From a plasmid: a DNA stretch of 64,000 bases. Positions 1 through 64,000 of the stretch are shown here, piece after piece. The translations under genes were made by a program, and so were the position numbers. Positions within the stretch are counted from its first letter, which is position 1. Each line of letters opens with the position of its first letter. Where the stretch lies: sequence record NZ_CP049149.1; one strand, given 5' to 3'. Under the pieces are notes generated by a model. The model saw only the letters and a program-made list of their open reading frames with translations, was not told the origin of the DNA and ran no database searches.

Positions 1-1
1 T

Positions 2-541
2 TTCGCAGCTGGCTACACACAGGGCGTCTTCCAGCTGGAATCTGGCCCAATGCGCAAGCTGCTTAAAGATCTGGGTAGCGGTATCGAGCCAATGAGCTTT
101 AAAACGGTTGTCGCGACCACCGCGCTCTTCCGCCCCGGCCCCATCCAGTCAGGCATGTTGGATGACTACGTTTCTGTGGCCAAAGGCTTCATGCCACCAC
201 ATTCCTTGCACCCAATGCTAGACGATATATCTCGCGATACAAACGGCGTACTGATTTATCAGGAGCAAATCATGGCTGCTACGCGAATCCTGGCGGGGTT
301 CTCAATGGCGGAAGCAGACTCGGTCAGGAAAGCGATCGGGAAAAAAGATATGGAAAAAATGAAATCCATTGGTGGCGACTTCATTAAGCGAGCGGAGAAA
401 GGCTGGGTGACAGTGTCACTTGATGATGGTTCTACGCGGAAAATTCATAAAACGGCACGTTTGCTTTGCGCTGATGGTGAGCGTCGTACTTACGCCGAAG
501 CAATGGCTGTAAATGCCGACATAACGAGCTTCGATATTTGA
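2..541 (+). CDS. dnaE: DNA polymerase III alpha (DnaE-type) fragment, 5' partial. It ends shortly after the LIYQEQIM...GKKDMEKM region.
   Basis: FQLESGPM, ALFRPGPIQSGM and LIYQEQIMAA motifs match the E. coli DnaE core. The frame is open to the window start. A stop 43 codons after AEKG does not match DnaE. Confidence 0.8.
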   Translation, partial: FAAGYTQGVFQLESGPMRKLLKDLGSGIEPMSFKTVVATTALFRPGPIQSGMLDDYVSVAKGFMPPHSLHPMLDDISRDTNGVLIYQEQIMAATRILAGFSMAEADSVRKAIGKKDMEKMKSIGGDFIKRAEKGWVTVSLDDGSTRKIHKTARLLCADGERRTYAEAMAVNADITSFDI

Positions 542-589
542 TATTTAATTTATAAGATAAGAAAACAATTTGTTTAGTGAGTTTAAGTA

Positions 590-1324
590 ATGCCGGGTAC
601 GAAGTACAAAATCACAGAAGAATGGTTACGTCAGCGTTACATGGTTGACCTGATGAGAAAAGAAGACATTGCAGCCGAAGCTGGTTGCAGCAAGGCAAAT
701 ATTGACCGCCTATTGGCCAAGTGGGGGATTAGACGCGGGAGCGCTCGGATATCCGCTACCCCAGCTTGGAACCAAGGCAAAAATAAAAACAACGACGAAC
801 GCATGAAGCGACTCTCCGAAGCCCGGACTGGCGCTGGCAACCCTATGTATGGGAAGACCGCGTGGAATACTGGTCTGCGTGCTGATACCGATGAGCGAGT
901 GTCCGCCGTATCGAAAAAACTGCTCGGCAAAACAATCAGTGCGGATACGAAGGAAAAGCTTGCGGCTGCCAAACGCGGAAAGTTGGGTGATGAAGCGAAC
1001 AACTATAAAGGTGGCGTCATCTTAAAAACTAACGGCTATCTGATGCGGCTGGTTGGTAACAACGGCGTTTCGCAATACGAATACGTTCATCGGTTGATAG
1101 CGAAAGAACGGCTCGGCCGAGCGCTACGTGACAATGAACATGTACACCACATTAACCGCAATACGGTAGACAACGCTCCTGGGAATCTGGTGGCACTTCC
1201 AGAAGACGCCCACATTCGCCTGCATCATGACATGCGTGATGAGGTATGGAGCTGGGAGCGTCAGCGAGAATGGCTCATCGCCAATGGGTATGAGTTCGTG
1301 AAGATTGATGAGGTGACTGCATGA
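590..1324 (+). CDS. Free-standing HNH homing endonuclease with NUMOD-like repeats, inserted inside dnaE.
   Basis: HHINRNTVDNAPGNLVALPEDAHIRLHH is an HNH motif. GKTAWNTG/TPAWNQG repeats are present. It has its own RBS and an upstream AAACAATTTGTTT promoter element. Its stop overlaps the restart of DnaE. Confidence 0.8.
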   Translation: MPGTKYKITEEWLRQRYMVDLMRKEDIAAEAGCSKANIDRLLAKWGIRRGSARISATPAWNQGKNKNNDERMKRLSEARTGAGNPMYGKTAWNTGLRADTDERVSAVSKKLLGKTISADTKEKLAAAKRGKLGDEANNYKGGVILKTNGYLMRLVGNNGVSQYEYVHRLIAKERLGRALRDNEHVHHINRNTVDNAPGNLVALPEDAHIRLHHDMRDEVWSWERQREWLIANGYEFVKIDEVTA

Positions 1325-2490
1325 AAATTACCGGTGTTGTTGAAGAGAGTAATGGCCTGACGCATGAACGAGCCGAAGAAATCTGGAATATGTTTGAAAA
1401 ATCCGGCGCGTATGCCTTTAACAAATCGCACTCTGTTGCTTATTCTTTAATCAGCTATCAGTCCATGTGGCTAAAAACGCACTACCCGGCTGAGTTTTTT
1501 GCTGCTGCGCTCACCATTCTGGGCGAGGACAAACATCAGGGGCTTGTGAAGGATGCGCTGACCTATGGCATTCGCGTACTGCCACCAGATGTGAACATAT
1601 CGTCTAATCGCATTGAGATCCGCACGCTGGAAGATGGCAGCCAGGTTCTTTACGCGCCCTTCTCTGCCATCAAAGGATGCTCTGAGAATGGTTGCCAGGC
1701 CATCATGCGAGCACGAGAAAAGGTCGGTGGCGCATTCGAGTCACTGGCGCAGTTTGAAGAAGCGGTAGAGAAGCGTGCCTGCAATAGCCGAGTACGTGAA
1801 TCGCTGGACAAAGTTGGGGCGTTTGCATCCATTGATCCGGGCAGCTTGCCAGCCACCGCTCCGGAACGTCTGCGCGACCAGGCGGAGCTGATGGGCAATC
1901 TGGTAATCGACGCAGTGAAAGCCTCACGTCCGTTTGAAATGAACCCCAAGCGCTCTGCTGAGGTCAATTTGCTTATGACGCGCATGGCGGCCGAAATGGG
2001 CTTAGGAGATGAGCTGATCCGCCCAAGCATCGGCATTAAACCGAAAATCATGGTCATTCTGGATAACGCGAACGGCAATGATGGGCGTACCGGTTACTTC
2101 ATGGAGAACGGCTATGACGACTTCAAGGCCAAACTGCTTACTGCAGGCGACTTACGCATGGGCGATCTGTATGTCACCGGCGTATGTAAAAAGGTGAAGG
2201 ACAAAGAGAAAGACTACACCAAAGATGAAATCGGCCAGTTCACCGACTTCATGCGTGAAGAGATAAACCTGGTACGTCCGACTTATGTGCTGACGTGTGG
2301 CAGCCGGGCGACATCACTCTTCAATAACAAGAGCAAACCGTCAGATCTGGTTGGTCGTAAAGAGTATCTGCCGGAGCTGGATGTCACCGTCTTCTACGGG
2401 TTTAACCCGAACATTTTGTACTTCCGTCCAGAGGAAGGAGAAAAGCTGGAAGCGATTCTGGCAGAGGTAGCGGAGACTATTAACAAATGA
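1321..2490 (+). CDS. dnaE: DnaE C-terminal part (GAYAFNKSHSVAY finger region onward) fused to a C-terminal uracil-DNA-glycosylase (family 4)-like domain.
   Basis: ERAEEIWNMFEKSGAYAFNKSHSVAYSLISYQSMWLKTHYPAEFFAA matches DnaE residues about 790-830. The last roughly 170 aa (IMVILDNANGNDGRTGYF...YVTGVCK...VLTCGSRA) follow the UDG-superfamily pattern. Confidence 0.75.
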   Translation: MKITGVVEESNGLTHERAEEIWNMFEKSGAYAFNKSHSVAYSLISYQSMWLKTHYPAEFFAAALTILGEDKHQGLVKDALTYGIRVLPPDVNISSNRIEIRTLEDGSQVLYAPFSAIKGCSENGCQAIMRAREKVGGAFESLAQFEEAVEKRACNSRVRESLDKVGAFASIDPGSLPATAPERLRDQAELMGNLVIDAVKASRPFEMNPKRSAEVNLLMTRMAAEMGLGDELIRPSIGIKPKIMVILDNANGNDGRTGYFMENGYDDFKAKLLTAGDLRMGDLYVTGVCKKVKDKEKDYTKDEIGQFTDFMREEINLVRPTYVLTCGSRATSLFNNKSKPSDLVGRKEYLPELDVTVFYGFNPNILYFRPEEGEKLEAILAEVAETINK

Positions 2491-2930
2491 GCAAAGACAC
2501 CACCATGAACGAGGCACAGAAGATTGCACAAGAGCTGGCGAGCATCCCAGATGAGTTTCGAGATAAAGCAGTGGCGGCCACGCTGAAGTCGCAGTTCTGG
2601 GAAATTATTGATTGCCCGGTCACGTTAGATCTGGCGCTCGCGTTCGCCAGACTGGATGGGGTCGACAACACCAGCCGCTTGCGTAAATGCGCCAGAGCTT
2701 TGGCGCTAAAAACACAAGATCCCAAAGCGTGCGGTTATCTGCTGGCGATATACGAAGCTGACGATCCGCAGACGCAGCTGGAAGCATTCAAAACGTTCCG
2801 CGACCGCCTGGTACTTAAGGTGGCCAAAGAGTTTAAGGAGGTGAACAAGATTGGAGATGTACGGCAGTACAGATTAAAACGCCAAACTAGGGTAACTCTG
2901 TCGAATATTTTCGGTAGGAAAGTAGCATAA
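2487..2930 (+). CDS. hypothetical protein (147 aa)
   Basis: ORF is translationally coupled to dnaE (ATGA overlap) and is followed by a rho-independent terminator. Confidence 0.45.
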   Translation: MSKDTTMNEAQKIAQELASIPDEFRDKAVAATLKSQFWEIIDCPVTLDLALAFARLDGVDNTSRLRKCARALALKTQDPKACGYLLAIYEADDPQTQLEAFKTFRDRLVLKVAKEFKEVNKIGDVRQYRLKRQTRVTLSNIFGRKVA

Positions 2931-2931
2931 A

Positions 2932-2960
2932 GAAAAACCCGCCAAATGGCGGGTTCTTTA
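2932..2960. terminator. bidirectional rho-independent terminator (aaaaacccgcc aaat ggcgggttcttt)
   Basis: GC stem flanked by an A-run and a T-run, between convergent genes. Confidence 0.6.
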
Positions 2961-3539
2961 TGCGTAAACTTCTTCTTCGTGGTCATGCGGGCGAAGGAGT
3001 GAGTGCGCGATTGACTCCACTTCCTGAATGTCGCCAAATGCTCTTAAACGCAGGGCAAGGTTCCACTTGTTCAATGTGTACGCGTTACGCACCAGCTCTT
3101 CCCGCGCTTTTGCGTCTTTGCTGTCGAGACGACCGCAATCATTCAACCATTTAGCGACGTCTGACCAGTCCCAGAGTGGAGACTGACCGCTGATGCGCTG
3201 AATTGGGCAAGGGAAATCACCTTTGCCACGTAAACCGTCTTTAAGCAGAGTGATAGCCTGGCGAGTTAAGCCGGAGAGTTGAGCAATATCACTCAAGCCT
3301 ACCAGTGCTGAATCTACTGATTCAACCACTGCGCCGATACCTGCTGTTTCAATATTATCGATCGCCGATTTAATTGCCTCATCTAAAGATTCGGCTTCTC
3401 GGTCAAATTCTACATACACTGAGCTGCCGTAATAACAGATGAGCGCGTCATCGCAACCGTTGGTGTACAGCGCGTCTGCAAGACCTTCAGTCTCCATCTG
3501 CACACCCGATAATGTCAGTGTAAAATTATAGAGTTCCAT
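2958..3539 (-). CDS. hypothetical protein (193 aa)
   Basis: Long ORF with a downstream hairpin. No recognisable motif. Confidence 0.45.
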   Translation of the reverse strand: MELYNFTLTLSGVQMETEGLADALYTNGCDDALICYYGSSVYVEFDREAESLDEAIKSAIDNIETAGIGAVVESVDSALVGLSDIAQLSGLTRQAITLLKDGLRGKGDFPCPIQRISGQSPLWDWSDVAKWLNDCGRLDSKDAKAREELVRNAYTLNKWNLALRLRAFGDIQEVESIAHSLLRPHDHEEEVYA

Positions 3540-3591
3540 TTGGATCTCCTCGTCAAAAAGGCGGTTGCCCGCCTTGGCTAAAACTCCCGAA

Positions 3592-3828
3592 TCAGTCCTT
3601 TCTTGATTTCGGGTTACAGCGGTCGACCAGTCTGCGGATCTGCTTTGCGTGCGTCCCCGGGTCTTTAGGCGTGCTGTTTACGCTCATGGCGTGAGTACGT
3701 CCATGTTCGGCAATTCCGCATTTGATGGTACAGAATGGATGCCCTGTCGCTTCTTCAACGATCCAGCCTTTTTCTTCTGCATAGCGGAGTGCTTCACGTA
3801 CTTCTTTATTAGGGTGCTTCTTGCTCAT
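3592..3828 (-). CDS. hypothetical small basic protein (78 aa)
   Basis: ORF with an RBS. No motif recognised. Confidence 0.35.
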   Translation of the reverse strand: MSKKHPNKEVREALRYAEEKGWIVEEATGHPFCTIKCGIAEHGRTHAMSVNSTPKDPGTHAKQIRRLVDRCNPKSRKD

Positions 3829-4083
3829 CAGCCTCCTAGTGCGCTAATAATAGACAGGGTGTTAACACGAGTCAACACTCTTTGACGATGCCGAGTGTGA
3901 CGGATTAACACCCCCATACAGGCGCATCTACGGCTACGCAGTACTGACATTAGGTTATCAGATTAATCCTCGTTTTTTGTCACTTGCCACCCGACAAACC
4001 TTGTTTTTCTTGTGTCATAAATTTCTGCGCCTGAACGCTTCATGGTAAAATTGATACAAAATAGTAAGCAGGCAATTAACACT

Positions 4084-4515
4084 ATGAGCACCGAAATCTA
4101 CGAAAAAATCATGTCCGATCTGGAGTTTGACCGGGACAATCTTGAAGACGTCTGGCGTCAGCAACCACGCCTTTTAATGGAGTACGGCTCCAGACTCGCC
4201 CAGGCAGAGCGAGAGGTGGCTGATGCGAAGCTGTCACTGGACGCTATTGAGGCAAAGATTTACGACAACGAGCGTAAGAACCTGAGTATGAACGGCATTA
4301 AGTTTAATGAGTCCGTGCTGGAGGCGAAGGTCAGAACCAACCCACAGTATCTTTCCAAACGTCAGAAACTGGATGATGCGCGGTATAAAGCAGACCTTTA
4401 TAAGCACGCTGTGGCCGCCTTTTCACACCGCCGTGACATGATCATCCAGGCATCGAAAATGGCCATCATGGAAATTGAGCGGCTGGGTGCCGAACGCTTC
4501 CACTCTCCCCGTTAA
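4084..4515 (+). CDS. possible UvsY-like recombination mediator
   Basis: Size, helical heptad pattern and position immediately upstream of the gp32-like SSB and near the UvsX/RecA gene resemble T4 UvsY. The similarity is weak and pattern-level only. Confidence 0.3.
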   Translation: MSTEIYEKIMSDLEFDRDNLEDVWRQQPRLLMEYGSRLAQAEREVADAKLSLDAIEAKIYDNERKNLSMNGIKFNESVLEAKVRTNPQYLSKRQKLDDARYKADLYKHAVAAFSHRRDMIIQASKMAIMEIERLGAERFHSPR

Positions 4516-4634
4516 TTTATGCTGGATCGTAAGTAAGTACCGATCTATCATTCATCTCGCTCGAAAGAGCCACGAACAAACGAACGCCCAAAGCGCACAG
4601 CGCCAATGGCCACATAAACAACAAGGAGAAATAC

Positions 4635-5645
4635 ATGTCTAAGTCATTACTTGATCTGCTTAACAAGACTCGTGGCGATATTGCTTCCAAACGTGGCAAT
4701 AACGTTGACCTGACCCGTCTGAAAGACGGCAACAACTTTCTGCGCATTTTTCCGAACAAGGATGACCCGAACGGGGTGTTCTTCCAGACTTTCGGTATGC
4801 ACTACGTTAAGCATCAGAATGAGGAAGGCAAAGAAGTTACCACTGCTTATGTCTGCGAACAGCACACCCACGGCCGCGCTTGCCAACTGTGTGAGATGGT
4901 GATGGAAGGTCGTGTCCGCCACAAAGGCAACAAGGCGATGGAAGAGCGCATTAACTCCATGCGTGCTACCCCGCGTTATCTGGTGAATGGTGTACTGTCT
5001 GCCCGCGAAGACTTTGGCGATGCAGAGAAATGCCAGCTGATCGAGCTGCCGTCCACCGTCTTCGATGACATCTGCAAAGTCATGTCCGAAGACATTGCAG
5101 ACGACATCGGCAACCCGCTGAGCAAGGAAGAAGGCTACGCGTTCCTGATTAAGCGCACCGGCTCTGGTCGTGATACCAAATATGACGTATCGCCGAAGCG
5201 CAAAGTCTACAAAGGCGACATCGCTGAGAAACTCTGGACTACCCAGCATGATCTGATCGCATACGCGAACCAGGCCGACGAGACCCGTCTGCTCTCTACC
5301 GCGCGCACGATGGGTCGCCTGATTGGCATCGCAGCGCCAGCTGCCACCATGTCTGCACCGGCGATTTCGTCTTCTGCTAAATCCGCTGCCGCCGCCCTGC
5401 CGGGTTTCGGCTCCATCACTGGCCATACGGAAGGCGCCGCTGCTGTCGCTACAGCACACACCCCAGCGCCGGAATCCTCCAGCCTGGTTGATGAAGAAAT
5501 TCTGCGTGCCGCGGAAGCTGAGTTTAAGCCAGAACCCGAAGCGGCTAAGGCACCGGAAGCAGCGATCGAACCGACTGCTTCCGCCACCGCTGCTCCGGCC
5601 GAAGAAGGTCTCGATGACCTGCTGGCTGAACTGGACGCTCTGTAA
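4635..5645 (+). CDS. single-stranded DNA-binding protein, T4 gp32-like
   Basis: A His/Cys cluster (CEQHTHGRACQLCEM) is compatible with the gp32 Zn site. There is an Ala/Pro-rich linker and an acidic C-terminal tail (EEGLDDLLAELDAL). A terminator follows. Confidence 0.55.
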   Translation: MSKSLLDLLNKTRGDIASKRGNNVDLTRLKDGNNFLRIFPNKDDPNGVFFQTFGMHYVKHQNEEGKEVTTAYVCEQHTHGRACQLCEMVMEGRVRHKGNKAMEERINSMRATPRYLVNGVLSAREDFGDAEKCQLIELPSTVFDDICKVMSEDIADDIGNPLSKEEGYAFLIKRTGSGRDTKYDVSPKRKVYKGDIAEKLWTTQHDLIAYANQADETRLLSTARTMGRLIGIAAPAATMSAPAISSSAKSAAAALPGFGSITGHTEGAAAVATAHTPAPESSSLVDEEILRAAEAEFKPEPEAAKAPEAAIEPTASATAAPAEEGLDDLLAELDAL

Positions 5646-5663
5646 TCCCATCTCGTAACCAAT

Positions 5664-5690
5664 AAGGCGTCTACGGACGCCTTACTTTTT
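5664..5690 (+). terminator. rho-independent terminator after the SSB gene
   Basis: aaggcgtc tacg gacgcctt followed by a T-run. Confidence 0.6.
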
Positions 5691-5705
5691 GGAAGGAGTG
5701 TACCG

Positions 5706-6650
5706 GTGAATTATCTCTTAGTGGACGGTAACAGCCTGGGCTATTACCACCAACAATCAGACAAGTTGCACAACGGCGAAATGGAAGTTCAGGCAGCGTT
5801 TGGCTTCGTGAAAAACGTTCGTCGTTACGCATCCATCCTACATGCCAGACCGATGATTCTGTGGGATGGCTTTAGCGACAAGCGTCGTGATTTTTATCCG
5901 GAATACAAAGCGAACCGCGATGACGATCCGGATATGAAGAAGATGAAAGAGGGCTTCGCTCTCCAGAAGCCTTACATCATGAAAATGATGACCGCGCTGG
6001 GCGTTAACCAGCTCGTTGCGAAAGACGCAGAAGCGGATGACCTGGCTGGAATGCTGGTCTCGCGCCTGGCTCCGCAGCCCACTGTCGACCACATCTACTT
6101 ACTGACAGGTGATGGCGACTGGCTCCAGCTGGTGCGCGAAAACGTGAGCTGGGTAAGCCTTCGTGAAGACGCCAAGCACAAACAGGTGAACTTCGAACAA
6201 TTCGCAGAGCTAACCGGTCTGCCAACGCCTCGCGCATTTCTGGAAGCGAAAGCGTTACAGGGTGACACATCGGACAACATCAAGGGTGTCGGTGGTATTG
6301 GCGACGGCGGCGCTAAAGAGTTGCTGCATGAATGGGGAAGCGTGGCCGCAATGGTACGCGGTATCAATGACGGCTCCATCGTCATCGACAAAGGCCGCTA
6401 TAAGACCGCATTCAACAAGCTGGCAAAGAACGCGTTTAACGAAAAGACGGGCTGCCGAATGCTGGAGGCGTTCAAACGCAACATGACACTGATGAACCTC
6501 ATCGAAACGAAATTTCCGCCCAGCGAAATCGAGTCCATTAAAGGCGCGCGCGATGTTAAGGCGTTCGAACAGCTTTGCTACGAACTGAACTTCCGCTCGT
6601 TTCTGGAAGACCTGGACGTGTTCATCCTGCCATTTGAAAGGTACTGCTGA
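5706..6650 (+). CDS. 5'-3' exonuclease / flap endonuclease (T4 RNase H / T5 D15 family)
   Basis: N-terminal LVDGNSL, then EADD and GDGD acidic clusters. Length about 314 aa. Confidence 0.75.
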   Translation: MNYLLVDGNSLGYYHQQSDKLHNGEMEVQAAFGFVKNVRRYASILHARPMILWDGFSDKRRDFYPEYKANRDDDPDMKKMKEGFALQKPYIMKMMTALGVNQLVAKDAEADDLAGMLVSRLAPQPTVDHIYLLTGDGDWLQLVRENVSWVSLREDAKHKQVNFEQFAELTGLPTPRAFLEAKALQGDTSDNIKGVGGIGDGGAKELLHEWGSVAAMVRGINDGSIVIDKGRYKTAFNKLAKNAFNEKTGCRMLEAFKRNMTLMNLIETKFPPSEIESIKGARDVKAFEQLCYELNFRSFLEDLDVFILPFERYC

Positions 6651-6916
6651 TGCTGAAATCCATTATCAACGGTGGCGCTACCACCCCAACCATGCTGGCT
6701 AAAGAGATCGTGTTTTGCCACGGCGAGCACGCTGTTGTAGCGCTGCGCAGCATTCTGGGTACTGCCGGTATTTCTGCCACTGAACGTGAGTATGCGTTGT
6801 TGAGTGAGCAGGTTGTGAAAATCCTTGCTCGTATCGCAAAGCACCTCAACCACGACGTAATCAATTTTGACGAAGCCGCTGCTTCGAAGCGTATTAACGA
6901 AACTAAAGGAATCTGA
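6650..6916 (+). CDS. hypothetical protein (88 aa)
   Basis: ORF coupled by ATGA overlap to the exonuclease gene. Confidence 0.35.
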   Translation: MLKSIINGGATTPTMLAKEIVFCHGEHAVVALRSILGTAGISATEREYALLSEQVVKILARIAKHLNHDVINFDEAAASKRINETKGI

Positions 6917-6918
6917 TC

Positions 6919-9264
6919 ATGGCAAAAGGAAAATCCGCTCTTGCGCTGGCACTGAAAAAGAAAATTGGCAGCAACGACGAAATTCAGAAGGTCACGCACT
7001 GGATTGACAGTGGCTACCCTCCGCTGAATAAAGCGATCTCCGGACGTTTCGACGGCGGCTTCCCATGTGGGCGCATCGTTGAGGTATTTGGGCCACCAAG
7101 CGCGGGGAAATGTGTTACCGCAGACACCATGCTGCTGACGGAGCGTGGAATGGTAACAGTGAAAGAACTGTTTGAGATTGAGGGGCACAAAGCAACATGC
7201 ACTACTCGCGATGTAGAGCATAACGTTGGACTCATCAATGAAAATGGCGTGATAGAGAAGACCTCACACCTGACATGGAACAACCGTCGCAAATTCAAGC
7301 GCATTAAGCTGGCATCAGGGGGTTACATCGAGGCTACGTTCCGTCACCCAATTCGTGTGGTTGACGACTTAGGCAATATCGTCTGGCGGTATGCTGAAAA
7401 AATCAGTGTAGGCGACACGATTCCTTCAATGGTTGGCACACATCAATTCGGCGATCAGCACTTGGACGCCAATATCGCAAAACTGATGGGCTATTTAATT
7501 GCTGACGGATACGTGGCCTCTGAAAATTCTGTGCATTTTTCTAACACAGATCCATTCATCAAGGATGAGTACTACCGCCTCATTTCGCTGGTATCAGACA
7601 AGATGCCAGTTACGAGAAAACATAACGGCTCGGAAGACCATGTGCTGTTTAGCAAAGAGGTGCGTTCGCTGCTTTTTAAAGAATATGGTCTGGAGTATGA
7701 GAAAGCTGCTGGCAAGCAGGTTCCGTTGAGTGTGCGTCGCGCCAATAGCGAGGCTCAAATTGCATTCCTTCGCGGCTACTTTGAGCTGGAATGCCACGTC
7801 AATGATGGTCGCTGCATTGAGGTTGTGAGCGCGAGTGGGCTGCTGCTACAGCAAATTCGCCTCATGCTCCTGAATCTGGGGATTACGTCAACTATCTCTG
7901 AAAAACACGTCGCAGGTTATAAAAACATATATTACCGGCTGTCATTCAGTGGCTCTAACTACGACCTTTTCCTGTCAACGATTGGGTTCGAGTCTCCGGC
8001 TCGTTTAGCAGTGGCAACCAAACGGGACATTAGTTTTGACCGCACTTATTTAGGCTACGTTCCGCACATCAGCGGCTTAGTGAAATCACTCTACGAGTCA
8101 CTCACCAAGACCTCTCGTAAAGACTACGTTCTGGTAGATCACGTTATTGGCCGCGGCGATCGTGTCGGAATAGACAAACTACGAGAAATCTATGTCTCCT
8201 TCATTGGCAGAAAGAATCGTTTTAACGAGCATCTGTTTGCACAACTGGCAGCGGTAATTGACTCTAACTTGTTCTACGACGAAGTCGTGGCTATTGAGGA
8301 AGGTGAAGCACCAACGTTCGACGTAGCGATGCCGGAAACACACTCTTTCTGGTCTAACGGGATTATCAGCCACAACACATTCCTCGCGACGGCTGCAATG
8401 GTGTCAGCACAGAAACAGGATGGTCTGGCCGTATTCCTCGACCACGAAAACAGTTTTGACGTTGGCCTGGCAGTGGCTAACGGTCTGAACGCAGATGAAG
8501 ATGACGGCCAGTGGGTCTACAAACAGCCTGACACCTTCGAAGATTCGGTTGAGCTTATTGGCACCATCCTCAAGCTGGTGCGCGATGAAGAGTTAATTCC
8601 GGAAGACGCACCAATTTGTATCGTGGCCGACTCGCTGGCGTCTATGGTGCCGAACTCCAAAGCCGAGAAGTTCGACAAGATGGCGGATGGCACCGCGAAG
8701 GACAAAGACCAGCTGAATATGAACGACAATACGGCGCTGGCGCGCGCGACGAGTGCGAACTTCCCTACTCTGGCGCTCTGGGCGAGAAAATATAACGCCT
8801 GCATCATTTTCTTGAATCAGGTGCGTACAAAGATTGGTGTGATGTTTGGCGATCCGACAACGTCTCCGGGCGGCGACTCGCCAAAGTTTTACGCGTCAGT
8901 GCGCATCCGTCTGGGTGCATCTGTCATGAAGGACGGCAAAGACAAGATTGGGCAAGACGTGGGTGCCGAGTGCATCAAAAACAAAGTGGCGACGCCATAC
9001 GGCAAATGCTCATGGAAGTTTTACTTCGACCCGAGCCGCGGTCTCGACGTCATCGAGTCTTTAGTTGAGTACATGCTGGAAGAAGGATACCTGCCAAAGA
9101 ACGCCAGCGGCCGAGTAGAGATTGGCGACAAGAAGTTCACCAAATCGCAGATCGTCGACATGTACCGCGAGAAGCCCCTTTCGGAGATCATCGCAGCGCT
9201 GCAAGCGATTGACGAAAGACGTGCCAAAGAAACGGCACCAGAAATCGAAGAAGAAGTTGAGTAA
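6919..9264 (+). CDS. recA: RecA/UvsX-family recombinase interrupted by an intein in the Walker A motif
   Basis: Exteins GRIVEVFGPPSAGK|TFLATAAM, FLDHENSFD, KQPDTFEDSVELI and VADSLASMV align with RecA GRIVEIYGPESSGKTTL, FIDAEHALD, SQPDTGEQALEI and VDSVAAL. The ORF is 781 aa against an expected ~359 aa. Confidence 0.85.
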   Translation: MAKGKSALALALKKKIGSNDEIQKVTHWIDSGYPPLNKAISGRFDGGFPCGRIVEVFGPPSAGKCVTADTMLLTERGMVTVKELFEIEGHKATCTTRDVEHNVGLINENGVIEKTSHLTWNNRRKFKRIKLASGGYIEATFRHPIRVVDDLGNIVWRYAEKISVGDTIPSMVGTHQFGDQHLDANIAKLMGYLIADGYVASENSVHFSNTDPFIKDEYYRLISLVSDKMPVTRKHNGSEDHVLFSKEVRSLLFKEYGLEYEKAAGKQVPLSVRRANSEAQIAFLRGYFELECHVNDGRCIEVVSASGLLLQQIRLMLLNLGITSTISEKHVAGYKNIYYRLSFSGSNYDLFLSTIGFESPARLAVATKRDISFDRTYLGYVPHISGLVKSLYESLTKTSRKDYVLVDHVIGRGDRVGIDKLREIYVSFIGRKNRFNEHLFAQLAAVIDSNLFYDEVVAIEEGEAPTFDVAMPETHSFWSNGIISHNTFLATAAMVSAQKQDGLAVFLDHENSFDVGLAVANGLNADEDDGQWVYKQPDTFEDSVELIGTILKLVRDEELIPEDAPICIVADSLASMVPNSKAEKFDKMADGTAKDKDQLNMNDNTALARATSANFPTLALWARKYNACIIFLNQVRTKIGVMFGDPTTSPGGDSPKFYASVRIRLGASVMKDGKDKIGQDVGAECIKNKVATPYGKCSWKFYFDPSRGLDVIESLVEYMLEEGYLPKNASGRVEIGDKKFTKSQIVDMYREKPLSEIIAALQAIDERRAKETAPEIEEEVE
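7111..8376 (+). mobile_element. intein (422 aa) with a LAGLIDADG homing-endonuclease domain, inserted after the P-loop Lys
   Basis: Starts with Cys (CVTADTMLL, block A). TFRH is block B. Two LAGLIDADG motifs (LMGYLIADGY, FLRGYFELE). Ends ...IISHN followed by Thr at +1. Confidence 0.85.
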
Positions 9265-9268
9265 ACAA

Positions 9269-9293
9269 AGGGCGTCCAATGGACGCCTTTTTA
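9269..9293 (+). terminator. rho-independent terminator after recA
   Basis: agggcgtcc aat ggacgcc followed by ttttt. Confidence 0.65.
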
Positions 9294-9400
9294 TTTTCAT
9301 TATTATCACCATTAAGAAAACAATTTGTTTTCTAACTCAAAAGACAAAGTGACAGTGCAACGCCACCAGTGGCGACCCGCTGTAAATCAGGACAAAAGCA

Positions 9401-9820
9401 ATGAAGAACGTGAAAAAGCTATATATCGCGGCAAACGCTGCGCTGGACGTAGTTGATAAGGAGATTGCAGAGGGTTATGCGCAGCCAGATTGGGCGCATC
9501 AGTTAAGAGAGGCGATAGCGGAAATGAATACGCCGGAGCCAGCGGAAGATGAAGCTGACTGGCAGCGATTTATTCGAATGTATGCAGAAGAGATTGGCCC
9601 GACTCCTACAGCGGAGCAGGCGATGTTGCTTAAGTACTTTAAAGAAGCTGGCGACGAACTGCCGGTGGACGATACCCCGTACTGGTTTCACGCCGCCTGG
9701 CGAAAAACAGACGTGCTCTTCAGCCGGTCGCTGGGCAGCAAAGACATGGTTGTCTGGCACCTGATGCACATCGATGAGGCCATTGACCGCACGCTGGAGA
9801 AGTTCTTTCAACCAACCTGA
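9401..9820 (+). CDS. hypothetical protein (139 aa)
   Basis: ORF preceded by the AAACAATTTGTTT promoter element. Confidence 0.4.
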   Translation: MKNVKKLYIAANAALDVVDKEIAEGYAQPDWAHQLREAIAEMNTPEPAEDEADWQRFIRMYAEEIGPTPTAEQAMLLKYFKEAGDELPVDDTPYWFHAAWRKTDVLFSRSLGSKDMVVWHLMHIDEAIDRTLEKFFQPT

Positions 9821-9886
9821 ACAGGATGTTGTGCGCCGCATGGCGCACGTTAAAATAGATAATCACTTACCAACAAGGAGGAGCAC

Positions 9887-10162
9887 ATGAGAATTTTGGT
9901 TCGCATCTCAGCCAGTACTGACTATGACGTTTATCCTTTGTTTATGGTTAGGTGCGACGGTTTGAACGACGAAGAGATTCAGGCGGCTATACAGCGAAAC
10001 CTTGTCGAATATACCGGTCAGTCAGCGGAAACTGTGTTTGTGGATGAAGATGGGATCTGCTGGCATGACGGCTGCTGCTGGTACATCGATGAGACAAGAG
10101 CCATCAGCGACGACGATGCTGCCCACCTTGAGCGCATATTGGGCATCAGCACGTTTGACTAA
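9887..10162 (+). CDS. hypothetical protein (91 aa)
   Basis: ORF with a strong RBS (aaggagg). Confidence 0.4.
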   Translation: MRILVRISASTDYDVYPLFMVRCDGLNDEEIQAAIQRNLVEYTGQSAETVFVDEDGICWHDGCCWYIDETRAISDDDAAHLERILGISTFD

Positions 10163-10202
10163 TATTTACAGGTTCATTTGTATAAGTTAGCATTTACCTA
10201 TT

Positions 10203-10382
10203 ATGAGCAATTTAACAAACACCCTTTTACTTATCGTGTCGGTCTCTTTTTTGGTCGACTGTCTTTTCATCGGAGCCATCAGAAAGGCATTAGCCCCTGT
10301 TAATGGCACGGTGGTTAAAATGCTGGCGATCATGCTTGCCTTTGACTCGGCGCTTGATGTAATCAGTGGAGTGGCAGCATGA
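10203..10382 (+). CDS. small hydrophobic membrane peptide (59 aa), not in the ORF track
   Basis: MSNLTNTLLLIVSVSFLVDCLFIGAI... The stop overlaps the start of the next gene (ATGA). Confidence 0.3.
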   Translation: MSNLTNTLLLIVSVSFLVDCLFIGAIRKALAPVNGTVVKMLAIMLAFDSALDVISGVAA

Positions 10383-10717
10383 AAACACGGCTTGCTCTGG
10401 CTGTTTTGCTCTTATCCCATTCCATTTCTGCTGACACTCGCATTTATGAGTGCGAGATGTCTGTGGCCGAAACAAAAAAAGACACGCTGACAAACGTCGT
10501 TAAAGCGCCCTATGGAGCGATGGTTGTGGATAGCGGGGAGCAATTTTACATCGTTCGCGATGACCGCGTTTTGTCCTCTCCTTACCTTACAAGACGCGAC
10601 AACAAACTGACCGGCGTCGGTGAGGACAAGCTTGTTTACAACAAATCAGGTGATAGCTACGGCGTTCACGCAAAGGACGCCAGTTACCTTTTCGATGACT
10701 GCAAGGAGGTTGGTTAA
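10379..10717 (+). CDS. secreted protein with a signal peptide (112 aa)
   Basis: MKTRLALAVLLLSHSISA looks like a signal sequence. Confidence 0.4.
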   Translation: MKTRLALAVLLLSHSISADTRIYECEMSVAETKKDTLTNVVKAPYGAMVVDSGEQFYIVRDDRVLSSPYLTRRDNKLTGVGEDKLVYNKSGDSYGVHAKDASYLFDDCKEVG

Positions 10718-10929
10718 TGGCGATGACACTGACAGGTCTGGAAATCGAAAAAACGAGCGGCTACTGGCGCGCCAAAGGATTCAGAAAGTCCGATGTGATG
10801 GAGCGCCTGGAGCGTGAAGACGGCTTTATAGTCCACCAGCGTCGCGAATGGCGCATGTACGATCCGGAAAGCGGAAAGCTCACATCCAAAGCACAAACCC
10901 TCTGGGGGCTGCTGAAAAAAATCATCTGA
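10717..10929 (+). CDS. hypothetical protein (70 aa)
   Basis: Translationally coupled ORF. Confidence 0.3.
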   Translation: MAMTLTGLEIEKTSGYWRAKGFRKSDVMERLEREDGFIVHQRREWRMYDPESGKLTSKAQTLWGLLKKII

Positions 10930-10989
10930 TCCATTATCCACTATGGGAAGAACCACTTCCCATAGTGGTTATCTTGCCCGTAATAGCAA

Positions 10990-11475
10990 CATCATAGCGC
11001 CTACCGCTGACAGCATACGTTTGTCTAAATTCGCCCCATTTTTACCGCTGACAGCATATCTTTTAGTCGCTCAATTTACCGCTGACAGCATACGTTATGA
11101 CCACAAGACAAGGTTTACCGCTCACAGCATATCCAAACATCACCTCATACCGCTGGCAGCATATCGACGTTTTTCGCCTCTGTGGGCGCTCTATCAGGAC
11201 GAGAAAAACAATCAAGTTAGTGAGTGCAAACCCTTATTTCATGCGGCTTGCGGGGTTAGTGACCACTGGGGAAGTTGTCGCGGGAAATGGGATCGAAGAG
11301 GCGCGCAGACCAGATAACGGCGGGCTAATGAGCAAAATCGCCCGCTGATATCATACATTTTCTAAAAATTACCGCTCACAGCATATCTTTTTGCCGCTGA
11401 CAGCATACTTAATGTGAAAAATACCGCTGACAGCATATCTTGTACCGCTGGTAGCATACGTTTTACCGCTGACAG
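10990..11475. repeat. iteron array downstream of repA (incA-like). Ten copies of a ~19-bp repeat TTACCGCTGACAGCATAYS in two clusters.
   Basis: Repeats read directly at about 10993, 11043, 11078, 11113, 11148, 11367, 11389, 11421, 11443 and 11463. Confidence 0.85.
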
Positions 11476-11479
11476 CATA

Positions 11480-12583
11480 TCAAAGGAGTTTCAGGCTGTT
11501 GGAGAGAATCTCGATCAGCTTGATGTTTTCGGGCGTCAGGTTCTGCGATAACTCGGTGATTTTGTTCACGAGGTTTTGTTTTGCATCGACACCAGAAGAC
11601 GTGCTCTCGACCGGCTTATCCGGAAGCGCGGGCATTTCCTCTTTGACCGAAGAGGCTTTGAGCTTGGGATTGCGGCTGTGGATCTGAATGTAAATCGAGC
11701 GGCCACGCTTAATCTCGCTGTATTCGAGATAGCCCAATTCCTCCAGCGTTTTTAAGCCGTTGCGGATGGTCTGATTCTGCGAGCTGACGTTACGACTACT
11801 CAAATTAAGTCTGGCTCGAAGCCTTGCCAGCGATACTGGTGCCGGTTTGGCTGGAAGACTTTCGATGAACGTATACAGCGCCTGGGCGGTCTCTTTGCGC
11901 GGCAGCTTGTTAATGACTTTTAGCTGGAGCAGCACTTTGTGGTCGAAGCGATAGAGTTCGGCCAGCTTCGGCTCTGCGTGAAAGATGATGGAGTCTTTTT
12001 GCTCGTTGTAATCGACGCTGTTCACCAGGTGAACCATCAGGAGCGAGATTTTGTTCGAGCCGTCGACGTTCTTTTCTTCATACGTGCGCTGGAAAGAGAG
12101 CGTGGTGCGCATGATCTTCAGGAGGCTGTTGGTGAGCCTGTCACGCAGCGTCTTGCGGATCTGCGACGACGGATAGCCGCAGAATTTGGCGAACTTGGTA
12201 ATGCTCAACTCGACGCGGCCACTCGGCTCCCCGTACTCGGCCAGAGAGCGAACGACGCCGACCCACGTTTTAAAATCGTGATCCATATCCAGGCGTGGAC
12301 CTGTTATCTTGATGTCGGAATACCCTTCTGAACGAGCAACCTCCAGCTGAACCAGTTCTTTTGAGGCGTCGATCTCATTAGGTCTGTTCCGCTTGCTGTT
12401 CTTTGTTCCCTTTAGCGTGGGCACGAACAAACCAAGCCTCATCAACGCTATAGGCTGAACAGTATTGTTGCTGTTTGGAACAAGATCGCCTGTGTATAGT
12501 TCGAGGGATTCTTCTTCAAAATTATCTATACTGTCGTCTAACACATTGTTTTTGGTTTCTTTTTTCTTTCGAGTGGGCATGTT
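11480..12583 (-). CDS. repA: plasmid-type replication initiator RepA (iteron-binding)
   Basis: Flanked on both sides by iterons. Size about 367 aa. Genomic architecture is identical to the P1/F-type replicon. The start is taken at MPTRKKKE. Confidence 0.7.
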   Translation of the reverse strand, partial: NMPTRKKKETKNNVLDDSIDNFEEESLELYTGDLVPNSNNTVQPIALMRLGLFVPTLKGTKNSKRNRPNEIDASKELVQLEVARSEGYSDIKITGPRLDMDHDFKTWVGVVRSLAEYGEPSGRVELSITKFAKFCGYPSSQIRKTLRDRLTNSLLKIMRTTLSFQRTYEEKNVDGSNKISLLMVHLVNSVDYNEQKDSIIFHAEPKLAELYRFDHKVLLQLKVINKLPRKETAQALYTFIESLPAKPAPVSLARLRARLNLSSRNVSSQNQTIRNGLKTLEELGYLEYSEIKRGRSIYIQIHSRNPKLKASSVKEEMPALPDKPVESTSSGVDAKQNLVNKITELSQNLTPENIKLIEILSNSLKLL

Positions 12584-12595
12584 GACACCTTTCCG

Positions 12596-12705
12596 CTTCC
12601 AACCGCTGACAGCATACGTTATTTGCCGTTGGCAGCATACCAAAAACAGATGGCAGCATATCGCTTACCGCTGACAGCATATCGCTTACCGCTGACAGCA
12701 TACGC
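12596..12705. repeat. iteron array upstream of repA (incC/origin-like), five copies
   Basis: Same CCGCTGACAGCATA core at 12601, 12624, 12644 (partial), 12664 and 12685. Confidence 0.85.
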
Positions 12706-12740
12706 GAATACCCGTTGAGGCCAGGCGTGGCGCGGTCTGC

Positions 12741-12815
12741 GAGGATCGGGGATCTCTTTTGATCTATATAGGGATCTATACGGGATCTAATTAATAGGAT
12801 CTACCCTGTGGATAA
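12741..12815. promoter_or_regulatory. origin-associated GATC cluster (6 GATC, GGATCTA heptamers) plus a DnaA box TGTGGATAA (12807-12815)
   Basis: gaggatcggggatctcttttgatctatatagggatctatacgggatctaattaataggatctaccctgtggataa read directly. Confidence 0.7.
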
Positions 12816-12902
12816 TGTGAATAACTAAAACAGGCGTTTGCGAACATTGCCGTACTTCATGCGCTATGTTTGCGGCGAGCAACAATAACGTGAATTAAGA
12901 AT

Positions 12903-13547
12903 ATGGATCTAAAACGCACACGCTGGGTACGCCGCCTTGAGGATGGCTCCTACACCATTGAGTCAAACACCAACCTGAACAAGCAGAAGCTCCTCTGTGA
13001 ACTGTGTGGCATTGCTTCCAAATGTCCGATTAACGAAGCGCGCATAAAACTACATGAGGCAGGCGCCCACTTTCACCTGAATAGCTGCATCAGATACGTG
13101 CCTCTGCTGGCATTTCGCAAACCGATCATCGGATTAGACGCGCCCTACTTCAACACGCTGCGCTCTGGCGTGACATGGCGAGACCGCGTCGAACCAGGAA
13201 AGCTTGTTTGTCTGGTGGAGGCTGATACTGGAAAGATCATCCGGTTTGGCAAAGTGGACAAGGTCTATTCCGGGCCGGTGGATGAGATGCTGCGTAAACA
13301 CAGCCGGTTCAACCATCTGTGTATGGGCGGAGAGAAGATCGAGAAGGTGAGCGAAGTTATCCGCAAATCTTACGGACACTTTCTCAAAGACGACAGCCTG
13401 CTGACGGCCATTTACGTCAAACACCTCGACCGGGAGTTCGACACCGAATATCACAGCGAGGAAGAGCTACATCTCGTTGACCCACGTCCAAAAGCAGGGG
13501 TGATCGACATCAACATAGCGCGTCAGAAGCCCTCAGAGACGATTTAA
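12903..13547 (+). CDS. hypothetical protein (214 aa)
   Basis: ORF. No motif recognised. Confidence 0.4.
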   Translation: MDLKRTRWVRRLEDGSYTIESNTNLNKQKLLCELCGIASKCPINEARIKLHEAGAHFHLNSCIRYVPLLAFRKPIIGLDAPYFNTLRSGVTWRDRVEPGKLVCLVEADTGKIIRFGKVDKVYSGPVDEMLRKHSRFNHLCMGGEKIEKVSEVIRKSYGHFLKDDSLLTAIYVKHLDREFDTEYHSEEELHLVDPRPKAGVIDINIARQKPSETI

Positions 13548-14178
13548 TTACAAAGCCATGTCTTTGGGTGGCAAGAAAACATCGCGTCTCACAGAAGCGT
13601 TTAGCGCTACGGGAATTTGAAACGGGAGCAACCCATACGGGTTGCCCTGAAACTTTAATCGCAGGTGGTTTTGCCAGTTCCATCGGGATAGGTGATGGCT
13701 TCACAAGATTTGCCATTAAAAAGCTGTAGCTCCGAATCGTTCCGTCAGGGTCTCTTTCCGTATAGGACTCCAGTTTTTTCGGATCAGCGTTCCTGCGGCG
13801 CGCTTCTTTCAGTCTGTATTGTGCCTTGTACATCTCCTTGTAGGCTTGTTCTGTGCGCTTCATCTTGATCTCATATGCCTCTTTACTGCCGAGATAAGCG
13901 GCCATTTCGAGGTCACAGTTGAAGCTAATTTTTGGATCTGGTGAGGCATATTTGCCCAGCACTTCCTTTAAGTCATTGTCGTTAGAGACAAAGTAGGCAT
14001 GGCTTCCACACAATTTGTCGGCTCTGTCCTGGGCAATGGCGACGCTTGAAGTGGAATAAATATCGACATTGCCACCAATGTACTTCTGATCTTTCGGTGG
14101 TGTGGACGCGCACCCAGCCAACCCGATTGCCAGTGTCGCCAAAATCACGCGTTTCATTGTTCTTCTCCTTGTTTCCAT
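13510..14178 (-). CDS. lipoprotein (signal peptide with lipobox LAGC)
   Basis: MKRVILATLAIGLAGCAS... The 3' end overlaps a neighbouring ORF and is uncertain. Confidence 0.5.
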   Translation of the reverse strand: METRRRTMKRVILATLAIGLAGCASTPPKDQKYIGGNVDIYSTSSVAIAQDRADKLCGSHAYFVSNDNDLKEVLGKYASPDPKISFNCDLEMAAYLGSKEAYEIKMKRTEQAYKEMYKAQYRLKEARRRNADPKKLESYTERDPDGTIRSYSFLMANLVKPSPIPMELAKPPAIKVSGQPVWVAPVSNSRSAKRFCETRCFLATQRHGFVIKSSLRASDALC

Positions 14179-14382
14179 CAGCTTTGCTGAATGGCTGCGA
14201 TTATAGAGTGCGCTTTAACGGATATGAATGTTTGATACCATGTAAAAATAGGTATGTAATTACTTATATCTTTTGCGATAATCATGCGCCTATACATTTC
14301 CTTATGTGCCGTGCTGACCAGATTGTTCGCCTCTCAAGCACGCTTAGAATTTGTATCAAAACAACCACAAAGGAAAAGACAC

Positions 14383-15468
14383 ATGACTGTTCCATACGGG
14401 GTGATTTCAGATCCCCATTATCATCGTTGGGATGCTTTTGCGACAACTAACTCTGACGGTCTGAACTCCAGACTGGAGATTCAACTCGACGCAACCAAAG
14501 AAGCGGCGAGAGCCATGAAAGCGGCAGGATGCCAGTACATGCTGGTGGCTGGCGACACGTTCCATGTACGAGGCGCAGTATCACCTTCCGTTCTGCACTT
14601 TGTCACAGAAACCTACGAGTGGATCATCAAAGAGCTTGGCCTTGAAGTGGCTATGCTGGCCGGGAACCACGACCTCGAAACTAACGACTCTGTCTACAGC
14701 GCCAACGCTGCGGCGTCGTTGCGCTCGATTGGCGTGGAGATCGTCTGCGGCAAGCGTGCCCACTCCATCAAAATGGGTGACGTTACCGTTCATATGATGA
14801 GCTGGCGCAACAACCACGCGGAGCTTATCAGCGACCTCAAGACACTGCGTTCCGGGCTGTCTGGCGACAAGCATGACGTTGTAGTGCATACCTCGATCAA
14901 CAAAGCAATCCCAACGATGCCAGATGTGGGCATCGATGCGCAGGAGCTGAAAGACATTGGCTTCCGCCTGCTCTTGTCTGGCCATTACCACAATCACAAA
15001 GAAGTGCTGCCGGGTGTGGTGAGCATCGGCGCTCTGACACATCAGAATTGGGGCGATGTGGGGTCGCTGGCCGGTTTCATGATCGTGAACCCAGACGGCA
15101 CTTTCACCCACCACGAAACCTCGGCGCCCAAGTTCGTGAACCTGGAAGACGACGTCGACGATTCGCTGATCCGCGGCAACTACGTGCGCTTCCGCGCCGT
15201 CGTCGAAAGTGATGAAGAAGGCATCAAAATCCAGAACGTCCTTAAAACGATGGGAGCCAAAGGCGTCGTATGCAACTTCATCCGCAAGGCCTCAATGATG
15301 GAAGGCACTGCCAGCACCGCAGAGACCAGCAAGATTGACAGCCTGGGCGAGTCCGTTGCGGCCTACTGCAAGATCGTCCACGACACAGACGGCGGCTTCG
15401 ACCTGAGCAAACTGGACATGTTGTGTCAGGAAATCCTGACCGAAGCAGAGAGTGCGGAGGCAGTGTGA
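14383..15468 (+). CDS. sbcD: SbcD/Mre11-family nuclease (T4 gp47-like)
   Basis: Calcineurin-like phosphoesterase motifs DPHYH, GDTFH and GNHD. Followed by a Rad50-like gene. Confidence 0.75.
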   Translation: MTVPYGVISDPHYHRWDAFATTNSDGLNSRLEIQLDATKEAARAMKAAGCQYMLVAGDTFHVRGAVSPSVLHFVTETYEWIIKELGLEVAMLAGNHDLETNDSVYSANAAASLRSIGVEIVCGKRAHSIKMGDVTVHMMSWRNNHAELISDLKTLRSGLSGDKHDVVVHTSINKAIPTMPDVGIDAQELKDIGFRLLLSGHYHNHKEVLPGVVSIGALTHQNWGDVGSLAGFMIVNPDGTFTHHETSAPKFVNLEDDVDDSLIRGNYVRFRAVVESDEEGIKIQNVLKTMGAKGVVCNFIRKASMMEGTASTAETSKIDSLGESVAAYCKIVHDTDGGFDLSKLDMLCQEILTEAESAEAV

Positions 15469-15701
15469 TGACGACCGGTTCTGCGGGCTTTTACGACTAT
15501 GCGAGCGCAATGGAGAGGCTTGCTCGTGGGCAGACCGTGATGGTTCACAAGCCCTACCCGTCTGGTGGGAATCCCCTGGCGTTTTATCTGGGAAGACTGA
15601 CAGAACAAGGTGTGTTGAAGCGCCAGTCTTTTCCGGCTCACACAGAGTTCAGATTACAAAAAGGTCAAAAACTGACGCGTAAGATCAGAGGCGTTAAATG
15701 A
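15469..15701 (+). CDS. hypothetical protein (77 aa) between sbcD and sbcC
   Basis: ATGA-coupled at both ends. Confidence 0.35.
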
Positions 15702-17614
15702 AATTTTTAAAGCTCACCGTTGAGAATTTTATGGCGCTGGCCATCGCCGAAGTCGAACTGGATCAGCGCGGGCTGGTGCTCATCCAGGGCGTTAACAGCG
15801 GCGACTCTTCCGCAGCCAGCAATGGCGCGGGCAAATCGACCCTGATGAACAGCTTGATGTGGTGTCTTTATGGCGAAACAGCGCATGGCGTAAAGGGTGA
15901 CGATGTGCTGTCGACGGGGCATGAGAAAAACTGTCGAGTCATGGTCACAATCGAAGACGAGGGTAAGCGTTACGCCATCATTCGTCATCGCAAACACAAA
16001 GAGTTCAAAAACCGGCTGATCGTGCGTGGCGAAGACGGCGACATGACCAAAGGCAAGGATACGCTGACGCAGGAGTTTGTAGAGCGTCTGATTGGCGCGT
16101 CAAAAGAGGTCTTCATGGCTTCCATATACGCCAGTCAGGAAGCCATGCCAGATCTGCCAGGCATGTCCGATAAAAACCTCAAAACCATCGTGGAGGAAGC
16201 TGCTGGTGTCGACCGCCTGACTCGGGCCTATGCCATCGCTCGCGAACGTGCCAACGCGGCCGCAGCGCGCATGGACGTCACCAAATCCAAAATGGATGCC
16301 TGTCTCACACTTATTGAGACGGCGCAGGCGGAAATTGAATCTGCCAAAACCTCATCTGAAAGCTGGGAGCGTGAGCGTGGCGAACGTCTGGATAAGGCTC
16401 GCGTCGACTTGGCCGGTGCGGAAGTCACGCTGGCCGAGGTCGTGATGGAAATGCGCACGCTGCCAGAGCAAATTCGCGATACAGAAAACGCTATCGCCAC
16501 CGAACGAGAGAAGCTGGCCTCTAAAGAAGAGCATGATGCGAAGCTACTGAAGGTGCGTGGCGCTGTCACTGAGATCCGCGCCAATATCCGCACAGCAGAG
16601 GCCGCACAAAATGACGCCATGAGTCGTGCTCGTGCATTCAAAACCAAAGCGGAGGAGGTTAACACCAAAGTTGGAGCGCCCTGCTCTACGTGTGGCAAAC
16701 CTTACTGCGAAGAAGATTTATCAACCGTGAAGGAGGGGTTAATTGAACAGGCTCGCAATGAGATCAGCCAGGCGCAGGCATTTGCAACGGCAGTGGCTCA
16801 ACACAAAACGCGTCTTGAAAAGGCGCTCGGAATCGAATCCGCTCTTGTCGCAGCAACCCCCGACGTGTCTGCCATCATTGCCAAAATCGAACGACTGACA
16901 AATGAGCTGAGTGCATTACGCCATCGCGAACGCGAACTGTCGGCTGTTGAAGCGCTGGTCGCGAGAGCGCGCAATGAGGTCAATCGCATTATCGCTGAAG
17001 CCAACCCATTCATTGCGGTCATTAAACGCCATGAAGAGAACCTGGCTGCCAATAAATCTAATTATGCAGTACTTAAAACTGAGTTAAATAATATTCAGGA
17101 GCAGGCTTTGCTGTTAGAGAAAGCTCGCCAGGTTTACTCACCAGCTGGCGTTCGCTCTCACATCCTGACCTCCGTCACGCCTTTCCTGAACGTCAGGACA
17201 GCGGAATACCTCAACACGCTTTCAGACGGCAATATCGTGGCTGAATGGTCAACGATGGAGACAACCAAGAAAGGTGAATATCGCGACAAGTTCAATATCA
17301 GCGTGACGAAAACAGGTTCCAGCAAATCCTTCCAGACACTATCAGGTGGCGAAAAACGTAAGGTGCGCATTGCGTGCTCGCTGGCTCTGCAAGATCTGGT
17401 TGCCAGTCGCGCGAGCAAGAGCATAGAGCTGTTTATCGGCGACGAGATCGACGACGCGCTCGATACAGCGGGGCTGGAGCGTCTCATGGGGATTCTGGAG
17501 TCCAAAGCGCGCGAGCGCGGCACAGTCATGATTATCTCGCACAAAGAGATGAAGTCCTGGTTCCGGGAAACCATTACTGTCGAAGTGAAAGAGGGGCGCA
17601 GCTATGTCGTTTAA
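15698..17614 (+). CDS. sbcC: SbcC/Rad50-family ATPase (T4 gp46-like)
   Basis: Walker A GAGKSTL. Long coiled coil with a CxxC zinc hook (GAPCSTCGKPYC). Signature LSGGEKRKV. Walker B LFIGDEIDDALD. Confidence 0.8.
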   Translation: MKFLKLTVENFMALAIAEVELDQRGLVLIQGVNSGDSSAASNGAGKSTLMNSLMWCLYGETAHGVKGDDVLSTGHEKNCRVMVTIEDEGKRYAIIRHRKHKEFKNRLIVRGEDGDMTKGKDTLTQEFVERLIGASKEVFMASIYASQEAMPDLPGMSDKNLKTIVEEAAGVDRLTRAYAIARERANAAAARMDVTKSKMDACLTLIETAQAEIESAKTSSESWERERGERLDKARVDLAGAEVTLAEVVMEMRTLPEQIRDTENAIATEREKLASKEEHDAKLLKVRGAVTEIRANIRTAEAAQNDAMSRARAFKTKAEEVNTKVGAPCSTCGKPYCEEDLSTVKEGLIEQARNEISQAQAFATAVAQHKTRLEKALGIESALVAATPDVSAIIAKIERLTNELSALRHRERELSAVEALVARARNEVNRIIAEANPFIAVIKRHEENLAANKSNYAVLKTELNNIQEQALLLEKARQVYSPAGVRSHILTSVTPFLNVRTAEYLNTLSDGNIVAEWSTMETTKKGEYRDKFNISVTKTGSSKSFQTLSGGEKRKVRIACSLALQDLVASRASKSIELFIGDEIDDALDTAGLERLMGILESKARERGTVMIISHKEMKSWFRETITVEVKEGRSYVV

Positions 17615-18350
17615 TCTGAGCCGCTCGCAGTTCCTGCAAATGTTCGCTGTGATGCAGTCGATTAAGCTGATAAACAGCCACACCGCGATAAACAGGCCGC
17701 TGGGGCTTTGCTGGCAAAACAGCAATATCAGTGAAGAGCAGTTCTCGGCACTGGTAGATCTGCTGTCGAGAACGCCGGTGATGCCAAATCTTGATGAGCT
17801 GCCGTCAGGAAGCACAGCCCCAATCCTCATCAACCCATTCGCGGAAGGTGGATACCTTCCGCACACAGGGCCAGGTTTTGTGGTTATCCCTGAAACTGAT
17901 GGTCTGAACATCACAGAGAATGCGCTCTTCGGGGCGATAGCGGCGCACATTAGCACTGCCTTCGCCAACATGACACGTTACGTCAATATGCGCGCAACGC
18001 ACATCACCATGCCTGGTGAGGCGTTTTCCAGCTTCGACATTGAGCTGGACACCTCTCACCCTGTAGTGGGGAGCGCCAGGCTATGTTTTGGCTGTGAGGA
18101 TGGCAGTGTCGCAGCGGTGGAAGTTGTGCTGCCCTATGTGTTTCAAGCGAACAAAGAGGATGCGCGCCAGCTCATCGATATCATGCGCCATTTTATCGGG
18201 CAGAGCATGATCGACTCTGATATTGCTGCCGGTGTGCTGACCAGTGACAGCGTTAGTGTGATGGGTGGTGTTTATGAGCCTGTTCGTCGTGAACCGGTAA
18301 AGACTCTTGAGCAGAAGTTAATGGAATGCCCTATGTGGGCAACATGGTAA
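17604..18350 (+). CDS. hypothetical protein (248 aa)
   Basis: ORF overlapping the sbcC stop. Confidence 0.4.
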   Translation: MSFNLSRSQFLQMFAVMQSIKLINSHTAINRPLGLCWQNSNISEEQFSALVDLLSRTPVMPNLDELPSGSTAPILINPFAEGGYLPHTGPGFVVIPETDGLNITENALFGAIAAHISTAFANMTRYVNMRATHITMPGEAFSSFDIELDTSHPVVGSARLCFGCEDGSVAAVEVVLPYVFQANKEDARQLIDIMRHFIGQSMIDSDIAAGVLTSDSVSVMGGVYEPVRREPVKTLEQKLMECPMWATW

Positions 18351-18359
18351 GGAGACTAA

Positions 18360-18929
18360 ATGAGTAAAGTGATTCGCGTGGTCGGTGTCGACCCGTCAAT
18401 GAGCAACTTCGGCCTGGCGGTTGGCACGCTGGATCTGGAAACAGACAAGCTCAACATTCACGGCCTGACGCTGGTAGAAACCAAAGCTGGCGGCAACAAA
18501 AAGACCGTTCGCGTTAACAGTGACGATCTGCGCCGCGCCAATGAAATCTGGCGCACAGCCAAGCCCATCATTGAGCAGGCGCATATGGTGTTCTGTGAGC
18601 TGCCGGTTGGCAGTCAATCCTCGCGCGCCCAGACCTCATACGGTGTCTGTATTGGCGTGCTGGCGTGCGTGGATAAGCCGCTGATTCAGGTTACGCCAAA
18701 CGAGATCAAGCACTACGTGGGCAACAAGCTGACCACGTCTAAAGAGGAAATCATTCAGTGGGCGGTTCAGCAGCAGCCAGACGCCCCGTGGCTCCGCAGA
18801 AAGCAATCTGGCAGGGATGTCATGGTCGCCAAAAACGAACATCTTGCGGATGCCGTCGCTGCGATCTACACCGGTATGCAGACCGATCAGTTTCGTCAGG
18901 TTCGTGATGTTCTCTCCGGCATTTTATAA
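18360..18929 (+). CDS. RuvC-like Holliday junction resolvase (RNase H fold)
   Basis: N-terminal VIRVVGVDPSMSNFGLAV resembles RuvC ILGIDPGSRVTGYGV. Size 189 aa. Confidence 0.5.
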   Translation: MSKVIRVVGVDPSMSNFGLAVGTLDLETDKLNIHGLTLVETKAGGNKKTVRVNSDDLRRANEIWRTAKPIIEQAHMVFCELPVGSQSSRAQTSYGVCIGVLACVDKPLIQVTPNEIKHYVGNKLTTSKEEIIQWAVQQQPDAPWLRRKQSGRDVMVAKNEHLADAVAAIYTGMQTDQFRQVRDVLSGIL

Positions 18930-18966
18930 GTCCGATATTGATAGATAAGTGCTTATCTAATAACAT

Positions 18967-18998
18967 TAAGCCACTACATATAGTGGCTTTTTTTTTTG
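18967..18998 (+). terminator. rho-independent terminator (gccactacatatagtggc followed by T10)
   Basis: Perfect hairpin plus T-run. Confidence 0.7.
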
Positions 18999-19006
18999 GA
19001 GGACAC

Positions 19007-21355
19007 ATGATAACCATCGTTAAACGTAACGGTTCAACTGAGCCGCTGTCAGAGGAAAAATATAATCGCGTTGTGATGTGGGGCGTAGAGAACATTCGCA
19101 ACGTTAGCGCGTCTGCCATCGCTATGGGCGCAGCCGCAAGCATTTTTGATGGTATGACCACCAGCCAGCTGCATGAGGCTCTGGTGAAGTCAGCTGCCGA
19201 TTTAATCTCTAAAGAGACTCCGAACTATTCCCAGGTTGCGGCGCGTCTGAGCCTGTTCAAGATCCGCAAAGATGCGTTCGGCCAGTACGCTTACCCACAC
19301 TTCTATCACCACATTGTGAGCAACGTTAGCCGCAGTGTTTATGATGAAGAGCTGCTGAAATCCTACACTCGTGAGGAAATCGACGAGCTGGGTGCCTACA
19401 TCAAGCCTATGCGCGACGAGTTTTTCAGCTATGCCGCCACCGTTCAGCTGGCCAGCAAGTACCTTGTTCAGAACCGCGTTACTGGTCAGGTTTATGAGGC
19501 GCCGCAGCAGCTCTATATGCTGGTGGCCATGTGCCTGTTCCAGAATTGGGAAGATGGCTGTGCGGGCAAATCTCGACTGGAGATGGTCAAAGGCTTCTAT
19601 GACGTCACCAGTACCTTCAAACTCTCTCTGCCAACACCCATCATGGCCGGTGCTCGTACTCCGACTCGCCAGTTCTCCAGCTGTGTGCTGATTGAGGCAG
19701 AAGACAGCCTGAAAGGGGTTAGCGCTGCATCTGCTGCGATTATTGACTATGTATCGCGCCGTGCAGGTATTGGCATCGGCTTTGGTCGTCTGCGTGCGCT
19801 GGGCAGTGAGATCCGCAATGGCGAAGCTATCCACACTGGCGTTATCCCGTTCCTGAAACATTTCCAGACCGCAGTGAAGTCTTGCTCCCAGGGCGGCGTT
19901 CGTGGCGGCGCGGCGACAGCGTACTACCCAATCTGGCACCTCGAAGTTGAGAGCCTTTTGGTAGTGAAAAACAACCGGGGTGTTGAGGAAAACCGCGTCC
20001 GTCACCTGGACTATGGCGTGATGATAAACCGTCTGATGTATCGCCGTCTGGTACGCAACGAAAACATCACTCTTTTCAGCCCACATGATGTACCGGACCT
20101 GTACGATGCGTTTTTTGCCGATCAGGACAAATTTGAAGAGCTGTATGCACAGTACGAAGCAGATGAGAGCATTCGTAAGAAGTCGATTCCGGCTGTGGAA
20201 CTGTTCTCTACGCTGTTGCAGGAACGTGCTTCTACTGGCCGCGTGTATATCGCCAACGTTGACCATATGAACGAGCACGGGTCTTTCGATCCGGAAGTTG
20301 CGCCGGTTCGCCAGTCCAACCTCTGCGCGGAGATCACGCTGCCAACCAAACCGCTGGCTTACACTGACGATCCGAATGGTGAAATCGCGCTTTGCACCCT
20401 GTCTGCCTTTAACCTCGGGGCAATCGACTCTCTGGACAGCCTGAAAGATGTCGCGTTCTATGCGGTTGCGGCTCTGGATTCACTGCTGGACTATCAGGAC
20501 TACCCGCTGGCTGCTGCCGAAGTTCCGGCAAAAGCACGTCGTAGCCTCGGCATCGGCGTAACCAACTTCGCCTACTATCTGGCCAAGAACGGCTTCAACT
20601 ACTCCGACGCCGCTGGCAACCAGCTGGTGCATGAGACGTTTGAAGCGATCCAGTATTACCTCCTCGATGCAAGCTGCCGCCTGGCTGAAGCCAAAGGCGC
20701 GTGTGAGTGGTTCTCCCACACCAAGTATGCGAAGGGGCTGCTGCCTGTAGACCATTACCGCAAGACGCTGGACGCCAATCCAGAAACGTCCTTCGAACTG
20801 AAAATGCCGTGGGAAGAGCTGCGTGGCCGCATTCTCAAGCATGGTCTGCGTAACTCGACGCTGTCTGCCCAGATGCCTTGCGAGACTTCCAGCCAGATCA
20901 CCAACTCCACCAATGGCATCGAGCCGCCGCGCGGTCCGGTTTCCGTCAAGTCTTCAAAAGACGGCATTGTGAAGATGGTTGTTCCGGATTTCGAGCAGCT
21001 GAAAGACCAGTACGAGTACCTCTGGGATATGCCGGACAACCACGGCTATCTGACGAAGGTGGCAATCATCCAGAAGTTCTTCGATCAGTCTATCTCGGCC
21101 AACACCAACTATGACCCGACTCGCTTCCCTGGCGACAAGGTTCCAATGATGAAGCTGCTTGAAGACTTGCTCTACGCGTACCAGCAGGGCGTCAAGTCCC
21201 TCTACTACCACAATACGCGTGATGGCGCTGGCAAGCGCGACGATGAAGAGTCTGCCTCTCCGGAGCCGACTGTGGTGGTCAAGCCCGAACCAGTGGCTGA
21301 ACCAGAACCCGTTGTTGAGCGAGAAGAAGAATACGACTGCGGTTGCAAGATCTGA
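19007..21355 (+). CDS. nrdA: ribonucleoside-diphosphate reductase alpha subunit (class Ia)
   Basis: ATP-cone start MITIVKRNGSTEPL after GGAGG. SNLCAEI and catalytic regions match. Length about 782 aa. Confidence 0.85.
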   Translation: MITIVKRNGSTEPLSEEKYNRVVMWGVENIRNVSASAIAMGAAASIFDGMTTSQLHEALVKSAADLISKETPNYSQVAARLSLFKIRKDAFGQYAYPHFYHHIVSNVSRSVYDEELLKSYTREEIDELGAYIKPMRDEFFSYAATVQLASKYLVQNRVTGQVYEAPQQLYMLVAMCLFQNWEDGCAGKSRLEMVKGFYDVTSTFKLSLPTPIMAGARTPTRQFSSCVLIEAEDSLKGVSAASAAIIDYVSRRAGIGIGFGRLRALGSEIRNGEAIHTGVIPFLKHFQTAVKSCSQGGVRGGAATAYYPIWHLEVESLLVVKNNRGVEENRVRHLDYGVMINRLMYRRLVRNENITLFSPHDVPDLYDAFFADQDKFEELYAQYEADESIRKKSIPAVELFSTLLQERASTGRVYIANVDHMNEHGSFDPEVAPVRQSNLCAEITLPTKPLAYTDDPNGEIALCTLSAFNLGAIDSLDSLKDVAFYAVAALDSLLDYQDYPLAAAEVPAKARRSLGIGVTNFAYYLAKNGFNYSDAAGNQLVHETFEAIQYYLLDASCRLAEAKGACEWFSHTKYAKGLLPVDHYRKTLDANPETSFELKMPWEELRGRILKHGLRNSTLSAQMPCETSSQITNSTNGIEPPRGPVSVKSSKDGIVKMVVPDFEQLKDQYEYLWDMPDNHGYLTKVAIIQKFFDQSISANTNYDPTRFPGDKVPMMKLLEDLLYAYQQGVKSLYYHNTRDGAGKRDDEESASPEPTVVVKPEPVAEPEPVVEREEEYDCGCKI

Positions 21356-21486
21356 TAAGCGTGGGGAGAAATCCCCACTTTTTCATTTTGTTGCACGCCT
21401 TATTTTCACCAATAAGATAACAACTTGTTTTGATAGTCATTAAAACAAATTGTTAAAACCATTCGATAACATTCAAAGGGAAACAC

Positions 21487-22629
21487 ATGAGCTATTCCAC
21501 TTTCCGTTTGGGCGCTAACGACGCAACAAAAGAGCCAATGTTCCTCGGGCAGTCCGTGAACGTGGCGCGCTACGATCAGCAGAAATACCGTGACTTCGAA
21601 AAGCTGATTGAAAAACAGCTCTCTTTCTTCTGGCGTCCTGAAGAGGTCGATATCACCACTGACCGCATCGACTTCAACAATAAGCTGCAAGAGCACGAGC
21701 GTCATATTTTTCTGAGCAACCTGCGTTACCAAACGCTTCTGGACTCCGTTCAGGGTCGCAGCCCAAACGCGACTCTGCTGCCGCTGATCTCCATTCCTGA
21801 GCTGGAAACGTGGGTTGAGACCTGGTCGTTCTCTGAAACTATTCACAGCCGTAGCTATACGCACATCATCCGCGGCATGGTGGACGATCCGAGCACCGTC
21901 TTCGATGGCATAGTGGCTGATGAAGAGATTATCAGCCGGGCTATCAGCATCTCTTCCGAGTATGACAAGCTCTATGACATGACCTGCGCGCGCCAGCATC
22001 TCGGCGAGGATGAGTTCGAGCGCCTGTATGCTGCGGATTTCGACGGAAAGCCCTACCCTCTTCACCGTCAGCTGTTCCGTACACTGGTCTCCATCAATTC
22101 GCTTGAGGCGATCCGCTTCTATGTGAGCTTCGCGTGTACGTTCGCTTTTGGCGAGCGAAAACTGCTGGAAGGTAACACCAAAATCATGCGCTTCATTGCG
22201 CGCGATGAGGCACTTCACTGTGAAGGTACTGAGCGTATGCTCCGCTTCATGCGCACCGGCCGTGAGGGGCTGCTGTGGAAGCAAATCGCTGCTGAGGAGG
22301 AGAATTACATCTATCAGACCATGATGGATGTGGCAGGACAGGAAATGCGCTGGGCTGACTATCTGTTCAAAGATGGTTCGATGATTGGTCTGAACGCGGA
22401 AATCCTCAAGACCTATGTAAAATACCGCACCAACCTGGCAATGCGTCGCCTGGGTCTGAACCCACTGTTCCCGGAAATCAAAGACGATCCGCTGGTGTGG
22501 ATGAACAAATGGCTGTTCTCCGACACGCTGCAAATTGCCCCGCAGGAAGCAGAGCAAAGCACCTATCTCGTTGGTCAGATTGACTCGACTGTCGACCGCG
22601 CAGGTCTGAACCAGTTCGCTGACCTTTAA
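21487..22629 (+). CDS. nrdB: ribonucleoside-diphosphate reductase beta subunit
   Basis: Di-iron/tyrosyl radical protein pattern ([21 protein letters not shown]). Ends ...[20 protein letters not shown], the R1-binding tail. Follows nrdA. Confidence 0.85.
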
Positions 22630-22710
22630 AATCCGCTCTCATCGTTTTGTGGCCTGGCTGAGCTGGGTCACAATCCATGCATCAAATGAAGTTCTAAGGA
22701 AAGAAAAGAC

Positions 22711-23586
22711 ATGACATTCACGAATCTGACCGATCATCTTAAGCTTGCTGCCGACAAACTGGTCGGCTTCAAACCTGAGCCTTATGAATTGAATCCGGGC
22801 TACGCTATGGCGACAGAAAGCATCTACAAGATGGTTGACCAGTTCCACGAGCTGTTTCAGCACCCGCGTCGTGCCATGCCGGAGCCGTCGTTACTGCGTC
22901 TGCGCGCCAAGCTGATCCACGAAGAAGCTGTCACTGAAGGCATCCCAGCTGCCAGGAACGGCGACATGACTGCTCTGCTGGATGCGATGGCTGACTTTCT
23001 GTATGTGGGCATCGGCTCAATGGTGGCGATCAAAGGCGGCATTTCTACCGGGATGAGCTATTACACCCAGGAACAAAGCGTAGATCGCTTCTTCGAAACC
23101 ATCATGGTTCCGGGCAACACCGTCTTTGACGATATGGCCATTCCGTTCCGGGAAGCAGAAGAAGCGGTCGACATGCTGAATGCGCTGGCAGACAGACTGG
23201 TAAAAACGAAAGTCAGTGATGCCGAACTCATTCAGGCGCTGCGCCGCGTAATGAACAAAATTTATGTGGCCTGCATGATGACCTACCGCCTTGCAGACTT
23301 TCTGGGTATCGATGTCGTCGAGCTGGTGGCTGAGATCCACCGTTCAAATATGACGAAGCTGTGGCCAGCTGATGCCGAGGAGCGTCGTGTAGCGGTAGAG
23401 AACTGCAAGTACGACAAAAATGATCTGGGCTTCCGTCATGCAGACGGCACCGAGATGATGATCGGCTTCCGTTTGTCCGATGGGAAGATCCTCAAATCCC
23501 CCACCTACAGCGATGTTGACCTGACTCCCTTCGTTGAAAAGGCAAAAACTTCTGCATTGTACGAAGTGGTTAAAAATCATTTGTAA
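22711..23586 (+). CDS. MazG-like all-alpha NTP pyrophosphohydrolase, putative
   Basis: LIHEEAVTEG ... ALLDAMADFLYV pattern resembles the MazG EExxE/D helix pair. Sits in the nucleotide metabolism cluster. Confidence 0.4.
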   Translation: MTFTNLTDHLKLAADKLVGFKPEPYELNPGYAMATESIYKMVDQFHELFQHPRRAMPEPSLLRLRAKLIHEEAVTEGIPAARNGDMTALLDAMADFLYVGIGSMVAIKGGISTGMSYYTQEQSVDRFFETIMVPGNTVFDDMAIPFREAEEAVDMLNALADRLVKTKVSDAELIQALRRVMNKIYVACMMTYRLADFLGIDVVELVAEIHRSNMTKLWPADAEERRVAVENCKYDKNDLGFRHADGTEMMIGFRLSDGKILKSPTYSDVDLTPFVEKAKTSALYEVVKNHL

Positions 23587-23652
23587 GTACAAGCTTATCA
23601 AGTTATATTGACTGGGCGTGTTTTATTGTCCAAGTTCTTAATATCTTTTCCT

Positions 23653-23682
23653 GTGGTGGCCTCTGTGCCACCATTTTTTTTG
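23653..23682 (+). terminator. rho-independent terminator (gtggtggcctctgtgccacc followed by T8)
   Basis: Hairpin plus T-run. Confidence 0.65.
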
Positions 23683-23767
23683 CCCCAATTTCTAGCGTTG
23701 AAGGCTTCTGCCGGATAAACTTGCATAAGTAGATATGTATGTACTTACCTATTAATGCGAGGTTGAT

Positions 23768-24871
23768 TTGTCTCTTTTACTGAATCGTGAGCATACCAAC
23801 GGTCAACTTACCAGTACGTCGTATGCCAAAATTGTTGAAACCGTACTCAAAACTGGCGTCCATGCGGGTGATCGCACCGGCACCGGCACGATGAGTGTCT
23901 CTTATGTCCCGTCTTACTACATGCTGACGGGTGGCTCTGTGCCGCTGATCTCCGGCAAGTCCGTTAATCTCAAACCGCTGCTGGTAGAGCTGGAGTGGTA
24001 TCTGAAAGGAACCGGCAACATCCAGTTCCTGAAAGACCACGGTGTAAAAATCTGGGATGCATGGGCTGATGAAAATGGCGATTTAGGCCCGGTGTATGGC
24101 AAGCAGTGGCGTCGCTGGAACGACACCCGCATCGTTGCGCACAGCGACTATCTGCGCCAAATCGACACCTTTCGCGAACGAGGCTACAAGGTTGAGGGCT
24201 ATCTGGGCGTTGAAGAAGATCGGGTGGTTTTATCCCGCGAAATTGACCAGCTACAGCGCATTGTCGACAAGCTCCGCACCAACCCTACCGATCGTCGAAT
24301 CCTGCTGAATGCCTGGAACGTCGGCGAGCTGGAGGACATGAAGCTTCCACCCTGCCACTTTGTCTTCTCACTATGGAGTCGCGAGCTGGACTTTGAAACC
24401 CGTCTGGCAATGGCAACCGAGATTGGCGTGCAGCATAACCGTCACGGCCATGAGTCTGTTTACACACAGATGCTCTGCATTCTGGAACAAGATGGCGGCA
24501 TTACCGAAAGCGTGCTGGACGCGTTGGGCATCCCGAAACGCATCCTGAACTCTTGTCTGGTGCAGCGCAGCGTGGACACCTTCGTTGGGCTTCCCTTCAA
24601 CATTGCAGGCTACGGCATCCTCACCCATTTCCTCGCGAAGATCACCGGCCATATGGCTGGCGCCTTTGTGCATTTTGGCTTTGACGTTCACCTCTACGAC
24701 AACCACATGGACGGCGTTAATGAGCTGATGGGGCGTGAAGTGCCGGCACATTCCGATCCTGTCGTCATTTTCCCGCATGAGTGGGCAGAGCTGGATGATT
24801 TTAAGTGGGAAGGGGTGCAGGTCTGCGGCTATGACCCGCTTCCGTGGATCAAGGTTCCAGTGGCGGTGTGA
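23768..24871 (+). CDS. thyA: thymidylate synthase with two internal insertions (367 aa against ~264)
   Basis: DRTGTGT, IWDAWADENGDLGPVYGKQWRRW, RRILLNAWNVGELEDMKLPPCH, DTFVGLPFNIAGY, DVHLYDNHM and GYDPLPWIKVPVAV align with E. coli ThyA. Start is probably TTG. Confidence 0.85.
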   Translation: MSLLLNREHTNGQLTSTSYAKIVETVLKTGVHAGDRTGTGTMSVSYVPSYYMLTGGSVPLISGKSVNLKPLLVELEWYLKGTGNIQFLKDHGVKIWDAWADENGDLGPVYGKQWRRWNDTRIVAHSDYLRQIDTFRERGYKVEGYLGVEEDRVVLSREIDQLQRIVDKLRTNPTDRRILLNAWNVGELEDMKLPPCHFVFSLWSRELDFETRLAMATEIGVQHNRHGHESVYTQMLCILEQDGGITESVLDALGIPKRILNSCLVQRSVDTFVGLPFNIAGYGILTHFLAKITGHMAGAFVHFGFDVHLYDNHMDGVNELMGREVPAHSDPVVIFPHEWAELDDFKWEGVQVCGYDPLPWIKVPVAV

Positions 24872-24872
24872 T

Positions 24873-25286
24873 ATGGCCAGAGGAATGTATGTGCTGTGTG
24901 AAATCGAAGGTGTGCTGGCGCGGGCCAGCCATCGTGAATCGGTGTCTGATGCAGATGCAGGCGCTCTCATTGCAGGTGACGAACTCATCTTTTCCACCAG
25001 CCGCATGTTGCGCGGTTTTGCTCGCTCCGGCGCTGAAGTGGTGCTTATCAGCAGCCGCCCGGAGACGCTTGAAGAGCCGACCAAACGCTGGTTGATAGAT
25101 TTTGGGATTGATTACGACTGGCTGCACCTGGCTCCGCGGGGTGTCAGCTTCGATACCCACGTCAAACGCACGTTGGCGGCGCACAAAGGCGACTTACTCA
25201 TCGCCGCGCTGATACACGACCCAAGATTGCGTGCCGTTCTGGCAGAGTCCCATCAGCGACCGACGATTTATGAGGTGAGCCAATGA
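24873..25286 (+). CDS. hypothetical protein (137 aa) between thyA and frd
   Basis: ATG directly after the thyA stop. Its stop overlaps the frd start. Confidence 0.4.
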   Translation: MARGMYVLCEIEGVLARASHRESVSDADAGALIAGDELIFSTSRMLRGFARSGAEVVLISSRPETLEEPTKRWLIDFGIDYDWLHLAPRGVSFDTHVKRTLAAHKGDLLIAALIHDPRLRAVLAESHQRPTIYEVSQ

Positions 25287-25759
25287 AGATGATTGCAGCT
25301 GTCGGCCGCAATTATGAGATCGGCATTGGCAATGATCTCCCCTGGCGCTGCCCGGCCGATTTGAAGCTGTTCAAACAGCTCACCAGAAACGCCACCGTCG
25401 TGATGGGGCGTAAGACGATGGAAAGTCTCAAGCGCCCGCTTCCGGAGCGCCACAATCTCGTTTTGACGCGTTCTCGTGGCTATATGCCCAATGGGTTTTA
25501 CCCCGCGAGCGTGGAGGATGTGCTGGCGTTGCCAGATCCGGTGTGGGTTATTGGCGGCGGCCAGATTTACTCCGTGATGATGCCGCATGTGGAAGAAATT
25601 TGGCTCTCACACATTGGCGTGGACGTGCCAGAGGCTGACGCGTTCTTCCCGGCGCAGATGATGCGCGCTTTAGGCTTTGTGCCCGTGGATACGGCTTATA
25701 CCCAACGTGCGAGTGAGGATGAGCCTGGCTTTTTGCAGATCGTTTACAGAAGGTCGTAA
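25283..25759 (+). CDS. folA: dihydrofolate reductase
   Basis: MKMIAAVGRNYEIGIGNDLPWRCPADLKLFKQLT and VMGRKT are the DHFR signature. Confidence 0.85.
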   Translation: MKMIAAVGRNYEIGIGNDLPWRCPADLKLFKQLTRNATVVMGRKTMESLKRPLPERHNLVLTRSRGYMPNGFYPASVEDVLALPDPVWVIGGGQIYSVMMPHVEEIWLSHIGVDVPEADAFFPAQMMRALGFVPVDTAYTQRASEDEPGFLQIVYRRS

Positions 25760-26403
25760 TGGATTACCGGATTGGGATCACTGGTGCCCAGGGCAGTGGA
25801 AAAACAACCTTGGCCAATTTTATCGATCGGCATTACGGCATCCCCTATGTGGATGCCGGTGTCGGCAAGCTGATGAGCGAGCTTGGCGTAAAAGTGGGAG
25901 AGCAGCTGCCGCTTTACGAACGCCTGCAAGTGCAAATGGAGATTGCCAAACATATCGAGCTGATTACCCGCGGCATGGAAGGCTTCGTGATTGACCGCAC
26001 ACCGCTGGATGTCGTGGCTTACACGTTAGATCTGGCAGGCCAGACCAATGAAGAGCGCTGCATCGAGCTGGCACTTGAAATCGAGCGGTTTTGCCACCGT
26101 GCTGCCGTCAGCAACTTCAACGCGATTGTCGGGCTTCGACCCGGCGTGGCATTGAGCAATGCCGATCGAAGCCGGGAGCAGCGTGCTTCTCTTGACCGAC
26201 TCTATGTTGCGCGTATCGATGCGCTGATGTGTGGCGAACTCACCAAGATTAACGCCATGCCCAGAATTGGCGACCTGCAAGTCTTCGTCATCTCAGAGAA
26301 ATGCAAAACGATAGATGCTCGGGCCAGGTCTGTTATGCGCGTGCTGGATGGTGCCGTCGAGCGGATCGAGCGCCGTGCTATTGGGCGAGTTACCTATCAC
26401 TGA
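25759..26403 (+). CDS. P-loop kinase, putative (deoxy)nucleoside monophosphate kinase
   Basis: Walker A GITGAQGSGKTTLA. Sits in the nucleotide metabolism operon. Confidence 0.45.
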   Translation: MDYRIGITGAQGSGKTTLANFIDRHYGIPYVDAGVGKLMSELGVKVGEQLPLYERLQVQMEIAKHIELITRGMEGFVIDRTPLDVVAYTLDLAGQTNEERCIELALEIERFCHRAAVSNFNAIVGLRPGVALSNADRSREQRASLDRLYVARIDALMCGELTKINAMPRIGDLQVFVISEKCKTIDARARSVMRVLDGAVERIERRAIGRVTYH

Positions 26404-26466
26404 AACTTGCTCGCCTGTTACGCGATGCGACAATCCACCACGCAGAATCATTTCAGGAAAAACAGC

Positions 26467-26886
26467 ATGATAGATGAACTACCCCTGACTGATGAGTTAG
26501 ATCGCAAAGTTGTCGAAGCGCTGATCCGCATTGCGGATGAACAGGATCGCTCACTCATGACAGAGCGCGAAGCGCGGCTGGCAATCCGCGCTATTTTCGA
26601 GTCAGCGCAGGGTCTTGTTGGGGAGGAAGTTGGCGAGGCCATTAACGTGGCCATGTCGCAATTTAACCACGGCACCAAACGCCCGCTCTTTCCTCTGCAT
26701 CTCCAGTTGGCTGGCGGATCGGTGCTCTATGTCTCCGTCTGCCTCGAAACGAACCAGATTAACGTCCTCAATACCACGACGGGTGAATGGCGAGCGCCAG
26801 TCGTCTGTGAAAGTGGTGAGGAAGCCTTGAAGAAGGCCGCTCAGTTTGTGCGTGGCGCACTGCTGAAAGGCGCGAAGAAGCTGTAA
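26467..26886 (+). CDS. hypothetical protein (139 aa)
   Basis: ORF with an RBS (aggaaa). Confidence 0.35.
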   Translation: MIDELPLTDELDRKVVEALIRIADEQDRSLMTEREARLAIRAIFESAQGLVGEEVGEAINVAMSQFNHGTKRPLFPLHLQLAGGSVLYVSVCLETNQINVLNTTTGEWRAPVVCESGEEALKKAAQFVRGALLKGAKKL

Positions 26887-26895
26887 GGAGTAGCA

Positions 26896-27453
26896 ATGAC
26901 CACGATTGTCGGTGGTATCGATATCGAGTCCACAGGGCTGGATTTCACATCCGGCCATAAAATCATTGAAATCGCCATTACGCGTTACGATCTGGACACC
27001 CAGACCCACATCGACAGCCTTGAAATGCGTTTCAATCCACGCCGCAGTATCGACCCAAAAGCCCAGGCGGTGCATGGCATTTCGCTGGAGGCGCTGGCCG
27101 CGGAGCCGCTGTTGTCTGACCATGCCAAAGAGATTGCTGCCTACATGGGCGCGTGCAGTGTATGGGTGGCGCACAACGGCGAAGCTTTCGATATTCCGTT
27201 CATCCGCCACGAGTTCGCCGGGTATGGGGTGACACTGCCAGATGTGCCGCTGGTGGATTCCATGTTATCAGGCCTCTGGGCGACCGAAGACGGCAAACGC
27301 CCACGTCTGGAAGAGCTGGCGTTCTCTCTGGGCTTCGTATATGACCGAGAGAAGGCGCACAGCGCGCTCTACGATACAGAACTCATGATGCAATGCTTCT
27401 TCAAAGCGCGTGAAAAATACGGCTTCTTTAAACTCCCCTTCGAAAGCGCCTGA
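26896..27453 (+). CDS. DnaQ-like 3'-5' exonuclease (DEDDh, epsilon-like proofreading subunit)
   Basis: Exo I GIDIESTG, Exo II WVAHNGEAFDIPF, Exo III HSALYD. Confidence 0.75.
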   Translation: MTTIVGGIDIESTGLDFTSGHKIIEIAITRYDLDTQTHIDSLEMRFNPRRSIDPKAQAVHGISLEALAAEPLLSDHAKEIAAYMGACSVWVAHNGEAFDIPFIRHEFAGYGVTLPDVPLVDSMLSGLWATEDGKRPRLEELAFSLGFVYDREKAHSALYDTELMMQCFFKAREKYGFFKLPFESA

Positions 27454-27574
27454 TGGCGCTTTCTTTTTCCCTCAAGTCATTCTAACTGCCTGCATTTATC
27501 TCTTTTCCGCCTAATAGGTCTTGTCAAAATACGCTCATCAAAACGCAGTACGCGATTAACGAAAGGAGATAAAC

Positions 27575-28378
27575 ATGAGCACTATTAATAACGCAGTTAA
27601 GAACGATGACCTGGACGAACTGACCGCCATGCTCCAGTCACTGGATGAGCCAGTGGCAAAAGCGGCGAAGTCGAGCGGCAGCGATGACATTGACGATCTG
27701 CTGGCTGGTCTGGATGACCATATCACTCGTCCGGTTGAAGCTGTTGCGGATGAGGTTATGCATAGCGTGGCAAATGACGACATGAGCAGCGTCTTTGAAG
27801 AGCTGGAGGTAGAGCACGAGTCCGTAAAGGTTGTTGAGACGGCGCACGATATGGCATCCGAGCCAGCAACTGAAAACGAACCTGTGATTGAAGCGCACAA
27901 CAATGAGTTTAAAGGGACCGATCCAACTCCTGCGCCTGAAGTGCAAACGGCCAAAACAGAGCGGGCGCCAGCCAAGCCTCGCTTCACTCTGGAAGGCAAG
28001 GGTGAAGAGTTCTTTAGCAGTGCGGGTCTGGATCGCGAGGCTTTTACCAGTGCCTTCGAGAAGGCGCCTGTGAAAGCGAAGGATAAGATCTTAAACCTTC
28101 TCAACTGGTTCAGTGGCGGTCCGGAAATTAGCGTTTATACGGTGATTGCTGTGCGCCACATTCTTGAAACCAAGACGGTGACCAGTAACAGCATCAAGCT
28201 GGCACTGATGAGCAATCCGGAAAAGCCGTATCCGCTGAACACTGCCTCAACACAGGCTGGTCAGATGATGGCGCTGTTTCCTGCTGTCGGCATCGCGACG
28301 CGTGATGGTGGAACGCTGACGCTGAACGAAGCGTCCCCGATCATCAAGAAATTTGTAACGGAGTACACTATTGGATGA
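27575..28378 (+). CDS. acidic hypothetical protein (267 aa)
   Basis: ORF. The N-terminal half is strongly acidic. Confidence 0.4.
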   Translation: MSTINNAVKNDDLDELTAMLQSLDEPVAKAAKSSGSDDIDDLLAGLDDHITRPVEAVADEVMHSVANDDMSSVFEELEVEHESVKVVETAHDMASEPATENEPVIEAHNNEFKGTDPTPAPEVQTAKTERAPAKPRFTLEGKGEEFFSSAGLDREAFTSAFEKAPVKAKDKILNLLNWFSGGPEISVYTVIAVRHILETKTVTSNSIKLALMSNPEKPYPLNTASTQAGQMMALFPAVGIATRDGGTLTLNEASPIIKKFVTEYTIG

Positions 28379-28498
28379 CCTCTTCCAGCCTAAAGAAGAG
28401 TCCTTTCTAAGATTAAACTGTATACCGCTGTTGATTTGGGCGATTTTAGCCATATCGCCCAAATCGTTGTGCAGGCCTGTCTTGGAGTTCACGCGGAT

Positions 28499-28777
28499 TT
28501 AGATATTCCGATCCTGTTTCGCGCTATTCCCCTTCACAAGGTCGGCCGCCCAGGCGACGAGGTAAGCCAGAGCAAAAAAACCGACGAAACCGGCTAGTTT
28601 CATCAACCATCCATCGAGGATAAAAAGGCAACCAAAAGCCGCAAAAGCGCATAGACAGGTTGAAACCGCTTCGACCATATTTGCCGAATAAACCCTCAGG
28701 GATTTGAAAATACTATTTCGCGAGGAGTTTGCAGATTTCATTTTCAATCCCTTTGCACTGAACCGGATGGCTTTCAA
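28499..28777 (-). CDS. small membrane protein (two predicted TM helices)
   Basis: Hydrophobic stretches CLCAFAAFGCLFILDGWL and GFVGFFALAYLVAWA. Confidence 0.35.
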   Translation of the reverse strand: MKAIRFSAKGLKMKSANSSRNSIFKSLRVYSANMVEAVSTCLCAFAAFGCLFILDGWLMKLAGFVGFFALAYLVAWAADLVKGNSAKQDRNI

Positions 28778-29357
28778 TATACATTAGATAAGGTTCAAGT
28801 TCACTTTCAACGAGAAAGTAAACCATATCCAGATTCATGTAGACGACCTTATAATAGGTAATCGGGTATTTTTGCTGCATACGTCGAGATGCTCTTGCAG
28901 CTTCTTCGATCAGGCCTTGTATCATAACGATGTTGAGAGTAAAGGCTGACGCTACGCGAGTGACACGCATCATGATGTCGCTCATTTTTACCCGATTTAT
29001 TATACGTTTAGCAATATACTGGGAGATGAACGCGTTTGCGCCCATACGGCTGCCCAACTTTGCATCTGAGTAATGAAGCTTATCGTTAATCGCTTTCTTA
29101 CCCGCATCATCTAGTTTCTCATAGAAATCACTGATCACCATCGTAACCAGTTTCCTGACCGGTTCTTCATTCGATGCAAGATCTTTGAACGCTCTCATAA
29201 ATCGCTCGGTTTCATACTCATTACGTACTTTCATCTCGCGACCAAAGGCGCCTGACCCTTCAGCCGTTCTTACAATGGTTAAATAAAGCCCTTGTGGAAC
29301 AGCCGCCAGCCCGTCAACAATTCCTTTAGCTACTAGTTTTGCATCCATAAAATCCAT
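28713..29357 (-). CDS. hypothetical protein (214 aa), minus-strand island
   Basis: ORF opposite to the surrounding transcription. Confidence 0.4.
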   Translation of the reverse strand: MDFMDAKLVAKGIVDGLAAVPQGLYLTIVRTAEGSGAFGREMKVRNEYETERFMRAFKDLASNEEPVRKLVTMVISDFYEKLDDAGKKAINDKLHYSDAKLGSRMGANAFISQYIAKRIINRVKMSDIMMRVTRVASAFTLNIVMIQGLIEEAARASRRMQQKYPITYYKVVYMNLDMVYFLVESELEPYLMYIESHPVQCKGIENEICKLLAK

Positions 29358-29619
29358 CTCACGAAATATGCCGATTTTGTAGGTTATCAAAACTGTATTG
29401 CTGAATAGCTAACCATCATTCTATTTCAGAAAATTCCCAGATCGTTGAACTAAGCAGTGTAGATTTTAATGACTCTGAGTGTTTAATACGCTACATAAGA
29501 CCATCCATAACCAGCACCCAAAAAACGCGTCAGAATGCATTTCCTTTGCAAATTCTGGCGCGTTTTCTTTTGTTTGCGATTTGCTGTGCCAAATGAAACA
29601 ATAGGTAAGCAGTTACCTA

Positions 29620-30225
29620 ATGGAAAGAGCAATGATTGCAGCTGAAAAAATCAAAAAGCGAGAGCGAGATGCCTCTCTTCGAGACCTTTGGCGCACTCCC
29701 AAATGGTTGTTTATCGCCATCCAACGATATATAGGCGCCGAGTTCGATGTGGACGTCGCCTGCAACAAGGATAACGCGTTACTGCCCAACTACATCGGCG
29801 TTGAACGTGATGCCCTGAAAAGCAGCTGGGGTGAGCCTGGCACCGTGGCATTTCTAAACCCGCCCTACTCCCGGATATCTCCTTGGATCGACGCGGCCAT
29901 TCGGGAGCAGGCGCGTGGCGTAACGACAGTCATGCTGATCCCACAGTCCCTCGATACCCAATGGTATGAACGCGCCACTGAGTGCGCCAACGAGACCGTT
30001 ATTCTGTCTGGCGGCCGTGTGGCGTTTGTGGAGCCGGATGTCGAGCTGGGGCTGGTGGAGGTCAACGTGAATCCCGGTGGCAGTATGCTGGTCATCTTCC
30101 GTGGGTTTTGTCAGGAAGCTGGGCATGTCATCAGCAAGATACCGCTGGCGGTGATGAAAAAGCTGGGTGGTTATGATCCTGCCAATGTCATCAGAAAGAA
30201 AAGACCAGTTAAGAAGGCAGCTTGA
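29620..30225 (+). CDS. dam: phage-type DNA N6-adenine methyltransferase (Dam family)
   Basis: FLNPPYS catalytic motif. Architecture of the phage Dam_MT family. Confidence 0.75.
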   Translation: MERAMIAAEKIKKRERDASLRDLWRTPKWLFIAIQRYIGAEFDVDVACNKDNALLPNYIGVERDALKSSWGEPGTVAFLNPPYSRISPWIDAAIREQARGVTTVMLIPQSLDTQWYERATECANETVILSGGRVAFVEPDVELGLVEVNVNPGGSMLVIFRGFCQEAGHVISKIPLAVMKKLGGYDPANVIRKKRPVKKAA

Positions 30226-30249
30226 TACCAGTCTGAGAGTGTTTCAGAA

Positions 30250-30308
30250 CCTGCTTCCGTATATATAAATAACTAAGTACTAATTATTAATATATACAGA
30301 AACAGGCT
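30250..30308. repeat. long inverted-repeat hairpin element, copy 1 (degenerate)
   Basis: cctgcttccgtatatataaataactaagtactaattattaatatatacagaaacagg. Homologous to 58318-58372, with similar flanks extending to about 130 bp. Confidence 0.7.
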
Positions 30309-30424
30309 TTTAAAGTCTGTGTTTCTGAACCCACTCCCAGACCGATTTACACCTCCAGAACTCTCTGGAACCCCTCTCCAGACGCTCTAGAATCGTTTTT
30401 AAAGACACAGTAAGGAAAACTATC

Positions 30425-30655
30425 ATGGCATACCCGACGAACGTCGTAGCGCTCGTTGAGAGCGATTTTCTGGCCAAAGCCCGTGACATGATGAAAGATC
30501 GCGAAAAGGCTTTCAGTCTGTACGAATGGTCACTCAAATGCCTGCACGCAGGCGAGCATCGCGAGTTGCTGGAGCAGCTCTTAGGCGAACTTATCAATGA
30601 GGTGTTTGCACTCAATGTCCAGCTTCATGGGCGAGATAATAACCAAACAGTTTAA
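30425..30655 (+). CDS. hypothetical protein (76 aa)
   Basis: ORF. Confidence 0.3.
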   Translation: MAYPTNVVALVESDFLAKARDMMKDREKAFSLYEWSLKCLHAGEHRELLEQLLGELINEVFALNVQLHGRDNNQTV

Positions 30656-31240
30656 TAGGTAAGTACAAACTATTTTAAGCCGTGATCGCCAGTGATAAAA
30701 TCTCCGCGCTGGCAGATGTATCTGCCAGCTCGACCTGATGGGTGGGGGATAGCGTCACTGGCGTCAGGTTTAAAAAAGCCCACTACCAGCGTAGAACCGG
30801 CACCGTTTAGGGGTTGGGGAAGGGGGAACCAAAGTGGGCAGAGACAAGGGTCACTTTATGATTGTCGAGTCTGGGATGTTTCGAGAGGTTGAATCCAGTA
30901 CTCCCCTTCATAGAGTGTGGGAAGATCTCGGTTCTGGGGTGCTGTCATCCATAACTTCCCAAGCCTAAGCTGGCAGTAGACTTAGGTCATAACTTTTCAG
31001 GTTATGTAACGACCAGGTTGGTGAGGAATTTTTGTACTCACCTCCCTGGGAGAGTATTACCTGAAAAGACAACCTCTCACTTCGTTCGAGGTGAACTTCA
31101 CTCACTTCGTTCGTTCAGTTCAGGGGATTTAACCCCTGTTCTGGGAAGTAAGTTTTTTTATTAATTTAAATACTTTACACGCACGCGTGCGCACACGCGC
31201 GAGGAAAAAAATCGTCGCGGCGCGCGTTTCTGGAGCCACC

Positions 31241-31834
31241 ATGACGACGAAGACACCAGCCCGACAAAAAACTGGCTGCCGGCCAAAGTCCAAACGAAAC
31301 CATCCCCAGACCCGATTCAAAACTCCCGCAGTCGACTTCAATCCCCAGCTTAAAACCGTAAAAGTGTTCAGTGACGGCTCCTGCCTCAAAAATCCGGGCG
31401 GGCCTGGTGGCTACGGCATTGTTCTCCAGTATCGCGATGAAGAGCGCGAGCTTTCTGATGGCTTCCACAGCACCACCAACAACCGCATGGAAATGATGGG
31501 CGCGCTGATGGCTCTGGAGCGGCTCAAGTACCCCTGTAACGTCATTCTGTATTCGGACAGCCAGTATCTCAAAAACGGCATGACGCTCTGGATGAAAGGC
31601 TGGAAGCGCAACGGCTGGGTGACGTCAGAGAAGAAGCCAGTGAAGAATGTTGATTTGTGGAAACGACTCGATGCAGCGGCCAGTCGACATAACGTTCGCT
31701 GGCAATGGGTCAAAGGCCATGCCGGACATCGCGAGAATGAGATCTGCGACCGGCTGGCAAAGATAGCTGCTTTCGCCGCAGCGGATACCCCACACAAACG
31801 AGATATCGGTTTTTTGGCTCAAAATGATAAGTAG
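31241..31834 (+). CDS. rnhA: ribonuclease HI
   Basis: [21 protein letters not shown] ... SDSQYL ... [12 protein letters not shown] match RNase HI catalytic motifs. Confidence 0.8.
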
Positions 31835-31977
31835 GTATTTACCTATCATATTAAATCAGGTATCTTATCCATCGTCAGGATGACGAAGCGTCGGTAAGGC
31901 GCTGTTCCACGGATGGAACGCCCAAAGGCGGCTGGCAATGCCAGCCGCAACTCTTTCTGACATTGAATGGATTTCAC

Positions 31978-32454
31978 ATGGCACACCAAACGCCTCTCAC
32001 TTCTTTCAAAAAGCGCCCCCGTTCAATACGCCTTGCTTTGGCTGAGTTGTTTAGCGGCCGTGTTTCCGCACGTCTTGCGCAGCTTGAAGAGCGGGTGTTT
32101 GACCTGGAGGTGCGGGCTAATGCCCAGGCCACCACGATTGCCAATCTGGGGACGATTATCGCCGTCGATAAGGCAGGCGATTCCGCCAAATCCCGGAAGC
32201 ACACAGGGAAAAGCAATGGAAAATTTTCAAAGAAAGCGTCTGATGCCAATGGCCTACGCGCTAATTTTGGTTTCTCTGGCCGCGGCAGCAGTTCCAGCCG
32301 GTCAGAGCCTGTTGATACCGGATTCAACCACTACCACCACACCATCGTCGACGACACGCCTTCCAGAGAAAGCGTCTGCCACTCTGGATGGGATGTCTCT
32401 GGACACGATTCCGGGTCGTCCTGCGATTTCGGATCTTCCTCCTGCTGCGACTGA
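31978..32454 (+). CDS. hypothetical coiled-coil protein. An alternative-frame ORF (31967..32467) encoding a signal peptide plus Thr-rich segment overlaps it.
   Basis: Two almost coextensive ORFs in frames 1 and 2. Which one is real is unresolved. Confidence 0.3.
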   Translation: MAHQTPLTSFKKRPRSIRLALAELFSGRVSARLAQLEERVFDLEVRANAQATTIANLGTIIAVDKAGDSAKSRKHTGKSNGKFSKKASDANGLRANFGFSGRGSSSSRSEPVDTGFNHYHHTIVDDTPSRESVCHSGWDVSGHDSGSSCDFGSSSCCD

Positions 32455-32463
32455 GATGACGGC

Positions 32464-32661
32464 ATGAGATTTAGTTTTCAGAAGACTTTCACGCTGATGG
32501 TTGGACTTTGTGTCCTTCTGCTCGGCGGTTGGGTCATGAATCTGTTGAAGCTGATCGCCAGCGGAGATCTGCATTCTCACGCCGGGATAACACTGGCCCG
32601 CGTCGTGGGGGTCTTTCTGGTGCCGGTTGGCGGCATCCTCGGCTTTTTTAACGCTGAATGA
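32464..32661 (+). CDS. small membrane protein (65 aa, two TM helices)
   Basis: LMVGLCVLLLGGWVM and VVGVFLVPVGGILGFF. Confidence 0.35.
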   Translation: MRFSFQKTFTLMVGLCVLLLGGWVMNLLKLIASGDLHSHAGITLARVVGVFLVPVGGILGFFNAE

Positions 32662-32715
32662 TTTTCAGGGTTGCTTAAACAATTTGTTAAATCACTTAAC
32701 TAATAGGGAAAACAC

Positions 32716-33141
32716 ATGTTAGGTTTTTTAAAAAAGAAAACGCGTAAAGCGGTTGTTGAAGTGAAAAAGATGGAGAACCGCGACGCTGTAGAGGCGACCG
32801 TCTGGGGTGCCTACATGATCGCATACGCTGACGGCAACTGTGATGCCAAAGAGATCGCCATTCTTGAAAAAACCATCGCGGCGCTGCCAGCATTCTCTCC
32901 GTTCGCAGGCGAAATCGCGCAGATGAGCAGCAACATTCGCGCGCGTTATGAGGCATCTCCGCGCTCTGCCAATGCCCAGGCTCTGCGTGAGCTGGGTGAC
33001 GTAGCCGGTACGCCGGAAGCTGTAGATGTGCTGTGCCTGTGCATCGACATTGCAGATCAGGATGGCATCGGCGAAGAAGAAGAGATTGTGCTTAAGAAAA
33101 TCGCACAGGCGCTCCAGCTCTCTCTGGATGCGTACATCTAA
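32716..33141 (+). CDS. TerB-like domain protein (tellurite-resistance TerB fold), putative
   Basis: Helical pattern YMIAYADGNCDAKEIAILEK...LCLCIDIADQDGIGEEEEIVLKKIA resembles the TerB DG..E motif pair. Confidence 0.35.
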   Translation: MLGFLKKKTRKAVVEVKKMENRDAVEATVWGAYMIAYADGNCDAKEIAILEKTIAALPAFSPFAGEIAQMSSNIRARYEASPRSANAQALRELGDVAGTPEAVDVLCLCIDIADQDGIGEEEEIVLKKIAQALQLSLDAYI

Positions 33142-33423
33142 TGGCAGAGAAATTAAGGCTGGCCGTCGTCGCCATTCTTCTCGTGCTGGTCGTGCTGGTG
33201 GACTTCACTGGCAAACTGATGTCTATCGCGGCAGATGGCGTGTTGGTTGGATTGGCTATCTACTTTGCCCAACCTCTACTTAAAAAATCGAAGTGATCGC
33301 CGAGGGCCACCTGGCCCTCGATTCTTCTGGTTTAACCGTTATGACGCGTTTGCCCCCCTCTTCTGAATTGTCAGAATAAAGCCACCAAGAAAACAAATTA
33401 TTTTAACAATTAAGGAAAAACAC

Positions 33424-34002
33424 ATGTGTGATAAATGCACCGCCGCTAACGCTGAAGTAAAGAAGATCATTAATGAAGTCGGGGCTAAAAAACTCGTAGG
33501 GATGCTTGATTCTATAACTGGTCATGGTGACGCTCATCCGCTGGAACGCATCATGGCCATCGTCCAGGTCATGGACTTATTTGATGAACCAATGAAAATC
33601 CTGATGCTTGCTCGTCACTTTGGCGGGGCGTATGTGGAAGAGCATGAACGTGCCAATAAACTGCAGGCAACTCTGGACATGATGAGCGAACCAAAATGCG
33701 CGCCGGCGCCAGAGCTCTCCGGAGACAATATGGGCATTGAAAGCAAAGAGCGGGAGATCGCCAGCCTTAAGTCTTCTTTAGGCATGTTAATTACCGCCTT
33801 TAAACTAATGGCAACCCATAACGGTTTCAAAATGCCAGAGCTAACCGGCGATGAACATCCCGCTGCTATTCGCCAGCTACTTGGTGCCATGACGGATAAT
33901 ATGGATGAAGCGAAGAGCCCTATCGAAGATATGATGCGAGAACTTGCCCACCGCCACGATCTAAATGACCAGCCGCACAAGATGCAGCAAGTCAGCCACT
34001 GA
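33424..34002 (+). CDS. hypothetical protein, paralog A1 of 42062..42631
   Basis: About 45% identical along its length to the ORF at 42062 (MC..C start, KCAP, REIA.LKSS, FKMPE, DMMREL.HRHDL..QPHK). Confidence 0.55.
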   Translation: MCDKCTAANAEVKKIINEVGAKKLVGMLDSITGHGDAHPLERIMAIVQVMDLFDEPMKILMLARHFGGAYVEEHERANKLQATLDMMSEPKCAPAPELSGDNMGIESKEREIASLKSSLGMLITAFKLMATHNGFKMPELTGDEHPAAIRQLLGAMTDNMDEAKSPIEDMMRELAHRHDLNDQPHKMQQVSH

Positions 34003-34130
34003 ACCTGAAATAGCAAGGGGGCGAGAGCCCCCTTCCCCTCCTCCGTAGCCCTCTGTATAGATCTTTTACGCCTTTTCTTATCTGAGATAATAAAACCAAT
34101 AGGAAAACAAATTGTTTATATGGTGGGATT

Positions 34131-34346
34131 ATGAGTGCTGCGCTTTCTGTCCTTGAGTCTTTTGCTTCGAACACCGGTATCGACCACAGCAAAGAGATGA
34201 ACGTCATCCATGCAATCGTGGCCGAGTGCGAGAAAGGGATCGCGTTCATGCACCAGGTTCACGACTTCACTTATGGCGACGAACGTCACTGGAATAAGTG
34301 TTTAAGATTTGTACTACGTACATTGGAAGTGGAAATTATTTGGTAG
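34131..34346 (+). CDS. small hypothetical protein, paralog B1 (71 aa)
   Basis: The N-terminus MSAALSVLESFASNTGIDHSKEM matches the truncated ORF at 42751. Confidence 0.4.
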   Translation: MSAALSVLESFASNTGIDHSKEMNVIHAIVAECEKGIAFMHQVHDFTYGDERHWNKCLRFVLRTLEVEIIW

Positions 34347-34407
34347 GGATATAAGATCATATCCCTAAGCTCTTTTAAGAAAAAATTTCTTAATAACCTA
34401 ATGTAAT

Positions 34408-37400
34408 TTAAATCCTTCCTCCAACCCCTTTAAATTTTTCGATAAACGCCCCAATTTTTTGGAATACGGTCTGCTTTTTCGTTTTGTACTGAGGATTCAG
34501 TGGACTGAGTTTTGGTAGCGTCTCATTTAACTCCGTCCCATTTTCGGTAGCATATTCCCGTTTGAGTGATGTACGGATATAGCGCCTTGCCGCCTCTTCA
34601 TTGAGGTTTTCTTCCTTAATCAACGCTTCCGCTTCCTGTTGCTGTTCACGCTGAGCATAGGTAAAGAATGCATCAATGATACTGGCCTTATCCGGCATGT
34701 CATCAAGGTTAGTTTGCTGAATAAAGTCAACAATCAGACCTTCTTTGGCACGGTTGCCCAGACTTGACCGGATTAAGCGTCGGACCTCTTCAGTCAGGGC
34801 TTCTTTACCCTTTTTCTGACGGTTGTGGTCAAAAATCAGGCCCAGAATGTAGTCCAGGTTAATCTCTTGCGACTTGAGCAGGTCAATTTCAAACACCACG
34901 TCATCCCAGTCCGTGGTTGATGTATCCCTGTCGTTTGCTGCTTTTTCACGTCGCTGCCAGTCCCGGATATCATTGTAAGCTGAGCGGTAGTCCTGAACTT
35001 TACGTTCGGCAGGGAGGCGAATGGTTTGTAATTCAGCAAATTTTTCATCATCCACGTAGTGCTCTGCTTTAAAGGTTTCTACCGCTTCCGGGTCACTAAT
35101 ATCAACCTTCTGCAGGGCTTTCAGCGTGGCAAATTCATCGTAGTTTTGCAGGATGTTTTCTGCCCGCAGATATTCACCAAACAGTTTGACGAAGGCTTTT
35201 TTCTCTTTTTCACTGTCGATACTGGCAGGGTCAGGGAAGCGCTGCTCCAGCTCCGAAACAATAGACATAAAACCTCGTTTAGCTTCGCCGGTTGCCGCAT
35301 CGCTAAAGCCCTGCATGTACTCTTCGTAGCTTTTTTCCAGTACCACATTCTTGGTGTTTTTGTCGCCAAAAAGTGTAATGGCATCAATGGTGGGACGCTC
35401 CAGGTCCCTGAAAGTCACGATATTGCCGAAGGTTTTGGTTGCATCATAGATACGGTTGGTGCGTGAGAATGCCTGCATCAGACCGTGATAACGCAGGTTT
35501 TTGTCAACGAACAGAGTATTGAGAGTCGGAGCATCAAAGCCAGTCAAGAACATTCCCACCACGATGAGAAGGTCAATATCCTGATTTTTCACTCGTTGAG
35601 CTAAATCGCGGTAGTAGTTCTGGAAACCGTTACTGTCGGTGCTGAAATTGGTTTTAAAGTGATTGTTATAGTCATCAATGGCTGAATCCAGGAATTCCTT
35701 TGCGCTGCTGTTCATTGCACTGGTATCAAAACTTTCGTCGGTAATATCACCAATGGCGCTTTGCTCTTCATTAGCAGCAAAAGAGAAGATAGTTGCAACC
35801 CGAAGGCGTTTATAGCTGCCTGATTTTTTTGCTGCTTCTTCCTGTAGTACTTTAAACGTCGAGTAATAAGCTTTTGCCGCTTCCACACTGCTAACTGCTA
35901 ACATGGCGTTAAAGCCCTTAGCTCCCGGGAAGGTTCGGTGCGTTTTCTGACGGAAGTTATTGAGAATGTATTGCGTTATTTCCTGGATACGCAGTGGGTG
36001 TAAAAATGCCTGTTGGTTTTCAGCCGCGCTGAGTTTTTTCTCATCAGTTTCCGTTTCAAGAGACTTAAACTGTGGGCGGACATCGTTATAGTCCACCTTA
36101 AACTTCAGCACTTTTTCATCACGAATCGCATCAGTAATGACGTAAGAATGTAATTCACGCCCGAAGACGCTGGCGGTGGTTTCTGCCCCCAGTGCATTTT
36201 CCGGGAAAATAGGCGTACCAGTAAAACCAAACTGATAAAAGCGTCTGAATTTCTTTTTGAGGTTTTTCTGGGCCTCACCAAACTGGCTGCGGTGACACTC
36301 ATCAAAGATAAACACCACCTGCTGCTGATAGACGGGCAGGTCAGCTTCGGCTTTCATCAGATTATTGAGTTTCTGAATGGTTGTGACGATAATTTTGTTA
36401 TCGTCCTTATCCAGGTTTCTTCTGAGGCCTGCTGTATTATCCGAACCATTGACACTGTCCGGAGAGAAGCGCTGATACTCCTTCATGGTCTGGTAATCGA
36501 GGTCTTTCCTGTCGACCACGAAGAAGACTTTATCGATAAAGTCCAGCTCAGTAGCCAGACGTGCGGCCTTAAAGCTGGTCAGGGTTTTTCCTGACCCTGT
36601 GGTATGCCAGATAAATCCACCGCTTTCGGGTTTTGACCAGTTCTTCGCTTTAAAAGAGCTGTTGATTTTCCAGAGAATGCGCTCGGTGGCGGCAATCTGA
36701 TAGGGGCGCATGACGAGCAGCGTCTGGCTGCTGTCAAACACGCTGTAATTAAACAGAACATTCAGCAGAGTATGCTTCTGGAAGAAAGTGGCGGTAAAGT
36801 CCTTCAGGTCCTTAATCAGAGTGTTATCCGACTTCGCCCAGTTCATGGTGAAATCAAAGCTGTTTTTATCCCGCTTAGTGGTACTGGCAAAGTACCGGGT
36901 ATCGGTTCCGTTAGATATCACAAACAGTTGCAGGTATTTAAACAGAGAGTTGTCGCTGTTAAAGCTTTCCTTACTGTAACGGTGTATCTGGTTAAAGGCT
37001 TCACGAATCGCCACGCCGCGCTTTTTGAGTTCGATTTGCACCAGCGGCAGGCCGTTGACCAGAATCGTAACATCATAACGGTTAGCGTGTGAGCCGGTCT
37101 GTTCAAACTGCTGAATGACCTGCACCTTATTGCGCAGCAGGTTCTTTTTATCTATCAAATAGATGTTTTCCAGACGACCATCATCAAACGTAAAATCACA
37201 GATATAGTCGATATGGATTTTACGGGTTTTGTCCAGGCTGCTGTCACTGGGGCTGTCCAGATATTGCTCTGCGAAGCGCCGCCATTCACTTTCGTTAAAC
37301 ACCACACCATTAAGACGCTGAAGCTGGTCCCGCACATTCGCCAGCATCGCAGTCGGTGACTTAACGGAGATAAACTCATAACCCTGATTAAGAAGATCCT

Positions 37401-37524
37401 GAATCAGCGCCCGCTCAAGGTCCGATTCGCTCTGGTAGCTGTCACCGGTATCCATAACTTTTGTGTATTTATCAAGGACGATAAAGTTATTGGATTCAGC
37501 AATAGTGTGTGTTTGATGAGTCAT
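34408..37524 (-). CDS. hsdR: Type I restriction enzyme R subunit (Type IC, EcoR124-like; 1038 aa)
   Basis: SF2 motifs TGSGKTLTS and [10 protein letters not shown]. The ~1038-aa length is what I recall for EcoR124 HsdR (from memory). Downstream of hsdM-hsdS on the same strand. Confidence 0.85.
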
Positions 37525-37645
37525 AGCGCATCCTTTGTGCCGCCTGGCAAGGGCCGGAAGGGAGTTAAGAGTGACTTCCGGCGTGTAAAAAATAGTCTAT
37601 ATACTGACCGGGTGTTAAGGTGGCCCGATCGGTAGCAATGGTCAA

Positions 37646-38914
37646 TTAATTACTGACAGTTTCAGGTTTCGGGAAACTGAAAAGTAAATCACGGTAGTAT
37701 TCGTATTGTTTCTGGCGCAACTCGATTTCACGCGGGAGACCTTCAGTGATGGAGTTGGTCAGTGTGTCGAATTTATCCAGAATCCGAACGATTTCAGACT
37801 GGATGGCAAGGGATTTTTCCGGATTGTCCGGGCAGGGGATTGGGATTTTCAGTTTGTTTAAAACGGATTGTGTTTGGCTTGGTACTCCTCCTGCTTGGTT
37901 CATTTCGCCAAGGCCAACCGTCGTTAAGAAGTAGTAAAGATACTTTGGCCTAATTTGTGCTTCATCAATTTCCGTATAAAAAATGGTGTCAACGGTCCAG
38001 AATGGAACATCGATGAAAAATAAATTACCAAGCGAGCCTTTTCTCGGAATTAAGACTGAAGGCTTATTATAGGCATAGGTATCTACATATCGCATGATTC
38101 CACCTGAACCGTAAACAGGGAACTCGCCTTCGCTGAGAGATTTATGATCCTTGCCATTTCTGATGCGAGCCAAATCACTCAATGGCAACCACTCAACCTC
38201 AACCCCATCCAGCAATTTTTCCAGATAAATAGGTTTTTCCTGCTCCTCATCAAAACTCAGCAACTGGTCGCGATAGTAGTTGTACTGCTTTTTGCGCATG
38301 GTAAGTTCAGCTGTAAGTTCAGCTGTAAGTTCAGCTGTAAGTGCAGTAAACTTATCCAGAATCCGGACGATTTCAGACTGGATAGCAAGGGACTTGTCCG
38401 GTTTATTCGGACAAGGTATAGGGATTTTGAATCCTCCCATTACTGCTGAGTTCAAGTTGTTGATGGTTGAGCTATTCAACATTTCATCGAGATATTTTTG
38501 AAAAATATCACTTGTTAAAACGTGAAATAAATAACGCGGATTTAATTTTTCATCGCATCTGACAACACCCATAAATCCGCCAAAGTAGTAGTCAATATCT
38601 GATTCAATGTAAGCAACTTTTCCAACATGTTCACGGCTACCACTTGCTGCGCTTATCAGTATGTCGTCCTTATATAGTTTTTGCGAATCCTTTACTTTGG
38701 TGTCAAACTTCACCAGTTTGACATCATTTAAATTTAAACAATTACTAGACAAAGTGATATTGTTAGCACGAAGGACCCTGTAACCTTGACCATCTGCGCT
38801 TTCATTCGATTTGCTGTAAGTTAAACCACGTATATATTTCGCGACTTCTCCCAGAGTCTTCCACTCAACAACAACTCCATCTAGCAATTTGTCTAGATAA
38901 CTCAGCTTGCTCAT
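37646..38914 (-). CDS. hsdS: Type I restriction specificity subunit with central TAEL x3 repeat
   Basis: Duplicated conserved regions ([14 protein letters not shown] twice). Two TRDs. Central [13 protein letters not shown] encoded by 12-bp tandem repeats at about 38290-38340. Confidence 0.85.
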
Positions 38915-40467
38915 GACTGCACCTCACGGCCTTCAATTTCAGCCACAATTACATCGATATCCTTACGTAACTGATCGATTTTGCCGACGGTGATTTTCAG
39001 TTCAGTATTCAGTTCGGAGATATCAATTATTTCTCGGGTATTCATGGCTTCGACGTAGCTGCTGACTGACAGGTTATAGTTATTGGCGGCAACTGTTTCA
39101 TGAGGGATAGTTTTAGCGAGGTGGTCAATATCCGCTTTGCTGGCAAAGGCCTGCATAATCTGTTCGATATGACCATCAGTCAGGATATTGTTATTGGTTT
39201 CTTTCTTGAACAAACCGCTGGCATCAATAAACTGAACACTGGTGTCAGTTTTATGTTTAGACAGCACCAGAATGTTAACGGCAATGGTGGTGCCGAAGAA
39301 CAGGTTTGGCGCGAGTGAAATCACCGTTTCAACATAGTTGTTGTCGACCAGGTACTGGCGGATTTTCTGCTCTGCACCGCCACGGTAGAAAATACCGGGG
39401 AAGCAGACTATTGCTGCACGTCCTTTAGCAGACAGGTAGTTCAGCGCATGTAGTACAAACGCAAAGTCAGCTTTTGATTTCGGGGCCAGTACGCCAGCTG
39501 GAGCAAAGCGCTCATCGTTAATCAGGGTCGGGTCGTCACTGCCAATCCACTTAACCGAGTACGGAGGGTTAGAGACAATCGCATCGAACGGTTTTTCATC
39601 GCCAAAGTGAGGCTCAGTCAGGGTATTCCCCAGTCTGATATCAAATTTGTCGTAGTTGATGTTATGTAGGAACATGTTCATACGCGCCAGGTTAAAGGTT
39701 GTATGATTTATCTCCTGACCATAAAAACCTTCTTCAATGATATGGTTATCAAAGTGTTTTTTCGCCTGAAGCAGCAGTGAACCGGAGCCAGCTGCAGGGT
39801 CATAGATTTTGTTGACGTGAGTCTGACCGTGCATCGCAAGCTGAGCAATCAGCTTAGAGACGTGCTGAGGTGTGAAGAACTCCCCGCCAGACTTACCGGC
39901 ATTTGCCGCATAGTTAGAAATCAGGAACTCGTAGGCATCACCAAACAGGTCAATCTGGTGCTCGTTAAAATTCCCCAGTTTTAGCCCCTCAACGCCTTTG
40001 AGAACGGCGGCAAGACGGGTGTTTTTGTCTTTGACTGTGTTACCCAGTCGATTGCTGGTCGTATCGAAATCGGCGAACAGGCCTTTGATGTCGGCCTCCG
40101 ACGGGTAGCCGTAGGCAGAGCTTTCTATAGCGACGAAGATACTGTTTAAATCAGCATTTAGCCTGTCGTTGGTGTTCGCTTTAGCGGCAACGTTGCAGAA
40201 CAGCTGGCTCGGGTAGATGAAATAGCCTTTAGTCCTGATGGCATCGTCTTTGATGTCATCGGTAATGATGCTGTCATCAAGTGCTGCATAATGTATGCTC
40301 TCATCCCCTGCTTCCATGTAGCTGGAAAAATTCTCACTGATGAAGCGGTAGAAAAGGGCACCGAGTACATACTGTTTAAAATCCCATCCATCTACGGAGC
40401 CTCTGACATCATTGGCAATGGCCCAGATTTGGCGGTGTAGCTCTGCACGCTGCTGAAGGCTTGTCAT
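38911..40467 (-). CDS. hsdM: Type I restriction-modification N6-adenine methyltransferase subunit
   Basis: [11 protein letters not shown] motif IV and an AdoMet motif ([10 protein letters not shown]). Stop overlaps the hsdS start. Confidence 0.85.
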
Positions 40468-40699
40468 TTTGTATCCTGTTGTATGATTCTTAAGTACTGT
40501 TATTGGCCCGATTTTATCGCAATTTCATATTGATGACAGGCTTTGTATGTCATACGTTGCACTGAGAGTTCGTTTGCCCGGTTGTGTAGCCAACACTCTT
40601 TCAGTCAGGCCAGTAGAAACGTTGTGCTGACGATAAATACTGAAGCCCCAATACTATCGGGGCTGAACGTTCAGTCGGTGAGAATTTCTTCATCCGTAT

Positions 40700-41900
40700 C
40701 CATTGTGGATGGTGATCAGGGCGAGAGCGTGAACAAATTGTTAAATTGACTTCAATTCAGCCAGCCCTGCGTCCAGTACCTTTTCCAGATATGGGCTGCT
40801 CATGCCCGCAAATTGCTGCTTCTTCCGTAAGCTTGCCTTACGGCTGGTTTCGGCTCGCAGCATGTTTTGCGCCATGTGTCGTGCACAGGCCAATATTTGA
40901 GGGGCATCACCTCGATATATCTGGCAGGCATCCTCATTCATCACGACATCCAGTACCCAATGCAGTTGGTTTTCGATGCCCCAATGACTGCGCACCCCGT
41001 TGGCAAATTGCTCTTCGGTTAGTTCAGCCGAGCTGATGTAGTAACGGTACTCTAGCGATTCATGCCCCTTGCTGTCGCACCGATAACCGATGGCAACCCC
41101 CAAGCTGGATAAACCTTTCCAGGCCGGGAACTGCTCGGCTATCGCCCCAACTGGCATGACATGGTACTCACGGATCTCTATTCGCCCCCGTGAGCGCTCT
41201 ATCTTGGCCTGATGGCTACCTTCTCGGGCCTGCAGCGCCATGGCCTCACGTACTGCGCGATATAGGGTTTCTTGGTTGCCTTTGACTGCCAGTAGATAGT
41301 CGCCTCCCTTATCGACTATCTTGGCAGCAATCTCGGTTTGGCAACCCATAGCATCAATGGACACCAAACAACCACGGACATCCAGCAACACCAGTAATTC
41401 CGGAATAGCAGTGATTTCATTGGACTTAGTGTCTGTCTTGACCTGTCCCAGCACCACGCCATTGGCGCTGGCAAACGCGCTGACCATGTGGATGGTGGAT
41501 TGCCGATCCTCACGGTTATATGAACTACGTAGAACCTTGCCATCAATAGCAATCAATTCACCACTGACGCGTTTGTGGACGACTTTCATCCATTTGAGGA
41601 AACAAGCCTGAAATTCGTCTGGCGCCAGCCGGGATATCACTCTGGCAATGGTGTCGTGCACAGGAAGTCCGTTGGGAAACAAGCCTTTATCCTGGAGCCA
41701 GCGGCAATGGGCCTGACCGAAGTCTTCAATATCTTCCCAGCCTTCACATCCACCAATGACGGCGCATACCGTCAGGAACACGATGTCGAACAAGGGGTAA
41801 GCAATTTTTGCCGACTGACGCGGGTCCTGAAGATCAGCAAAAATTTCAGCAAAGGCATCCAGTTGCATTGATGTACTCCCAGAAAAGGAAGTATCAGATC
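40700..41900 (-). mobile_element. ISAs1-family insertion sequence (H-repeat-associated transposase type). Boundaries approximate.
   Basis: The transposase ORF 40741..41868 aligns closely with E. coli H-repeat/ISAs1 transposases (CAVIGGCEGWEDIEDFGQAHCRWLQ..., IPVHDTIARVISRLAP, SNEITAIPELL, DAMGCQ, GGDYLLAVKGNQ). Confidence 0.75.
40741..41868 (-). CDS. ISAs1-family DDE transposase (375 aa)
   Basis: See the mobile element entry. Confidence 0.8.
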   Translation of the reverse strand: MQLDAFAEIFADLQDPRQSAKIAYPLFDIVFLTVCAVIGGCEGWEDIEDFGQAHCRWLQDKGLFPNGLPVHDTIARVISRLAPDEFQACFLKWMKVVHKRVSGELIAIDGKVLRSSYNREDRQSTIHMVSAFASANGVVLGQVKTDTKSNEITAIPELLVLLDVRGCLVSIDAMGCQTEIAAKIVDKGGDYLLAVKGNQETLYRAVREAMALQAREGSHQAKIERSRGRIEIREYHVMPVGAIAEQFPAWKGLSSLGVAIGYRCDSKGHESLEYRYYISSAELTEEQFANGVRSHWGIENQLHWVLDVVMNEDACQIYRGDAPQILACARHMAQNMLRAETSRKASLRKKQQFAGMSSPYLEKVLDAGLAELKSI

Positions 41901-42061
41901 ACAACTGATCCCCAGGTCAAAATGTACTGTGCTCGGTTAAAAAACGTTCATGATCTTGCCCTGCCCTGCTCTCCCTTAAACACAAACTTTCTTGTCATTA
42001 CGTATAATGTGATAATAAGACATATAAGAAAACATTTTGTTTAAACTAATAAGTAAATGAC

Positions 42062-42631
42062 ATGTGTCTGAATTGCAAAGATAAATACGCAGAGATGAAT
42101 GCAAAATTTGAAGAAATGGAAGTCGTGGATCTGGTAAAAATGCTTGGTATAGTGCGCGGCACAGAGCAGTCTTCAGTGCCTGAAAGACTGATTACTGTCG
42201 TTAAATTCGCTTCAATTTTTGATGACCCAATGGAAATCATTGGCCTGGCGCACCAACTAGGTGTTCACTATCTGGCAGAGAAAGATCGCGCCGATAAAAT
42301 GCAATCCACACTGAATATGGTCAGCGAGCAGAAATGCGCACCGAGCGCCAGCAAAACTGACGAAACTGTCGCCAGTAAAGACCGCGAAATTGCCGGTCTG
42401 AAATCTTCGATGGCCATACTTATTTCTGCCTTTAAGTTGATGACCACCCAGACAGGTTTCAAAATGCCTGAGATGAACAATGAAGATCCGATGGCTGTGC
42501 GTGAACTGTTGGGCGCGCTGGCCGACCAGCTGGACACCAAGAAAAGCCGCCTGGAAGACATGATGCGCGAGCTAACCCACCGACACGATCTGACTAAACA
42601 GCCGCACAAAGCGCAGCACGCGAATCACTAA
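42062..42631 (+). CDS. hypothetical protein, paralog A2 of 33424..34002
   Basis: See paralog A1. Same promoter element and terminator architecture. Confidence 0.55.
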   Translation: MCLNCKDKYAEMNAKFEEMEVVDLVKMLGIVRGTEQSSVPERLITVVKFASIFDDPMEIIGLAHQLGVHYLAEKDRADKMQSTLNMVSEQKCAPSASKTDETVASKDREIAGLKSSMAILISAFKLMTTQTGFKMPEMNNEDPMAVRELLGALADQLDTKKSRLEDMMRELTHRHDLTKQPHKAQHANH

Positions 42632-42750
42632 TCGCTTGACTCAATGACGGGGGCGAAGCCCCCTTTTCATGCCTGTAAATCCTCCTACTATGCCTTTTGA
42701 GCTCTGAAAAATAACACCAATAAGAAAACAAATTGTTTAATGCTTTTATT

Positions 42751-42840
42751 ATGAATACAGCCCTTTCTATTGTTGATGACATTAGTCTGAACACTGAAAT
42801 CGACTATCGGCAGGAGATGGGTGTTATGGAGCCAGTCTAG
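42751..42840 (+). pseudogene. truncated copy (29 codons) of small paralog B
   Basis: MNTALSIVDDISLNTEIDYRQEMGVMEPV then stop, against the 71-aa 34131 ORF. Confidence 0.4.
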
Positions 42841-43005
42841 ACGACGATACCATTCTGCTATTCTTCAAACACGGAAACATCCACTTTCTGGTTGGCTCTC
42901 AAGCTACTAGGTTATTCATGTCCGTAGGTGGAAATAAGTGTGCCAACAGATGTTATGGTAAATAAGAGTGATGTGAAGCTATGAATCATGGGGAGAAATA
43001 CACGG

Positions 43006-43491
43006 ATGGAAGTCGAGATATGTGGTGTTGCAAATGTGCCGGAACTAGCCCATCTTTTTGTTGAAATGGAGGATTATTACTTCGGTCGCGGCGTTGTCAG
43101 CTATGAGGATATGAGCGCTTATCTTGCTGACAAAGTATTCTCTACTTATTCAGGCGTTACGGTTGTTGGTGCTCGTAAAAAAGGAGAGCTTGTTGGATTT
43201 GCCACTTTTTCGCTGATGTTCCCCGCGCCGCTTTGTTCCGGTCAGGCATTTATGAAGGAGATCTTTATATCAGAAGCGGTACGAGGCCAAGGTGTCGGTA
43301 AATCGCTAATTAGGTTTATCGCAAACTTTGCCCTCAAACACGGTTGTTCACGCCTTGACTGGACTGCGGAGAAGTCCAATCCGAAAGCCGGAGAGTTTTA
43401 CTTGTCCATTGGTGCCACTCTAATTGAAGAAAAACAGTACTTTAGGCTGGAGGGGAAGGATCTCGAGACGTTTTCTTCACTCGCTGAGTGA
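43006..43491 (+). CDS. GNAT-family N-acetyltransferase
   Basis: Motif A RGQGVGKSLIRF. Size about 161 aa. Confidence 0.6.
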   Translation: MEVEICGVANVPELAHLFVEMEDYYFGRGVVSYEDMSAYLADKVFSTYSGVTVVGARKKGELVGFATFSLMFPAPLCSGQAFMKEIFISEAVRGQGVGKSLIRFIANFALKHGCSRLDWTAEKSNPKAGEFYLSIGATLIEEKQYFRLEGKDLETFSSLAE

Positions 43492-43582
43492 GTATCAGAA
43501 TAGGGCGCACTTTTGATGTTATGATTATTTCTCGTCAATTTGTTAATAGTTAACGTAAAGATACGGAGAGTGGAATAAACAA

Positions 43583-43987
43583 ATGACAATTTTAGTGACG
43601 ATACAGAGCCAACTTGTTGTTGGTGAGGCGCAGGTGATAAAGAGCTTGGCTCCTGAAGGGATGTTGGCAGCCGTTTTCGAGGACGATGGTGAAACCGGGT
43701 ATTTCTACGCTCTTGATGAGTCTGTCGACGGCAACGCCATTCAAGACGCAGTACATATTTACAACGTAGAAGATATTGCGGATGGAGATATCCCTTCTGA
43801 CGTTAAAATCGGCTGGTCTCAAGATAGTCAGAAGTGCGTGCTTCTGATCAACGGTTATCCCTACGGGGTGTTCGATTTCGTGGGCAAAAACGGGTATTGC
43901 AGAAGTGGCTTTCCTCCACCGATTAATGATACATGGTCGGCATCCGGTCATGAGTGGAGCGACGCAGTGGATGATTTTTTTCGATGA
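43583..43987 (+). CDS. hypothetical protein (134 aa)
   Basis: ORF with an RBS. Confidence 0.4.
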   Translation: MTILVTIQSQLVVGEAQVIKSLAPEGMLAAVFEDDGETGYFYALDESVDGNAIQDAVHIYNVEDIADGDIPSDVKIGWSQDSQKCVLLINGYPYGVFDFVGKNGYCRSGFPPPINDTWSASGHEWSDAVDDFFR

Positions 43988-44277
43988 ATCCAAGCAAGCC
44001 TAGCATCTGCCGTTATGCTTCTAATATTAAGCACTTATATGGGAGGTCGCTTCTTGCATCGATATATCTATACTGTTTGCGACATTTCGGTTGAGTGTTT
44101 GATAAGGTTCCATTGATAATAAAACCCAAATGGTAAAGACCGTTCGTAAAGTAAGGCCAATCTTGTGGCCTTAAACAAATTGTTTTCACCCACTAGTTAT
44201 TATCCCATCATTTAAAATTGCCCTTTTCTGAACGCACGGATACTGTTTGTATATACAGTATTCAGGGTGGAAAAAAG

Positions 44278-44544
44278 ATGGGCGGCAAAGACAGCAACTA
44301 CCAGATCGTTTATCGCGGCGAGACGCTTCAGTGCCTCAAGCCTGGGCAATATGTCTTCTTTCAGCGGCTGAAAGAGTATGGCGGAGGATTCTGGTTGGGA
44401 AAAACCTACGAAGATGGCTTTGAGTTTGTGCTGGAGTGGCCAACCTCTCTGAGTGAGGGGCTGCTGTATCTGATGTCACTTGAGCGCATGGAGGCGAACT
44501 ATCTTGAGTTTGTTAATGACATCGATGATTTTAAGCTGACCTGA
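44278..44544 (+). CDS. hypothetical protein (about 88 aa)
   Basis: Start taken at the ATG after ggtggaaaaaag. Confidence 0.35.
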   Translation: MGGKDSNYQIVYRGETLQCLKPGQYVFFQRLKEYGGGFWLGKTYEDGFEFVLEWPTSLSEGLLYLMSLERMEANYLEFVNDIDDFKLT

Positions 44545-44611
44545 CAACCTCAGGCATCTTTTTAATGCCGTATGTGATTTGAGATAATAACACACACAAG
44601 AAAACAATTTG

Positions 44612-44863
44612 TTTAAGGAGGTTCCCCTGTTCGGAACCACGGGCGAAATCATTGAGAAGCTGGAGAACTATCCGGAAAACAATTTTCTTCTGATGGTCAT
44701 GTGGCACAAGTAAGGCGTAAGCTAGGTTCGACCGGATCTGACAGACGAGCAGTGCGTACAGGTGATGCGTAAAATCAAGGACTTCCATGATGGGAATGTG
44801 GGCGTGAATTGGGATGTTATCGCTAACACGGCCGATATCCTGTTTCTGAAGGAGAAGGCGTGA
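44612..44863 (+). pseudogene. ORF interrupted by in-frame TAA and TAG codons four codons apart
   Basis: The frame reads ...NNFLLMVMWHK stop GVS stop VRPDLTDEQCVQVMRKIKDFHDG...FLKEKA. Follows a promoter element and AAGGAGG but has no ATG. Confidence 0.35.
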
Positions 44864-45180
44864 TGCTGACATTCAACGAATCCTATAAGACGGCTGTGAT
44901 CGGCACCGCCCATGTCACGGGCAAAGACTTTTAGCTGCTGCCTGTCGTGTGCTTTGACCCATTGACCGATCGCGGACTGAATTGGGTACACGGCACACAG
45001 TACGGCTGGATTGTTCGTGCGGGAATTCGAGGGAATGACTGGAGGGAAGAATTGCATGAGTACGGCATTTCGAAAGAGACGATCTCAAACACACAGACCA
45101 TACTAGATGCCGGATATGACGCGGTACATTTTGACAGTGATGTGGAGCTGGTGGATGGGATACCGGCATGGGATTGGTAA
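44864..45180 (+). pseudogene. ORF with an in-frame TAG at codon 24 (MLTFNESYKTAVIGTAHVTGKDF stop LLPVVCFDPLTDRG...)
   Basis: Read directly. ATG overlaps the upstream stop. 23 codons, amber, then 81 codons in the same frame. Confidence 0.35.
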
Positions 45181-45193
45181 GGGAGAGAAAAAG

Positions 45194-45388
45194 ATGACGG
45201 CAGAAGACGTGATTAATGATGTGCTGGTGGAGCTGGGTAAGCTACCTGATCATCTCCTCATAGCCACCGTATTTGACAACATACCTGCTGAGTTAAAGGC
45301 CCTGGCCAATGAGTGGGGATGGATGGATACGGAAGTTAGAGAGCAGCTATATGCGATAGCCTGGCGGATTGTTAACGCGCAACAATAG
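45194..45388 (+). CDS. hypothetical protein (64 aa)
   Basis: ORF with an RBS (gggagagaaaaag). Confidence 0.3.
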   Translation: MTAEDVINDVLVELGKLPDHLLIATVFDNIPAELKALANEWGWMDTEVREQLYAIAWRIVNAQQ

Positions 45389-45749
45389 CCTGCAACGCGT
45401 TGACATTGGTGGTCACTAATTGAGGATTTCTATAAGAACTCGTTGATCGCCCTCTTCCCTACTCTCCAACTTCATACACTCCAGGCGCGGCAAGGCTTTT
45501 ACGCACATAACACCCACAAGAAAACAAATAAATAATACATCAATGAAAAGTCAACGCTTTACCCTGATTTGGTCCAAAAAGTTGACGTTTTGCCATGTCA
45601 CTTCTTATATCCGTTAAGCAGCGTACCAGAGACCAACACCCTGCGACGAAAACGCCAAAAACGACTCCTGATACCACCACAAAACAGACATGCTCAGAAT
45701 GGCTCTCGTTGCGTTTAATGAGCATATAAACAAATTGTTTTAGGCATTA

Positions 45750-46340
45750 AGAAAACAACAAAACAAGATAACGAAGAAAAGGAACTGCCATTACCCACAC
45801 CCAGGCAATACCCACCTCTTCCTGCCAGGCTACCGAAAAGACCAACCTCATTGCCCTAGGCTACCGACCCCATGAAGCAAACCTCGAGCACTACCAAAAA
45901 GCGACAAGAGAAAGGCAATTTCTCTGAACGCCATTCCCCCAATACACGGAAGAGATACCCGGGAAGAAACTCCAGACCAGAACAGTCCCCGGCGTCATAT
46001 CGTTTACCCACTCTTACCCCGAAAGATAACGCAAATTCCTGATTAGCAGGGAACGCCATTACTTCACATAAGGAGAACTACAACAGACCAGAAATCACAT
46101 CACCCACACTTCCACCTCTCAAGGTAAACGAAAGGAAAAGCGCACACGCCATTACTCCATACACAGAGAAGAACTATCCCCAAAACGAAGAATACAGACC
46201 AGAGGAAAACCACAAGAAAACCATCTCTACAACATCTGCAAAACCACTTACCGGCAGAGAGAAGAAAGTCGCCTTTTCTCCCATACGAATGGTCACCGTA
46301 TAGAGCGCTAATAAGAGAGATACGAGTCCCCATAAGAGAG
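45750..46340. repeat. ORF-free C+A-rich segment with degenerate ~100-150 bp tandem repeats (GCCATTMCYYC...AGACCAGAA units)
   Basis: Units starting near 45777, 45931, 46053 and 46149. No ORF of 60 aa or more on the + strand across 45390-46910. Confidence 0.5.
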
Positions 46341-46913
46341 GTTATTCGAGTCAGGAAAGAGCACAGATATAAGAGAGAGGGGATGGCGGGGGATCGCTCC
46401 CTTTCCCGTATTTATTCAAGTCATGATTTTATCCCCCGTAACATCCCTGCGGTCGAACGAGTGAAAGGGCTACCGCGAAAATCAATCGGGAGCGTCCCCG
46501 CAGGGGAAAGGCTGGCTGCCTGAGTGGAAACGGCTGGAGGTTTTTCGGGAAACGGCTGGGTTCCCGTCATGGAAAGGGGGCGTGTCGGTATAGAGACAAA
46601 ATGCCGCGGGGACGGCTGATTCTCTGGCGGTACACCGTTTGGTGCGCGGGTGGCTTTCTTCCCGCTGCGCGCAGCTGCTGATACGTATTCTGCCAGAGCG
46701 TTCGAGGGTCACAAGCTGTTTCAGTAGGTTTTAGGGAAGAGGAAAATACTGCTCACCAGCCCTGCGGTGCGCGTTGAGAAGAATAATGTAAAAAGCGCTC
46801 CCGATACGCTCCCGGATACTCACTACTTTTCCAGTTCTCCCCGATACAAAATGCTTTTTAGCCTATGTCTTATTGCGATAATAACACCAACGAGAAAACA
46901 ACGTGTTTAGACA

Positions 46914-47144
46914 ATGGAGAAAAACATGTACAAGCATTTGAACATCAGCATCACCCTTTGCGGAGAAGAGACATGTACTGACGAACTCCAGATCTCTCTG
47001 GATGACGTTATCCGCTCTGCGGATGTCGCTGGGCGCATTGGTACGTTGATTGGCGAAGGGTATCGCGAGGGCACGTTTGATTTTCATATCGAGGACAACG
47101 CAATGTCCGTCGCGTGGAACTGCACAACGTCAGAGTCCAGATAA
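46914..47144 (+). CDS. hypothetical protein (76 aa)
   Basis: Preceded by a perfect promoter-element copy. Confidence 0.4.
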   Translation: MEKNMYKHLNISITLCGEETCTDELQISLDDVIRSADVAGRIGTLIGEGYREGTFDFHIEDNAMSVAWNCTTSESR

Positions 47145-47156
47145 AGGAGGAAGACA

Positions 47157-47369
47157 ATGAATATGCCTGTGATTGTGGAAGTATGGAGCGTGGACTCGCT
47201 GGCCGAATGTCTTGATGGCGTAGGGCCAGCACTGACCCGTAAATTATGGTCGTTTGTACCAGCTAAGGGAGAGTCACCCAAAGGGAAGGATGTTTGGCAC
47301 CTGCTGACTGATGAAGAGAAGCGGGAGCTGGTGGCCGCAGTGAAAGAGGAGTTCCCTGACGAAGATTAA
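47157..47369 (+). CDS. hypothetical protein (70 aa)
   Basis: RBS aggaggaag. A terminator follows. Confidence 0.4.
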   Translation: MNMPVIVEVWSVDSLAECLDGVGPALTRKLWSFVPAKGESPKGKDVWHLLTDEEKRELVAAVKEEFPDED

Positions 47370-47505
47370 CAACGGCCACCAGCAGGTGGCTTTTGAGTGA
47401 TTGTGGCCTGCGGCCAGCTGAATGCCGGAACGCTTCGCTTGGTGGCCGTTTTCACACTGGTATTATTTACACCAACAAGAAAACAAATTGTTTACGGAGT
47501 GTGCA

Positions 47506-47817
47506 ATGAATACCGAGATGATTTTGAAACTGGATAAGCTCCAGCCTCGCAAAGACAAACCTGCAGTACTCGGTTCGATCACTTTACTGGACATAGTGGC
47601 CAACGGCACAGCCATCCGACTTTTCAAAGAGACCGTTGTCGTCTTCGGCGAAACTTCTCGCAAGCGCATTGTAATGAACGTCCGGCGCTATAGTGCGAAA
47701 GGGTGGGTAGCTAAACAAGTTATCTGGCCTGAGTCAGATCTGGAGTTGGCTTTACTGGAAGTTAACAAGGTCGCCCAGCAGGAAATTCAACGCGCAACAA
47801 CCCTCGCCATAGCATAG
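47506..47817 (+). CDS. hypothetical protein (103 aa)
   Basis: Promoter element and RBS upstream. Terminator downstream. Confidence 0.4.
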   Translation: MNTEMILKLDKLQPRKDKPAVLGSITLLDIVANGTAIRLFKETVVVFGETSRKRIVMNVRRYSAKGWVAKQVIWPESDLELALLEVNKVAQQEIQRATTLAIA

Positions 47818-47936
47818 TCATGTGCAACACAGATTAGTCGAATTTACGACAGCCCCGTCGATCCTTCGGGGCTTTTTTGTATTGTAAGTACTTACCTATG
47901 GCGATAGTATTACGACGCATTTACATGGAGGTAAAA

Positions 47937-48344
47937 ATGAGTTTGACCAAAGAAGATTTAGTATTTGACCTTTACTACGCATCCAGCACTGACGAAGAAG
48001 GCAATAAACTGGCCCAGCTGACCGTTCAGTTCCGTGATGCATCGGCTGTTCCGCATGTGACTACCCAGCTGGCCCGCACAACTCTTAAGCGTGATCGCTC
48101 GAAGGTTTATGCCGTCGGCGAGCAATCCGTGAAAAATGGTTCGGACACTCTGCTGGCCGCCATTGAAGCCTATTATCGAACAGACCCGAAGACCATTTTC
48201 GAAAACCTGATGGCACAGGTTCAGGATATGATCGAGGGCAACCTGGGCGCCAACAATACCTGGGTTGGTTCATACGGCATAACCATTGTGTCTGGCGGCT
48301 CTCTGGAAGAGTATCTGCCTGAGTCCGTCTACAACGTCCAGTAA
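47937..48344 (+). CDS. hypothetical protein (135 aa)
   Basis: RBS ggaggtaaaa. Terminator downstream. Confidence 0.4.
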   Translation: MSLTKEDLVFDLYYASSTDEEGNKLAQLTVQFRDASAVPHVTTQLARTTLKRDRSKVYAVGEQSVKNGSDTLLAAIEAYYRTDPKTIFENLMAQVQDMIEGNLGANNTWVGSYGITIVSGGSLEEYLPESVYNVQ

Positions 48345-48472
48345 ACCAGCCAATGGCGCGTAACCCGCGCCATTTTTCCCCAACCCGTAAACAAGTTGTT
48401 TTATACCTTTTCTGAGTTGCGATAATAACACCAATAAGAAAACAAGTTATTAACGAAGTGGAGGAAATGTTC

Positions 48473-48847
48473 ATGGGACTTGATATCTATATTGAGACGC
48501 AGCCAAAAAACGATCTGAATAACGAGGCATCCAGAAAGCAAGTTGGCTACTTCCGTAAGTTCAATGCTCTCGTTGGGTGGATGAACCGTAACGTAGGTGA
48601 AGTTGTAAATTGTGAACTTTTAGAAGTTACGATGAATGATATTTGTGCTCTCAAGGCTGATTTGATTCGTCTAAACGAAAGCAATTGTGAAGAGTATCTG
48701 CCTACCCAGGAAGGGTTTTTCTTCGGTAGTCAGGAGTACGATGAAGGGTACTGGAATGACGTGGAAGAGCTGAAAGAGCTTGTGGATGAGCTGATTAAAA
48801 ATCACGACTTCTACAATAACAGACTGACATTTTGCGCCTGGTGGTAA
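48473..48847 (+). CDS. hypothetical protein (about 124 aa)
   Basis: Promoter element and RBS upstream. Confidence 0.4.
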   Translation: MGLDIYIETQPKNDLNNEASRKQVGYFRKFNALVGWMNRNVGEVVNCELLEVTMNDICALKADLIRLNESNCEEYLPTQEGFFFGSQEYDEGYWNDVEELKELVDELIKNHDFYNNRLTFCAWW

Positions 48848-48849
48848 AT

Positions 48850-49131
48850 ATGACTGATTTCACCATCTCCCCGAAAGCAGAAAACGTATGGCTGGAATCC
48901 TGGCTTGACCTGTCGCCGGCCGAGCAAAAAGAAATGGATTACGTCGAACCGGACGAACAAACCAGCTCCCGCTTCTTCCATTATCAGGATAGCGTTTATG
49001 ACATTGCCGATTTCATGCGCGATGACCGCTTCCCGGAATGGCACGCCGGCTATCCACTGAATGCCTTCGCTATGCTGATGATCCGCGTGACAGATTCAGA
49101 CGACACCATCGACATCGGATTACTTCATTGA
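48850..49131 (+). CDS. hypothetical protein (93 aa)
   Basis: Coupled to the preceding ORF. Confidence 0.4.
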   Translation: MTDFTISPKAENVWLESWLDLSPAEQKEMDYVEPDEQTSSRFFHYQDSVYDIADFMRDDRFPEWHAGYPLNAFAMLMIRVTDSDDTIDIGLLH

Positions 49132-49335
49132 GAGAGGAGAGTCACCGATGCTGGTGGCTCTTAATTACCACCTACTTTCCCCAGGCTAAAAACACCCACC
49201 TCTTACCGCCAGGCTACCGAACCACCCACCGACTTCCCGACGGCCACCAGCTGCCGAAACAGAACGCTTGGACGCCTCACACCCACTGCGATAATTAAAC
49301 CAACGAGAAAACAAGTTGTTTAAAGGATTATCACA

Positions 49336-49818
49336 ATGAACTATATCGCCACTGTAAACACTCCCGCGCATGGCACCATCTCTGTCACATACTCCGACAT
49401 TGAAAAGAACATCCTGGGCGCCTGGCGCGAAGAAGAGACCATCCAGCTGTCCGGGAAAGAGAAGCAGCAGATCGCCAAAGACATCATTTGCAACCGTCGA
49501 TTCACGCGGGTATTTGAGAAAGCGTATGTGGTAAATTCTGGGTTTGGAACATTTGTCTTCCCGGTGCGCTCCGGGAGATTCTGTCAGTCCAAGCTGACTG
49601 AGTTTGCCTCGCAGATCGCTATCTGGATTAAGACTCAATCGTCGTTCGATTTTAGCGATGATGAAGCAATAGCGCAGGGTATGCGGATCGCCAACAATGC
49701 AATTAAATACAAAAACATCACGTATGCCGCTGGCGTTGACTCATGGAAACTGTTTTGCGCTAACTTTATGCTGAATGTATTCGCCAGCAATCGGATTCAC
49801 ATACTGGCTGGCAAGTAA
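49336..49818 (+). CDS. hypothetical protein (160 aa)
   Basis: Promoter element upstream. Confidence 0.4.
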   Translation: MNYIATVNTPAHGTISVTYSDIEKNILGAWREEETIQLSGKEKQQIAKDIICNRRFTRVFEKAYVVNSGFGTFVFPVRSGRFCQSKLTEFASQIAIWIKTQSSFDFSDDEAIAQGMRIANNAIKYKNITYAAGVDSWKLFCANFMLNVFASNRIHILAGK

Positions 49819-50477
49819 GAGGGGAGGGGGCTGGAAATGCCCCTTTCTTTCCGTCCACCAGCTCCCGCAGGGAAGATTTTCAGAAACGGCCAGAAGTCCA
49901 TCAGGACAACCGAAGGAAACGGCCAGGGAATTTTAGGGAAACGGCTGGGGTCGCCTTCAGGTAGAAACAGAGCGGGAGATGCCCAGAATCGTATCAGCCA
50001 TCACGCGGAAAGAATCAGCGGAAGCTGGTGGGCGCTTTAACCCCTGAGCCATACAGACAGCTTTCGCTACGTGATTATGTGCATCAGTGGGTAAGCCACC
50101 GCCAGCGCGCAGACGTCGCGCCAACGTGATAATCATATGCCAGCGCCAGCACGTCATGCCAGTATTGCCGACACGCCCCGAAAGAAAGCGCATCGCCACC
50201 AGCAGACACCAGCAGCACCCATCACCAGACAATCACATCCACAACCACACCAGAAAAGCCATGCGCTAAAACGCAACACCTCGCACTGTGAGCGCTCGTT
50301 ATTGTGGGTAATGTGTATGTATTGGGAAGGAATAAAACGCGTCACAGTGGCGCTTTTTAATGGGTTTATTTTCGTGATAGCTGGTGGAGAAAAGACAATA
50401 AAAAATGCGCCATTATGGCGCGCTTGATGTGATAAGCAGAAACAAAAAAGCGCCCATAGTGGGCGCTCCTTCGTTAG

Positions 50478-51128
50478 TTATGCTTTGAATGCTTCAGCAA
50501 GGTAGTTGTAGAAATCATTTTTGATAAAGCGATATTGCTGTGATCCGTTTTTCGCTGCGCCCATTCCTTTAATCTTCTCAACCAGTCCGAGACGTTCACA
50601 CAGGTTGATAAGCTGGTTGGCTTGCGTATAGCCAGCGTCTGGTTTCAGCTCGTTAACTTTTTTCGCTTCGTTCATCAAATCGTATACAGCACCATTTGTG
50701 AACGTGTCGATCTCATCATTAATCATTTCAATAAGAGCAAACACGCGAGAGCCAGACATATCTGCAACACTGTAAACGCATTTGCCAGACTTGATAGACT
50801 TCACCAGGTAGACAAGTTTTTCCAATGAATAGCTGTTAGCCATTGCTTCGCGGAAAAAGACTTCTGGCGCTTGTTTGCTTGCTTTAATAGCGTAGTAGAA
50901 CACACCAGCTAATTTCTCATCGTTTACAGCGTTCAGCACGTTGTTGGTGAAGTATGCAAGCTTAGTAGTAGCAGCCAACATGTTAGCTTTATCTGCTTTG
51001 GTGTGGGTGCCATTCTGATAATGATTGTTATAAGTCTGTGTAGCGTTATCAGCGTTAATCTGTAATTCGTTAGCGATAACTACAGCAGCGTCGATGATAG
51101 CTTTTTTAGAGATAGATACGTTAGACAT
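50478..51128 (-). CDS. hypothetical protein (216 aa), minus-strand accessory gene
   Basis: ORF with a downstream terminator (50444-50467) and an AT-rich upstream region. Confidence 0.45.
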   Translation of the reverse strand: MSNVSISKKAIIDAAVVIANELQINADNATQTYNNHYQNGTHTKADKANMLAATTKLAYFTNNVLNAVNDEKLAGVFYYAIKASKQAPEVFFREAMANSYSLEKLVYLVKSIKSGKCVYSVADMSGSRVFALIEMINDEIDTFTNGAVYDLMNEAKKVNELKPDAGYTQANQLINLCERLGLVEKIKGMGAAKNGSQQYRFIKNDFYNYLAEAFKA

Positions 51129-51437
51129 GATTTTAATCCTTATGTAATATTGAAAACTTAATTATTTATTTATCGTTAGCGTGTTTGCTTTCGATGGGTG
51201 TAATTATCGATATTCGGTTTTTTAATGCAAGTACTTTTTCAAAAAAATATAAAAAATTTTCTTCAATAAAAATCAAAGTCTTAGAAATAAATCGCATTTG
51301 GTCGAAGGTGTTCCCTAAATAAATTCCCTGTTCGGTGTTTCGCCCTTATATATTTAATCGGGATGCGGGAAATAAATATAAAGGGGAGTGACACATAAAA
51401 TAATAACCGGACTTAGCCGGTTATTACCCTTATAGAT

Positions 51438-51998
51438 TTAAAACGGGATAATGCGTTCGACCCAATCGAACATAACGACCATCTTCCGACCGCCGCCAAT
51501 GTTGAGCGTGACCTGACAAGCGTCAACGCCTGACGACACACCTTCAATTTCACGGCCGTCCGCCATGTAGACCCTTATAGATTTCTGCGCTTCATGAGCC
51601 TGACGACAAATCTTGAAGAAGTCACGGCGGGATGGCCGATTGTCCACATAGTCCGGGTGTACAGCGATGCGACCGGTGAAGTCGTGCGCTATGCCTTCTG
51701 TCACACCTGATTCAATGGTACTGATTCGCTCAAGTGGCAGCCTTATACGATTTTCTTTGTCGAACGGGGCAGGGCAAAGGTCGACTTTATTGCGAGACGA
51801 CATTAACCCCTGAACGTACATGCAGAACACCTGACCATCATCCAGAGTGACCCTTACAGGAATAAGGGATTTGCGCCAGAACATCAGCGCTTTCTCCACG
51901 AAGGAGTAATCGCGTGGCCAGACCTCTGCGGGTATTCCATATGTGATGTCTGTAACCATAGCCTTCTGCTTATTAATTACTGGTGCCTTATTATACAA
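51438..51998 (-). CDS. hypothetical protein with two tandem ~90-aa repeats loosely resembling Rof/YaeO-type small beta domains
   Basis: Internal repeat KSLIPVRVTLDDGQVF... and KSIRVYMADGREIEGV... The Rof-like similarity is weak. Confidence 0.3.
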   Translation of the reverse strand: MYNKAPVINKQKAMVTDITYGIPAEVWPRDYSFVEKALMFWRKSLIPVRVTLDDGQVFCMYVQGLMSSRNKVDLCPAPFDKENRIRLPLERISTIESGVTEGIAHDFTGRIAVHPDYVDNRPSRRDFFKICRQAHEAQKSIRVYMADGREIEGVSSGVDACQVTLNIGGGRKMVVMFDWVERIIPF

Positions 51999-52101
51999 AC
52001 CTGGCAGTCTTTTTCACTTGAAGGGACAGGCAAAAGCCTCATATTTGGCGGTCTTGACACAAAAATAGCGATAAGAATAATAGCACGCGCCAGGAGGGGA
52101 T

Positions 52102-52881
52102 ATGAATAAAAAATATACATTACCGCTACTAATTATCGCATCACTTTTATCTGGCTGTAAGCCCAATGAAGAAAAGGCCATTGAGGCCATTAAGAAAGAC
52201 ATACGCACAAGCTTAATAGATCCGGAGTCTGCCAGATTTTCCAATATCCGAGCCTTAAGATTAGGCGAGGGCAGCGCCAGTTATATGGTGTGCGGTGAGG
52301 TAAACGGCAAAAATGCGTTAGGGGCATATACGGGAGCAACGCGCTTTAATGGTTTGATATTAGATATCGACCATATCGTTCCCATCGTATATATGGATGT
52401 TCCCAACTCAAGCTTGGATGAAAAGCTCGGCTTTAAAGAGCAGAACATCGCCTGTGGACCCGATGGCGTGTCGCGATATTTGCAGCGAAAGTCCATGAGG
52501 AACAGCATCCATAAAAAGGTTTCTGAGCTTGAACAAACCGCGTTAGGGAAGGCAGTTGTTGCGGCCGCCAGCGAGCTGACGTATATGTCGCGTGAGATGG
52601 GCGATGACGCCGAGGTGAAGGATGTCTACGCTCGGGAGACCGACGATTACGCGTTTGTGAGCGTCGGTGGCGAATACAGAAAGACGCAGTATTACAAGTT
52701 CAGGAAAAACGGGAAGGGCGAACTGGAGCCGGTCAGGGGGCTATCCTATAACCAACTGCCCGAGGCTGTTTATGAATGTTATTCAGGAAACAGGGATGAA
52801 ACCTGTATTACGAAGCTGGAAATTGCAGAGCTAAGAAAAAGAGAAAACAAAATAGACGACTTTGTCGTACCTGCCCGCTGA
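52102..52881 (+). CDS. lipoprotein (lipobox LLSGC), 259 aa
   Basis: MNKKYTLPLLIIASLLSGCKPNEEK. Confidence 0.55.
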   Translation: MNKKYTLPLLIIASLLSGCKPNEEKAIEAIKKDIRTSLIDPESARFSNIRALRLGEGSASYMVCGEVNGKNALGAYTGATRFNGLILDIDHIVPIVYMDVPNSSLDEKLGFKEQNIACGPDGVSRYLQRKSMRNSIHKKVSELEQTALGKAVVAAASELTYMSREMGDDAEVKDVYARETDDYAFVSVGGEYRKTQYYKFRKNGKGELEPVRGLSYNQLPEAVYECYSGNRDETCITKLEIAELRKRENKIDDFVVPAR

Positions 52882-52966
52882 AGCTGCAATGAGAGAGTGA
52901 CCTCTCTCATTGCACAGCTAGCAACCGCACAGCGTGCTCATGATTCTAATCAGAGCACGCTGTGGT

Positions 52967-53245
52967 TCACGGTAACCGTTTAAGGATATCTTCCAAATCC
53001 TCTTTGGTCATGCCCGAGTTTTCATAAATCTTCATGACTTTTTCGCGCGCTTTTGCTGACGCTTCAAGCGCCGTTGCGCTCTTGTCGAAATCGGCCATCG
53101 TCATGTTGCTCAACACCAGATTAATGATGTCGGCCTTTGACAGCCTTATGTTGCGATCTCGCAGACGTCCCTGAAAAGACTCCAGTTTGTCGTTCGCCTT
53201 CTCGGTCAGTTGAACCTGACAGTGTATAGCGCGTTTGTCACCCAT
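52967..53245 (-). CDS. hypothetical protein (92 aa), coupled to the helicase
   Basis: Its start overlaps the helicase stop. Confidence 0.4.
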   Translation of the reverse strand: MGDKRAIHCQVQLTEKANDKLESFQGRLRDRNIRLSKADIINLVLSNMTMADFDKSATALEASAKAREKVMKIYENSGMTKEDLEDILKRLP

Positions 53246-53247
53246 GC

Positions 53248-54807
53248 TTAATCTCTATTCAAAACAGTAAAATCAAAATTGCCACCTACCGGCAACACCC
53301 CCTCAGCGAATCCGGGCGTTGTGTCTATTATGTTCTTCCGCTCATAGGAGTGTGACATAAGATATTTATTACTTATATCAATGAAGTCGGTAATGAAACA
53401 CACATTTGCCTTATTTTTCTTGGCTCGAAGACCACGCCCAACCCGCTGACGCATTTCGACTTCGGCCTTGCCGCCTCCAGCCAAAATGACAGCACCCACG
53501 CTCGGAACGTCTACGCCGACGTCCAGTATGGTTGAGCCGATGAGGACATCTATCTTGCCCGTGGCCAGACTGTTTAACTTAGTCTGTCTGGTAGCCTGGT
53601 TGGACTCACCATAGATGAAATCGACTTGCAGACCGCTCTCTTTCATCATCTCCATCAGGATCTGCCCATGCCGTTTCAGACGCACCAGCGTCATGCAATT
53701 CAGCCCGTGACGTTTATACATGAGAGCCTCACGTACTATTGCTTCATTGCGTGCCAAATTGTAAACGATGCCCAGCTGATAGGCTTTCTGGTACGACGTA
53801 CCCATGCCGACCCGGAAGTTCAGATGTTTGGATGCAAGCTCCGACCGGATACGGACATTGTCCGGAGTGTAAGCGATTTTATGATACAGGAAGTAAGGTT
53901 TCGCAAGGATGCCTCGATCAATGAGATATTTCTCCGTGACTTTGATCTCTATTCTGCCCGCAACGGCCATCAGGCGCATGTTGGCTTCGGTCGAGTCTTT
54001 CATGAAAGGCGTGGCTGTCAGCGCAAGACGATAGTCGGCGTTTACGCAGAGGCGGGCGATATCGTAGAAGTTCGAGCCGGACGATTCATGCGCCTCTTCC
54101 AGAATGAGTAGCGAGACACTGGAAAGGAATCGTTTTACCAGCTCCCGGCGCTTGAGATGGTGGTTCTTCTTCTCAGGCGTTGCGTCCCGCGGCGGCTCTT
54201 CGAGAAAACTGGCCAGTGTCTGCACGGTTGCCACGTTGATGTGGCGCGAGACCTGAAATTCACCCGAACCGATAACGCCCACCTTCTGACCTTTCAGCCA
54301 CGGCTCTCCATTTTCAGCGCGGTAGTCGATGGATTTCTGGAAATTCTCCGCCATCTGGAACATCAGGACGGAACGTGTGGTTAAAAACAGCGTCATCCGA
54401 CCAATTCGGGCAGCTGCCTTGCACGCGACGTTGGATTTCCCGCCGCCAGTGGCAATCTGCGCAATCATCATCCCTTCGCGCACCAGCGTTTCCACTGTCT
54501 GATCCTGATATGCGTAGTCCGGGTTGTACGGAAATGGGTTAACTACCGGATTGGGTTTGCCAAGCGCCGGCACTTTATCCTTGCGTACATGCACGCATTT
54601 AATGCCCGCTTTGTTCAGGTTTGCAGCCACTGGCTTTGCGAATCCTGCTGGGAACGCATTTTTGCTCCAGTTGAACATCGTACTGGTGCCTTTCCAGTCA
54701 CCTGCCTCCACTTCGTAGCTCAACATCTCCTGAACAAGTCGTTTTACATTGTCATCAGCGCCAGAAATAAGCGCATTGACCGCATTCGATACAATCCGAA
54801 CTGTCAT
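53248..54807 (-). CDS. SF2 DEAD/DEAH-box helicase (UvsW/ResIII-like)
   Basis: Motif I ATGGGKS, motif II LILEEAH, motif III TATP, motif VI QRVGRGLR. Confidence 0.7.
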   Translation of the reverse strand: MTVRIVSNAVNALISGADDNVKRLVQEMLSYEVEAGDWKGTSTMFNWSKNAFPAGFAKPVAANLNKAGIKCVHVRKDKVPALGKPNPVVNPFPYNPDYAYQDQTVETLVREGMMIAQIATGGGKSNVACKAAARIGRMTLFLTTRSVLMFQMAENFQKSIDYRAENGEPWLKGQKVGVIGSGEFQVSRHINVATVQTLASFLEEPPRDATPEKKNHHLKRRELVKRFLSSVSLLILEEAHESSGSNFYDIARLCVNADYRLALTATPFMKDSTEANMRLMAVAGRIEIKVTEKYLIDRGILAKPYFLYHKIAYTPDNVRIRSELASKHLNFRVGMGTSYQKAYQLGIVYNLARNEAIVREALMYKRHGLNCMTLVRLKRHGQILMEMMKESGLQVDFIYGESNQATRQTKLNSLATGKIDVLIGSTILDVGVDVPSVGAVILAGGGKAEVEMRQRVGRGLRAKKNKANVCFITDFIDISNKYLMSHSYERKNIIDTTPGFAEGVLPVGGNFDFTVLNRD

Positions 54808-54871
54808 AAAGCTCTTTCCTTCGTGCCTTTTGTATGTTAATTGGCTATTATAGTAAGTAATTACTTATGCA

Positions 54872-55570
54872 ATGGATTGTATCAGAAATATGGATGTGAA
54901 AATTACCATTATGCAGGTGGAAGTCGCCAACCTGCGTCCGAATCCCTGGAATACCAACTCTGTTGGGGCGCAAAACTTCGAAAAACTGAAAGGCTCTATC
55001 GAGAAATTGGGCTTTTTTAAGCCAATTCTCGCGCGGGAGCTGGACGGCGGCTTTTTTGAGATCCTCGGCGGCGAACACCGCTGGCGGGCAGCGATGGAAC
55101 AGGGCATTTCAACGGTTCCCGTCATCTCCGTGGGCAAAATTAACGACCTGGTGGCCAAACAGATGTCCCTCGTCGATAACGAGCGCTACGGCGAAGACGA
55201 TCAGGTCGCTTTGCAGCGCTTAATCGAAGAAATCCAGTCTGAAATCGACTACCGGTTGTCCGATATCGCCCCGTATGACGACGAAATGGCGGCAACACTC
55301 GCCAAAGCGTCCGTTATCGATCTTGAAGCGCTGGAAGCGCTCTCCCGTGGCGATGACGAGCCGGTCGATGAGGACAAACGCGAGAAAACCGAGCGAGTCG
55401 GCGCTGAACACCAGACGATGCGCTTCAAGGTGACGTTTGATGCGTCAGATCGCGTCGCCGACACCATCAAAACCATCATCAAAGAGCAGGGAATCAATAC
55501 CGGTAACGAAATGGAGAACGCCGGGGAAGCCCTGGTGTGGCTGGTCGACTACTACAAGGAGCGTATGTAA
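54872..55570 (+). CDS. ParB N-terminal (ParB/Srx-fold nuclease-like) domain protein 1
   Basis: ILGGEHRWRAA resembles the ParB GERRxRA box. Size 232 aa. Confidence 0.55.
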   Translation: MDCIRNMDVKITIMQVEVANLRPNPWNTNSVGAQNFEKLKGSIEKLGFFKPILARELDGGFFEILGGEHRWRAAMEQGISTVPVISVGKINDLVAKQMSLVDNERYGEDDQVALQRLIEEIQSEIDYRLSDIAPYDDEMAATLAKASVIDLEALEALSRGDDEPVDEDKREKTERVGAEHQTMRFKVTFDASDRVADTIKTIIKEQGINTGNEMENAGEALVWLVDYYKERM

Positions 55571-56238
55571 TGACCAAAAACTTTGAAATCGTCTATCGAA
55601 ACCCGGCAGAACTCATCCCGTATGAGATGAACGCCAAAAAACATGACGAACAGCAGATCCGCGATCTGGCGGCCGCCATCAAAAAGCGCGGTTTTGACCA
55701 GCCGATCACGGTCGACAAGCACGACGTCATCATTACTGGCCACGGTCGTCGCGAGGCGGCACTTCTGGCTGGTCTGGAGCGTGTGCCGGTCATCGTTCGC
55801 GACGATCTGAGCGAAGAAGAAGTAAAGGCGAAGCGTCTGGAAGACAACCGCCTGGCCAGTATTGACTACGACGCCATCAAATTGCAGCAGGAACTGGAAT
55901 CCCTGGTGCTGGGCGACGTCGAGGTCTTCGGTTTTGAAGAGCGCGAGCTGAACGTGCTTGTCGGCAGCATGACCGAAGAGATGGAAACCGGCTCTCTGGT
56001 GCTCAATCTGGGCGAAGAGACGGAACGCCAGAAAGAAGAGCACACCGAGATCAGTCGCGAAGTGGCCGCTGAAGAAGTCCGCGTCATCGACGTATTGGGC
56101 TTTAAAACGCTCCCTGCTGGCTCTGCCATTGTGGTTGGGGATTTGCTTGCCCACATGGAAGAAATCACGGGAGAGAGCGGGGTAGACGCTTTCGTGGCGT
56201 ATGCGGAGAAAGTTTCTTCTGGGGAGCTGGCTGCATGA
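55570..56238 (+). CDS. ParB N-terminal domain protein 2
   Basis: ITGHGRREAALLAG box. Start overlaps the previous stop. Confidence 0.55.
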   Translation: MTKNFEIVYRNPAELIPYEMNAKKHDEQQIRDLAAAIKKRGFDQPITVDKHDVIITGHGRREAALLAGLERVPVIVRDDLSEEEVKAKRLEDNRLASIDYDAIKLQQELESLVLGDVEVFGFEERELNVLVGSMTEEMETGSLVLNLGEETERQKEEHTEISREVAAEEVRVIDVLGFKTLPAGSAIVVGDLLAHMEEITGESGVDAFVAYAEKVSSGELAA

Positions 56239-56873
56239 GCAAATACACCATCAACGTATCGTTTCAGACCCGCGTGAACAAAACCACGCGCACGCTGGAG
56301 ATTGCCGAATCGTTCGGTCTTGGCCTGGACGAAAAAGAGTGGACGCTTTACGACAATCTGGAGCTGGAAGTGAAGCAGGGCGATGTGGTGTACATCACCG
56401 GCCAATCCGGTTCCGGTAAATCCGTTGTGCTGCGCGAGCTGCAACGCCAGATGAAGGATGAAGGGCTTTCTGTAGCCTCCATCGATGACTTTACCTTCGA
56501 CAATGAGGTTAACGTCATTGACCAGCTGGGCAAAACCACCAGCGAAGCGCTGGGGCTGCTGTCTATGGCGGGATTGAATGACGCCTATCTCTTTGTGCGT
56601 AAGCCATCCGAGATGTCTGACGGTCAGAAATACCGTCTCAAGATCGCCAAGCTGATCGAGTCAGGCGCCAAAGTCTGGGCAGCCGACGAATTTGGCGCTG
56701 TTCTCGACCGCGTAACCGCCCAGGTTGTGGCGTCGAACCTCCAGCGTGCCGCCCGAAAGGTTGGCGCGACGGTAATGGTGGCGACGACCCACGAAGACCT
56801 GAAGAACGCGCTGCGCCCGGATATGCAGATCACCAAGCACTACAAAGAACGCGTGAAGGTGGAATATGCCTGA
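56235..56873 (+). CDS. minimal ABC-type ATPase (212 aa)
   Basis: Walker A GQSGSGKS, signature-like SDGQKYRLKIA, Walker B VWAADEFGAVLD, H-loop ATTHED. Confidence 0.55.
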   Translation: MSKYTINVSFQTRVNKTTRTLEIAESFGLGLDEKEWTLYDNLELEVKQGDVVYITGQSGSGKSVVLRELQRQMKDEGLSVASIDDFTFDNEVNVIDQLGKTTSEALGLLSMAGLNDAYLFVRKPSEMSDGQKYRLKIAKLIESGAKVWAADEFGAVLDRVTAQVVASNLQRAARKVGATVMVATTHEDLKNALRPDMQITKHYKERVKVEYA

Positions 56874-57120
56874 TTTGAAGATCGTAGAGCTGAAGCCATC
56901 GAAAGAGGCTGACAACAACAACGTTGAAGTCATCCGCCTGCTGGAAGAAGCACTCCAGTACGCCAGAGAAGGCAAAAGCCAGAGCCTGGCACTGCTGATG
57001 ATCAACAACGACGGCAGTGTGCTGGATTGCTGGCATAACGGTGGGCGTCCATACGTCATGGTTGGGGCGATGGAATCGCTTCGCCTGGACTTCATCAATG
57101 CCAATATCGAGCGTAGGTGA
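56866..57120 (+). CDS. hypothetical protein (84 aa)
   Basis: Coupled ORF. Confidence 0.35.
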   Translation: MPDLKIVELKPSKEADNNNVEVIRLLEEALQYAREGKSQSLALLMINNDGSVLDCWHNGGRPYVMVGAMESLRLDFINANIERR

Positions 57121-58016
57121 TCGACATGACAGGCATCATCATCAAACGCTACCGCCCGGAAGAGTTCCCGCGTCATCTGGACTTTCTGGAGCGTATGACC
57201 GTAACCAAAGGCACGGTTGAAGACTGGCACGCGCTGAAGTCGCTGCACTACAAGACGGATGGTAAGCCGTTCGCGCCAACGTATTACCGCTGCGAACTGG
57301 ACGACCGGCTGGTGGGCGTCGTGGTTATGGCTTACCCGAAACTGCTGCTGGCGCCTCGCCATCGCATGTTTCCTAAGCTGAAGCCAACCACCAATACCAC
57401 CGTGGCCAACCAGTATTGGGGCCGGTACGTGAACAACAACTTTGCGGTGATCAGCCGTTCCGTTGTTGACACTCAGTACCGCGGTGTCGGCGTCTCCTAT
57501 CGAATGATTAATCTGGTTAGCAGGATGCACGACCGGCCAATCATCGAGATCCAGTCGTCGATGAGCAAATACAACCCGTTCGCCATGAAAGCAGGGTTCC
57601 AGTTCATCCGTCCGGAGCGTCCGAAGAGCTATGAGAGTGCGTTGCGCGTCTTCCAGCGTCATTTCCGTTCTGACCCTGGCGACAACGAAGCGATCGTCAA
57701 AGAGCTGTTCGCCATGAGTGAGTCTCGCCGTCGTCGTGCGCTGCGCGATCTGGTCGCTGACTACCACAAGAACAGTTCCCTGGCCAAAGCCGGGCGTAAT
57801 CGTGGCACGACGATTCAGGACATTGCCGACAGCCTGGTGGACGAGGCCAGCATCGTGAAGCTGCTCAAGGACATTCACAACCTGAGCTTCACGTCTCCGC
57901 TGTATGGCGTGTACCGAAACCCGGACTTTGGTCGTCAGCTGCCGGACACGCTGCCACTGCTGGCATTCGACAAACAGCCTTTGAATAAACCTCTTGAAAT
58001 TGCATTACCGGCATAA
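57117..58016 (+). CDS. hypothetical protein with a GNAT-like motif A (299 aa)
   Basis: YRGVGVSYRMINLV fits the GNAT R-x-x-G-x-G/A pattern. Otherwise unrecognised. Confidence 0.35.
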   Translation: MIDMTGIIIKRYRPEEFPRHLDFLERMTVTKGTVEDWHALKSLHYKTDGKPFAPTYYRCELDDRLVGVVVMAYPKLLLAPRHRMFPKLKPTTNTTVANQYWGRYVNNNFAVISRSVVDTQYRGVGVSYRMINLVSRMHDRPIIEIQSSMSKYNPFAMKAGFQFIRPERPKSYESALRVFQRHFRSDPGDNEAIVKELFAMSESRRRRALRDLVADYHKNSSLAKAGRNRGTTIQDIADSLVDEASIVKLLKDIHNLSFTSPLYGVYRNPDFGRQLPDTLPLLAFDKQPLNKPLEIALPA

Positions 58017-58025
58017 GGATTTGCC

Positions 58026-58292
58026 ATGACGTTGACCGACAAACAAAAAGACATCATCAAAACCATCAATTTAGGCCATGAGCGTGGGCATCTGCTCGAT
58101 CTGGACGAGCTACTGGAAGTGCTGCCGTACAAAACGACCAAACAGAGTATGCAGTTCTCGATCCGCGCACTGGTGAAGAAGGGGCTGGTGGAGAAAGGAA
58201 TGTGCCGCCAGCGCGGTGATTCCGGCTACCACCGTCGCACGCTGGGACTGACCACGTTAGGTCGTGCCAGAGCCAAATTACTGGTGATGTAA
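58026..58292 (+). CDS. hypothetical small protein, possibly winged-helix DNA-binding (88 aa)
   Basis: ORF. Weak HTH-like pattern. Confidence 0.3.
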   Translation: MTLTDKQKDIIKTINLGHERGHLLDLDELLEVLPYKTTKQSMQFSIRALVKKGLVEKGMCRQRGDSGYHRRTLGLTTLGRARAKLLVM

Positions 58293-58317
58293 GTCGGTCT
58301 GGGAGCCAGTTTGAGAG

Positions 58318-58372
58318 CCTGCTTCCGTATATATAAATACTAAGTGACTTATTAAATATATACGGAAGCAGG
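58318..58372. repeat. long perfect inverted-repeat hairpin, copy 2 (17-bp stems CCTGCTTCCGTATATAT / ATATATACGGAAGCAGG)
   Basis: Read directly. The loop contains a nested AAGT/ACTT palindrome. Confidence 0.8.
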
Positions 58373-58487
58373 TTCTGAATACTCCCCAGCCCGGTTTTAA
58401 ACACCCAGAAAACAAATTGGTTAGGCACTGAATTAAACAAGTTGTTTAGGAGCGCAAGGATGCGCTCTGAGTGTTTTAGAGGGATCT

Positions 58488-59129
58488 ATGACTGTAGAAA
58501 AAGACGAGAGCAAAACTCGCCTGACACCAGCTGAGTGGGCAGAAGCCGAAGCGAAGTGGACTTCCGGTGAATACACACTCTCCAAGCTGGAGGAAGAGTA
58601 CGGCATTCGTCGTGAAACGCTCTCCAGACATTTCAAAAAGCGTGGATTAGAGAAAGGCGCGGACTCCGTTGGGAAGATGGTGCGCGAGTCGCTTAAATCC
58701 GACGCAGAGCTGCGTGCGAAGGCGCGTGCAGAGAAAATCGAAGAGCGCCGGACTCGTTACGACGATTGGGCGTTCGCACTCGGTCGTATGGTGATGCATG
58801 AGGTGGCCACAGCTAAGAAGGACGGCAGGCCACTGGCAGCCATCGAAGATGACCTGAAGAGTCTCCAGCGTGCCAGCGGCACACTCGCTAAGTGCTTCGA
58901 AATATCCTCGAAAGCACTTGGTATGGATCGCGTGGAGAACGAGGACGACGAAATCCCGAGCCTGGTATTTGGCGAACTTACGCCTTCCCAGGTGGCGCAG
59001 CTGCGTAAGGAAGATGATGAGCCGGATCTGATTGATGACGATCTGCTTGAGTCACTCGAAGAGGAAGCACTGAGCGAAGCTGAGGGCGATTCTGACGCGT
59101 CTGGTGATGAAAGTGATGGGAGCGTCTAA
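58488..59129 (+). CDS. terminase small subunit, putative
   Basis: Position immediately upstream of terL. N-terminal HTH-like region and an acidic C-terminus. Confidence 0.55.
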   Translation: MTVEKDESKTRLTPAEWAEAEAKWTSGEYTLSKLEEEYGIRRETLSRHFKKRGLEKGADSVGKMVRESLKSDAELRAKARAEKIEERRTRYDDWAFALGRMVMHEVATAKKDGRPLAAIEDDLKSLQRASGTLAKCFEISSKALGMDRVENEDDEIPSLVFGELTPSQVAQLRKEDDEPDLIDDDLLESLEEEALSEAEGDSDASGDESDGSV

Positions 59130-59131
59130 CT

Positions 59132-60388
59132 ATGGCCATCCCGTCGTCTCTGAGTCTCGTACAGCTGCATTCTGGGCAGATGCAAGTCTTCCAGTCGCCA
59201 CATCGTTTCAAAGTGGTGTGTGCGGGTCGACGCTGGGGTAAATCCCGGTTGTCGATCTCCACCATCATCCGCGCGGCAGCCAAAGAGAAGAAGCAACGTG
59301 TCTGGTACGTCGCACCGACGTACCAGATGGCTCGCCAGATCTTGTGGGATGACCTGCAGGAAGTTCTGCCGCGTAAATGGGTTCGTAAGAAAAACGACAC
59401 CACGATGACCATCGTGCTGAAGAACGGCTCTGAAATCGCGCTGAAAGGTGCGGATAAGCCCGATACGCTTCGTGGTGTGGCACTGCACTTTGTGGTGCTC
59501 GATGAATTTCAGGATATGAAGCCGGACACCTGGTACAAGGTACTGCGTCCGACACTGTCCTCTACCCGTGGCGGTGCGCTGATCATCGGTACGCCAAAAG
59601 GCTTCTCCGAGTTCCACAAGCTGTGGACTATCGGTCAGAACAAAGATTTGCAACGCAAGGGGCAGTGGAAGAGCTGGCAGTTCGTTACGGCTGATTCTCC
59701 GTTCGTACCGAGCGCGGAAATCGAAGCAGCGAAGAACGATATGGACCCTAAATCGTTCGCACAGGAATACCTGGCCAGCTTCGAGAACATGTCCGGGCGC
59801 GTCTACTATCCGTTCGACCGCAACGTGCATGTTAAGCCGCTCCAGTTCAATCCGAAGCTGCCGATCTGGGTGGGGCAGGACTTTAACATCGACCCAATGT
59901 CCTCGGTCATCCTCCAGCCACAGCCAAACGGCGAACTCTGGGCTGTCGATGAGCTGGTGCTGTTTTCATCCAACACCGCGGAAGTGTGTGACGAACTGGA
60001 GCGCCGTTACTGGCGCTGGAAGTCACAGGTCACGATCTTCCCTGACCCGGCTGGCGCCTACCGCCAGCACGCGCGCGGTGAATCGGACGTGGACATCTTC
60101 AAGGAAAAGGGCTTCCTGCGCGTCGATTATCCGAAGAAGCACCCGCCCATTGCAGACCGTGTGAACGCTGTGAACCGTATGCTGATGAGCGCTTCTGGTG
60201 AAACCCGACTGTATATCGACCCGAAGTGCAAACACCTGATCGACTCGCTTGAGAAGGTTATCTATAAACCCGGCTCCCGCGATATGGATAAGACGGGTGG
60301 CATCGAGCACAGCGCAGACGCATTGGGTTATCCAGTTCATCGTAGGTATCCGGTGAAAAATCGTGTTATTCTTGGCGGTTCAAGGTAA
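59132..60388 (+). CDS. terminase large subunit
   Basis: Walker A VVCAGRRWGKS, Walker B VVLDEFQDM, C-terminal nuclease-domain acidic residues. Confidence 0.8.
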   Translation: MAIPSSLSLVQLHSGQMQVFQSPHRFKVVCAGRRWGKSRLSISTIIRAAAKEKKQRVWYVAPTYQMARQILWDDLQEVLPRKWVRKKNDTTMTIVLKNGSEIALKGADKPDTLRGVALHFVVLDEFQDMKPDTWYKVLRPTLSSTRGGALIIGTPKGFSEFHKLWTIGQNKDLQRKGQWKSWQFVTADSPFVPSAEIEAAKNDMDPKSFAQEYLASFENMSGRVYYPFDRNVHVKPLQFNPKLPIWVGQDFNIDPMSSVILQPQPNGELWAVDELVLFSSNTAEVCDELERRYWRWKSQVTIFPDPAGAYRQHARGESDVDIFKEKGFLRVDYPKKHPPIADRVNAVNRMLMSASGETRLYIDPKCKHLIDSLEKVIYKPGSRDMDKTGGIEHSADALGYPVHRRYPVKNRVILGGSR

Positions 60389-60420
60389 GTAAGTGCATAC
60401 CTATAAATGGAATTTAGCAA

Positions 60421-61995
60421 ATGGAATTGACTGACAAGCAAATCAAAGACCTAGTGGAGCGACGCCACCCGGAATACTTGAAGAAAAAAGAACATTGGGA
60501 TTTCCTCGCCAGCACTTACGCTGGCGGGCGTGCCTGGTTCACCGACAACATCTTCCGCTACTTCAAAGAGGGCGATCAGGAGTTCAAGGAGCGTCTGGAG
60601 CGCGCCTACCGCTTCAATCATACCCGCGAAGTGGTCAACCTCATCAACAAGTATCTGTTCAAAGAGGACATTCATCGCAACACCGATGAGGCACCGGAGC
60701 AGATCCGCCATTTCTGGAGGCGAGCCACACGCCAGAATGCTTCAATTGACGCATTCATGGCGGCTATCGATCTCCAGTCGTCAATTTATGGCCGTATCTG
60801 GGTTGTCGTTGACAGCACCATGAATGGCGATGTGGAGTCCGTTGCTGACGAGAAAAACAAGGACGCGCGTGCCTACGCCTACTGGATTTCTCCGCAGCAG
60901 ATGCTCGATGTCGCCTGGGATGACGATGGGAACATGCTTTGGGCGCTGATTGTGGAAGTGGCGCGTGACGATGCCGATCCGTTCACCTCAACCGGTCAGG
61001 AGTATCAGCGTTACCGCCTGTGGACACAGAACGAATGGTATCTCTTCCGTGAGGAAGTCAAAAGGGGATCTGGTGGCGCAGGCCGTCGCCAGTCAAAGGT
61101 CGTGCTGGAGGATTCTGGCGAGCATAAATTGGGCATGGTGCCGGTCTTCCCGGTTGATTGCATTGGTGAAAGCGAATCGCCTTATTTCAGCCCATCTCTC
61201 ATCGACGATATCGCCTATCTCGATCGTGCTGTTGCCAACTACCTGTCGAACCTTGATGCCATTATTCAGGATCAGACGTTCAGCCAGCTGGCCATTCCGG
61301 TGCAGTCACTGCTGCCAGGCGATGAAAACCATACCAAAGTCCTTGAAATGGGCACCAAGCGCGTCTTTACCTTCGATTCCGAGAGTGGCAACCAGCCGTT
61401 CTACCTGTCGCCAGACCCGAAACAGGCACAGATGATCATCACCACCATTAAGACGGTGATTAACGAGATCTACCATTCCGTTGGGGTGGCTGGTGAGCGC
61501 ACCAAACAGGACAACGCCCAGGGTATCGACAACTCTTCCGGCGCAGCCAAGATGTATGACTTCCAGCGCGTTAACAGTCTGCTGGTGACAAAAGCGGAAC
61601 GTCTCGAAAGGGCGGAGCGCCAGATGATGCAGTTGGTAGCGAAATGGATGGGGATCAGTCTGGATGAAGATAACTCTCTCATCTCCTACCCGGAAAGCTT
61701 TGATATTCGTGGTCTGACAGACGAATTTGCGGTTGCTGAAAAACTCGCGCTTCTGCAAGCGCCTGATTCTGTACGTCGGCACCAGATGGAAATGCTCATT
61801 GAGAAGGTGTTCCCGAACATTTCCGAGGCGATGAAAAAGGAATTTGATAAAGACCTCTTGAATTTTCCGCCAAAAAATGATCTAAACACCCTTGAAAATA
61901 AGTCAGTACTTACTTATGATCGAGGGGCAGCCCAAGCAAGCGGGCAAGATCAACCCCGAGGGAATGGGGACTCATCTACTCAAGAGACCGAGTGA
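60421..61995 (+). CDS. portal protein, putative (524 aa)
   Basis: Size and position between terL and the scaffold/capsid genes. Confidence 0.55.
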   Translation: MELTDKQIKDLVERRHPEYLKKKEHWDFLASTYAGGRAWFTDNIFRYFKEGDQEFKERLERAYRFNHTREVVNLINKYLFKEDIHRNTDEAPEQIRHFWRRATRQNASIDAFMAAIDLQSSIYGRIWVVVDSTMNGDVESVADEKNKDARAYAYWISPQQMLDVAWDDDGNMLWALIVEVARDDADPFTSTGQEYQRYRLWTQNEWYLFREEVKRGSGGAGRRQSKVVLEDSGEHKLGMVPVFPVDCIGESESPYFSPSLIDDIAYLDRAVANYLSNLDAIIQDQTFSQLAIPVQSLLPGDENHTKVLEMGTKRVFTFDSESGNQPFYLSPDPKQAQMIITTIKTVINEIYHSVGVAGERTKQDNAQGIDNSSGAAKMYDFQRVNSLLVTKAERLERAERQMMQLVAKWMGISLDEDNSLISYPESFDIRGLTDEFAVAEKLALLQAPDSVRRHQMEMLIEKVFPNISEAMKKEFDKDLLNFPPKNDLNTLENKSVLTYDRGAAQASGQDQPRGNGDSSTQETE

Positions 61996-62017
61996 TAAGT
62001 AACGAAAAGGAATTTCT

Positions 62018-62911
62018 ATGAATCTGTGGCAAATGCTAATGGCCCGACGCGGGCTGATGGATGTAGCTGAAGGGCATGAGCGCGGTGGCGCTGGTGGCGG
62101 TGCTCCTGCTGATCAAGAAGAGCATGGTGCGCAAGACCCAGGCAGTCAGGGCGAGCAGAAAGATCAGCCCAAAGGTGACGACGAGTTTGCAGGCATGACT
62201 CAAGAAGAGCTGCTGGCAGAACTCCGCAAGTCCCGGAAGACCAGCGCTGACCTGCTGAAAGAGAACATGAAGCGCAAGGAGAAAGAGCGCTCTCTGGCCG
62301 ATCAGCTGGCGCAGTATGGTGACATTGATCCGGCGCGCGCACGTCAGCTTCTGGAAGCTGAACAGGCCGCAGAAGAGGAACGCCGTAAGGCGGAGCAGGC
62401 TGAACTGGAACGTCGTGGCGAGTTCGACGCTGTGAAAAAACAGATGATCGAAGCTCACCAGGCTGAACTCGCGAAGCGTGACGAACGCTACTCCGCACTG
62501 GAGAGCGAAAACGCGGCGCTGCGAGCGCAGCTGGTTGAAATGACGGTCGGCGCTTCATTCAGCGGCTCTGCCTTCCTGCGTGAAAAAGTTCTGATGACTC
62601 CGGCTAAGGCTCGCGTTATCTACGGCTCTCATTTCGAAGTGGGTGAAGACGGTAGCGTTGTTGGTTATGACAAGCCGGTAGGTCAGAAGGAACGTGCTGT
62701 TCTGGTTGACGGCGAGGGCAAGCCGTTACCGTTCGAATCCGCGATTGAACGCATTCTGCGTGCAGATCCGGAAGCTGACGCACTGTTGCGCAGCGAAGCC
62801 AAGCAGGGTGCAGGTTCAAACAGCAAACCGACCCACAAAGTAAACCAGCCGAAGAGCAAGTCGACTATGGATAAGTTGACCTCCGGTCTGGGGAAAATTG
62901 GACTCAAGTAA
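62018..62911 (+). CDS. scaffolding protein, putative (coiled coil)
   Basis: Glu/Ala/Arg-rich coiled coil (AEQAAEEERRKAEQAELERR) directly upstream of the capsid gene. Confidence 0.45.
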   Translation: MNLWQMLMARRGLMDVAEGHERGGAGGGAPADQEEHGAQDPGSQGEQKDQPKGDDEFAGMTQEELLAELRKSRKTSADLLKENMKRKEKERSLADQLAQYGDIDPARARQLLEAEQAAEEERRKAEQAELERRGEFDAVKKQMIEAHQAELAKRDERYSALESENAALRAQLVEMTVGASFSGSAFLREKVLMTPAKARVIYGSHFEVGEDGSVVGYDKPVGQKERAVLVDGEGKPLPFESAIERILRADPEADALLRSEAKQGAGSNSKPTHKVNQPKSKSTMDKLTSGLGKIGLK

Positions 62912-62936
62912 CATCTTAATCATAGGGAAATGAAAG

Positions 62937-63818
62937 ATGCCGTTACTCCGTGACGAAGCTGAAAAGCTGTCTAACAACGAACTTGAGCAGGGTGTGATCG
63001 AGACAATTATCGATCGCGACGACCTGTTCGCTGTCCTGCCGTTCATGAAGATCGACTCCAAAGCGTATCTTTACAACCGTGAAGCTACCCTGAGCGAAGC
63101 GACCTTCATTGATGTGAACGACACCATCACCGAAGGTGCGGCAACCTTCACCGAGCACGTTGCGAAGCTGCGTATCCTGGCAGGCGACGTAGATGTCGAC
63201 AAATTCCTGGCGACCACTATGTCTGACACCAACAACCAGCTGGCAATCCAGGTTCGTCAGAAGGTTAAAGGTCTGGCGCGCGCATTCCGCCGCAACCTGA
63301 TTCTGGGTGACTCCACCACCAACAGCAAAGCCTTTGACGGCATTCCGAAGCTGATGCACAAAGACCAGAATGTTGACATTGCGAAGGCAGCGATGACCTT
63401 CTCTATGTTCGACGAGCTGGTCGACGCAGTGAAAGATCTGGGCGCTGACTGCATCATGATGCGTTCCGAGCACCTGCGTGCTTACCGCGCGCTGCTGCGC
63501 ACCGTAAACATCGGCCCGTCTGAAATCATGATGGAAAACTTCGGCCGTCCGATGCTGTGCCATAACGGCGTTCCGTTCATCGTTAACGACTTCATTCCGA
63601 AGAACGATGGCGACGACTCCGCAAATATCTACTGTCTGCACCTGTCTGAAGAGAACGGTGTTACCGGTCTGTACGGTGGCGAAAACGCGGGTATCGTGGT
63701 GGAAAACATCGGTACTGTTCAGAACAAAGATGCAACTCGTACCCGCGTGAAGTGGTACTGCTCTCTGGCGAACAAGCACGATAAAGCTATCGCGGCGCTG
63801 ACCAACGTCAAAATTTAA
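62937..63818 (+). CDS. major capsid protein, putative (293 aa)
   Basis: Position after the scaffold. Highly expressed-looking context with a strong terminator downstream. Confidence 0.5.
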   Translation: MPLLRDEAEKLSNNELEQGVIETIIDRDDLFAVLPFMKIDSKAYLYNREATLSEATFIDVNDTITEGAATFTEHVAKLRILAGDVDVDKFLATTMSDTNNQLAIQVRQKVKGLARAFRRNLILGDSTTNSKAFDGIPKLMHKDQNVDIAKAAMTFSMFDELVDAVKDLGADCIMMRSEHLRAYRALLRTVNIGPSEIMMENFGRPMLCHNGVPFIVNDFIPKNDGDDSANIYCLHLSEENGVTGLYGGENAGIVVENIGTVQNKDATRTRVKWYCSLANKHDKAIAALTNVKI

Positions 63819-63854
63819 CAATTTTTGTAGGTAATAACTTACCTATGTGTTAAG

Positions 63855-63880
63855 GGTGGGCTATACGCCCACCTTTTTTG
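63855..63880 (+). terminator. rho-independent terminator after the capsid gene
   Basis: gggtgggc tata cgcccacc followed by ttttttg. Confidence 0.7.
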
Positions 63881-63892
63881 TAGGAGCAAGAG

Positions 63893-64000
63893 TATGAAAC
63901 CAGCGAAGATTCGCATCCTTGAACCGCAATTTTCTGCTTACACGGGTCTGCTTTGCGGCGTCCTTTTCGAAAATGGCGTGTCTGTTGCGGAGCTGCCATT
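63893..64000 (+). CDS. hypothetical head-module protein, 3' partial
   Basis: ORF with an RBS (ggagcaagagt) running off the window end. Confidence 0.35.

Follow-up and report, generated by a model that had tools for sequence, protein, structure and literature searches.

A dispersed 13-bp palindrome as putative operator of a repression regulon in SSU5/pHCM2/pMT1-type phage-plasmids

Why does the same short palindrome recur in front of so many genes of one plasmid, and what kind of factor would read it? The question is raised by a stretch of 64,000 nucleotides from plasmid record NZ_CP049149.1 (the window), which represents an SSU5/pHCM2/pMT1-like phage-plasmid. The exact 13-mer AAACAANTTGTTT occurs 11 times, compared with 0.00 expected from 100 dinucleotide-preserving shuffles, and with up to two mismatches there are 24 matches against 4.2 expected, the largest number in any shuffle being 10. 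Additional two-mismatch matches at 12539, 40731, 47713 and 54732, within coding regions or at their ends, look like chance occurrences; the real copies in the window, from perfect to two mismatches, number about 20 (Table 1). The palindrome is most likely the binding site by which one regulator holds many phage genes off, and its best reading is that of a dispersed repressor operator of the P1 C1 and IncP KorA/KorB kind.

Promoter setting and distribution of the palindrome

Each of the roughly 20 positions listed in a preliminary description of the window maps to a real copy, and the copies are indeed densest between 42 and 50 kb, where 11 of 20 are found. Some of its coordinates mark the start of the extended motif, up to ~25 nt 5′ of the 13-mer. 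All orientable copies point toward plus-strand genes. The standard module comprises an extended −10 sigma-70 promoter that lacks a −35 (TGnGATAAT or TGGTATTAT), 13–14 bp, the palindrome and a Shine–Dalgarno sequence. The extended motif proposed earlier is real, since seven plus-strand copies of TGnGATAAT/TGGTATTAT each have the palindrome 13–14 nt further on. About half of the palindromes lie 13–14 bp 3′ of an extended −10 (TGnGATAAT), the others being auxiliary. The promoter is of the common sigma-70 extended −10 type and not of the phage-specific class first supposed, nor is the palindrome embedded in it: it sits downstream, at about +8 to +20 if GATAAT is taken as the −10. A distance of 15–40 bp to the start codon applies to 12 sites. 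It does not apply to 44173, 45728 and 48389, which are palindrome-only copies positioned after hairpins or 5′ of a −10, to the leading members of the 25-bp pairs, 21418 and 58410, or to 42726, followed by a truncated ORF, and 44602, followed by one with CTG instead of ATG.

Table 1. Palindrome copies in the window and genes for candidate binding proteins
Position	Strand	13-mer start (mismatches)	Elements	Downstream gene or remark
563..575	+	563 (0)	AAACAATTTGTTT	14 nt 5′ of the ATG of the HNH/NUMOD3 endonuclease gene (590..1324)
9318..9330	+	9318 (0)	11 nt 3′ of −10-like TATTAT; terminator-like hairpin upstream	DUF7238 gene 9401..9820
21418..21455	+	21418 (1), 21443 (1)	pair TAACAACTTGTTT and AAACAAATTGTTA, 25 bp apart	nrdB (21487..22629)
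32677..32689	+	32677 (1)	without GATAAT module	TerB-like gene 32716..33141, beginning 26 nt on
33391..33403	+	33391 (1)	class A copy	192-aa gene 33424..34002, left paralogue at the R-M island
34083..34117	+	34105 (0)	full class A module: TGAGATAAT, 13 nt, palindrome	71-aa gene 34131..34346
42008..42042	+	42030 (1)	full class A module: TGTGATAAT, 13 nt, AAACATTTTGTTT	189-aa gene 42062..42631, right paralogue, 48% identical to 33424..34002
42726..42738	+	42726 (0)	class A copy	truncated 29-codon remnant (42751..42840) of 71-aa gene
44173..44185	+	44173 (0)	palindrome-only (B-type), immediately 3′ of hairpin AAGGCCAATCTTGTGGCCTT	
44580..44614	+	44602 (0)	full class A module: TGAGATAAT, 13 nt, palindrome, then Shine–Dalgarno	ORF with CTG at the position of the SSU5 ATG
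45522..45534	+		degenerate half-site AAACAAATAAATA; leader and left half kept, right half lost	45505 in the preliminary description; resembles leaders of the Moellerella relative
45728..45740	+	45728 (0)	palindrome-only; decayed partner 25 bp 3′	
46874..46908	+	46896 (1)	full class A module: TGCGATAAT, 13 nt, AAACAACGTGTTT	small gene 46926..47144
47458..47493	+	47481 (0)	full class A module: TGGTATTAT, 14 nt, palindrome	gene 47506..47817
48389..48452	+	48389 (0), 48440 (2)	B-A module: auxiliary palindrome 48389-48401, TGCGATAAT 48418-48426, proximal AAACAAGTTATTA 48440-48452; 51 bp centre to centre	gene 48473..48847
49287..49321	+	49309 (0)	full class A module: TGCGATAAT, 13 nt, palindrome	gene 49336..49818
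58410..58447	+	58410 (1), 58435 (0)	pair 25 bp apart; AACACCCAGA leader kept, no good −10 hexamer; then hairpin 58450-58467 and TGAGTGTTTT	late operon (terS 58488..59129)
51438..51959	−			FljA-family gene (PF03614); predicted tandem Hfq/Sm-like fold; candidate trans-acting factor
58026..58292	+			88-aa winged-helix (MarR/PadR-like) protein; candidate of the preliminary description, second candidate binder here

The palindrome is kept across 88 related loci, which hold 653 sites in 374 distinct contexts. A −10 hexamer lies 13–14 nt upstream in 181 of these contexts (GATAAT in 121, TATTAT in 35), and 134 of the 181 also have the TG of an extended −10; starting from the promoter instead, 115 of 142 distinct TGnGATAAT/TATTAT contexts then show the palindrome with at most one mismatch. 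The 13 nt separating the −10 from the palindrome (AACACCAAYRAGA) are conserved too, and in related elements the gap between palindrome and ATG is mostly 8–20 nt, with the Shine–Dalgarno sequence abutting the palindrome. Relative to the proximal copy, auxiliary ones sit at exactly 51 bp on the upstream side or 25 bp on the downstream side. Neighbours less than 150 bp apart are spaced solely by 25, 50/51 or 105 bp, and the spacer sequences between them vary by gene context. The palindrome is unchanged in SSU5 (20 sites), and the identical 13-mer is present in elements of Nissabacter, Kluyvera, Buttiauxella and E. coli and in Y. pestis pMT1. It is absent from a Moellerella relative, the sole one with a Morganellaceae host that was examined. 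Its regulon falls short of all promoters of the element, others being marked by a second dyad, AAGTA-NN-TACTT.

Breadth of the proposed regulon and silence in a lysogen

A single regulon had been proposed to include the HNH gene, the paralogous genes flanking the R-M island and the accessory region. All are included, but the regulon is wider than that and also takes in nrdB and the terS late operon; in SSU5 it reaches parA-like, dnaB and cobT-like genes. The R-M island itself is bordered by two diverged copies of one two-gene, two-promoter cassette.

Published RNA-seq of Cyrano, a related lysogen (PMC9928086 S1 Table; values as log2(FPKM+5)), puts 11 of 13 genes directly behind palindromes at lytic-gene background despite good −10 elements, with a median of 3.9 for palindrome genes versus 7.6 for minus-strand maintenance genes. 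This silence fits the earlier suggestion of a control that separates the plasmid state from the lytic one. The parA-like operon is expressed (log2 about 7–9) though a perfect palindrome lies upstream, and expression of CYRAN_111 is moderate. Since the plus-strand genes are mostly silent whether or not they have a palindrome upstream, the Cyrano data are consistent with repression but not diagnostic of it.

How repression might work is suggested by the position of the sites. Transcription would start ~7 nt past the −10 hexamer, so that the proximal palindrome would cover about +8 to +20, a position like that of lac O1, with auxiliary sites centred near −38 and +39. An occupied operator would block RNA polymerase, auxiliary sites would allow cooperative binding, and some 20–25 early, accessory, replication and late (terS) units would be shut during plasmid life. 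The initial proposal had left the choice between repressor and activator; we retain the former, activation being unlikely at a site centred near +14.

Several known systems come close to this scheme. The P1 C1 repressor reportedly serves many dispersed operators, and the likeness lies in one prophage-plasmid regulator with well over 12 scattered operators that control many units (replication, accessory, late). However, P1 C1 is monomeric and binds asymmetric 17-bp operators (ATTGCTCTAATAAATTT), while the present site is a perfect dyad of 13 bp in constant position 3′ of the −10. Repeated short perfect palindromes at plasmid promoters are shared with KorA/KorB of IncP plasmid RK2, whose operators O_A and O_B (O_B being 13 bp with a free central base) occur at about 7–12 backbone promoters, some centred near −39/−40, for cooperative, coordinated repression; the operator sequences are unrelated. 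A main operator just past the start site and auxiliary ones in fixed helical register recall lac O1/O3 and lambda OR. Lac O1 is centred at +11, and the 25-bp spacing is close to the 23–24 bp between adjacent lambda operators. These are single-locus systems, whereas the present architecture is repeated at some 20 promoters.

Possible recognition as duplex DNA or as transcribed leader

With modest confidence, we favour the view that AAACAANTTGTTT is the putative operator of a genome-wide repression regulon in SSU5/pHCM2/pMT1-type phage-plasmids, read as double-stranded DNA by an element-encoded factor of two-fold symmetry. Substitutions match in both halves (A1>T/T13>A, C4>T/G10>A, A6>T/T8>A and A3>C/T11>G), while A2, A5, T9 and T12 are invariant. 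With its symmetric variants and its 25/51-bp spacing the dyad behaves like the duplex site of a two-fold symmetric factor, in agreement with the dimeric regulator first envisaged. Such variants, in which the ends and centre vary and the inner pairs are fixed, are also expected of a 5-bp stem with a 3-nt loop that is read base-specifically. Moreover, a plain DNA operator fails to explain the conserved 13 nt and the adjacency to the Shine–Dalgarno sequence, which an operator acting at the RNA level would.

This less probable alternative holds that an FljA-family protein binds the transcribed palindrome together with the A-rich leader AAGAAAACAA in the 5′ UTR, occluding the Shine–Dalgarno sequence and destabilizing the message in the manner of Salmonella FljA on fliC mRNA. 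The element does encode such a protein, with a full-length match to PF03614 (E 4.5e-93), and the Cyrano lysogen contains a transcript of the FljA-like gene (log2 about 7). In the predicted model, two helix-plus-five-strand repeats superpose on Hfq with an rmsd of about 1.2 Å over 57 residues (target-normalised TM about 0.8), which points to a tandem Hfq-like fold of the RNA-binding type; the match to the Hfq HMM is weak. The class A palindrome 8–20 nt before the start codon, abutting the Shine–Dalgarno sequence and preceded by the conserved 13 transcribed nucleotides, is placed as such an operator would be. The element is carried by Klebsiella, which lacks flagella, and by the non-motile Y. 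pestis, and the target of the FljA-like protein is therefore probably inside the element. The Moellerella relative has a diverged FljA-like protein (24% identity) and no palindrome.

Several observations argue against it. In about half of the contexts no ORF begins within 60 nt, so that these are not leaders, and neighbouring copies keep their fixed 51/25-bp register. The hairpin is marginal, with a predicted free energy of 0 to −0.7 kcal/mol, structure in the leaders does not exceed that of shuffled sequences, there is no match in Rfam, and multi-mismatch variants do not restore pairing. Compensatory changes are absent, and the palindrome does not appear to be an RNA structure. G10>A is no rarer than the wobble-preserving C4>T (13 each). 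The FljA-like protein diverges fastest in its neighbourhood (68–70% identity versus 93–100% for its neighbours), yet all of its allele groups go with one and the same palindrome consensus.

According to PMC4122451 and PMC2652032 (citing Bonifield & Hughes 2003, Yamamoto & Kutsukake 2006), Salmonella FljA acts on the fliC leader. The likeness thus consists of the same Pfam family and of an operator in a 5′ leader beside the ribosome-binding site, whereas the Salmonella protein is an RNA binder with a single chromosomal target. True FljA is 37–40% identical to the proteins of these elements. The fliC and class A leaders have no significant similarity: a class A leader profile run against 473 kb of control DNA did not retrieve the fliC leader, and the shared blocks CCAATAA and CAAGTTGT are consequently without statistical support.

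Candidate regulators and weaker explanations

The FljA-family protein, with action on DNA and RNA counted together, is our first, if tentative, candidate for the binder. It is the only conserved, lysogen-expressed gene with a regulator annotation, and its promoter, like that of the ParB-like operon, resembles class A yet lacks the palindrome. Some other product of the element that carries no annotation is a possible binder, a host factor an unlikely one, and least likely among these is the winged-helix protein 58026..58292. The fold proposed for the latter is indeed a DNA-binding one, but lysogens hardly express the protein, and the palindrome-less Moellerella relative has the same recognition helix.

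It appears improbable that a transcription factor or nucleoid protein of Enterobacteriaceae/Yersiniaceae hosts binds the palindrome and wires the element's promoters to a host circuit. The site is invariant over elements of many genera while their candidate regulators diverge, and it is missing from the Morganellaceae-host relative. However, no E. coli or Salmonella regulator is known to have this consensus, with Fis, IHF, KdgR, PurR/Cra, PhoP and RcsB among those that do not fit. In 473 kb of control DNA, chromosomal and other, there was no copy in promoter context.

We give little credence to the palindromes being centromere-like or loading sites of the operon 54872..58292 (ParB_N, ParB_N, ABC-ATPase, wHTH), with secondary effects on promoters, after the models of the N15 SopB sites, the IncP KorB O_B sites and the pNOB8 AspA system. 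Two proteins with a ParB N-terminal domain and an ABC-type ATPase do adjoin the 88-aa winged-helix protein, whose Foldseek matches include the pNOB8 centromere-binding protein (rank 48), and a 13-bp dyad at about 20 dispersed places recalls O_B. Yet the palindromes keep strict register to both −10 hexamer and start codon, which indicates a function in gene expression; in the lysogenic state of Cyrano, when partition would be needed, the operon is silent (log2 2.3–3.7); and the recognition helix is the same where the palindrome is lacking. KorB, besides, is a complete member of the ParB family, HTH included, whereas the proteins here match ParB profiles by their N-terminal domain only.

Equally doubtful is a mobile promoter/leader cassette of shared ancestry that has no binder and was spread with accessory genes by recombination, like the promoter/stem-loop (PeSL) cassettes that are said to be mobile in T4-type phages: conserved early-promoter modules that lie beside small variable ORFs in a plastic region and tend to fall at mosaic junctions, conservation over the entire 33–90 bp module, the cassette copies on both sides of the R-M island and a modest enrichment of homology breakpoints between relatives within 40 nt of the elements (15/86 versus 8.4 expected, P about 0.02) are countered by palindrome-only copies without the remaining module, by a dyad that is the most conserved part and symmetrically constrained, and by an unstable hairpin in operator-like geometry where PeSL has a promoter plus a stable terminator stem-loop. 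The Moellerella leaders retain the cassette without the right half of the dyad, which makes the dyad a separable feature under selection.

Promoter anatomy of a dispersed palindrome

The 13-base dyad AAACAANTTGTTT is a real, conserved and functional-looking feature of the window, where it occurs in 11 exact copies against none expected, and in 24 copies against 4.2 expected when up to two mismatches are allowed. Each of the 20 positions listed in the preliminary description corresponds to a real copy, the one near 45505 being a decayed half-site (45522-45534). The extended motif described with it is equally genuine, with TGnGATAAT or TGGTATTAT lying upstream of seven window copies. In this arrangement, here called class A, either of these motifs is followed by 13-14 nt (consensus AACACCAAYRAGA), the palindrome, a Shine-Dalgarno sequence and an ATG. 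By its TG at -15/-14 and a hexamer whose second base is A and whose sixth is T, class A is an extended -10 sigma-70 promoter. Promoters of this type do not need a -35 hexamer and, as expected, a conventional -35/-10 scan of the window missed the class A promoters. Transcription would then start about 7 nt after the hexamer, placing the palindrome at about +8..+20. Sigma-28, sigma-54 and single-subunit RNA polymerase promoters were dropped because no TAAAGTTT is found at the right distance; no RNA polymerase gene was seen in the SSU5 and Cyrano annotations. Palindrome-only copies are included in the table.

By megablast the window groups with SSU5-like phage-plasmids, at 91-97% identity to Klebsiella elements and ~78% to Salmonella phage SSU5. 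It shares the SSU5 gene order (end of the DNA polymerase gene, recombination, repA/oriV, nrdAB, thyA, accessory region, terS, terL, portal), and elements of this type are affiliated with pMT1 and pHCM2, as locus L011 also indicates. Most genes lie on the + strand, the - strand holding repA, a type I R-M island, a HicAB-like pair and a short block made up of a 216-aa gene, an FljA-like gene, a 92-aa gene and a helicase gene. The plasmid origin upstream of repA has a DnaA box, a cluster of GATC sites and iterons (TATGCTGTCAGCGGTAAGCGA; three full direct repeats and two partial copies).

Positions of features in the window
Feature	Position	Strand	Context
Palindrome-only copy	44173	+	follows GC-rich hairpin at gene end
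Palindrome-only copy	48389	+	upstream of class A -10 hexamer
Palindrome-only copies	21443, 58435	+	25 bp downstream of first copy
Second dyad	14254-14265, 23735-23746, 31829-31840, 47886-47897, 54855-54866, 61900-61911		promoter-proximal
Plasmid origin	about 12600-12830	-	upstream of repA (ATG at 12580); DnaA box TTATCCACA at 12807-12815
FljA-like gene	51438..51959	-	adjoins variable segment (51956-52965)
88-aa winged-helix gene	58026..58292	+	
92-aa gene	52967..53245	-	
193-aa gene and 78-aa upstream gene	2958-3539, 3592-3828	-	two-gene module
Type I R-M island	34408-41868	-	flanked by 33391-34346 and 42030-42840
LexA-box-like sequence	44241-44260		18 nt before 88-codon ORF 44278..44544
30-codon ORF	44615-44712		behind perfect class A module at 44602
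Apparently frameshifted stretch	44760-45390		compared with SSU5 genes
A/C-rich stretch	45540-46700		between palindromes 45728 and 46896
Hairpin, candidate leader terminator	58450-58479		between double palindrome and terS start codon

The same architecture is found in relatives. A set of 88 loci surrounding the FljA-like gene (1.58 Mb; genomes, IMG/VR and assemblies) contains 653 palindrome sites, which fall into 374 distinct contexts. Of these, 181 have a -10 hexamer whose end lies 13-14 nt (rarely 11-12 nt) before the palindrome; it reads GATAAT in 121 and TATTAT in 35, and TG is present in 134 of the 181. Viewed from the promoter side, a palindrome with no more than one mismatch follows in 115 of the 142 distinct TGnGATAAT/TATTAT contexts. 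The Shine-Dalgarno sequence and start codon of class A lie 8-20 nt past the palindrome, most often 12 nt, while 129 of the 193 other contexts have no such pair within 60 nt. Palindromes less than 150 bp apart show just three spacings, 25 bp (55 pairs), 50/51 bp (98) and 105 bp (2), and the sequence of the spacers varies with gene context. When orthologous promoters are aligned, conservation runs from the -10 region through the palindrome, and the coding sequence behind can drop to as little as 36-55% identity. SSU5 itself has 20 copies at one mismatch or less, also before the parA-like, dnaB, cobT-like, nrdB and terS genes; its 30-kb structural operon contains none at this threshold. The distant SSU5-like plasmid NZ_CP093251.1 of Moellerella wisconsensis (loci L147/L148) has a backbone 60-82% identical (terL 82%, nrdAB 66-68%), and in the 86 kb read no AAACAANTTGTTT was found in promoter context. 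Its class-A-like promoters retain only the -10 hexamer, AAGA and the A-rich left half AAACAA.

Operator in DNA or in RNA

On balance, the palindrome is probably a dispersed repressor operator, its main site centred near +14 in extended -10 promoters and auxiliary copies lying at about -38 and +39. The two halves tolerate the same substitutions (A1>T/T13>A, C4>T/G10>A, A6>T/T8>A, A3>C/T11>G), and A2, A5, T9 and T12 are invariant. This symmetric variant spectrum is what equivalent half-sites of a dimeric repressor would give, and the position 13-14 bp past the -10 hexamer, together with neighbouring sites in fixed register, likewise fits an operator overlapping the core promoter or start site. 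The symmetric variants, the fixed spacing register and the many copies outside leaders all argue for duplex DNA recognized by a symmetric factor.

The main rival, which we consider rather unlikely, places the operator in RNA, with the Hfq-fold FljA homologue as its binder. This reading would account for the position of the class A palindrome next to the Shine-Dalgarno sequence and for the conservation of the 13 transcribed nucleotides that precede it, and a protein reading a 5-bp stem and 3-nt loop base-specifically would produce the same pattern, with variable ends and centre. However, at 0 to -0.7 kcal/mol the hairpin is marginal, and the four leaders that were folded are no more stable than shuffled sequences (z -0.7 to +0.9), so the RNA structure would not be self-sufficient. 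The variants also argue against such a structure: there is no systematic compensation, multi-mismatch variants do not restore pairing, and G10>A and the wobble-preserving C4>T are equally common. Moreover, a leader operator of the FljA type requires every site to lie in a 5′ leader by the ribosome-binding site, which holds for class A but not for those 129 contexts. A simple RNA hairpin or intrinsic terminator was rejected on the marginal fold, the lack of covariation and an Rfam search of the window that returned no matches.

Expression data from a related lysogen fit repression. Misson et al. (PMC9928086) give RNA-seq values gene by gene for the whole SSU5-like prophage Cyrano in E. coli LF82, and 16 palindromes were mapped in the 80 kb of Cyrano analysed. 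For the 13 genes that directly follow a palindrome, the median log2(FPKM+5) in vitro is 3.9; 11 of them are at background, whereas the parA operon (7.1) and CYRAN_111 (5.9) are expressed. Promoters of constitutive appearance are thus silent in the lysogen. However, the other + strand genes have a median of 3.86, against 7.6 for - strand genes, and lytic genes without a linked palindrome are equally silent, so that the silence is consistent with repression rather than diagnostic of it.

Dispersed operators of this kind have clear precedents in the C1 operators of P1 and in the IncP KorA/KorB regulon. The P1 C1 operator is an asymmetric 17-bp consensus (ATTGCTCTAATAAATTT), whereas the window site is a symmetric 13-mer of unrelated sequence and falls outside the C1 family. 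A site of the KorB/ParB type would have as its cognate a full-length ParB-family protein with a helix-turn-helix, expressed in the plasmid state; here, two proteins encoded in the operon of the 88-aa winged-helix gene match ParB profiles in the N-terminal domain only, and this operon shows background expression in the Cyrano lysogen. Our literature search found no earlier description of the palindrome motif or its regulon, and none of lysis/lysogeny control in these phage-plasmids. A single 13-bp site that marks ~20 promoters offers a handle on this control, as it predicts the regulon and can serve as a probe to pull down the regulator. Such phage-plasmids are common: the 88-aa gene alone is present on 796 PLSDB plasmids, including Yersinia pestis and Salmonella enterica records. 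Some of the elements carry resistance genes, according to one study (PMC9600943).

Candidate binders

The first candidate, the product of the FljA-like gene, matches PF03614 ('repressor of phase-1 flagellin') over its full length (E 4.5e-93) and is kept in every SSU5-like element examined. Its AlphaFold model (pLDDT 83.5) consists of two helix-plus-five-strand repeats, the top PDB matches are all Hfq and NCBIfam gives a weak Hfq match, from which a tandem Sm/Hfq-like fold is predicted for the FljA family; our literature search found no paper linking FljA with Hfq or the Sm fold. The gene is expressed in the Cyrano lysogen (log2 ~7) from a promoter without palindrome, and the Moellerella plasmid, where the palindrome is missing, has an FljA-like protein of only 24% identity. 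For the FljA family there is a precedent in the repression of fliC via an operator in the mRNA leader, as stated in two papers (PMC4122451, PMC2652032).

It is conceivable, though in our view doubtful, that the lysogeny master regulator of SSU5/pHCM2/pMT1-type phage-plasmids is an FljA-family protein with a tandem Hfq/Sm fold instead of a classical HTH repressor, which would recognize the dyad and A-rich leader at ~20 promoters. It might bind the dyad as a short leader hairpin, causing a translation block and mRNA decay, or as duplex DNA, which would be unusual for an Hfq/Sm fold. In that case the FljA protein that acts in Salmonella flagellar phase would be a domesticated copy of a phage immunity factor, and a regulator of this kind would represent a new type of phage immunity and explain the origin of FljA. 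Against such a binder stand the RNA-binding type of the fold, the gene's place beside a variable segment and the protein's divergence, the greatest in its neighbourhood (68-70% identity versus 93-100% for neighbours), while the palindrome consensus stays constant across its allele groups; co-variation of the alleles with this consensus was looked for and not found. In diverging far faster than its neighbours beside a variable segment, the gene resembles an immunity cassette. By eye, the fliC leader, taken from metagenome contigs, shares the blocks CCAATAA and CAAGTTGT with the class A leader. This resemblance was rejected after an unbiased search, in which a profile of 181 class A leaders failed to pick out the fliC leader in 473 kb.

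The second candidate, the 88-aa protein, had been named in the preliminary description as an example of the small HTH proteins to be used in EMSA. A DNA-binding fold is indeed predicted, a winged helix of the MarR/PadR type (pLDDT 81; target-normalised TM up to 0.76), and the protein is confined to these elements, with an invariant recognition helix, KQSxQFSxR. Its role as regulator fares less well: expression in the Cyrano lysogen is weak (log2 2.9-5.7), and the recognition helix is identical in the palindrome-free Moellerella plasmid. A host factor is also a possible binder of the palindrome.

Other candidates were rejected. The 92-aa gene is highly expressed in lysogens, but its product does not track the site, being equally divergent in Nissabacter, where the palindrome is present, and in Moellerella, where it is absent. 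The 193-aa 'excisionase and transcriptional regulator' (PHROGs), a HicB-like HTH protein, belongs with its upstream gene to a two-gene module that occurs elsewhere without a nearby palindrome, namely in ICEs, Providencia chromosomes and Pantoea plasmids; the syntenic CYRAN_50/51, annotated as HicB antitoxin/HicA toxin, are strongly expressed in the lysogen. CYRAN_45, the 'putative repressor' of Misson et al. (PMC9928086), is part of a Cyrano-specific integrase insertion absent from SSU5.

Cassette boundaries, a second dyad and the accessory region

The promoter-operator module also acts like the boundary of a cassette: 15 of 86 breakpoints of homology between relatives lie near the elements, against 8.4 expected, a modest enrichment (P about 0.02). 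The flanks of the R-M island are two diverged copies of a unit comprising a class A promoter, a 190-aa gene, a second class A promoter and a 71-aa gene. The two 190-aa proteins are 48% identical, and only 29 codons are left of the truncated 71-aa gene on the right. Insertion behind a standard promoter-operator cassette might bring newly acquired accessory genes under prophage control.

A second dyad, AAGTA-NN-TACTT(A), which probably marks another regulon, directly follows -10-like hexamers; 8 matches have no more than one mismatch, where 0.87 would be expected. The genes behind it include the sbcD-like gene, thyA and the ParB-like operon. SSU5 and the 88 loci share this dyad, and in Moellerella its arms are kept around a 6-nt spacer.

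The accessory region contains a perfect LexA-box-like sequence, TACTGTTTGTATATACAGTA (CTGT-N8-ACAG), for which the orthologous SSU5 region has no counterpart. The 88-codon ORF behind it could be SOS-inducible and perhaps has a role in induction. The 30-codon ORF begins with CTG where SSU5 has ATG, and this start, along with the frameshifted look of the following stretch, suggests that genes between 44615 and 45390 are probably decaying. The A/C-rich stretch has low coding quality and nothing longer than short ORFs on either strand, is ~71-73% conserved in relatives, and may represent a non-coding RNA or decayed genes. Finally, the hairpin before terS (GAGCGCA-AGGA-TGCGCTC, then TGAGTGTTTT) is kept in relatives and may be a leader terminator, in which case the late operon would be controlled by antitermination.

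Follow-up and report, generated by a model that had tools for sequence, protein, structure and literature searches.

Introduction

The P-loop of RecA and RadA is an established intein site. The classic P-loop insertion lies between the invariant Lys of the Walker A motif and the Thr that follows it (PMC5050341). The intein of Pyrococcus horikoshii RadA sits in the ATPase P-loop (PMC5790916), and in a RadA precursor the ATPase was found to be compromised before splicing (PMC8529194). Here we describe an intein in the Walker A loop of the recA gene of an SSU5/pHCM2-type phage-plasmid from Cronobacter sakazakii, located in a stretch of 64,000 nucleotides of plasmid DNA (hereafter, the window). 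It is very probably a class 1 intein with a LAGLIDADG homing endonuclease that is still active or was so until very recently. The intein itself is not new: hundreds of public records already annotate it, and the exact 781-aa protein has been deposited at NCBI for C. sakazakii. Our search of the literature on inteins of SSU5, phage-plasmids and intein-containing RecA yielded no paper devoted to it.

The host gene is a phage-type recombinase

The intein-bearing gene follows a recombination module, and the order SSB, exonuclease, small ORF, recA is common to SSU5, Cyrano and pCS1. The relevant features of the window are as follows:

4635-5645, + strand: gp32-like SSB, upstream recombination module
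5706-6650, + strand: 5'-3' exonuclease, upstream recombination module
6650-6916, + strand: small ORF, its end 3 bases ahead of the recA start
6919-9264, + strand: recombinase precursor ORF, 781 aa, about 87 kDa, RecA/UvsX-like, interrupted by the intein
6919-7110, + strand: N-extein, 64 aa, its last part being the Walker A segment GPPSAGK (7090-7110)
8377-9264, + strand: C-extein, 295 aa plus stop, with Thr+1 first and then the remaining RecA core
9267-9291, + strand: terminator-like hairpin (pattern match only), 11 pairs and a T run, directly 3' of the recA stop

The hairpin is probably the end of an exo-orf88-recA transcription unit. The host protein is a phage-type RecA-family recombinase and not an orthologue of cellular RecA. 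The precursor matched PF00154 (RecA, Pfam) with an E value of 8e-36, over the curated cut-off. This match fell into two stretches, which became a single stretch (E 6.5e-42; 144 bits versus a cut-off of 27) once the intein had been removed in silico, leaving a computed spliced extein of 359 aa and 39.2 kDa. The protein also matched phrog_97, 'UvsX-like recombinase' (E 2.5e-89), and RecA structures were among the Foldseek matches of the extein model, but it reached only 130–155 bits with the bacterial RecA equivalog TIGR02012, for which the cut-off is 325. The initial annotation had named the host a phage RecA/UvsX-like recombinase, in agreement with these profiles and with the adjoining gp32-like SSB and 5'-3' exonuclease.

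The segment GPPSAGK corresponds to residues 58–64 of the precursor, and the intein lies between K64 and T487, exactly where the same annotation had placed it (between GPPSAGK and TFL of Walker A). Alleles devoid of the intein are contiguous at this point: the alignment of the intein-less SSU5 gp60 with the precursor contained a single clean gap of 422 residues exactly at the insertion point, and both SSU5 gp60 and the recombinase of C. sakazakii pCS1 read GPPSAGK/TFLATAAM without a gap. The insertion is of the classic K/T P-loop type, and the earlier description of the P-loop as a known intein hot-spot is borne out by published inteins at this site (PMC5050341) and in the RadA P-loop (PMC5790916). 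An assembly chimera was ruled out, as the same protein is found on 22 contigs and the same site is filled in 246 plasmids.

Anatomy of the intein

What separates the Walker A Lys from its Thr is a LAGLIDADG intein of full size, with the following elements:

7111-8376, + strand: intein, 422 aa, 47.7 kDa, a Hint domain split by a double-motif LAGLIDADG endonuclease
7111-7113, + strand: Cys1, residue 65 of the precursor
7111-7149, + strand: block A, CVTADTMLLTERG
7318-7359, + strand: block B, with TxxH = TFRH, Thr76-x-x-His79 (T140-x-x-H143 of the precursor), kept in relatives
7480-7515, + strand: LAGLIDADG-1, KLMGYLIADGYV, LMGYLIADG, final acidic Asp kept, D132 of the intein and residue 196 of the precursor
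7765-7800, + strand: LAGLIDADG-2, FLRGYFELECHV, LRGYFELEC, final acidic Glu kept, E226 of the intein and residue 290 of the precursor
8311-8355, + strand: block F, PTFDVAMPETHSFWS
8356-8376, + strand: block G, NGIISHN
8371-8376, + strand: terminal His-Asn, residues 485-486 of the precursor
from 8377, + strand: codon of Thr+1, residue 487 of the precursor

The 422-aa length, blocks A and B, the two LAGLIDADG motifs and the terminal HN followed by Thr, all proposed beforehand, could be located residue by residue, and a block set of this kind is far beyond chance. All the class 1 catalytic residues are present (C65, T140-x-x-H143, H485-N486 and T487) and conserved in relatives; they include Cys1 and the terminal Asn, whose removal by a sequence error had been named as grounds for rejecting the reading. 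Blocks F and G are nearly invariant among RecA P-loop inteins. Thr+1 doubles as splice nucleophile and Walker A Thr, and Thr is rarer than Cys or Ser in the former role. In addition to Cys1, the intein contains three cysteines. The last residue of the second LAGLIDADG motif is Cys rather than Gly, a feature that, like the choice of Thr at +1, counts against an active intein.

The Hint domain was recognised by profile and by fold. Intein_splicing (PF14890, Pfam) matched with an E value of 2e-11 (47 bits versus a cut-off of 35.8) and TIGR01445 with 36 bits (cut-off 24.5), and the endonuclease matched LAGLIDADG_3 (PF14528, Pfam) over the curated cut-off (E about 4e-18 to 7.6e-19). PI-PkoII, VMA inteins and PI-PfuI were found as PDB sequence matches. 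The AlphaFold model of the precursor, built on only 12 sequences and with low confidence at the splice junctions, had a pLDDT of 74, with values of mostly 77–95 across residues 180–370 (endonuclease). At the top of the Foldseek list for the insert (7qss, 1dq3 and 2cw7) were PI-PfuI, PI-PkoII and, with an E value of 1.5e-21, the TliVMA intein.

Some PGAP labels imply a free-standing endonuclease gene at this position; this was ruled out, since Hint blocks are present and the insert reads through in frame, lacking both a start and a stop codon of its own. No second intein was detected in the window by tblastn with the intein or by a LAGLIDADG motif scan, and the 805-aa ribonucleotide reductase of the window has no intein domain.

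From these residues we infer the following pathway. Translation would yield an 87-kDa precursor in which the P-loop is split, so that proper ATP binding should be impossible and ATPase activity lost before splicing. Cys1 would form a thioester at the K64-C65 bond; attack on it by Thr+1 and cyclisation of Asn422 would free a 48-kDa intein, and an O-to-N shift would then restore GPPSAGKT in a 39-kDa recombinase, for which the predicted ligated junction peptide is GPPSAGKTFLATAAM. The freed intein would act as a site-specific endonuclease on the intein-less recA of related phage-plasmids resident in the same cell, and repair off the intein-bearing copy would paste in the intein with a few dozen flanking bases.

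Distribution and homing footprint

Of the 543 related plasmids in PLSDB, 246 carry the intein; they belong to the SSU5/pHCM2 phage-plasmid group, and many of them are labelled 'intein-containing recombinase RecA'. Near-identical copies were found in plasmids of Escherichia, Klebsiella, Enterobacter, Citrobacter, Shigella, Salmonella and Cronobacter; 158 plasmids from five genera shared the intein DNA at 99% identity or more, and the reading frame was open in 238 near-full-length plasmid copies. The C-extein was 80–90% identical in 404 of 415 records, and whole-gene identity to any record of the phage or plasmid collections did not exceed 93.7%. The distribution is patchy. Carriers numbered 0 of 63 records in Yersinia and 1 of 44 in Salmonella, and in Cronobacter the intein-bearing protein was found on 22 contigs versus more than 340 with intein-less alleles. 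All PLSDB members with the pCS1-type extein backbone lack the intein. An exact 59-base pattern across the junction was absent from the species-representative genomes, and the only match to a 44-base intein pattern was a Kluyvera contig.

Compared in steps of 150 bases from 4100 to 12900, the window and the intein-less pCS1 were almost always 98–100% identical, the exceptions being the intein itself and the step at 8300–8449, which contains the 3' tract described below. Two conversion tracts were read from a coordinate-based comparison of alleles:

7090-7110, + strand: 5' co-conversion tract, 5 differences from pCS1 (7095-7107), none from the intein-bearing Sen, Eco263 and Cyrano alleles
8377-8419, possibly to 8449, + strand: 3' co-conversion tract, 13 differences from pCS1, none from the Senftenberg intein-bearing allele

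Upstream of the 5' tract, all 171 extein bases are those of pCS1, and downstream of the 3' tract 757 of 761 or, on another count, 727 of 731 are identical. The extein differs from pCS1 at 25 positions in total, 18 of which fall within the 64 bases adjoining the intein, and over these 64 bases the window is fully identical to the intein-bearing allele of Salmonella Senftenberg. The same footprint was found, independently, in a second backbone (Senftenberg versus SSU5). The intein differs from the E. coli and Klebsiella plasmid copies at only 2 of 1266 bases, whereas the exteins there are only 82–86% identical. With intein and extein taken from the same pairs, dS was 0.007 for the intein versus 0.8–1.2 for the extein.

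The sequence still keeps the scar of the intein's recent arrival. We judged mobility by spread to empty sites in which the flanks are converted along with the insertion, and these comparisons bear such spread out. In the window, a pCS1-like backbone very probably received the intein together with 16–21 bp upstream and 43–73 bp downstream, from a donor with an E. coli/Salmonella-type allele. Against this reading, the flanks of pCS1 and those of the intein-bearing alleles disagree at 18 of 64 positions, which requires either an enzyme tolerant of wobble changes or a true recipient unlike pCS1. The dN/dS ratio was 0.11–0.15 for the endonuclease domain, 0.03–0.17 for the Hint regions and 0.014–0.056 for the exteins of intein-bearing alleles, and the endonuclease domain is under purifying selection.

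Alternative explanations

Splicing might be intact and the endonuclease dead; the intein would then have reached the pCS1-like backbone through plain homologous recombination with another phage-plasmid in the same cell. The second motif (LRGYFELEC) is indeed off consensus, and other regions of related phage-plasmids are mosaic: over 30000–54000, only 67% of the stretch is covered by the best match. However, ordinary recombination would have had to place its exchange points no more than 21 and 73 bases away from the intein ends, where the flanks are only 82–86% identical to the donors, and the pattern of short tracts is seen again in the second backbone. The dN/dS ratio of the endonuclease domain and the occurrence of one near-identical allele across five genera also argue against a dead enzyme, and we consider this explanation improbable. 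It is harder still to believe that the intein is a decaying, non-splicing relic and recA in effect a pseudogene. The C-extein of one E. albertii copy is cut by IS911 and partial copies of the intein exist in plasmid records (H96, H97), but Cys1, TxxH, block F, His-Asn and Thr+1 have all been preserved, the frame is open in the 238 copies mentioned above, and a pseudogene would not yield the dN/dS ratios of the Hint regions and exteins.

A recently active homing intein might also be kept for a benefit to its carrier, either as a switch that makes recombinase activity depend on splicing under certain conditions (redox, metal or temperature) or as a weapon against competing intein-less phage-plasmids, whose recA it would cut. 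Selective retention has been argued for P-loop inteins (PMC4760082), and RadA splicing is conditional (PMC5790916); the four cysteines of the intein and its presence in nearly half of the related plasmids (246/543) also count in favour of such a role. However, no sequence feature demands it, selfish homing fully accounts for the patchy distribution and the conversion tracts, and whole groups, such as those of Yersinia and Salmonella, persist essentially without the intein. A carrier benefit is rather unlikely, if less so than the two preceding explanations. With similar reserve, one may speculate that a single intein allele is now sweeping through the SSU5/pHCM2-type phage-plasmids of six or more genera of enterobacteria, possibly as a weapon of interference or exclusion that cuts the recombinase gene of intein-less relatives sharing the cell, and possibly with a recombinase made dependent on conditional splicing by the split P-loop.

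Significance

On its own, this intein is ordinary, as it occupies a well-known kind of site and is labelled in public records. Its modest interest lies in an unusually clean natural record of homing: the filled allele can be set against a near-isogenic empty one, that of pCS1, the two conversion tracts are resolved to the base, and the Salmonella backbone provides a further, independent event. The shared near-identical intein marks past co-residence and DNA exchange of phage-plasmids across genera, and these elements are relevant to the spread of resistance and virulence. Pairs of intein-bearing and intein-less plasmids could serve as a convenient enterobacterial test system for homing.

Comparison with known systems

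The closest relatives are the intein-containing RecA proteins of other SSU5/pHCM2-type elements (PHROG 9666), which carry the same intein at the same site: CYRAN_55 of Escherichia phage Cyrano (96% protein identity) and the Klebsiella CP034055.1 and E. coli NZ_CP067400.1 copies (99.8% identity of the intein DNA to both). Unlike in these carriers, the extein backbone in the window is of the Cronobacter pCS1 type. Outside the SSU5 group, the closest intein relatives (27–45% identity) are the RecA P-loop inteins P0007/P0009, P0011, P0012, P0013, P0015, P0017 and P0018, which have the identical insertion point (..SGK/C...HN/T..), although their exteins are only distantly related to the host protein described here and the endonuclease regions of P0011, P0015, P0017 and P0018 are shortened or degenerate. 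P0011 itself, encoded on a 550-kb contig of a genome assembly, is a RecA that includes a RecA_C domain.

The RecA of Mycobacterium tuberculosis is likewise an intein host, and its intein (PI-MtuI type) also has an endonuclease region of the LAGLIDADG type (weak match, E 8e-5). However, the host protein scored 98 bits with the mycobacterial-type profile NF007072, far from the cut-off of 1024. Its P-loop aligns near position 70 of this profile and the extein match runs on to position 254, so that the insertion lies about 180 profile positions upstream of the point, at about 254, where the M. tuberculosis intein begins; the distinction drawn in the initial annotation between this site and those of mycobacterial RecA is upheld. 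The +1 residue is Cys in M. tuberculosis and Thr here. The insertion site of the M. leprae-type RecA intein differs from the one described here too.

Beyond the RecA proteins, the same K/T position is used in the archaeal RFC small subunit (site a), aIF2, mycobacteriophage TerL1-a, DnaB-b and MCM-a (PMC5050341, PMC4760082). The best NCBIfam matches of the intein were models of intein-containing RFC and IF-2, with the alignment starting in GPPxxGK, but these hosts are unrelated and the sequences resemble each other little (E 1e-17 to 1e-22), with scores falling far short of the family cut-offs. The archaeal RadA inteins of P. horikoshii and Thermococcus sibericus share with the present one a host of the homologous RecA/RadA/Rad51 family and the P-loop site (PMC5790916). 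As compared from publications, however, the RadA inteins lack an endonuclease and are of the mini-intein type (PMC5790916), whereas the intein of this Cronobacter phage-plasmid is of full size, with a LAGLIDADG domain and signs of current mobility.

Precursor and intein

The following features are considered here:

4635–5645, gp32-like SSB gene, in a phage recombination module with recA
5663–5684, +, strong terminator-like hairpin, 3' of the gp32-like gene
5706–6650, 5'-3' exonuclease gene of the recombination module, followed by a small ORF and then recA
6919–9264, +, ORF called on the window, 781-aa precursor of the recombinase
9267–9291, +, strong terminator-like hairpin directly 3' of the recA stop codon (pattern match only)

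In the precursor, GPPSAGK (residues 58–64) is followed by an insert of 422 aa (47.7 kDa, computed), which begins with Cys65 at base 7111 and ends with His485-Asn486 at base 8376, the next residue being Thr487. The insert contains the full set of canonical intein blocks, A, B (with TFRH), F and G (NGIISHN), and two LAGLIDADG motifs (KLMGYLIADGYV and FLRGYFELECHV). Pfam matches above the curated thresholds were obtained for RecA (E 8e-36, in two stretches), LAGLIDADG_3 (E 4e-18) and Intein_splicing (E 2e-11). In silico deletion of residues 65–486 yielded a single continuous RecA match (E 6.5e-42), and the joined flanks correspond to 359 aa (39.2 kDa, computed). The initial annotation, made from sequence alone, had proposed an intein within a RecA/UvsX-like ORF, and the ORF, blocks, Pfam matches and in silico joining bear this out; its blocks A and B, two LAGLIDADG motifs and terminal HN followed by Thr were all located at residue level, and its sizes (422-aa intein of ~47 kDa, spliced product of ~39 kDa) agree with those computed.

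The intein-less recombinase of Salmonella phage SSU5 (gp60, 358 aa) shares 95% identity with the extein and has the sequence GPPSAGK/TFLATAAM; its alignment with the precursor has one clean gap of 422 residues. The empty site of the intein-less Cronobacter sakazakii plasmid pCS1 is identical to that of SSU5. Thr+1 is both the splice nucleophile and, after splicing, the Walker A threonine of GPPSAGKT. In an AlphaFold model of the precursor, built on a 12-sequence alignment (mean pLDDT 74), the endonuclease region (aa 180–370) mostly had values of 77–95 and the splice junctions had low values. Foldseek searches of the PDB matched the insert to the endonuclease-bearing TliVMA intein (E 1.5e-21), PI-PfuI and PI-PkoII, and the extein to dozens of bacterial RecA structures, in agreement with a PDB sequence search.

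Genomic setting

The order SSB/exonuclease/small ORF/recA is common to SSU5, the intein-bearing Escherichia phage Cyrano and pCS1, and the window also encodes a Rep3-type plasmid initiator, an SbcC/Rad50-like ATPase, a ribonucleotide reductase and a type I restriction system; on these grounds the window is assigned to an SSU5/pHCM2-type phage-plasmid. The two hairpins point to joint transcription of exo-orf88-recA as a unit; 16 terminator-like sites were found in 3900–9900, versus 7.3 expected from shuffles.

The C-terminal tail of the gp32-like SSB (5200–5650, +) is Ala/Pro/Glu-rich (G+C 0.61 versus ~0.50 nearby) and is the least conserved stretch of the recombination module among relatives (57–78% identity). 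A presumed shadow ORF of 334 aa (4647–5651) overlies this gene on the opposite strand. The type I restriction-modification cluster (34408–41868, −) begins with HsdR (1038 aa, 34408–37524), beyond which lie three more long ORFs (37646–41868, −). pCS1 covers only 67% of 30000–54000, at 93.8% identity, so variability is greater in the defence cargo than in the recombination module.

Distribution and public annotation

In PLSDB, 543 plasmids match the recombinase gene, and the intein is present in 246 of these.

Intein-bearing PLSDB records / all PLSDB records matching the gene, by genus
Escherichia, 123/224
Klebsiella, 71/79
Enterobacter, 41/91
Citrobacter, 6/23
Shigella, 2/8
Salmonella, 1/44
Yersinia, 0/63
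Cronobacter, 0/7

Among Cronobacter contigs, 22 encode the intein-bearing protein and more than 340 carry intein-less alleles, a ratio that fits a recent invasion. Two PLSDB records have partial intein copies, NZ_CP074043.1 and CP057895.1, one with intein bases 79–1091 at two places and the other with only the last 243 bases; these copies may result from decay or rearrangement.

The exact 781-aa protein is present in NCBI and UniRef under C. sakazakii (22 contigs), as "recombinase RecA" or "LAGLIDADG family homing endonuclease", the latter label obscuring the recombinase function. "Hint domain-containing protein" and "hypothetical protein" are also used for the intein-bearing protein. The feature is already known at database level, because many PLSDB copies are annotated "intein-containing recombinase RecA" and the profile PHROG 9666 represents the entire intein-bearing protein. 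A literature search for a paper on this intein found none.

Signs of intein mobility

Intein DNA matches at 99% identity or more in 158 PLSDB plasmids, and the C-extein is only 80–90% identical in 404 of 415 records, its best match being the intein-less pCS1 (97.7%). Between the window and a Klebsiella or E. coli copy, dS was 0.007 for the intein (2 silent changes in 1266 bases) and 0.8–1.2 for the extein. In 150-base steps over ~4100–12900, the window is 98–100% identical to pCS1 in nearly every step, the exceptions being the intein itself and step 8300–8449, which holds the 3' tract.

Identical extein bases, window versus intein-less pCS1 and intein-bearing Salmonella Senftenberg CP074286.1
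6919–7089: pCS1 171/171; Senftenberg 140/171
7090–7110 (last 21 bases 5' of the intein): pCS1 16/21; Senftenberg 21/21
8377–8419 (first 43 bases 3' of the intein): pCS1 30/43; Senftenberg 43/43
8420–8449: pCS1 30/30; Senftenberg 29/30
8450–9180: pCS1 727/731; Senftenberg 630/731

Of the 25 positions at which the extein differs from pCS1, 18 cluster in 64 intein-adjoining bases (an even spread would give ~1.6). The intein is flanked by co-conversion tracts of 16–21 bp upstream and 43–73 bp downstream, as is expected after double-strand break repair at this site. CP074286.1, the only intein-bearing Salmonella plasmid in PLSDB, has an SSU5-like backbone and flanks identical to these tracts (64/64). 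Its allele (locus L009, 1103–3445) shows the same pattern against intein-less SSU5 (locus L001, 2800–3876), with 168/171, 18/21, 35/43 and 716/731 identical bases, which indicates a second, independent homing event in another backbone.

In Escherichia albertii NZ_CP034165.1 (locus L006, 1309–3100), the intein, 91.9% identical to that of the window in DNA, retains an intact reading frame and the C-extein is cut short by an IS911-family insertion, so the intein persists inside a dead host gene, which lacks annotation. Compared with Cyrano, this copy has the reverse discordance (dS 0.24 for the intein versus 0.02–0.08 for the extein).

The observation and the interpretation in the initial annotation were both right, and the feature, already annotated publicly, falls in a well-understood class and occupies a site of a well-known kind. 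What is added here is a footprint, resolved to single bases, of recent homing into a Cronobacter backbone, together with evidence of one intein allele spreading among enterobacterial phage-plasmids.

Function

All splicing residues are intact. Among more divergent intein alleles (window versus Cyrano, E. coli FMU073332 and E. albertii), dN/dS was 0.03–0.10 for the N-terminal Hint part, 0.11–0.15 for the endonuclease part and 0.014–0.056 for the exteins of intein-bearing alleles; intein and host gene are therefore both subject to purifying selection. The feature is real and almost certainly functional; splicing, DNA cleavage and inactivity of the precursor would be expected from knowledge of the family. 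For an archaeal RadA with a P-loop intein, impaired ATPase activity prior to splicing has been reported (PMC8529194).

Comparison with known inteins

The K/T position has been called the classic P-loop insertion site for inteins (PMC5050341) and is also used in RFC, MCM and DnaB (PMC4760082), in line with the known hot-spot named in the initial annotation. In RadA of P. horikoshii and T. sibericus, the P-loop holds mini-inteins (PMC5790916). The best NCBIfam matches of our intein were intein-containing RFC and IF-2 models, with alignments starting in the GPPxxGK segment.

When 5.8 billion proteins were searched, the closest inteins beyond the SSU5 group shared 27–45% identity with ours. All of them lie in other RecA proteins, at the site ..GK/C...HN/T.., so a RecA P-loop intein family exists. 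One of the host proteins, P0011 (GCA_027484465.1, 550-kb contig; locus L010, 3001–5166), is a RecA with a RecA_C domain; its intein, at this same P-loop site, lacks most of the first LAGLIDADG region and has the look of a decaying member of the family.

The extein passes Pfam RecA and scored 130–155 bits with TIGR02012 (bacterial RecA equivalog), under the cut-off of 325, and on this basis is classified as a phage-type RecA-family recombinase rather than a cellular RecA orthologue. With NF007072, the Mtu-type profile, the score was 98 bits (cut-off 1024), the P-loop mapping near position 70 and the extein running to ~254. We take the Mtu RecA intein to start at about position 254 of this profile. 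The insertion near position ~70 therefore differs from that of the Mtu type, and for this type the proposed distinction from mycobacterial RecA sites holds.

Follow-up and report, generated by a model that had tools for sequence, protein, structure and literature searches.

A P1-type oriR-repA-incA replicon in a probable SSU5-like phage-plasmid

The locus belongs to a plasmid (sequence record NZ_CP049149.1), of which a continuous stretch of 64 kb, referred to below as the window, was analysed; this represents only ~60% (~64 kb) of an element of roughly 100–110 kb. From its outer end inward the replicon comprises DnaA boxes, a GATC block, a GC-rich spacer, five iterons, repA and downstream iterons, as read from the sequence and the P1 map. 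The features discussed in the text are as follows:

12807–12824, minus strand: two tandem DnaA boxes, TTATTCACA (12824–12816) and TTATCCACA (12815–12807), at the outer end of the origin, aligning with the annotated 18-bp DnaA site of P1 oriR
12744–12801, no strand assigned: AT-rich block holding the six GATC sites as TAGATCC heptamers and variants of these (shuffles, GC profile, alignment to the P1 Dam sites)
12705–12743, no strand assigned: GC-rich spacer that separates the GATC block from the iterons and has CCGCGCCACGCCTGG as its core (GC 0.58–0.62; alignment with P1)
12600–12704, minus strand: five direct 19-bp origin iterons, incC-like, repA-sense sequence GATATGCTGTCAGCGGTAA (pattern scan, P1 comparison); single copies at 12686–12704, 12665–12683, 12644–12662, 12623–12641 and 12600–12618
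12616–12643, minus strand: weak candidate for a promoter of repA (TTGGTA-16 nt-TAACGT) within the pair of iterons nearest to repA (read from sequence and alignment)
7 nt before the ATG of repA, minus strand: Shine-Dalgarno sequence GGAAAGG (from the sequence)
11480–12580, minus strand: repA, Rep_3 (WH1-WH2) replication initiator of 366 aa (Pfam, PHROG, P1/P7 homology, AF2/Foldseek)
11339–11481, minus strand: proximal downstream cluster, incA-like, in the same orientation as the origin iterons, with five copies (11463–11481, 11442–11460, 11421–11439, 11391–11409, 11369–11387) and one degenerate copy (11339–11357)
11216–11274, plus strand: conserved non-iteron element of 59 bp (GTTAGTGAGTGCAAAC, 23 nt, GTTAGTGACCACTGGGG) inside the spacer of the downstream array
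11001–11165, minus strand: distal downstream cluster, incA-like, five copies (11147–11165, 11115–11133, 11076–11094, 11042–11060, 11001–11019) spaced by 32–41 bp (pattern scan)
10935–10971, plus strand: hairpin with a perfect 13-bp stem and 16-nt arms that are 94% complementary, directly after the stop of a convergent 70-aa gene
29620–30225, plus strand: phage Dam-family N6-adenine methyltransferase (PF05869, E=7.4e-38)

The product of repA matches the Pfam family Rep3_N (PF01051; E=7.7e-9, 36.5 bits, above the curated cut-off of 22.4) and PHROG 775 (E=8e-132); a lack of similarity to Rep_3/RepFIB initiators in an HMM search was one of two outcomes that the preliminary description had named in advance as refuting its reading, and this refutation fails. 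Among 478 homologues found, PF01051 was present in all 120 of the matches listed. Tblastn searches revealed 42% identity to the RepA of P1/P7 over 82% of the length (E about 1e-65 to 5e-65); identity is 45% to RepA of SSU5 and 84–90% to RepA of the SSU5-like phage-plasmids of E. coli and Klebsiella. Sequence searches of NCBIfam and PDB gave no matches for RepA, whereas a Foldseek search of PDB folds with the AF2 model matched RctB domains 2–3 (the best structural match), RepE, pPS10-type Rep, pi and TrfA. Compared with the 286-aa RepA of P1, the 366-aa protein carries N-terminal and C-terminal extensions, the latter modelled by AF2 as a helical hairpin. A consensus sigma-70 scan of positions 10700–13000 found no promoter, including none for repA. 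The weak candidate listed above would occupy, as judged from the sequence, the position homologous to P1 PrepA, which the P1 annotation locates in P1 iterons 10–12; in both systems the position of the repA promoter, a putative one here, lies within iterons. An Rfam search of 10400–13400 (E up to 1) returned no matches.

The iteron core CCGCTGACAGCATA (plus strand) has 16 matches with 0–3 mismatches between 11004 and 12702, in one orientation throughout, while the remaining matches in the window are scattered and have three mismatches each; the total of 26 in the 64-kb window compares with 5.4 expected and was reached in none of 100 shuffles. The origin cores start at 12603, 12626, 12647, 12668 and 12689, the clear downstream cores at 11466, 11445, 11424, 11394 and 11372 (proximal) and at 11150, 11118, 11079, 11045 and 11004 (distal), the two clusters being separated by a spacer of ~190 bp. 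The GATC sites follow each other, from the DnaA-box end toward repA, at 14, 11, 12, 10 and 7 bp in a block with a GC content of 0.35–0.40; this is the sole cluster of at least four such sites in the 64-kb window, and no shuffle in 1000 reached six. We presume the block to be the Dam/SeqA-sensitive opening region. These counts agree with the preliminary description, which had placed five upstream and ten downstream 19-bp iterons around repA and, beyond the upstream set, six GATC sites in ~60 bp (58 bp by our measure) and a consensus DnaA box. That box (12807–12815) is perfect, and two features can be added: an eleventh, degenerate downstream iteron with its core at 11342, and a second tandem DnaA box with one mismatch (12816–12824), which extends the origin 9 bp beyond its earlier end coordinate of 12815.

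The order claimed earlier, that of P1 oriR-repA-incA, corresponds to the annotated P1 map feature for feature. Besides a homologous RepA, both P1/P7 and the present replicon have two tandem DnaA boxes, phased GATC heptamers, a GC-rich spacer and five 19-bp iterons at ~21-bp spacing. Origin iteron number and 21–23-bp spacing match P1 iterons 10–14 (23/21/21/21 bp here versus 21/21/21/22 in P1), and the spacer motif CCGCGCCACG.CTGG is shared by P1; JK004 has it with one or two substitutions. The downstream array begins on the repA stop codon in both: the iteron at 11463–11481 overlaps the TGA, as incA iteron 9 overlaps the stop of P1 repA. At the nucleotide level, the core of DnaA boxes, GATC block and GC spacer is 75% identical to P1 oriR, whereas the iteron block reaches only 46%, which fits iterons co-evolving with their own RepA. 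The same order and spacing recur in P1, JK004, PhiR41_1, pJN2-26 and SSU5, and also in Morganella, Xenorhabdus and Salmonella RepFIB-type loci; the GATC phasing in particular is shared by P1, SSU5, PhiR41_1 and pJN2-26. There are differences as well. The iterons read GATATGCTGTCAGCGGTAA here and GATGTGTGCTGGAGGGAAA in P1, the GATC sites number six as against five, no DnaA box is present on the repA side of the iterons, and the 10–11 downstream iterons are all direct and form two clusters, unlike the nine of P1 (three direct, six inverted). Since a spacer with a conserved element splits the array, the control logic may differ in detail from that of P1. Virion and backbone are unrelated to P1, being of the siphovirus-like SSU5 type. 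The parAB-parS locus directly beyond incA, like the mixed orientation of the nine incA iterons a trait of P1 and not of the wider family, is missing here; no P1-type ParA is encoded in the 64-kb window, and no parAB adjoins the array. Two ParB_N proteins encoded at 54872–56238, away from the replicon, match phage ParB-like nuclease and partition families.

The RepFIB replicons of F-type plasmids, P307 and virulence plasmids resemble the present one in having a Rep_3 RepA whose gene is flanked on either side by iterons, as well as DnaA boxes and clustered GATC sites. A locus on a 116-kb Salmonella plasmid shows the RepFIB arrangement, and homologues of RepA carry RepFIB names. However, RepA of RepFIB is only ~50% identical, its iterons differ, and it resides on conjugative or virulence plasmids rather than in a phage genome. 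The ori2 of Vibrio cholerae chromosome 2 also has iterons, a DnaA box and control by GATC methylation (PMC6090056). Its initiator RctB is much larger than RepA and shows no homology to it at the sequence level, and it uses GATC-containing 12-mers, plus 39-mers for negative control, unlike the 19-bp iterons described here.

In gene order the window and Salmonella phage SSU5 are collinear, and terminase and capsid domains are encoded in the window. The replicon stretch (10900–12900) is 97–99.6% identical to nine circular plasmids of 51–111 kb, mostly 100–111 kb, which are typed as rep_cluster_763 and non-mobilizable; published phage-plasmids of Cronobacter, Citrobacter and Enterobacter with this level of identity include pH322_1, pCS1 and pGK1025B_1. 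The earlier reading of the element as a phage-plasmid is thus well founded in the collinearity with SSU5, the terminase and capsid genes and the near-identity to circular Cronobacter plasmids. Throughout the SSU5 supergroup (SSU5/pHCM2, pSLy3, pKpn/pKPHS1, Cronobacter pCS1, pH322_1 and pGK1025B_1) the replicon occupies the same position, in a shared synteny of dnaE, a gp32-like SSB, an exonuclease, recA, the 70-aa gene, repA and a 214-aa ORF, together with sbcCD, nrdAB, thyA, a DHFR gene and dam. In addition, dnaE in the window is HNH-interrupted, recA contains an intein, and there is type I restriction-modification and IS cargo. The iteron core is common to lineages with at least 78% RepA identity, and is identical in the SSU5-like groups of E. 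coli and Klebsiella; in contrast, the SSU5/pHCM2 type has different iterons (CCACTGTAGTGAG, in mixed orientation) and a RepA that is only 45% identical, and the iterons of P1 differ too. The Cronobacter relatives have already been described as SSU5-like phage-plasmids (PMC9169379), and the literature types the supergroup as IncFIB (PMC7969092). One description of the supergroup mentions just four downstream iterons and recognizes no known domain in RepA (PMC6735626), and the published descriptions that we found give little detail on the replicon. A preprint on repA-mediated copy-number mutants proved irrelevant, as it concerns an IncFII-type CopA/CopT phage-plasmid.

The preliminary description also spoke of a full T4-like replication module. 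Its T4-like part consists of the gp32-like SSB (PF08804, E=3e-69) and of auxiliary and nucleotide-metabolism functions, namely NrdAB, thymidylate synthase, DHFR, a 5'-3' exonuclease and SbcCD. The word "full" is an overstatement, because the polymerase is DnaE, the pol III alpha subunit (PF17657, PF14579); the recombinase is RecA. This does not amount to the T4-type replisome of family B polymerase (gp43), clamp and loader and gp41/gp61 helicase-primase that would accompany gp32; the helicase, primase and ligase of SSU5 fall outside the part of SSU5 that matches the window. The Dam-family gene reported at 29620 is real, as the PF05869 match demonstrates, but any link with the origin would be conjectural. 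Enterobacterial hosts supply Dam themselves.

We conclude with high confidence that an SSU5-like phage-plasmid has its plasmid-prophage replicon at 10935–12824, and that this replicon is homologous to P1 oriR-repA-incA. Direct support comes from homology in sequence, fold and architecture, from an origin core that is homologous at the nucleotide level, from iterons that vary together with RepA, and from residence in circular phage-plasmids of 100–110 kb. Given its near-identity to published phage-plasmids and the collinearity with SSU5, it is a further example of the known IncFIB/P1-type replicon in the SSU5 supergroup; the identification is correct but largely ordinary, and reveals no new mechanism. 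By analogy with P1, RepA monomers would bind the five direct origin iterons and host DnaA the two tandem boxes, and both proteins would jointly open the neighbouring block rich in AT and GATC; the state of Dam methylation in this block would gate re-initiation, with SeqA sequestering the hemimethylated form. RepA bound to the repA-proximal iterons would repress its own promoter, and the 10–11 downstream iterons, lying outside the origin, would titrate RepA and handcuff the origin iterons, titration and handcuffing together leading to low copy number and incompatibility. From the P1 and RepFIB literature one would expect replication to depend on DnaA and Dam, repA to be autorepressed and the downstream array to control copy number. 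Likeness to P1 likewise suggests separate plasmid and lytic modes of replication; we identified no lytic origin.

As some multi-origin iteron plasmids illustrate, the downstream arrays might alternatively form a second RepA-dependent origin, contribute to one, or be needed in cis for initiation. The 10–11 well conserved iterons, all direct as opposed to the mixed orientation in P1, would suit such a role, as would a near-consensus DnaA box (TTATCCACT) at the distal edge of the arrays and the conserved extra element between the two clusters. Yet the arrays have neither a GATC cluster nor an AT-rich opening region next to them, the distal DnaA-like box is not kept in PhiR41_1 or pJN2-26, and the homologous array of P1 is annotated as an incompatibility determinant and is dispensable for replication. 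We consider a role in initiation distinctly improbable. It is less probable still that the replicon is a conserved relic and that maintenance is driven by another origin beyond the window. There would be room for one, given that the window covers only ~64 kb of roughly 100–110 kb and that SSU5 has its partition genes, helicase and primase beyond the matching region; however, the repA ORF and all parts of the origin are intact and are conserved even in lineages whose protein identity falls to 42%, and repA serves as a replicon marker in plasmid-typing schemes. The GenBank record of pJN2-26 labels 20-bp repeats flanking repA as attL and attR, but that the repeats are recombination or attachment sites instead of iterons is hardly credible: they number 15–16 rather than two, are phased at 21 bp and lie on both sides of a Rep_3 initiator gene exactly as in P1, and the element is a circular plasmid.

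With the region read as a P1-type replicon, the origin that serves maintenance and the likely determinants of copy control and incompatibility are located to the base, for a phage-plasmid family frequently found in Cronobacter, Klebsiella, E. coli and Salmonella, some members of which carry resistance genes. The map may be used for replicon typing, for predicting coexistence (the Cronobacter, E. coli and Klebsiella groups have one iteron core, SSU5/pHCM2 another), and for mending annotations, such as iterons marked as att sites or RepA starts put inside iterons.

Two further features of the downstream region appear to be undescribed, namely the 59-bp element at 11216–11274 and the hairpin at the distal edge. 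The element contains two GTTAGT repeats that start 39 bp apart, and it is kept 140–360 bp downstream of repA in seven SSU5-supergroup lineages despite their differing iterons, regardless of the type of RepA or iteron or of its own orientation relative to repA. Within the 64-kb window the element is unique, and a search for further copies that could act as operator sites gave none that was convincing. A structured RNA is not supported (the RNAalifold covariation term is positive, i.e. unfavourable, and only one of 14 pairs is compensatory), and in spacing or sequence it does not fit the consensus of Tus-Ter, SlmA SBS, FNR, IHF, XerCD/cer or P1 parS.

The hairpin (10935–10971; dG -22.4 kcal/mol, z -4.5) is a terminator-like boundary of the replicon; the convergent 70-aa gene beside it belongs to PHROG 804, a family of unknown function. 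The hairpin arms, TA(T/A)CCACTATGGGAAG, look like SSU5-type iterons and a DnaA box. Taking both features together, we offer the doubtful suggestion that the incA-like region may be more than a sink for RepA. The GTTAGT element could then bind a backbone- or host-encoded regulator through which control of plasmid replication is coupled to the prophage state. In the hairpin, the palindromic pair of sequences resembling SSU5-type iterons could be the leftover of a replicon-cassette swap; alternatively, the pair may serve as a decoy, titrating RepA made by competing phage-plasmids of the SSU5/pHCM2 type. If true, this would imply cross-incompatibility with them.

The preliminary description had named a profile-HMM search without similarity of RepA to Rep_3/RepFIB initiators as grounds for refutation, and the search found that similarity: the protein scores above the curated cut-off for Pfam Rep3_N (E=7.7e-9) and matches PHROG 775 (E=8e-132). 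Its homologs form a large family of proteins named RepB-family or RepFIB initiators, and among the matches listed PF01051 is present in 120/120. According to tblastn, RepA is 84–90% identical to its counterparts in E. coli and Klebsiella SSU5-like phage-plasmids, 45% identical to RepA of the Salmonella phage SSU5, and 42% identical, over 82% of its length, to RepA of P1/P7 (E about 5e-65); the P1 protein is 80 aa shorter. An alignment of 30 sequences yielded an AlphaFold2 model (mean pLDDT 72) with a well-predicted core (residues 70–305); the N-terminus is disordered, and at the C-terminus a helical hairpin (residues 331–365) is predicted with confidence. The best PDB matches of the model are RctB domains 2-3, RepE, a pPS10-type Rep-DUE complex, pi and TrfA, all of which are winged-helix iteron initiators. 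In many database entries, including relatives P0002, P0003 and P0008, RepA starts 38–41 codons further upstream, within the origin iterons (12580–12643 in the window), which gives 404–407 aa. These longer forms are probably over-extended, since a good Shine-Dalgarno sequence precedes the ATG at 12580, a start that fits a P1-like layout.

One repeat family flanks the repA ORF on both sides, with the 14-nt core CCGCTGACAGCATA (plus strand) and the full 19-mer GATATGCTGTCAGCGGTAA (repA-sense strand). The core matches the window 26 times with up to 3 mismatches (5.4 expected; 26 reached in 0/100 shuffles), and all matches with 0–2 mismatches fall among 16 copies at 11004–12702, 16/16 of them in the same orientation. 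The replicon comprises:

12816-12824, minus strand: tandem second DnaA box, TTATTCACA
12807-12815, minus strand: DnaA box, TTATCCACA
12744-12801: GATC block, six sites in 58 bp, beyond the GC-rich spacer
12705-12743: GC-rich spacer, beyond the upstream iterons
12603, 12626, 12647, 12668, 12689: cores of five upstream iterons, spaced 23/21/21/21 bp
12580..11480, minus strand: repA, 366 aa, Shine-Dalgarno GGAAAGG 7 nt ahead of the ATG
11466, 11445, 11424, 11394, 11372: cores of five proximal downstream iterons, directly 3' of repA
11342: degenerate sixth proximal downstream iteron
11216-11274: conserved 59-bp element, within the spacer that separates the proximal and distal downstream iterons
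11150, 11118, 11079, 11045, 11004: cores of five distal downstream iterons, past a spacer of ~190 bp
10935-10971: hairpin abutting the stop of a convergent 70-aa gene (PHROG 804)

The core scan shows that the five upstream and ten downstream iterons reported from the sequence alone were described accurately, and adds an eleventh, degenerate copy and the bipartite downstream layout. The six GATC sites and the consensus DnaA box were likewise recovered by our scans, with a second box 9 bp past the end originally set for the replicon. The GATC block, of low G+C content (0.35–0.40), is the single cluster of at least four such sites in 64 kb, and six were reached in 0/1000 shuffles.

The annotated P1 record gives an 18-bp DnaA site and five Dam sites, then five incC iterons with PrepA inside them, repA, and an incA set of nine iterons that starts on the repA stop; in the window the TGA stop of repA is overlapped by the first downstream iteron. 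The parts and their order are identical and the spacing nearly so, and both this record and a MAFFT alignment of the origins uphold the proposed correspondence to P1 oriR-repA-incA. Over the stretch that begins with the DnaA boxes and ends with the GC-rich spacer, the window and P1 are 75% identical in that alignment (92/122 columns), which shows that the window origin and P1 oriR are homologous, not just analogous. Shared motifs are TTATCCAC, TAGATCC, AGATCCC.GATC and CCGCGCCACG.CTGG. In the iteron block identity drops to only 46%, and by sequence comparison the iterons track RepA across lineages: the core ATGCTGTCAGCGGT is common to the window, PhiR41_1 (E. coli) and pJN2-26 (Klebsiella) types, whose repA DNA is ~78% identical or more, while SSU5 has CCACTGTAGTGAG, and P1 and JK004 have TGTGCTGGAGGG. 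Unlike P1, with 3 direct and 6 inverted downstream iterons, and SSU5, with mixed orientations, the window has all downstream copies direct; compared with P1, they are grouped in two clusters, the GATC sites number six instead of five, and the repA side of the iterons lacks a DnaA box. RepFIB-type loci of Morganella, Xenorhabdus and Salmonella show the same architecture. The family to which the replicon belongs is well known, and elements of this type are already in the literature and databases. In the GenBank record of pJN2-26 (L006, MZ779062.1), two RepA iterons flanking repA (1378–1397 and 2648–2667) are named attR and attL, labels that are very likely misannotations.

For the steps beyond the directly observed homology, architecture, co-variation and plasmid residence, we infer from established P1 and RepFIB biology, which the feature notes of the P1 record summarize. 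RepA monomers on the origin iterons, together with DnaA on its boxes, would open the GATC-rich AT block; opening would need full methylation, and the hemimethylated state would permit sequestration by SeqA. The element's own Dam-family gene at 29620, noted previously, is real and encodes a predicted methyltransferase; the hosts also possess their own Dam. RepA bound to the proximal iterons would repress the repA promoter, for which the consensus scan returned no match; a weak candidate, TTGGTA-16 nt-TAACGT (12643–12616), lies at a position homologous to P1 PrepA. The downstream arrays would keep the copy number down through RepA titration and handcuffing of the origin, and would set incompatibility.

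The 59-bp element reads GTTAGTGAGTGCAAAC, 23 nt, GTTAGTGACCACTGGGG, with two GTTAGT sites whose starts are 39 bp apart, the first being a perfect GTTAGT-N4-ACTAAC palindrome in several lineages. It is kept in seven SSU5-supergroup lineages in which the flanking DNA, and in some cases the iterons, are otherwise unalignable. Scanning IMG/VR with GGTTAGTNNNCACTGGG yielded at least 120 loci; among those listed, 83 contain a RepA homolog, with the element 140–360 bp downstream of repA. Among the matches listed, 85/85 two-site copies belong to this replicon family; in the two for which no repA was detected, a contig end is no more than about 350 bp away. The element is oriented opposite to repA in the window, E. 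coli and Klebsiella types and in the same direction in SSU5 types, and is absent from P1, JK004, Morganella, Xenorhabdus, Salmonella RepFIB and Rosenbergiella loci. Neither RNA covariation within it nor a second copy in the window was found, nor a description in the literature. We read it as a putative protein-binding site belonging to the SSU5 backbone.

The hairpin at 10935–10971 (perfect 13-bp stem, dG -22.4 kcal/mol, z -4.5), of which we found no description in the literature, has arms TA(T/A)CCACTATGGGAAG that are the sole two window matches to the SSU5-type iteron pattern; one arm contains the DnaA-box variant TTATCCACT. In SSU5 the iteron array reaches as far as the same 70-aa gene. Judging from sequence, the hairpin may be a remnant of replicon-cassette exchange in a conserved backbone, now also serving as a terminator.

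The segment 10900–12900 is 97–99.6% identical to nine non-mobilizable plasmids of Cronobacter sakazakii, C. malonaticus, Citrobacter and Enterobacter (51 to 111 kb, eight of them 100–111 kb), including the circular pGK1025B_1 (type rep_cluster_763). Three of them, pH322_1, pCS1 and pGK1025B_1, have been published as SSU5-like phage-plasmids (PMC9169379), and IncFIB is the type of the SSU5 supergroup (PMC7969092; bioRxiv 10.1101/2025.09.12.675607). The gene order of the window follows SSU5:

50-2490: dnaE, interrupted by an HNH endonuclease ORF
4635: gp32-like SSB
5706: 5'-3' exonuclease
6919-9264: recA with intein, 781 aa
upstream of 10929: small conserved ORFs
11480-12580: repA
12903-13547: conserved 214-aa ORF (PHROG 2105, no Pfam match)
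14284-17614: sbcCD
18938-22629: nrdAB
23768: thyA
25283: DHFR gene
29620: Dam-family methyltransferase
34408-41868, minus strand: cargo, type I R-M and IS
51438-51998: FljA-like repressor (PF03614, E=4.5e-93; PHROG 1444, transcriptional repressor)
53248: helicase
54872-56238: two ParB_N proteins
59132: terminase
60421: portal, named from the pGK1025B_1 annotation, no Pfam match
62937: capsid

This order, the terminase and capsid genes and the near-identical published elements confirm the phage-plasmid reading of the preliminary description. Its "full T4-like replication module" went too far, since DnaE is the polymerase and RecA the recombinase; T4-like are gp32, the nuclease pair SbcCD (an analog of gp46/47), the 5'-3' exonuclease and the genes of nucleotide metabolism. 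No lytic origin was identified, and the 64-kb window lacks a gene for a P1-type ParA; the small ParA of SSU5 and its partner, its helicase, primase and ligase lie in the part of the SSU5 genome outside window coverage.

In SSU5 dnaE is a single gene of 3519 bp, whereas the window has a pol III alpha finger-domain ORF (50–541), an HNH/NUMOD3 endonuclease ORF (590–1324) and a C-terminal HHH_6 part (1321–2490); either the gene is split or the insertion is intron-like. The window recA bears an intein (Intein_splicing and LAGLIDADG homing endonuclease) at about residues 73–486, unlike the SSU5 gene of only 1077 bp. The 214-aa ORF, transcribed divergently from just past the DnaA boxes, occupies the same position in SSU5, PhiR41_1 and pJN2-26. 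The cargo consists of hsdR (34408–37524), hsdS (37646–38914), hsdM (38911–40467) and an adjoining DDE_Tnp_1 IS transposase (40741–41868), and related R-M cassettes are present in Klebsiella and Cronobacter relatives. The gene at 51438–51998, of the FljA "repressor of phase-1 flagellin" family, is found in SSU5 too, and its product may be a prophage regulator or a modifier of host motility.

Follow-up and report, generated by a model that had tools for sequence, protein, structure and literature searches.

The region analyzed is the accessory/defence slot of a ~108-kb SSU5-like phage-plasmid of Cronobacter sakazakii (NZ_CP049149.1), of which a stretch of 64,000 nucleotides, designated the window, was considered. 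Here, two homologous units flank the restriction-modification (R-M) genes hsdR-hsdS-hsdM and an ISAs1-family insertion sequence (IS). Each unit comprises a putative promoter/operator box, a gene for a ~190-residue protein, a GC hairpin, a second box and a short ORF (Table 1). In a preliminary description of this DNA, all of these elements had been located at or near the positions given here, and the R-M and transposase genes had correctly been assigned to the opposite (minus) strand, where they span 34408-41868.

Table 1. Features of the defence slot and its borders (window coordinates)
Feature	Position	Strand	Basis and remarks
terB/tciA-like gene	32716-33141	+	phrog_632/phrog_1470 matches for terB/tciB-like pair; left anchor
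DUF3927/tciB-like gene	33141-33296	+	phrog_632/phrog_1470 matches for terB/tciB-like pair; left anchor
Putative promoter/operator box 1a	33350-33404	+	55 nt; extended -10 TGTCAGAAT, then palindromic box AGAAAACAAATTATTTT; direct-repeat family D1, motif scans
Unit 1 gene, 192 aa	33424-34002	+	phrog_5508; allele linked to R-M island in Klebsiella lineage
Hairpin GGGGGC-GAGA-GCCCCC	34017-34032	+	sequence; 3' of unit 1 gene
Putative promoter/operator box 1b	34064-34118	+	TGAGATAAT ... GGAAAACAAATTGTTTA; repeat family, motif scans
Unit 1 short ORF, 71 aa	34131-34346	+	5' stump of DUF4942 DNA methyltransferase gene; phrog_6263 match
hsdR, 1038 aa, intact	34408-37524	-	EcoR124I HsdR match; Pfam HSDR_N, SWI2_SNF2, T1R_D3-like, EcoR124_C
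hsdS, 422 aa, intact	37646-38914	-	Methylase_S; EcoR124 S subunit conserved regions align
hsdM, 518 aa, intact	38911-40467	-	EcoR124 M protein match; Pfam N6_Mtase, HsdM_N
3' end of DUF262/HEC-05 gene, 46 nt	40671-40716	-	stop and 15 codons, cut by IS; identity to Klebsiella plasmid L001
ISAs1-family IS, 1247 bp	40717-41963	-	inverted repeat I2, junctions, Pfam
ISAs1-type transposase, 375 aa	40741-41868	-	Pfam DDE_Tnp_1_assoc, DDE_Tnp_1
Putative promoter/operator box 2a	41989-42043	+	TGTGATAAT ... AGAAAACATTTTGTTTA; 26 nt right of IS
Unit 2 gene, 189 aa	42062-42631	+	phrog_5508; resident Cronobacter allele
Intrinsic-terminator-like hairpin GGGGGC-GAA-GCCCCC with T-run	42649-42663	+	called by terminator scan
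Putative promoter/operator box 2b	42685-42739	+	palindromic box perfectly matches AGAAAACAAATTGTTTA
Unit 2 short ORF, 29 codons	42751-42840	+	second 5' stump of DUF4942 methyltransferase gene; phrog_16000 and phrog_6263 N-terminus, alignment
GNAT acetyltransferase	42988-43491	+	Pfam
DUF2251 protein	43583-43987	+	Pfam

The ~190-aa proteins of the two units share 92 of 192 residues (48%; E 2e-62), and full-length matches to phrog_5508 were obtained for both (unit 1, E 1.5e-98; unit 2, E 2.4e-86). At the DNA level, 847 aligned columns of the units show 59% identity, rising to 73% in the best local stretch (99 nt). These alignments put the homology of the two units well outside what chance would give. 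Of the 733 plasmids having the gene, at least 723 carry only one copy. The 192-aa protein shares 96-99% of its residues with Klebsiella and JGI proteins; its AlphaFold2 model is all-helical (pLDDT 66), and a fold search with this model against the PDB gave no match with E below 0.1. The 189-aa protein is 99.5% identical to the copy on C. sakazakii plasmid pCsaCS931a, and the exact protein was found on at least 24 contigs read and is listed in 111 index blocks.

Some details of the units differ from the preliminary description. The promoter elements attributed to each unit are present, but they are not peculiar to the units, since the motif scan gave at least 14 copies of the box in the window versus 0.02 expected. 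Both units also carry the hairpin proposed to act as terminator, but only that of unit 2 was called terminator-like; the hairpin of unit 1 lacks a following T-run and the terminator scan made no call. Truncation, reported for the second small gene only, affects the first as well: the full DUF4942 methyltransferase has ~560 aa, and both short ORFs are 5' stumps of its gene. Alignment of the 71-aa ORF to the full-length methylase genes of pJN2-26 and Cyrano revealed methyltransferase homology in codons 1-53 (to 34289; phrog_6263 positions 1-53 of 548), whereas the 18 codons from there to the stop are unrelated; homology with an island-free relative likewise stops at 34289. The 29-codon ORF is homologous to approximately codon 26 (~42827), and homology with plasmids carrying the full gene stops at 42819-42827.

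The R-M system had been classified as type IC, which agrees with the alignments of all three subunits to EcoR124. EcoR124I and EcoR124II, encoded on plasmid R124, are the prototype of this type. HsdR has the same length as EcoR124I HsdR and aligns with it over residues 1-1038 of both proteins (2130 bits), and HsdM matches the EcoR124 M protein with 1081.6 bits over residues 1-517. Gene order (hsdM-hsdS-hsdR), the conserved regions of HsdS and its TAEL repeat are also common to both systems. These similarities support assignment to the EcoR124 family, type IC, with an intact gene set, although the carrier is a phage-plasmid here and a conjugative plasmid in the case of EcoR124. By analogy to the family, the system would methylate a bipartite target and restrict unmodified incoming DNA. 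For neither of the two target-recognition domains (TRDs) of HsdS did the alignment show a relationship to its EcoR124I counterparts, and therefore the half-sites probably differ from those of EcoR124I. A 12-bp repeat in hsdS (38301-38346; repeat family D5) encodes TAEL three times, as in EcoR124II, whereas EcoR124I has two copies. From the meaning of the TAEL repeat number for EcoR124I/II specificity (PMC3874165), a spacer of 7 bp is predicted for three repeats and of 6 bp for the two-repeat allele. Such an allele is present in assembly L017, whose HsdS is identical to that of the window except for one TAEL unit (two versus three); this difference corresponds to the classic EcoR124I/II switch. 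At least seven hsdS alleles occur among the 12 assemblies sharing the junction described below, and comparison of the alleles indicates that hsdS diversifies through TRD exchange and slippage of the 12-bp TAEL repeat.

To the left of the R-M genes, the ancestry of the DNA changes within a short interval. Over positions 9000-33000, identity with other C. sakazakii plasmids is 98-98.8%, and positions 28001-33287 are 98.3% identical to C. sakazakii pGK1025B_1. Identity to the latter is ~100% until ~33150, and from ~33151 the window is ~100% identical to the Klebsiella type; the left join is hence a homologous crossover, located where the terB- and tciB-like genes adjoin (~33130-33160). For the segment 32677-40716, more than 400 Klebsiella plasmids show 92-96% identity; in these, hsdRSM and a DUF262 gene come after a lone unit.

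The right join is formed differently. Involvement of an ISAs1-family element, as suspected, was confirmed by the Pfam domains of the transposase and by inverted repeats at 40717-40734 and 41946-41963 (15/18 match). A search for a target-site duplication, recommended along with the search for the IS ends, detected none, the flanks being GTGGATGGTGAT and CCCTGCTCTCCC. A missing duplication is equally compatible with IS-mediated adjacent deletion. Up to 40716 the window is identical to Klebsiella plasmid L001, which beyond this point runs on into the DUF262 gene; the full gene matches PADLOC HEC-05 (E 1.6e-229), and its remnant at the IS marks the Klebsiella-type origin of the block. From 41964 to 45200 the window shares 99.5-99.6% identity with pCsaCS931a and contigs L026-L029, in which the order is TerB-DUF3927-Mrr nuclease-unit 2-GNAT-DUF2251. 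Klebsiella-type homology thus ends at 40716 and Cronobacter-type homology begins at 41964, i.e. at the exact outer ends of the 18-bp inverted repeats, indicating that the IS forms the exact join of a Klebsiella-type left flank and a Cronobacter-type right flank. The IS is present once in the window, and its best plasmid match is from Aeromonas veronii (97%). In PLSDB, only 12 records contain related IS sequence, none of them in a phage-plasmid of the window's type. The exact transposase protein, named 'ISAs1 family transposase [Cronobacter sakazakii]' in one source, was found in this one junction context only.

Three types of relatives illustrate how the slot is composed. Klebsiella SSU5-like phage-plasmids with an hsdRSM and DUF262 (HEC-05) island, e.g. 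pE16K0288-2 (CP052264) and phage vB_KpnS_p4727, share with the window the 192-aa gene, the 71-codon methylase stump broken at codon 53, hsdR, hsdS and hsdM (92-96% identical). Unlike the window, they possess one unit only, a complete DUF262 gene and no ISAs1 element, and the second TRD of hsdS differs. C. sakazakii plasmids of the pCsaCS931a type (NZ_CP027108; contigs L026-L031) have the same backbone as the window, and their unit 2, 29-codon stump, GNAT and DUF2251 genes are 99.5-99.7% identical and, for the latter two, in the same order; this GNAT-DUF2251 cargo occupies the place of the remaining methylase gene in other lineages. Their tciB-like gene and unit 2 are separated by an Mrr-type nuclease gene, whereas the window has the imported block and the IS at this place. 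Finally, pCS1 of C. sakazakii NCTC 8155 (NZ_CP012254) resembles the window in that a Cronobacter backbone carries Klebsiella-type unit 1, the methylase stump and hsdRSM; after this cassette, too, the promoter box and methylase 5' end recur in a diverged version (~80% identical). However, pCS1 lacks the IS, its right junction lies at the hsdM start, and its second copy is a full-length DUF4942 methylase gene with no second ~190-aa gene. The slot was rightly viewed as a variable defence hotspot, as relatives hold an Mrr-type nuclease, the DUF262/HEC-05 gene, full DUF4942 methylase or type I R-M genes.

Taken together, with a probability of about 0.78 we favor the view that the R-M block and its neighbouring gene pair were imported from a related phage-plasmid lineage and joined by the IS beside the resident pair. 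The imported block (~33150-40716, ~7.6 kb; tciB-like gene, 192-aa gene, methylase stump, hsdR, hsdS, hsdM and the last 46 nt of the DUF262/HEC-05 gene) would have replaced the Mrr-type restriction gene found there in the closest Cronobacter relatives. An IS-mediated cointegrate of two co-resident related phage-plasmids, or alternatively crossing-over of IS copies that occupied non-allelic sites in two such elements, may have been the route, and homologous recombination in the backbone would then have resolved the product. The ancestry switches at ~33150 and at the IS support recombination, which had also been suggested initially, as the source of the two-unit structure. Because the resident 189-aa gene and methylase stump remain downstream of the right join, the recombinant has two diverged copies of the pair, which are xenologous. 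The donor is unsampled, because the best sampled Klebsiella plasmids are only 92-96% identical to the block; it need not have been in Klebsiella, given that pCS1 carries a comparable block whose right junction is another one and free of the IS.

Neither a parent carrying the IS at one of the two sites nor a reciprocal product was found. This, together with the single IS copy, the missing target duplication and one flank ending within a gene, would also fit a history in which both units already coexisted, e.g. in an unresolved heterodimer or larger hybrid, and the IS entered upstream of unit 2 and deleted leftwards into DUF262. Nothing in the data separates this from recombination between IS copies, but it requires an additional unobserved intermediate with both units and intervening DNA, and explains the neat homologous left crossover no better than import does; we regard it as unlikely, albeit the most serious competitor. 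Much less probable is microhomology-mediated illegitimate recombination, rather than transposition or IS-IS crossover, between the IS end and Cronobacter-type DNA. The IS end and the flank start both read CCCTG, a motif present once at the empty site, twice in the window and four times in four relatives. However, a 5-bp match could be chance, the additional copies in relatives resemble later slippage, and joining at the exact outer repeat end on both sides is expected of transposase action.

The preliminary description had interpreted the locus as a cargo insertion into a tandem duplication, i.e. the gene pair was duplicated in this element, received the R-M genes and the IS in between and then diverged. 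Co-linear units in direct orientation flanking cargo fit this idea, which we nevertheless consider very improbable. The divergence between the copies (48% aa, 59% nt) is as great as that between units from different phage-plasmid lineages, yet for each copy a single-copy unit with 94-99.7% identity exists elsewhere. Moreover, hundreds of Klebsiella plasmids link unit 1 to the same R-M island and have no second unit, an arrangement named beforehand as evidence against the idea, and the methylase stumps break at different points (codon 53 versus ~codon 26).

The same junction is present in 12 public assemblies or samples, and the entire structure is covered by each of two contigs. Among the carriers, the core (40468-45393) is 99.5-100% identical, hsdM 91-100% and hsdR 95.6-97%. 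A chimeric assembly, in which two co-resident related phage-plasmids were misjoined at a shared IS, can practically be dismissed: a repeat-sized element does lie exactly at the ancestry switch, but the 12 independent samples, three of them NCBI assemblies with contigs of ~108 kb, share the junction sequences and differ in their diverged flanks and hsdS alleles. Recurrence of the junction in 12 assemblies therefore indicates that the two-unit arrangement is inherited rather than an assembly artefact, and the event is thus not private and recent, in contrast to the recent insertion proposed initially. Both the kind of system and the kind of evolution are already known: the locus represents ordinary mosaic evolution of a defence slot and not tandem duplication.

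Each of the two homologous units at the locus consists of a promoter box, a gene for a ~190-aa protein, a hairpin, a second box and a short ORF. All elements of this layout were found in the sequence, and ORF calls placed the restriction-modification (R-M) genes and a transposase gene, all on the minus strand, between the units, in agreement with the preliminary description. Both GGGGGC hairpins, which had been read as terminators, are present, but the score of an intrinsic terminator is reached by the second alone. It had further been proposed that the R-M genes and an ISAs1 element were inserted as cargo into a tandem duplication. This view is not supported: the units share 59% identity at the DNA level (847 columns) and 48% at the protein level (E 2e-62) versus 94-99.7% to single-copy units elsewhere, and hundreds of Klebsiella phage-plasmids carry the R-M island with one unit only. 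Duplication in situ was rejected, as the copies are not each other's closest relatives.

Features of the R-M/IS locus and promoter boxes in the window
Feature	Position	Strand	Details
Unit 1 promoter box	33350-33404		55 nt
Unit 1 ORF	33424-34002		192 aa
Unit 1 hairpin	34017-34032		GGGGGC-GAGA-GCCCCC
Unit 1 second promoter box	34064-34118
Unit 1 short ORF	34131-34346		71 aa
hsdR	37524-34408	-
hsdS	38914-37646	-
hsdM	40467-38911	-
IS	40717-41963		1247 bp; 18-bp inverted repeats, 15/18 positions matching
Unit 2 promoter box	41989-42043
Unit 2 ORF	42062-42631		189 aa
Unit 2 hairpin	42649-42663		GGGGGC-GAA-GCCCCC + T-run
Unit 2 second promoter box	42685-42739
Unit 2 short ORF	42751-42840		29 codons
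Box sites (examples)	560-576, 9315-9333, 33388-33404, 34102-34118, 42027-42043, 42723-42739		at least 14 in the window
Further box sites	44599-44615, 46893-46909, 47478-47494, 49306-49322, 58407-58423

The origin of the units becomes apparent from the ancestry of the neighboring segments. The window shares 96-99% identity with C. sakazakii plasmids of ~100-110 kb, whose annotations include portal, terminase, capsid, RepB and ParB genes, and is 73% identical to phage SSU5 over part of 41880-46500; these matches identify it as an SSU5-like phage-plasmid with a C. sakazakii backbone. Positions 9000-33000 are 98-98.8% and positions 46868-64000 are 96.3% identical to C. sakazakii plasmids; the best non-Cronobacter records reach ~82-84% (left arm) and ~85-92% (right arm). 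Self-comparison of the window also revealed a direct repeat of ~110 nt (11371-11479/12602-12702; 73.6% identity). Up to ~33150 the window is ~100% identical to C. sakazakii plasmid pGK1025B_1, and from ~33151 to 40716 it shares 92-96% identity with hundreds of Klebsiella phage-plasmids. The latter possess a single unit, the same methylase breakpoint at codon 53 and the same hsdR-S-M genes, but these are followed by a complete DUF262 gene (PADLOC call HEC-05), of which the window retains the final 46 nt (40671-40716). The segment 41964-45200 is 99.5-99.6% identical to C. sakazakii plasmid pCsaCS931a (NZ_CP027108) and four contigs of the same type (L026-L029), which differ from the window by an Mrr-type nuclease gene located between the tciB-like gene and unit 2. 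By sequence comparison, three ancestries meet at the R-M/IS locus. Mapping of the left crossover yielded a mixed zone at 32916-33125 when pCsaCS931a was used as reference, and a clean switch near 33150 with pGK1025B_1. Since ancestries differ on either side of the IS, the units are copies from two lineages placed side by side, with no duplication in the window element. A copy-number survey, which located the ~190-aa gene at 743 places in 733 plasmid records, agrees with this two-lineage origin.

The backbone to the right of the locus is mosaic as well, as it contains a second patch (45394-49226) with 96.6% identity to Klebsiella-type phage-plasmids. The Cronobacter references pCsaCS931a and pCS1 (L005; C. 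sakazakii NCTC 8155, NZ_CP012254) align at no more than 71-77% across 45382-47940, and pCS1 is back to 99.4% identity from 48350. For the 193 nt at 45201-45393, no match to either reference type was seen.

The ~190-aa proteins of both units match phrog_5508 over the full length in profile comparison, and no match was obtained in Pfam or PADLOC. AlphaFold2 gives an all-helical structure with mediocre confidence (pLDDT 66), and no fold match with E below 0.1 was found in the PDB. The acidic composition and the methylase-adjacent position of the protein allow no more than a guess at an anti-restriction role. The short ORFs downstream are both 5' stumps of a gene for a ~560-aa DUF4942 DNA methyltransferase. 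They align to the N-termini of the full-length genes in Klebsiella phage pJN2-26 and Escherichia phage Cyrano and cover only positions 1-53 and 1-28 of the 548 positions of phrog_6263, which rules out full-length enzymes with a C-terminal methyltransferase domain. Thus, truncation of the second ORF, as originally described, holds true, but the phrog_6263 match reveals that the first ORF is truncated, too. Full-length DUF4942 genes are present in four relatives (L002, L004, L005, L006), and among the matches listed of 818 plasmids matching unit 2, the full methylase gene directly follows the ~190-aa gene. Of seven relatives, three (L005, L019 and L021) have ATA or ATT in place of the start codon of stump 1 (equivalents of 34131-34133), and their frame is otherwise open. 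This loss argues for a decaying remnant and against retention of the stumps as functional small proteins; both stumps look like remnants at the sequence level. PHROGs keeps the 71-codon stump as a family of its own with 71 positions (phrog_25525). A literature search for DUF4942 yielded nothing useful.

Type IC R-M systems are characterized by genes in the order hsdM-hsdS-hsdR, of which hsdR is set apart by a gap. This order is present in the window, with a 4-nt overlap of hsdM and hsdS and 121 nt between hsdS and hsdR. The alignment of HsdR (1038 aa) with EcoR124I HsdR covers the entire length (residues 1-1038; 2130 bits), and HsdR gives a Pfam EcoR124_C match with E 3e-72, HsdM scores 1081.6 bits against the EcoR124 M protein over residues 1-517, and the central and C-terminal conserved regions of HsdS align with the EcoR124 S subunit. 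Sequence has served to define families of type I R-M systems, along with complementation and antibody cross-reaction (PMC3874165). The earlier assignment to type IC is borne out by these similarities together with gene order and the TAEL repeats of HsdS, and the system looks intact. The TAEL motif, which in type IC HsdS is repeated in the central dimerisation helix, occurs three times in HsdS of the window (encoded by a 12-bp repeat at 38301-38346) but twice in the EcoR124 S subunit (PDB), and the target-recognition domains of the two proteins differ. Judged by homology, the system belongs to the EcoR124 family and has new recognition domains. In this family, the recognition site has a spacer of 6 bp with two TAEL repeats and of 7 bp with three (PMC3874165). 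From its family membership we would expect the system to work, excluding unmodified phages and plasmids, and to recognize a bipartite site with a 7-bp spacer.

Elements of the ISAs1 family are ~1.2-1.5 kb long and carry short terminal inverted repeats. The element next to hsdM fits this in size and repeats. It encodes an intact transposase of 375 aa with DDE_Tnp_1_assoc (E 5e-31) and DDE_Tnp_1 (E 3.6e-23) domains, and the exact protein is named C. sakazakii ISAs1 family transposase in a source, confirming the family assignment. A search for ISAs1 inverted repeats, as had been suggested, recovered the 18-bp pair bounding the element, but the target-site duplication likewise sought is missing, the flanks being GTGGATGGTGAT and CCCTGCTCTCCC. 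Its absence is expected if this copy sits at a recombinant junction; it is a property of this copy and no argument against ISAs1 family membership. The literature searched for ISAs1 target duplications yielded nothing useful. Homologies to both parental types break off precisely at the outer limits of the inverted repeats. The element is rare in plasmids, the best match being an Aeromonas veronii plasmid (97%). At its right end (41959-41968) the window has two copies of CCCTG, contributed by the IS end and by the target, respectively, where the IS-free site has one copy; four copies are found at the same junction in L018, L021, L022 and L023. This run could have arisen by slippage, or it could be a vestige of microhomology used in the joining.

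Taken together, the left boundary is a homologous crossover and the right boundary an IS whose flanks derive from different parents and show no target duplication, and the type IC system has replaced the Mrr-type nuclease gene. The earlier suggestion that IS activity and recombination shaped the structure is thereby upheld. The displaced gene (L003 10932-11897; L026-L031 4834-5799) codes for a 321-aa Mrr_cat nuclease, which shows further matches to the nuclease end of ZorD and to the PADLOC candidate PDC-S02 and constitutes a solitary restriction-type gene in the same slot. We infer that two related phage-plasmids shared a cell and became joined through the IS, which may have occurred by cointegrate formation or by crossover of IS copies at non-allelic sites. 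A Klebsiella-type parent carrying the IS in DUF262 would read GGATGGTGAT-IS-GAATCTATTT, and a parent of the Cronobacter type, with the element upstream of unit 2, would read GCGCTATA-IS-CCCTGCTC. Resolution would then have proceeded through backbone homology, and both units would have been kept because one IS site would have been located downstream, the other upstream, of the unit. Plasmid sequence matching and exact-transposase look-ups retrieved neither an IS-carrying parent nor the reciprocal product. The closest rival for the junction step, which fits the data equally well, is deletion of adjacent DNA by the IS within a larger hybrid. A composite transposon is dismissed, given a single IS copy in 64 kb and the homologous crossover at the left boundary.

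The same hsdM-IS-unit 2 junction was detected in 12 samples, i.e. 5 NCBI assemblies and 7 Logan assemblies of sequencing runs, all found by exact-protein look-up only. Several of the junction contigs are ~108 kb long, two span the whole two-unit structure, and one shares 99.993% identity with the window across 13.5 kb. An assembly chimera is therefore excluded. Among the carriers, the core including the IS (40468-45393) is 99.5-100% identical, versus 91-100% for hsdM, 95.6-97% for hsdR and ~94% for the backbone. This contrast of conserved core and variable flanks indicates that the junction arose once and that the adjoining DNA is still recombining. Exact 34-mers spanning either IS junction and a 30-mer from the left end of the IS were absent from GTDB representative genomes, IMG/VR and JGI metagenome contigs. 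In one carrier (L021 8809-11275; SRR26913924), an SbcC-like AAA_23 gene adjoins the tciB-like gene, and the terB-like gene, RNase H and neighboring genes are seemingly deleted.

R-M and other defence systems have already been reported in SSU5-group phage-plasmids (bioRxiv 10.1101/2025.09.12.675607). Comparison with relatives showed that the slot is occupied by the Mrr gene, by R-M plus DUF262, by the full methylase gene or by the arrangement of pCS1, as anticipated for a variable defence hotspot. pCS1 (2275-11166) shares unit 1, the methylase stump and hsdRSM with the window but lacks the IS; next to the cassette come a diverged copy of the promoter box and the DUF4942 methylase gene in full length. 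In the Klebsiella lineage, an 8.5-kb island of R-M genes plus DUF262 takes the place of 6.2 kb comprising methylase and small genes between fixed anchors. The solution found in pCS1 and this island swap therefore mark the slot as a genuine exchange hotspot. A 219-nt direct repeat (~80% identity) brackets the R-M cassette of pCS1, and a stretch of 137 nt (9260-9396) lies at the right junction.

The box comprises an extended -10 motif (TGnGATAAT), followed after ~10 nt by the palindrome AGAAAACAA(A/T)TTGTTTA, which ends 12-20 nt before the start codon in units 1 and 2. It occurs 14 times in the window at up to 2 mismatches versus 0.02 expected, and is also present in E. coli, Klebsiella and Cronobacter relatives; no such box or operator sequence was found in the literature searched. 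We consider it unlikely that these boxes (extended -10 plus AGAAAACAAATTGTTTA) both put the whole accessory slot of SSU5-type phage-plasmids under one repressor and serve as homology anchors for swaps of defence cargo between lineages. If they did, the cargo replacements that kept the box plus the first 26-53 methylase codons with two breakpoints, and the presence of the cassette in three junction contexts (Klebsiella type, pCS1, window lineage), would be footprints of anchor-mediated cassette exchange rather than accidents.

In the lineage sharing the IS junction, hsdS comes in at least seven alleles, which differ in their recognition domains. HsdS of the window (422 aa; allele also carried by SRR11140585 and SRR25477665) equals that of GCA_047428785.1 (L017 12955-14211; 418 aa) except for one TAEL unit (three versus two), and this pair represents a naturally occurring equivalent of the EcoR124I/EcoR124II switch. 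Both alleles would be expected to recognize identical half-sites, spaced by 7 bp and 6 bp, respectively. The conserved promoter/operator box and this natural hsdS allele set are the most useful by-products of the analysis. Current understanding of R-M systems and of the processes at work is unchanged, both being of known kinds. The window provides a clean, datable example of phage-plasmids trading defence cargo, in which an Mrr-type nuclease gave way to a complete type IC R-M system in an exchange between lineages of different genera that involved a single homologous crossover and a single IS junction. With its TAEL-only pair, the allele set is a natural test set for drift of type I specificity on a mobile element, and it also bears on phage and plasmid exclusion in C. 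sakazakii, a pathogen associated with milk powder.
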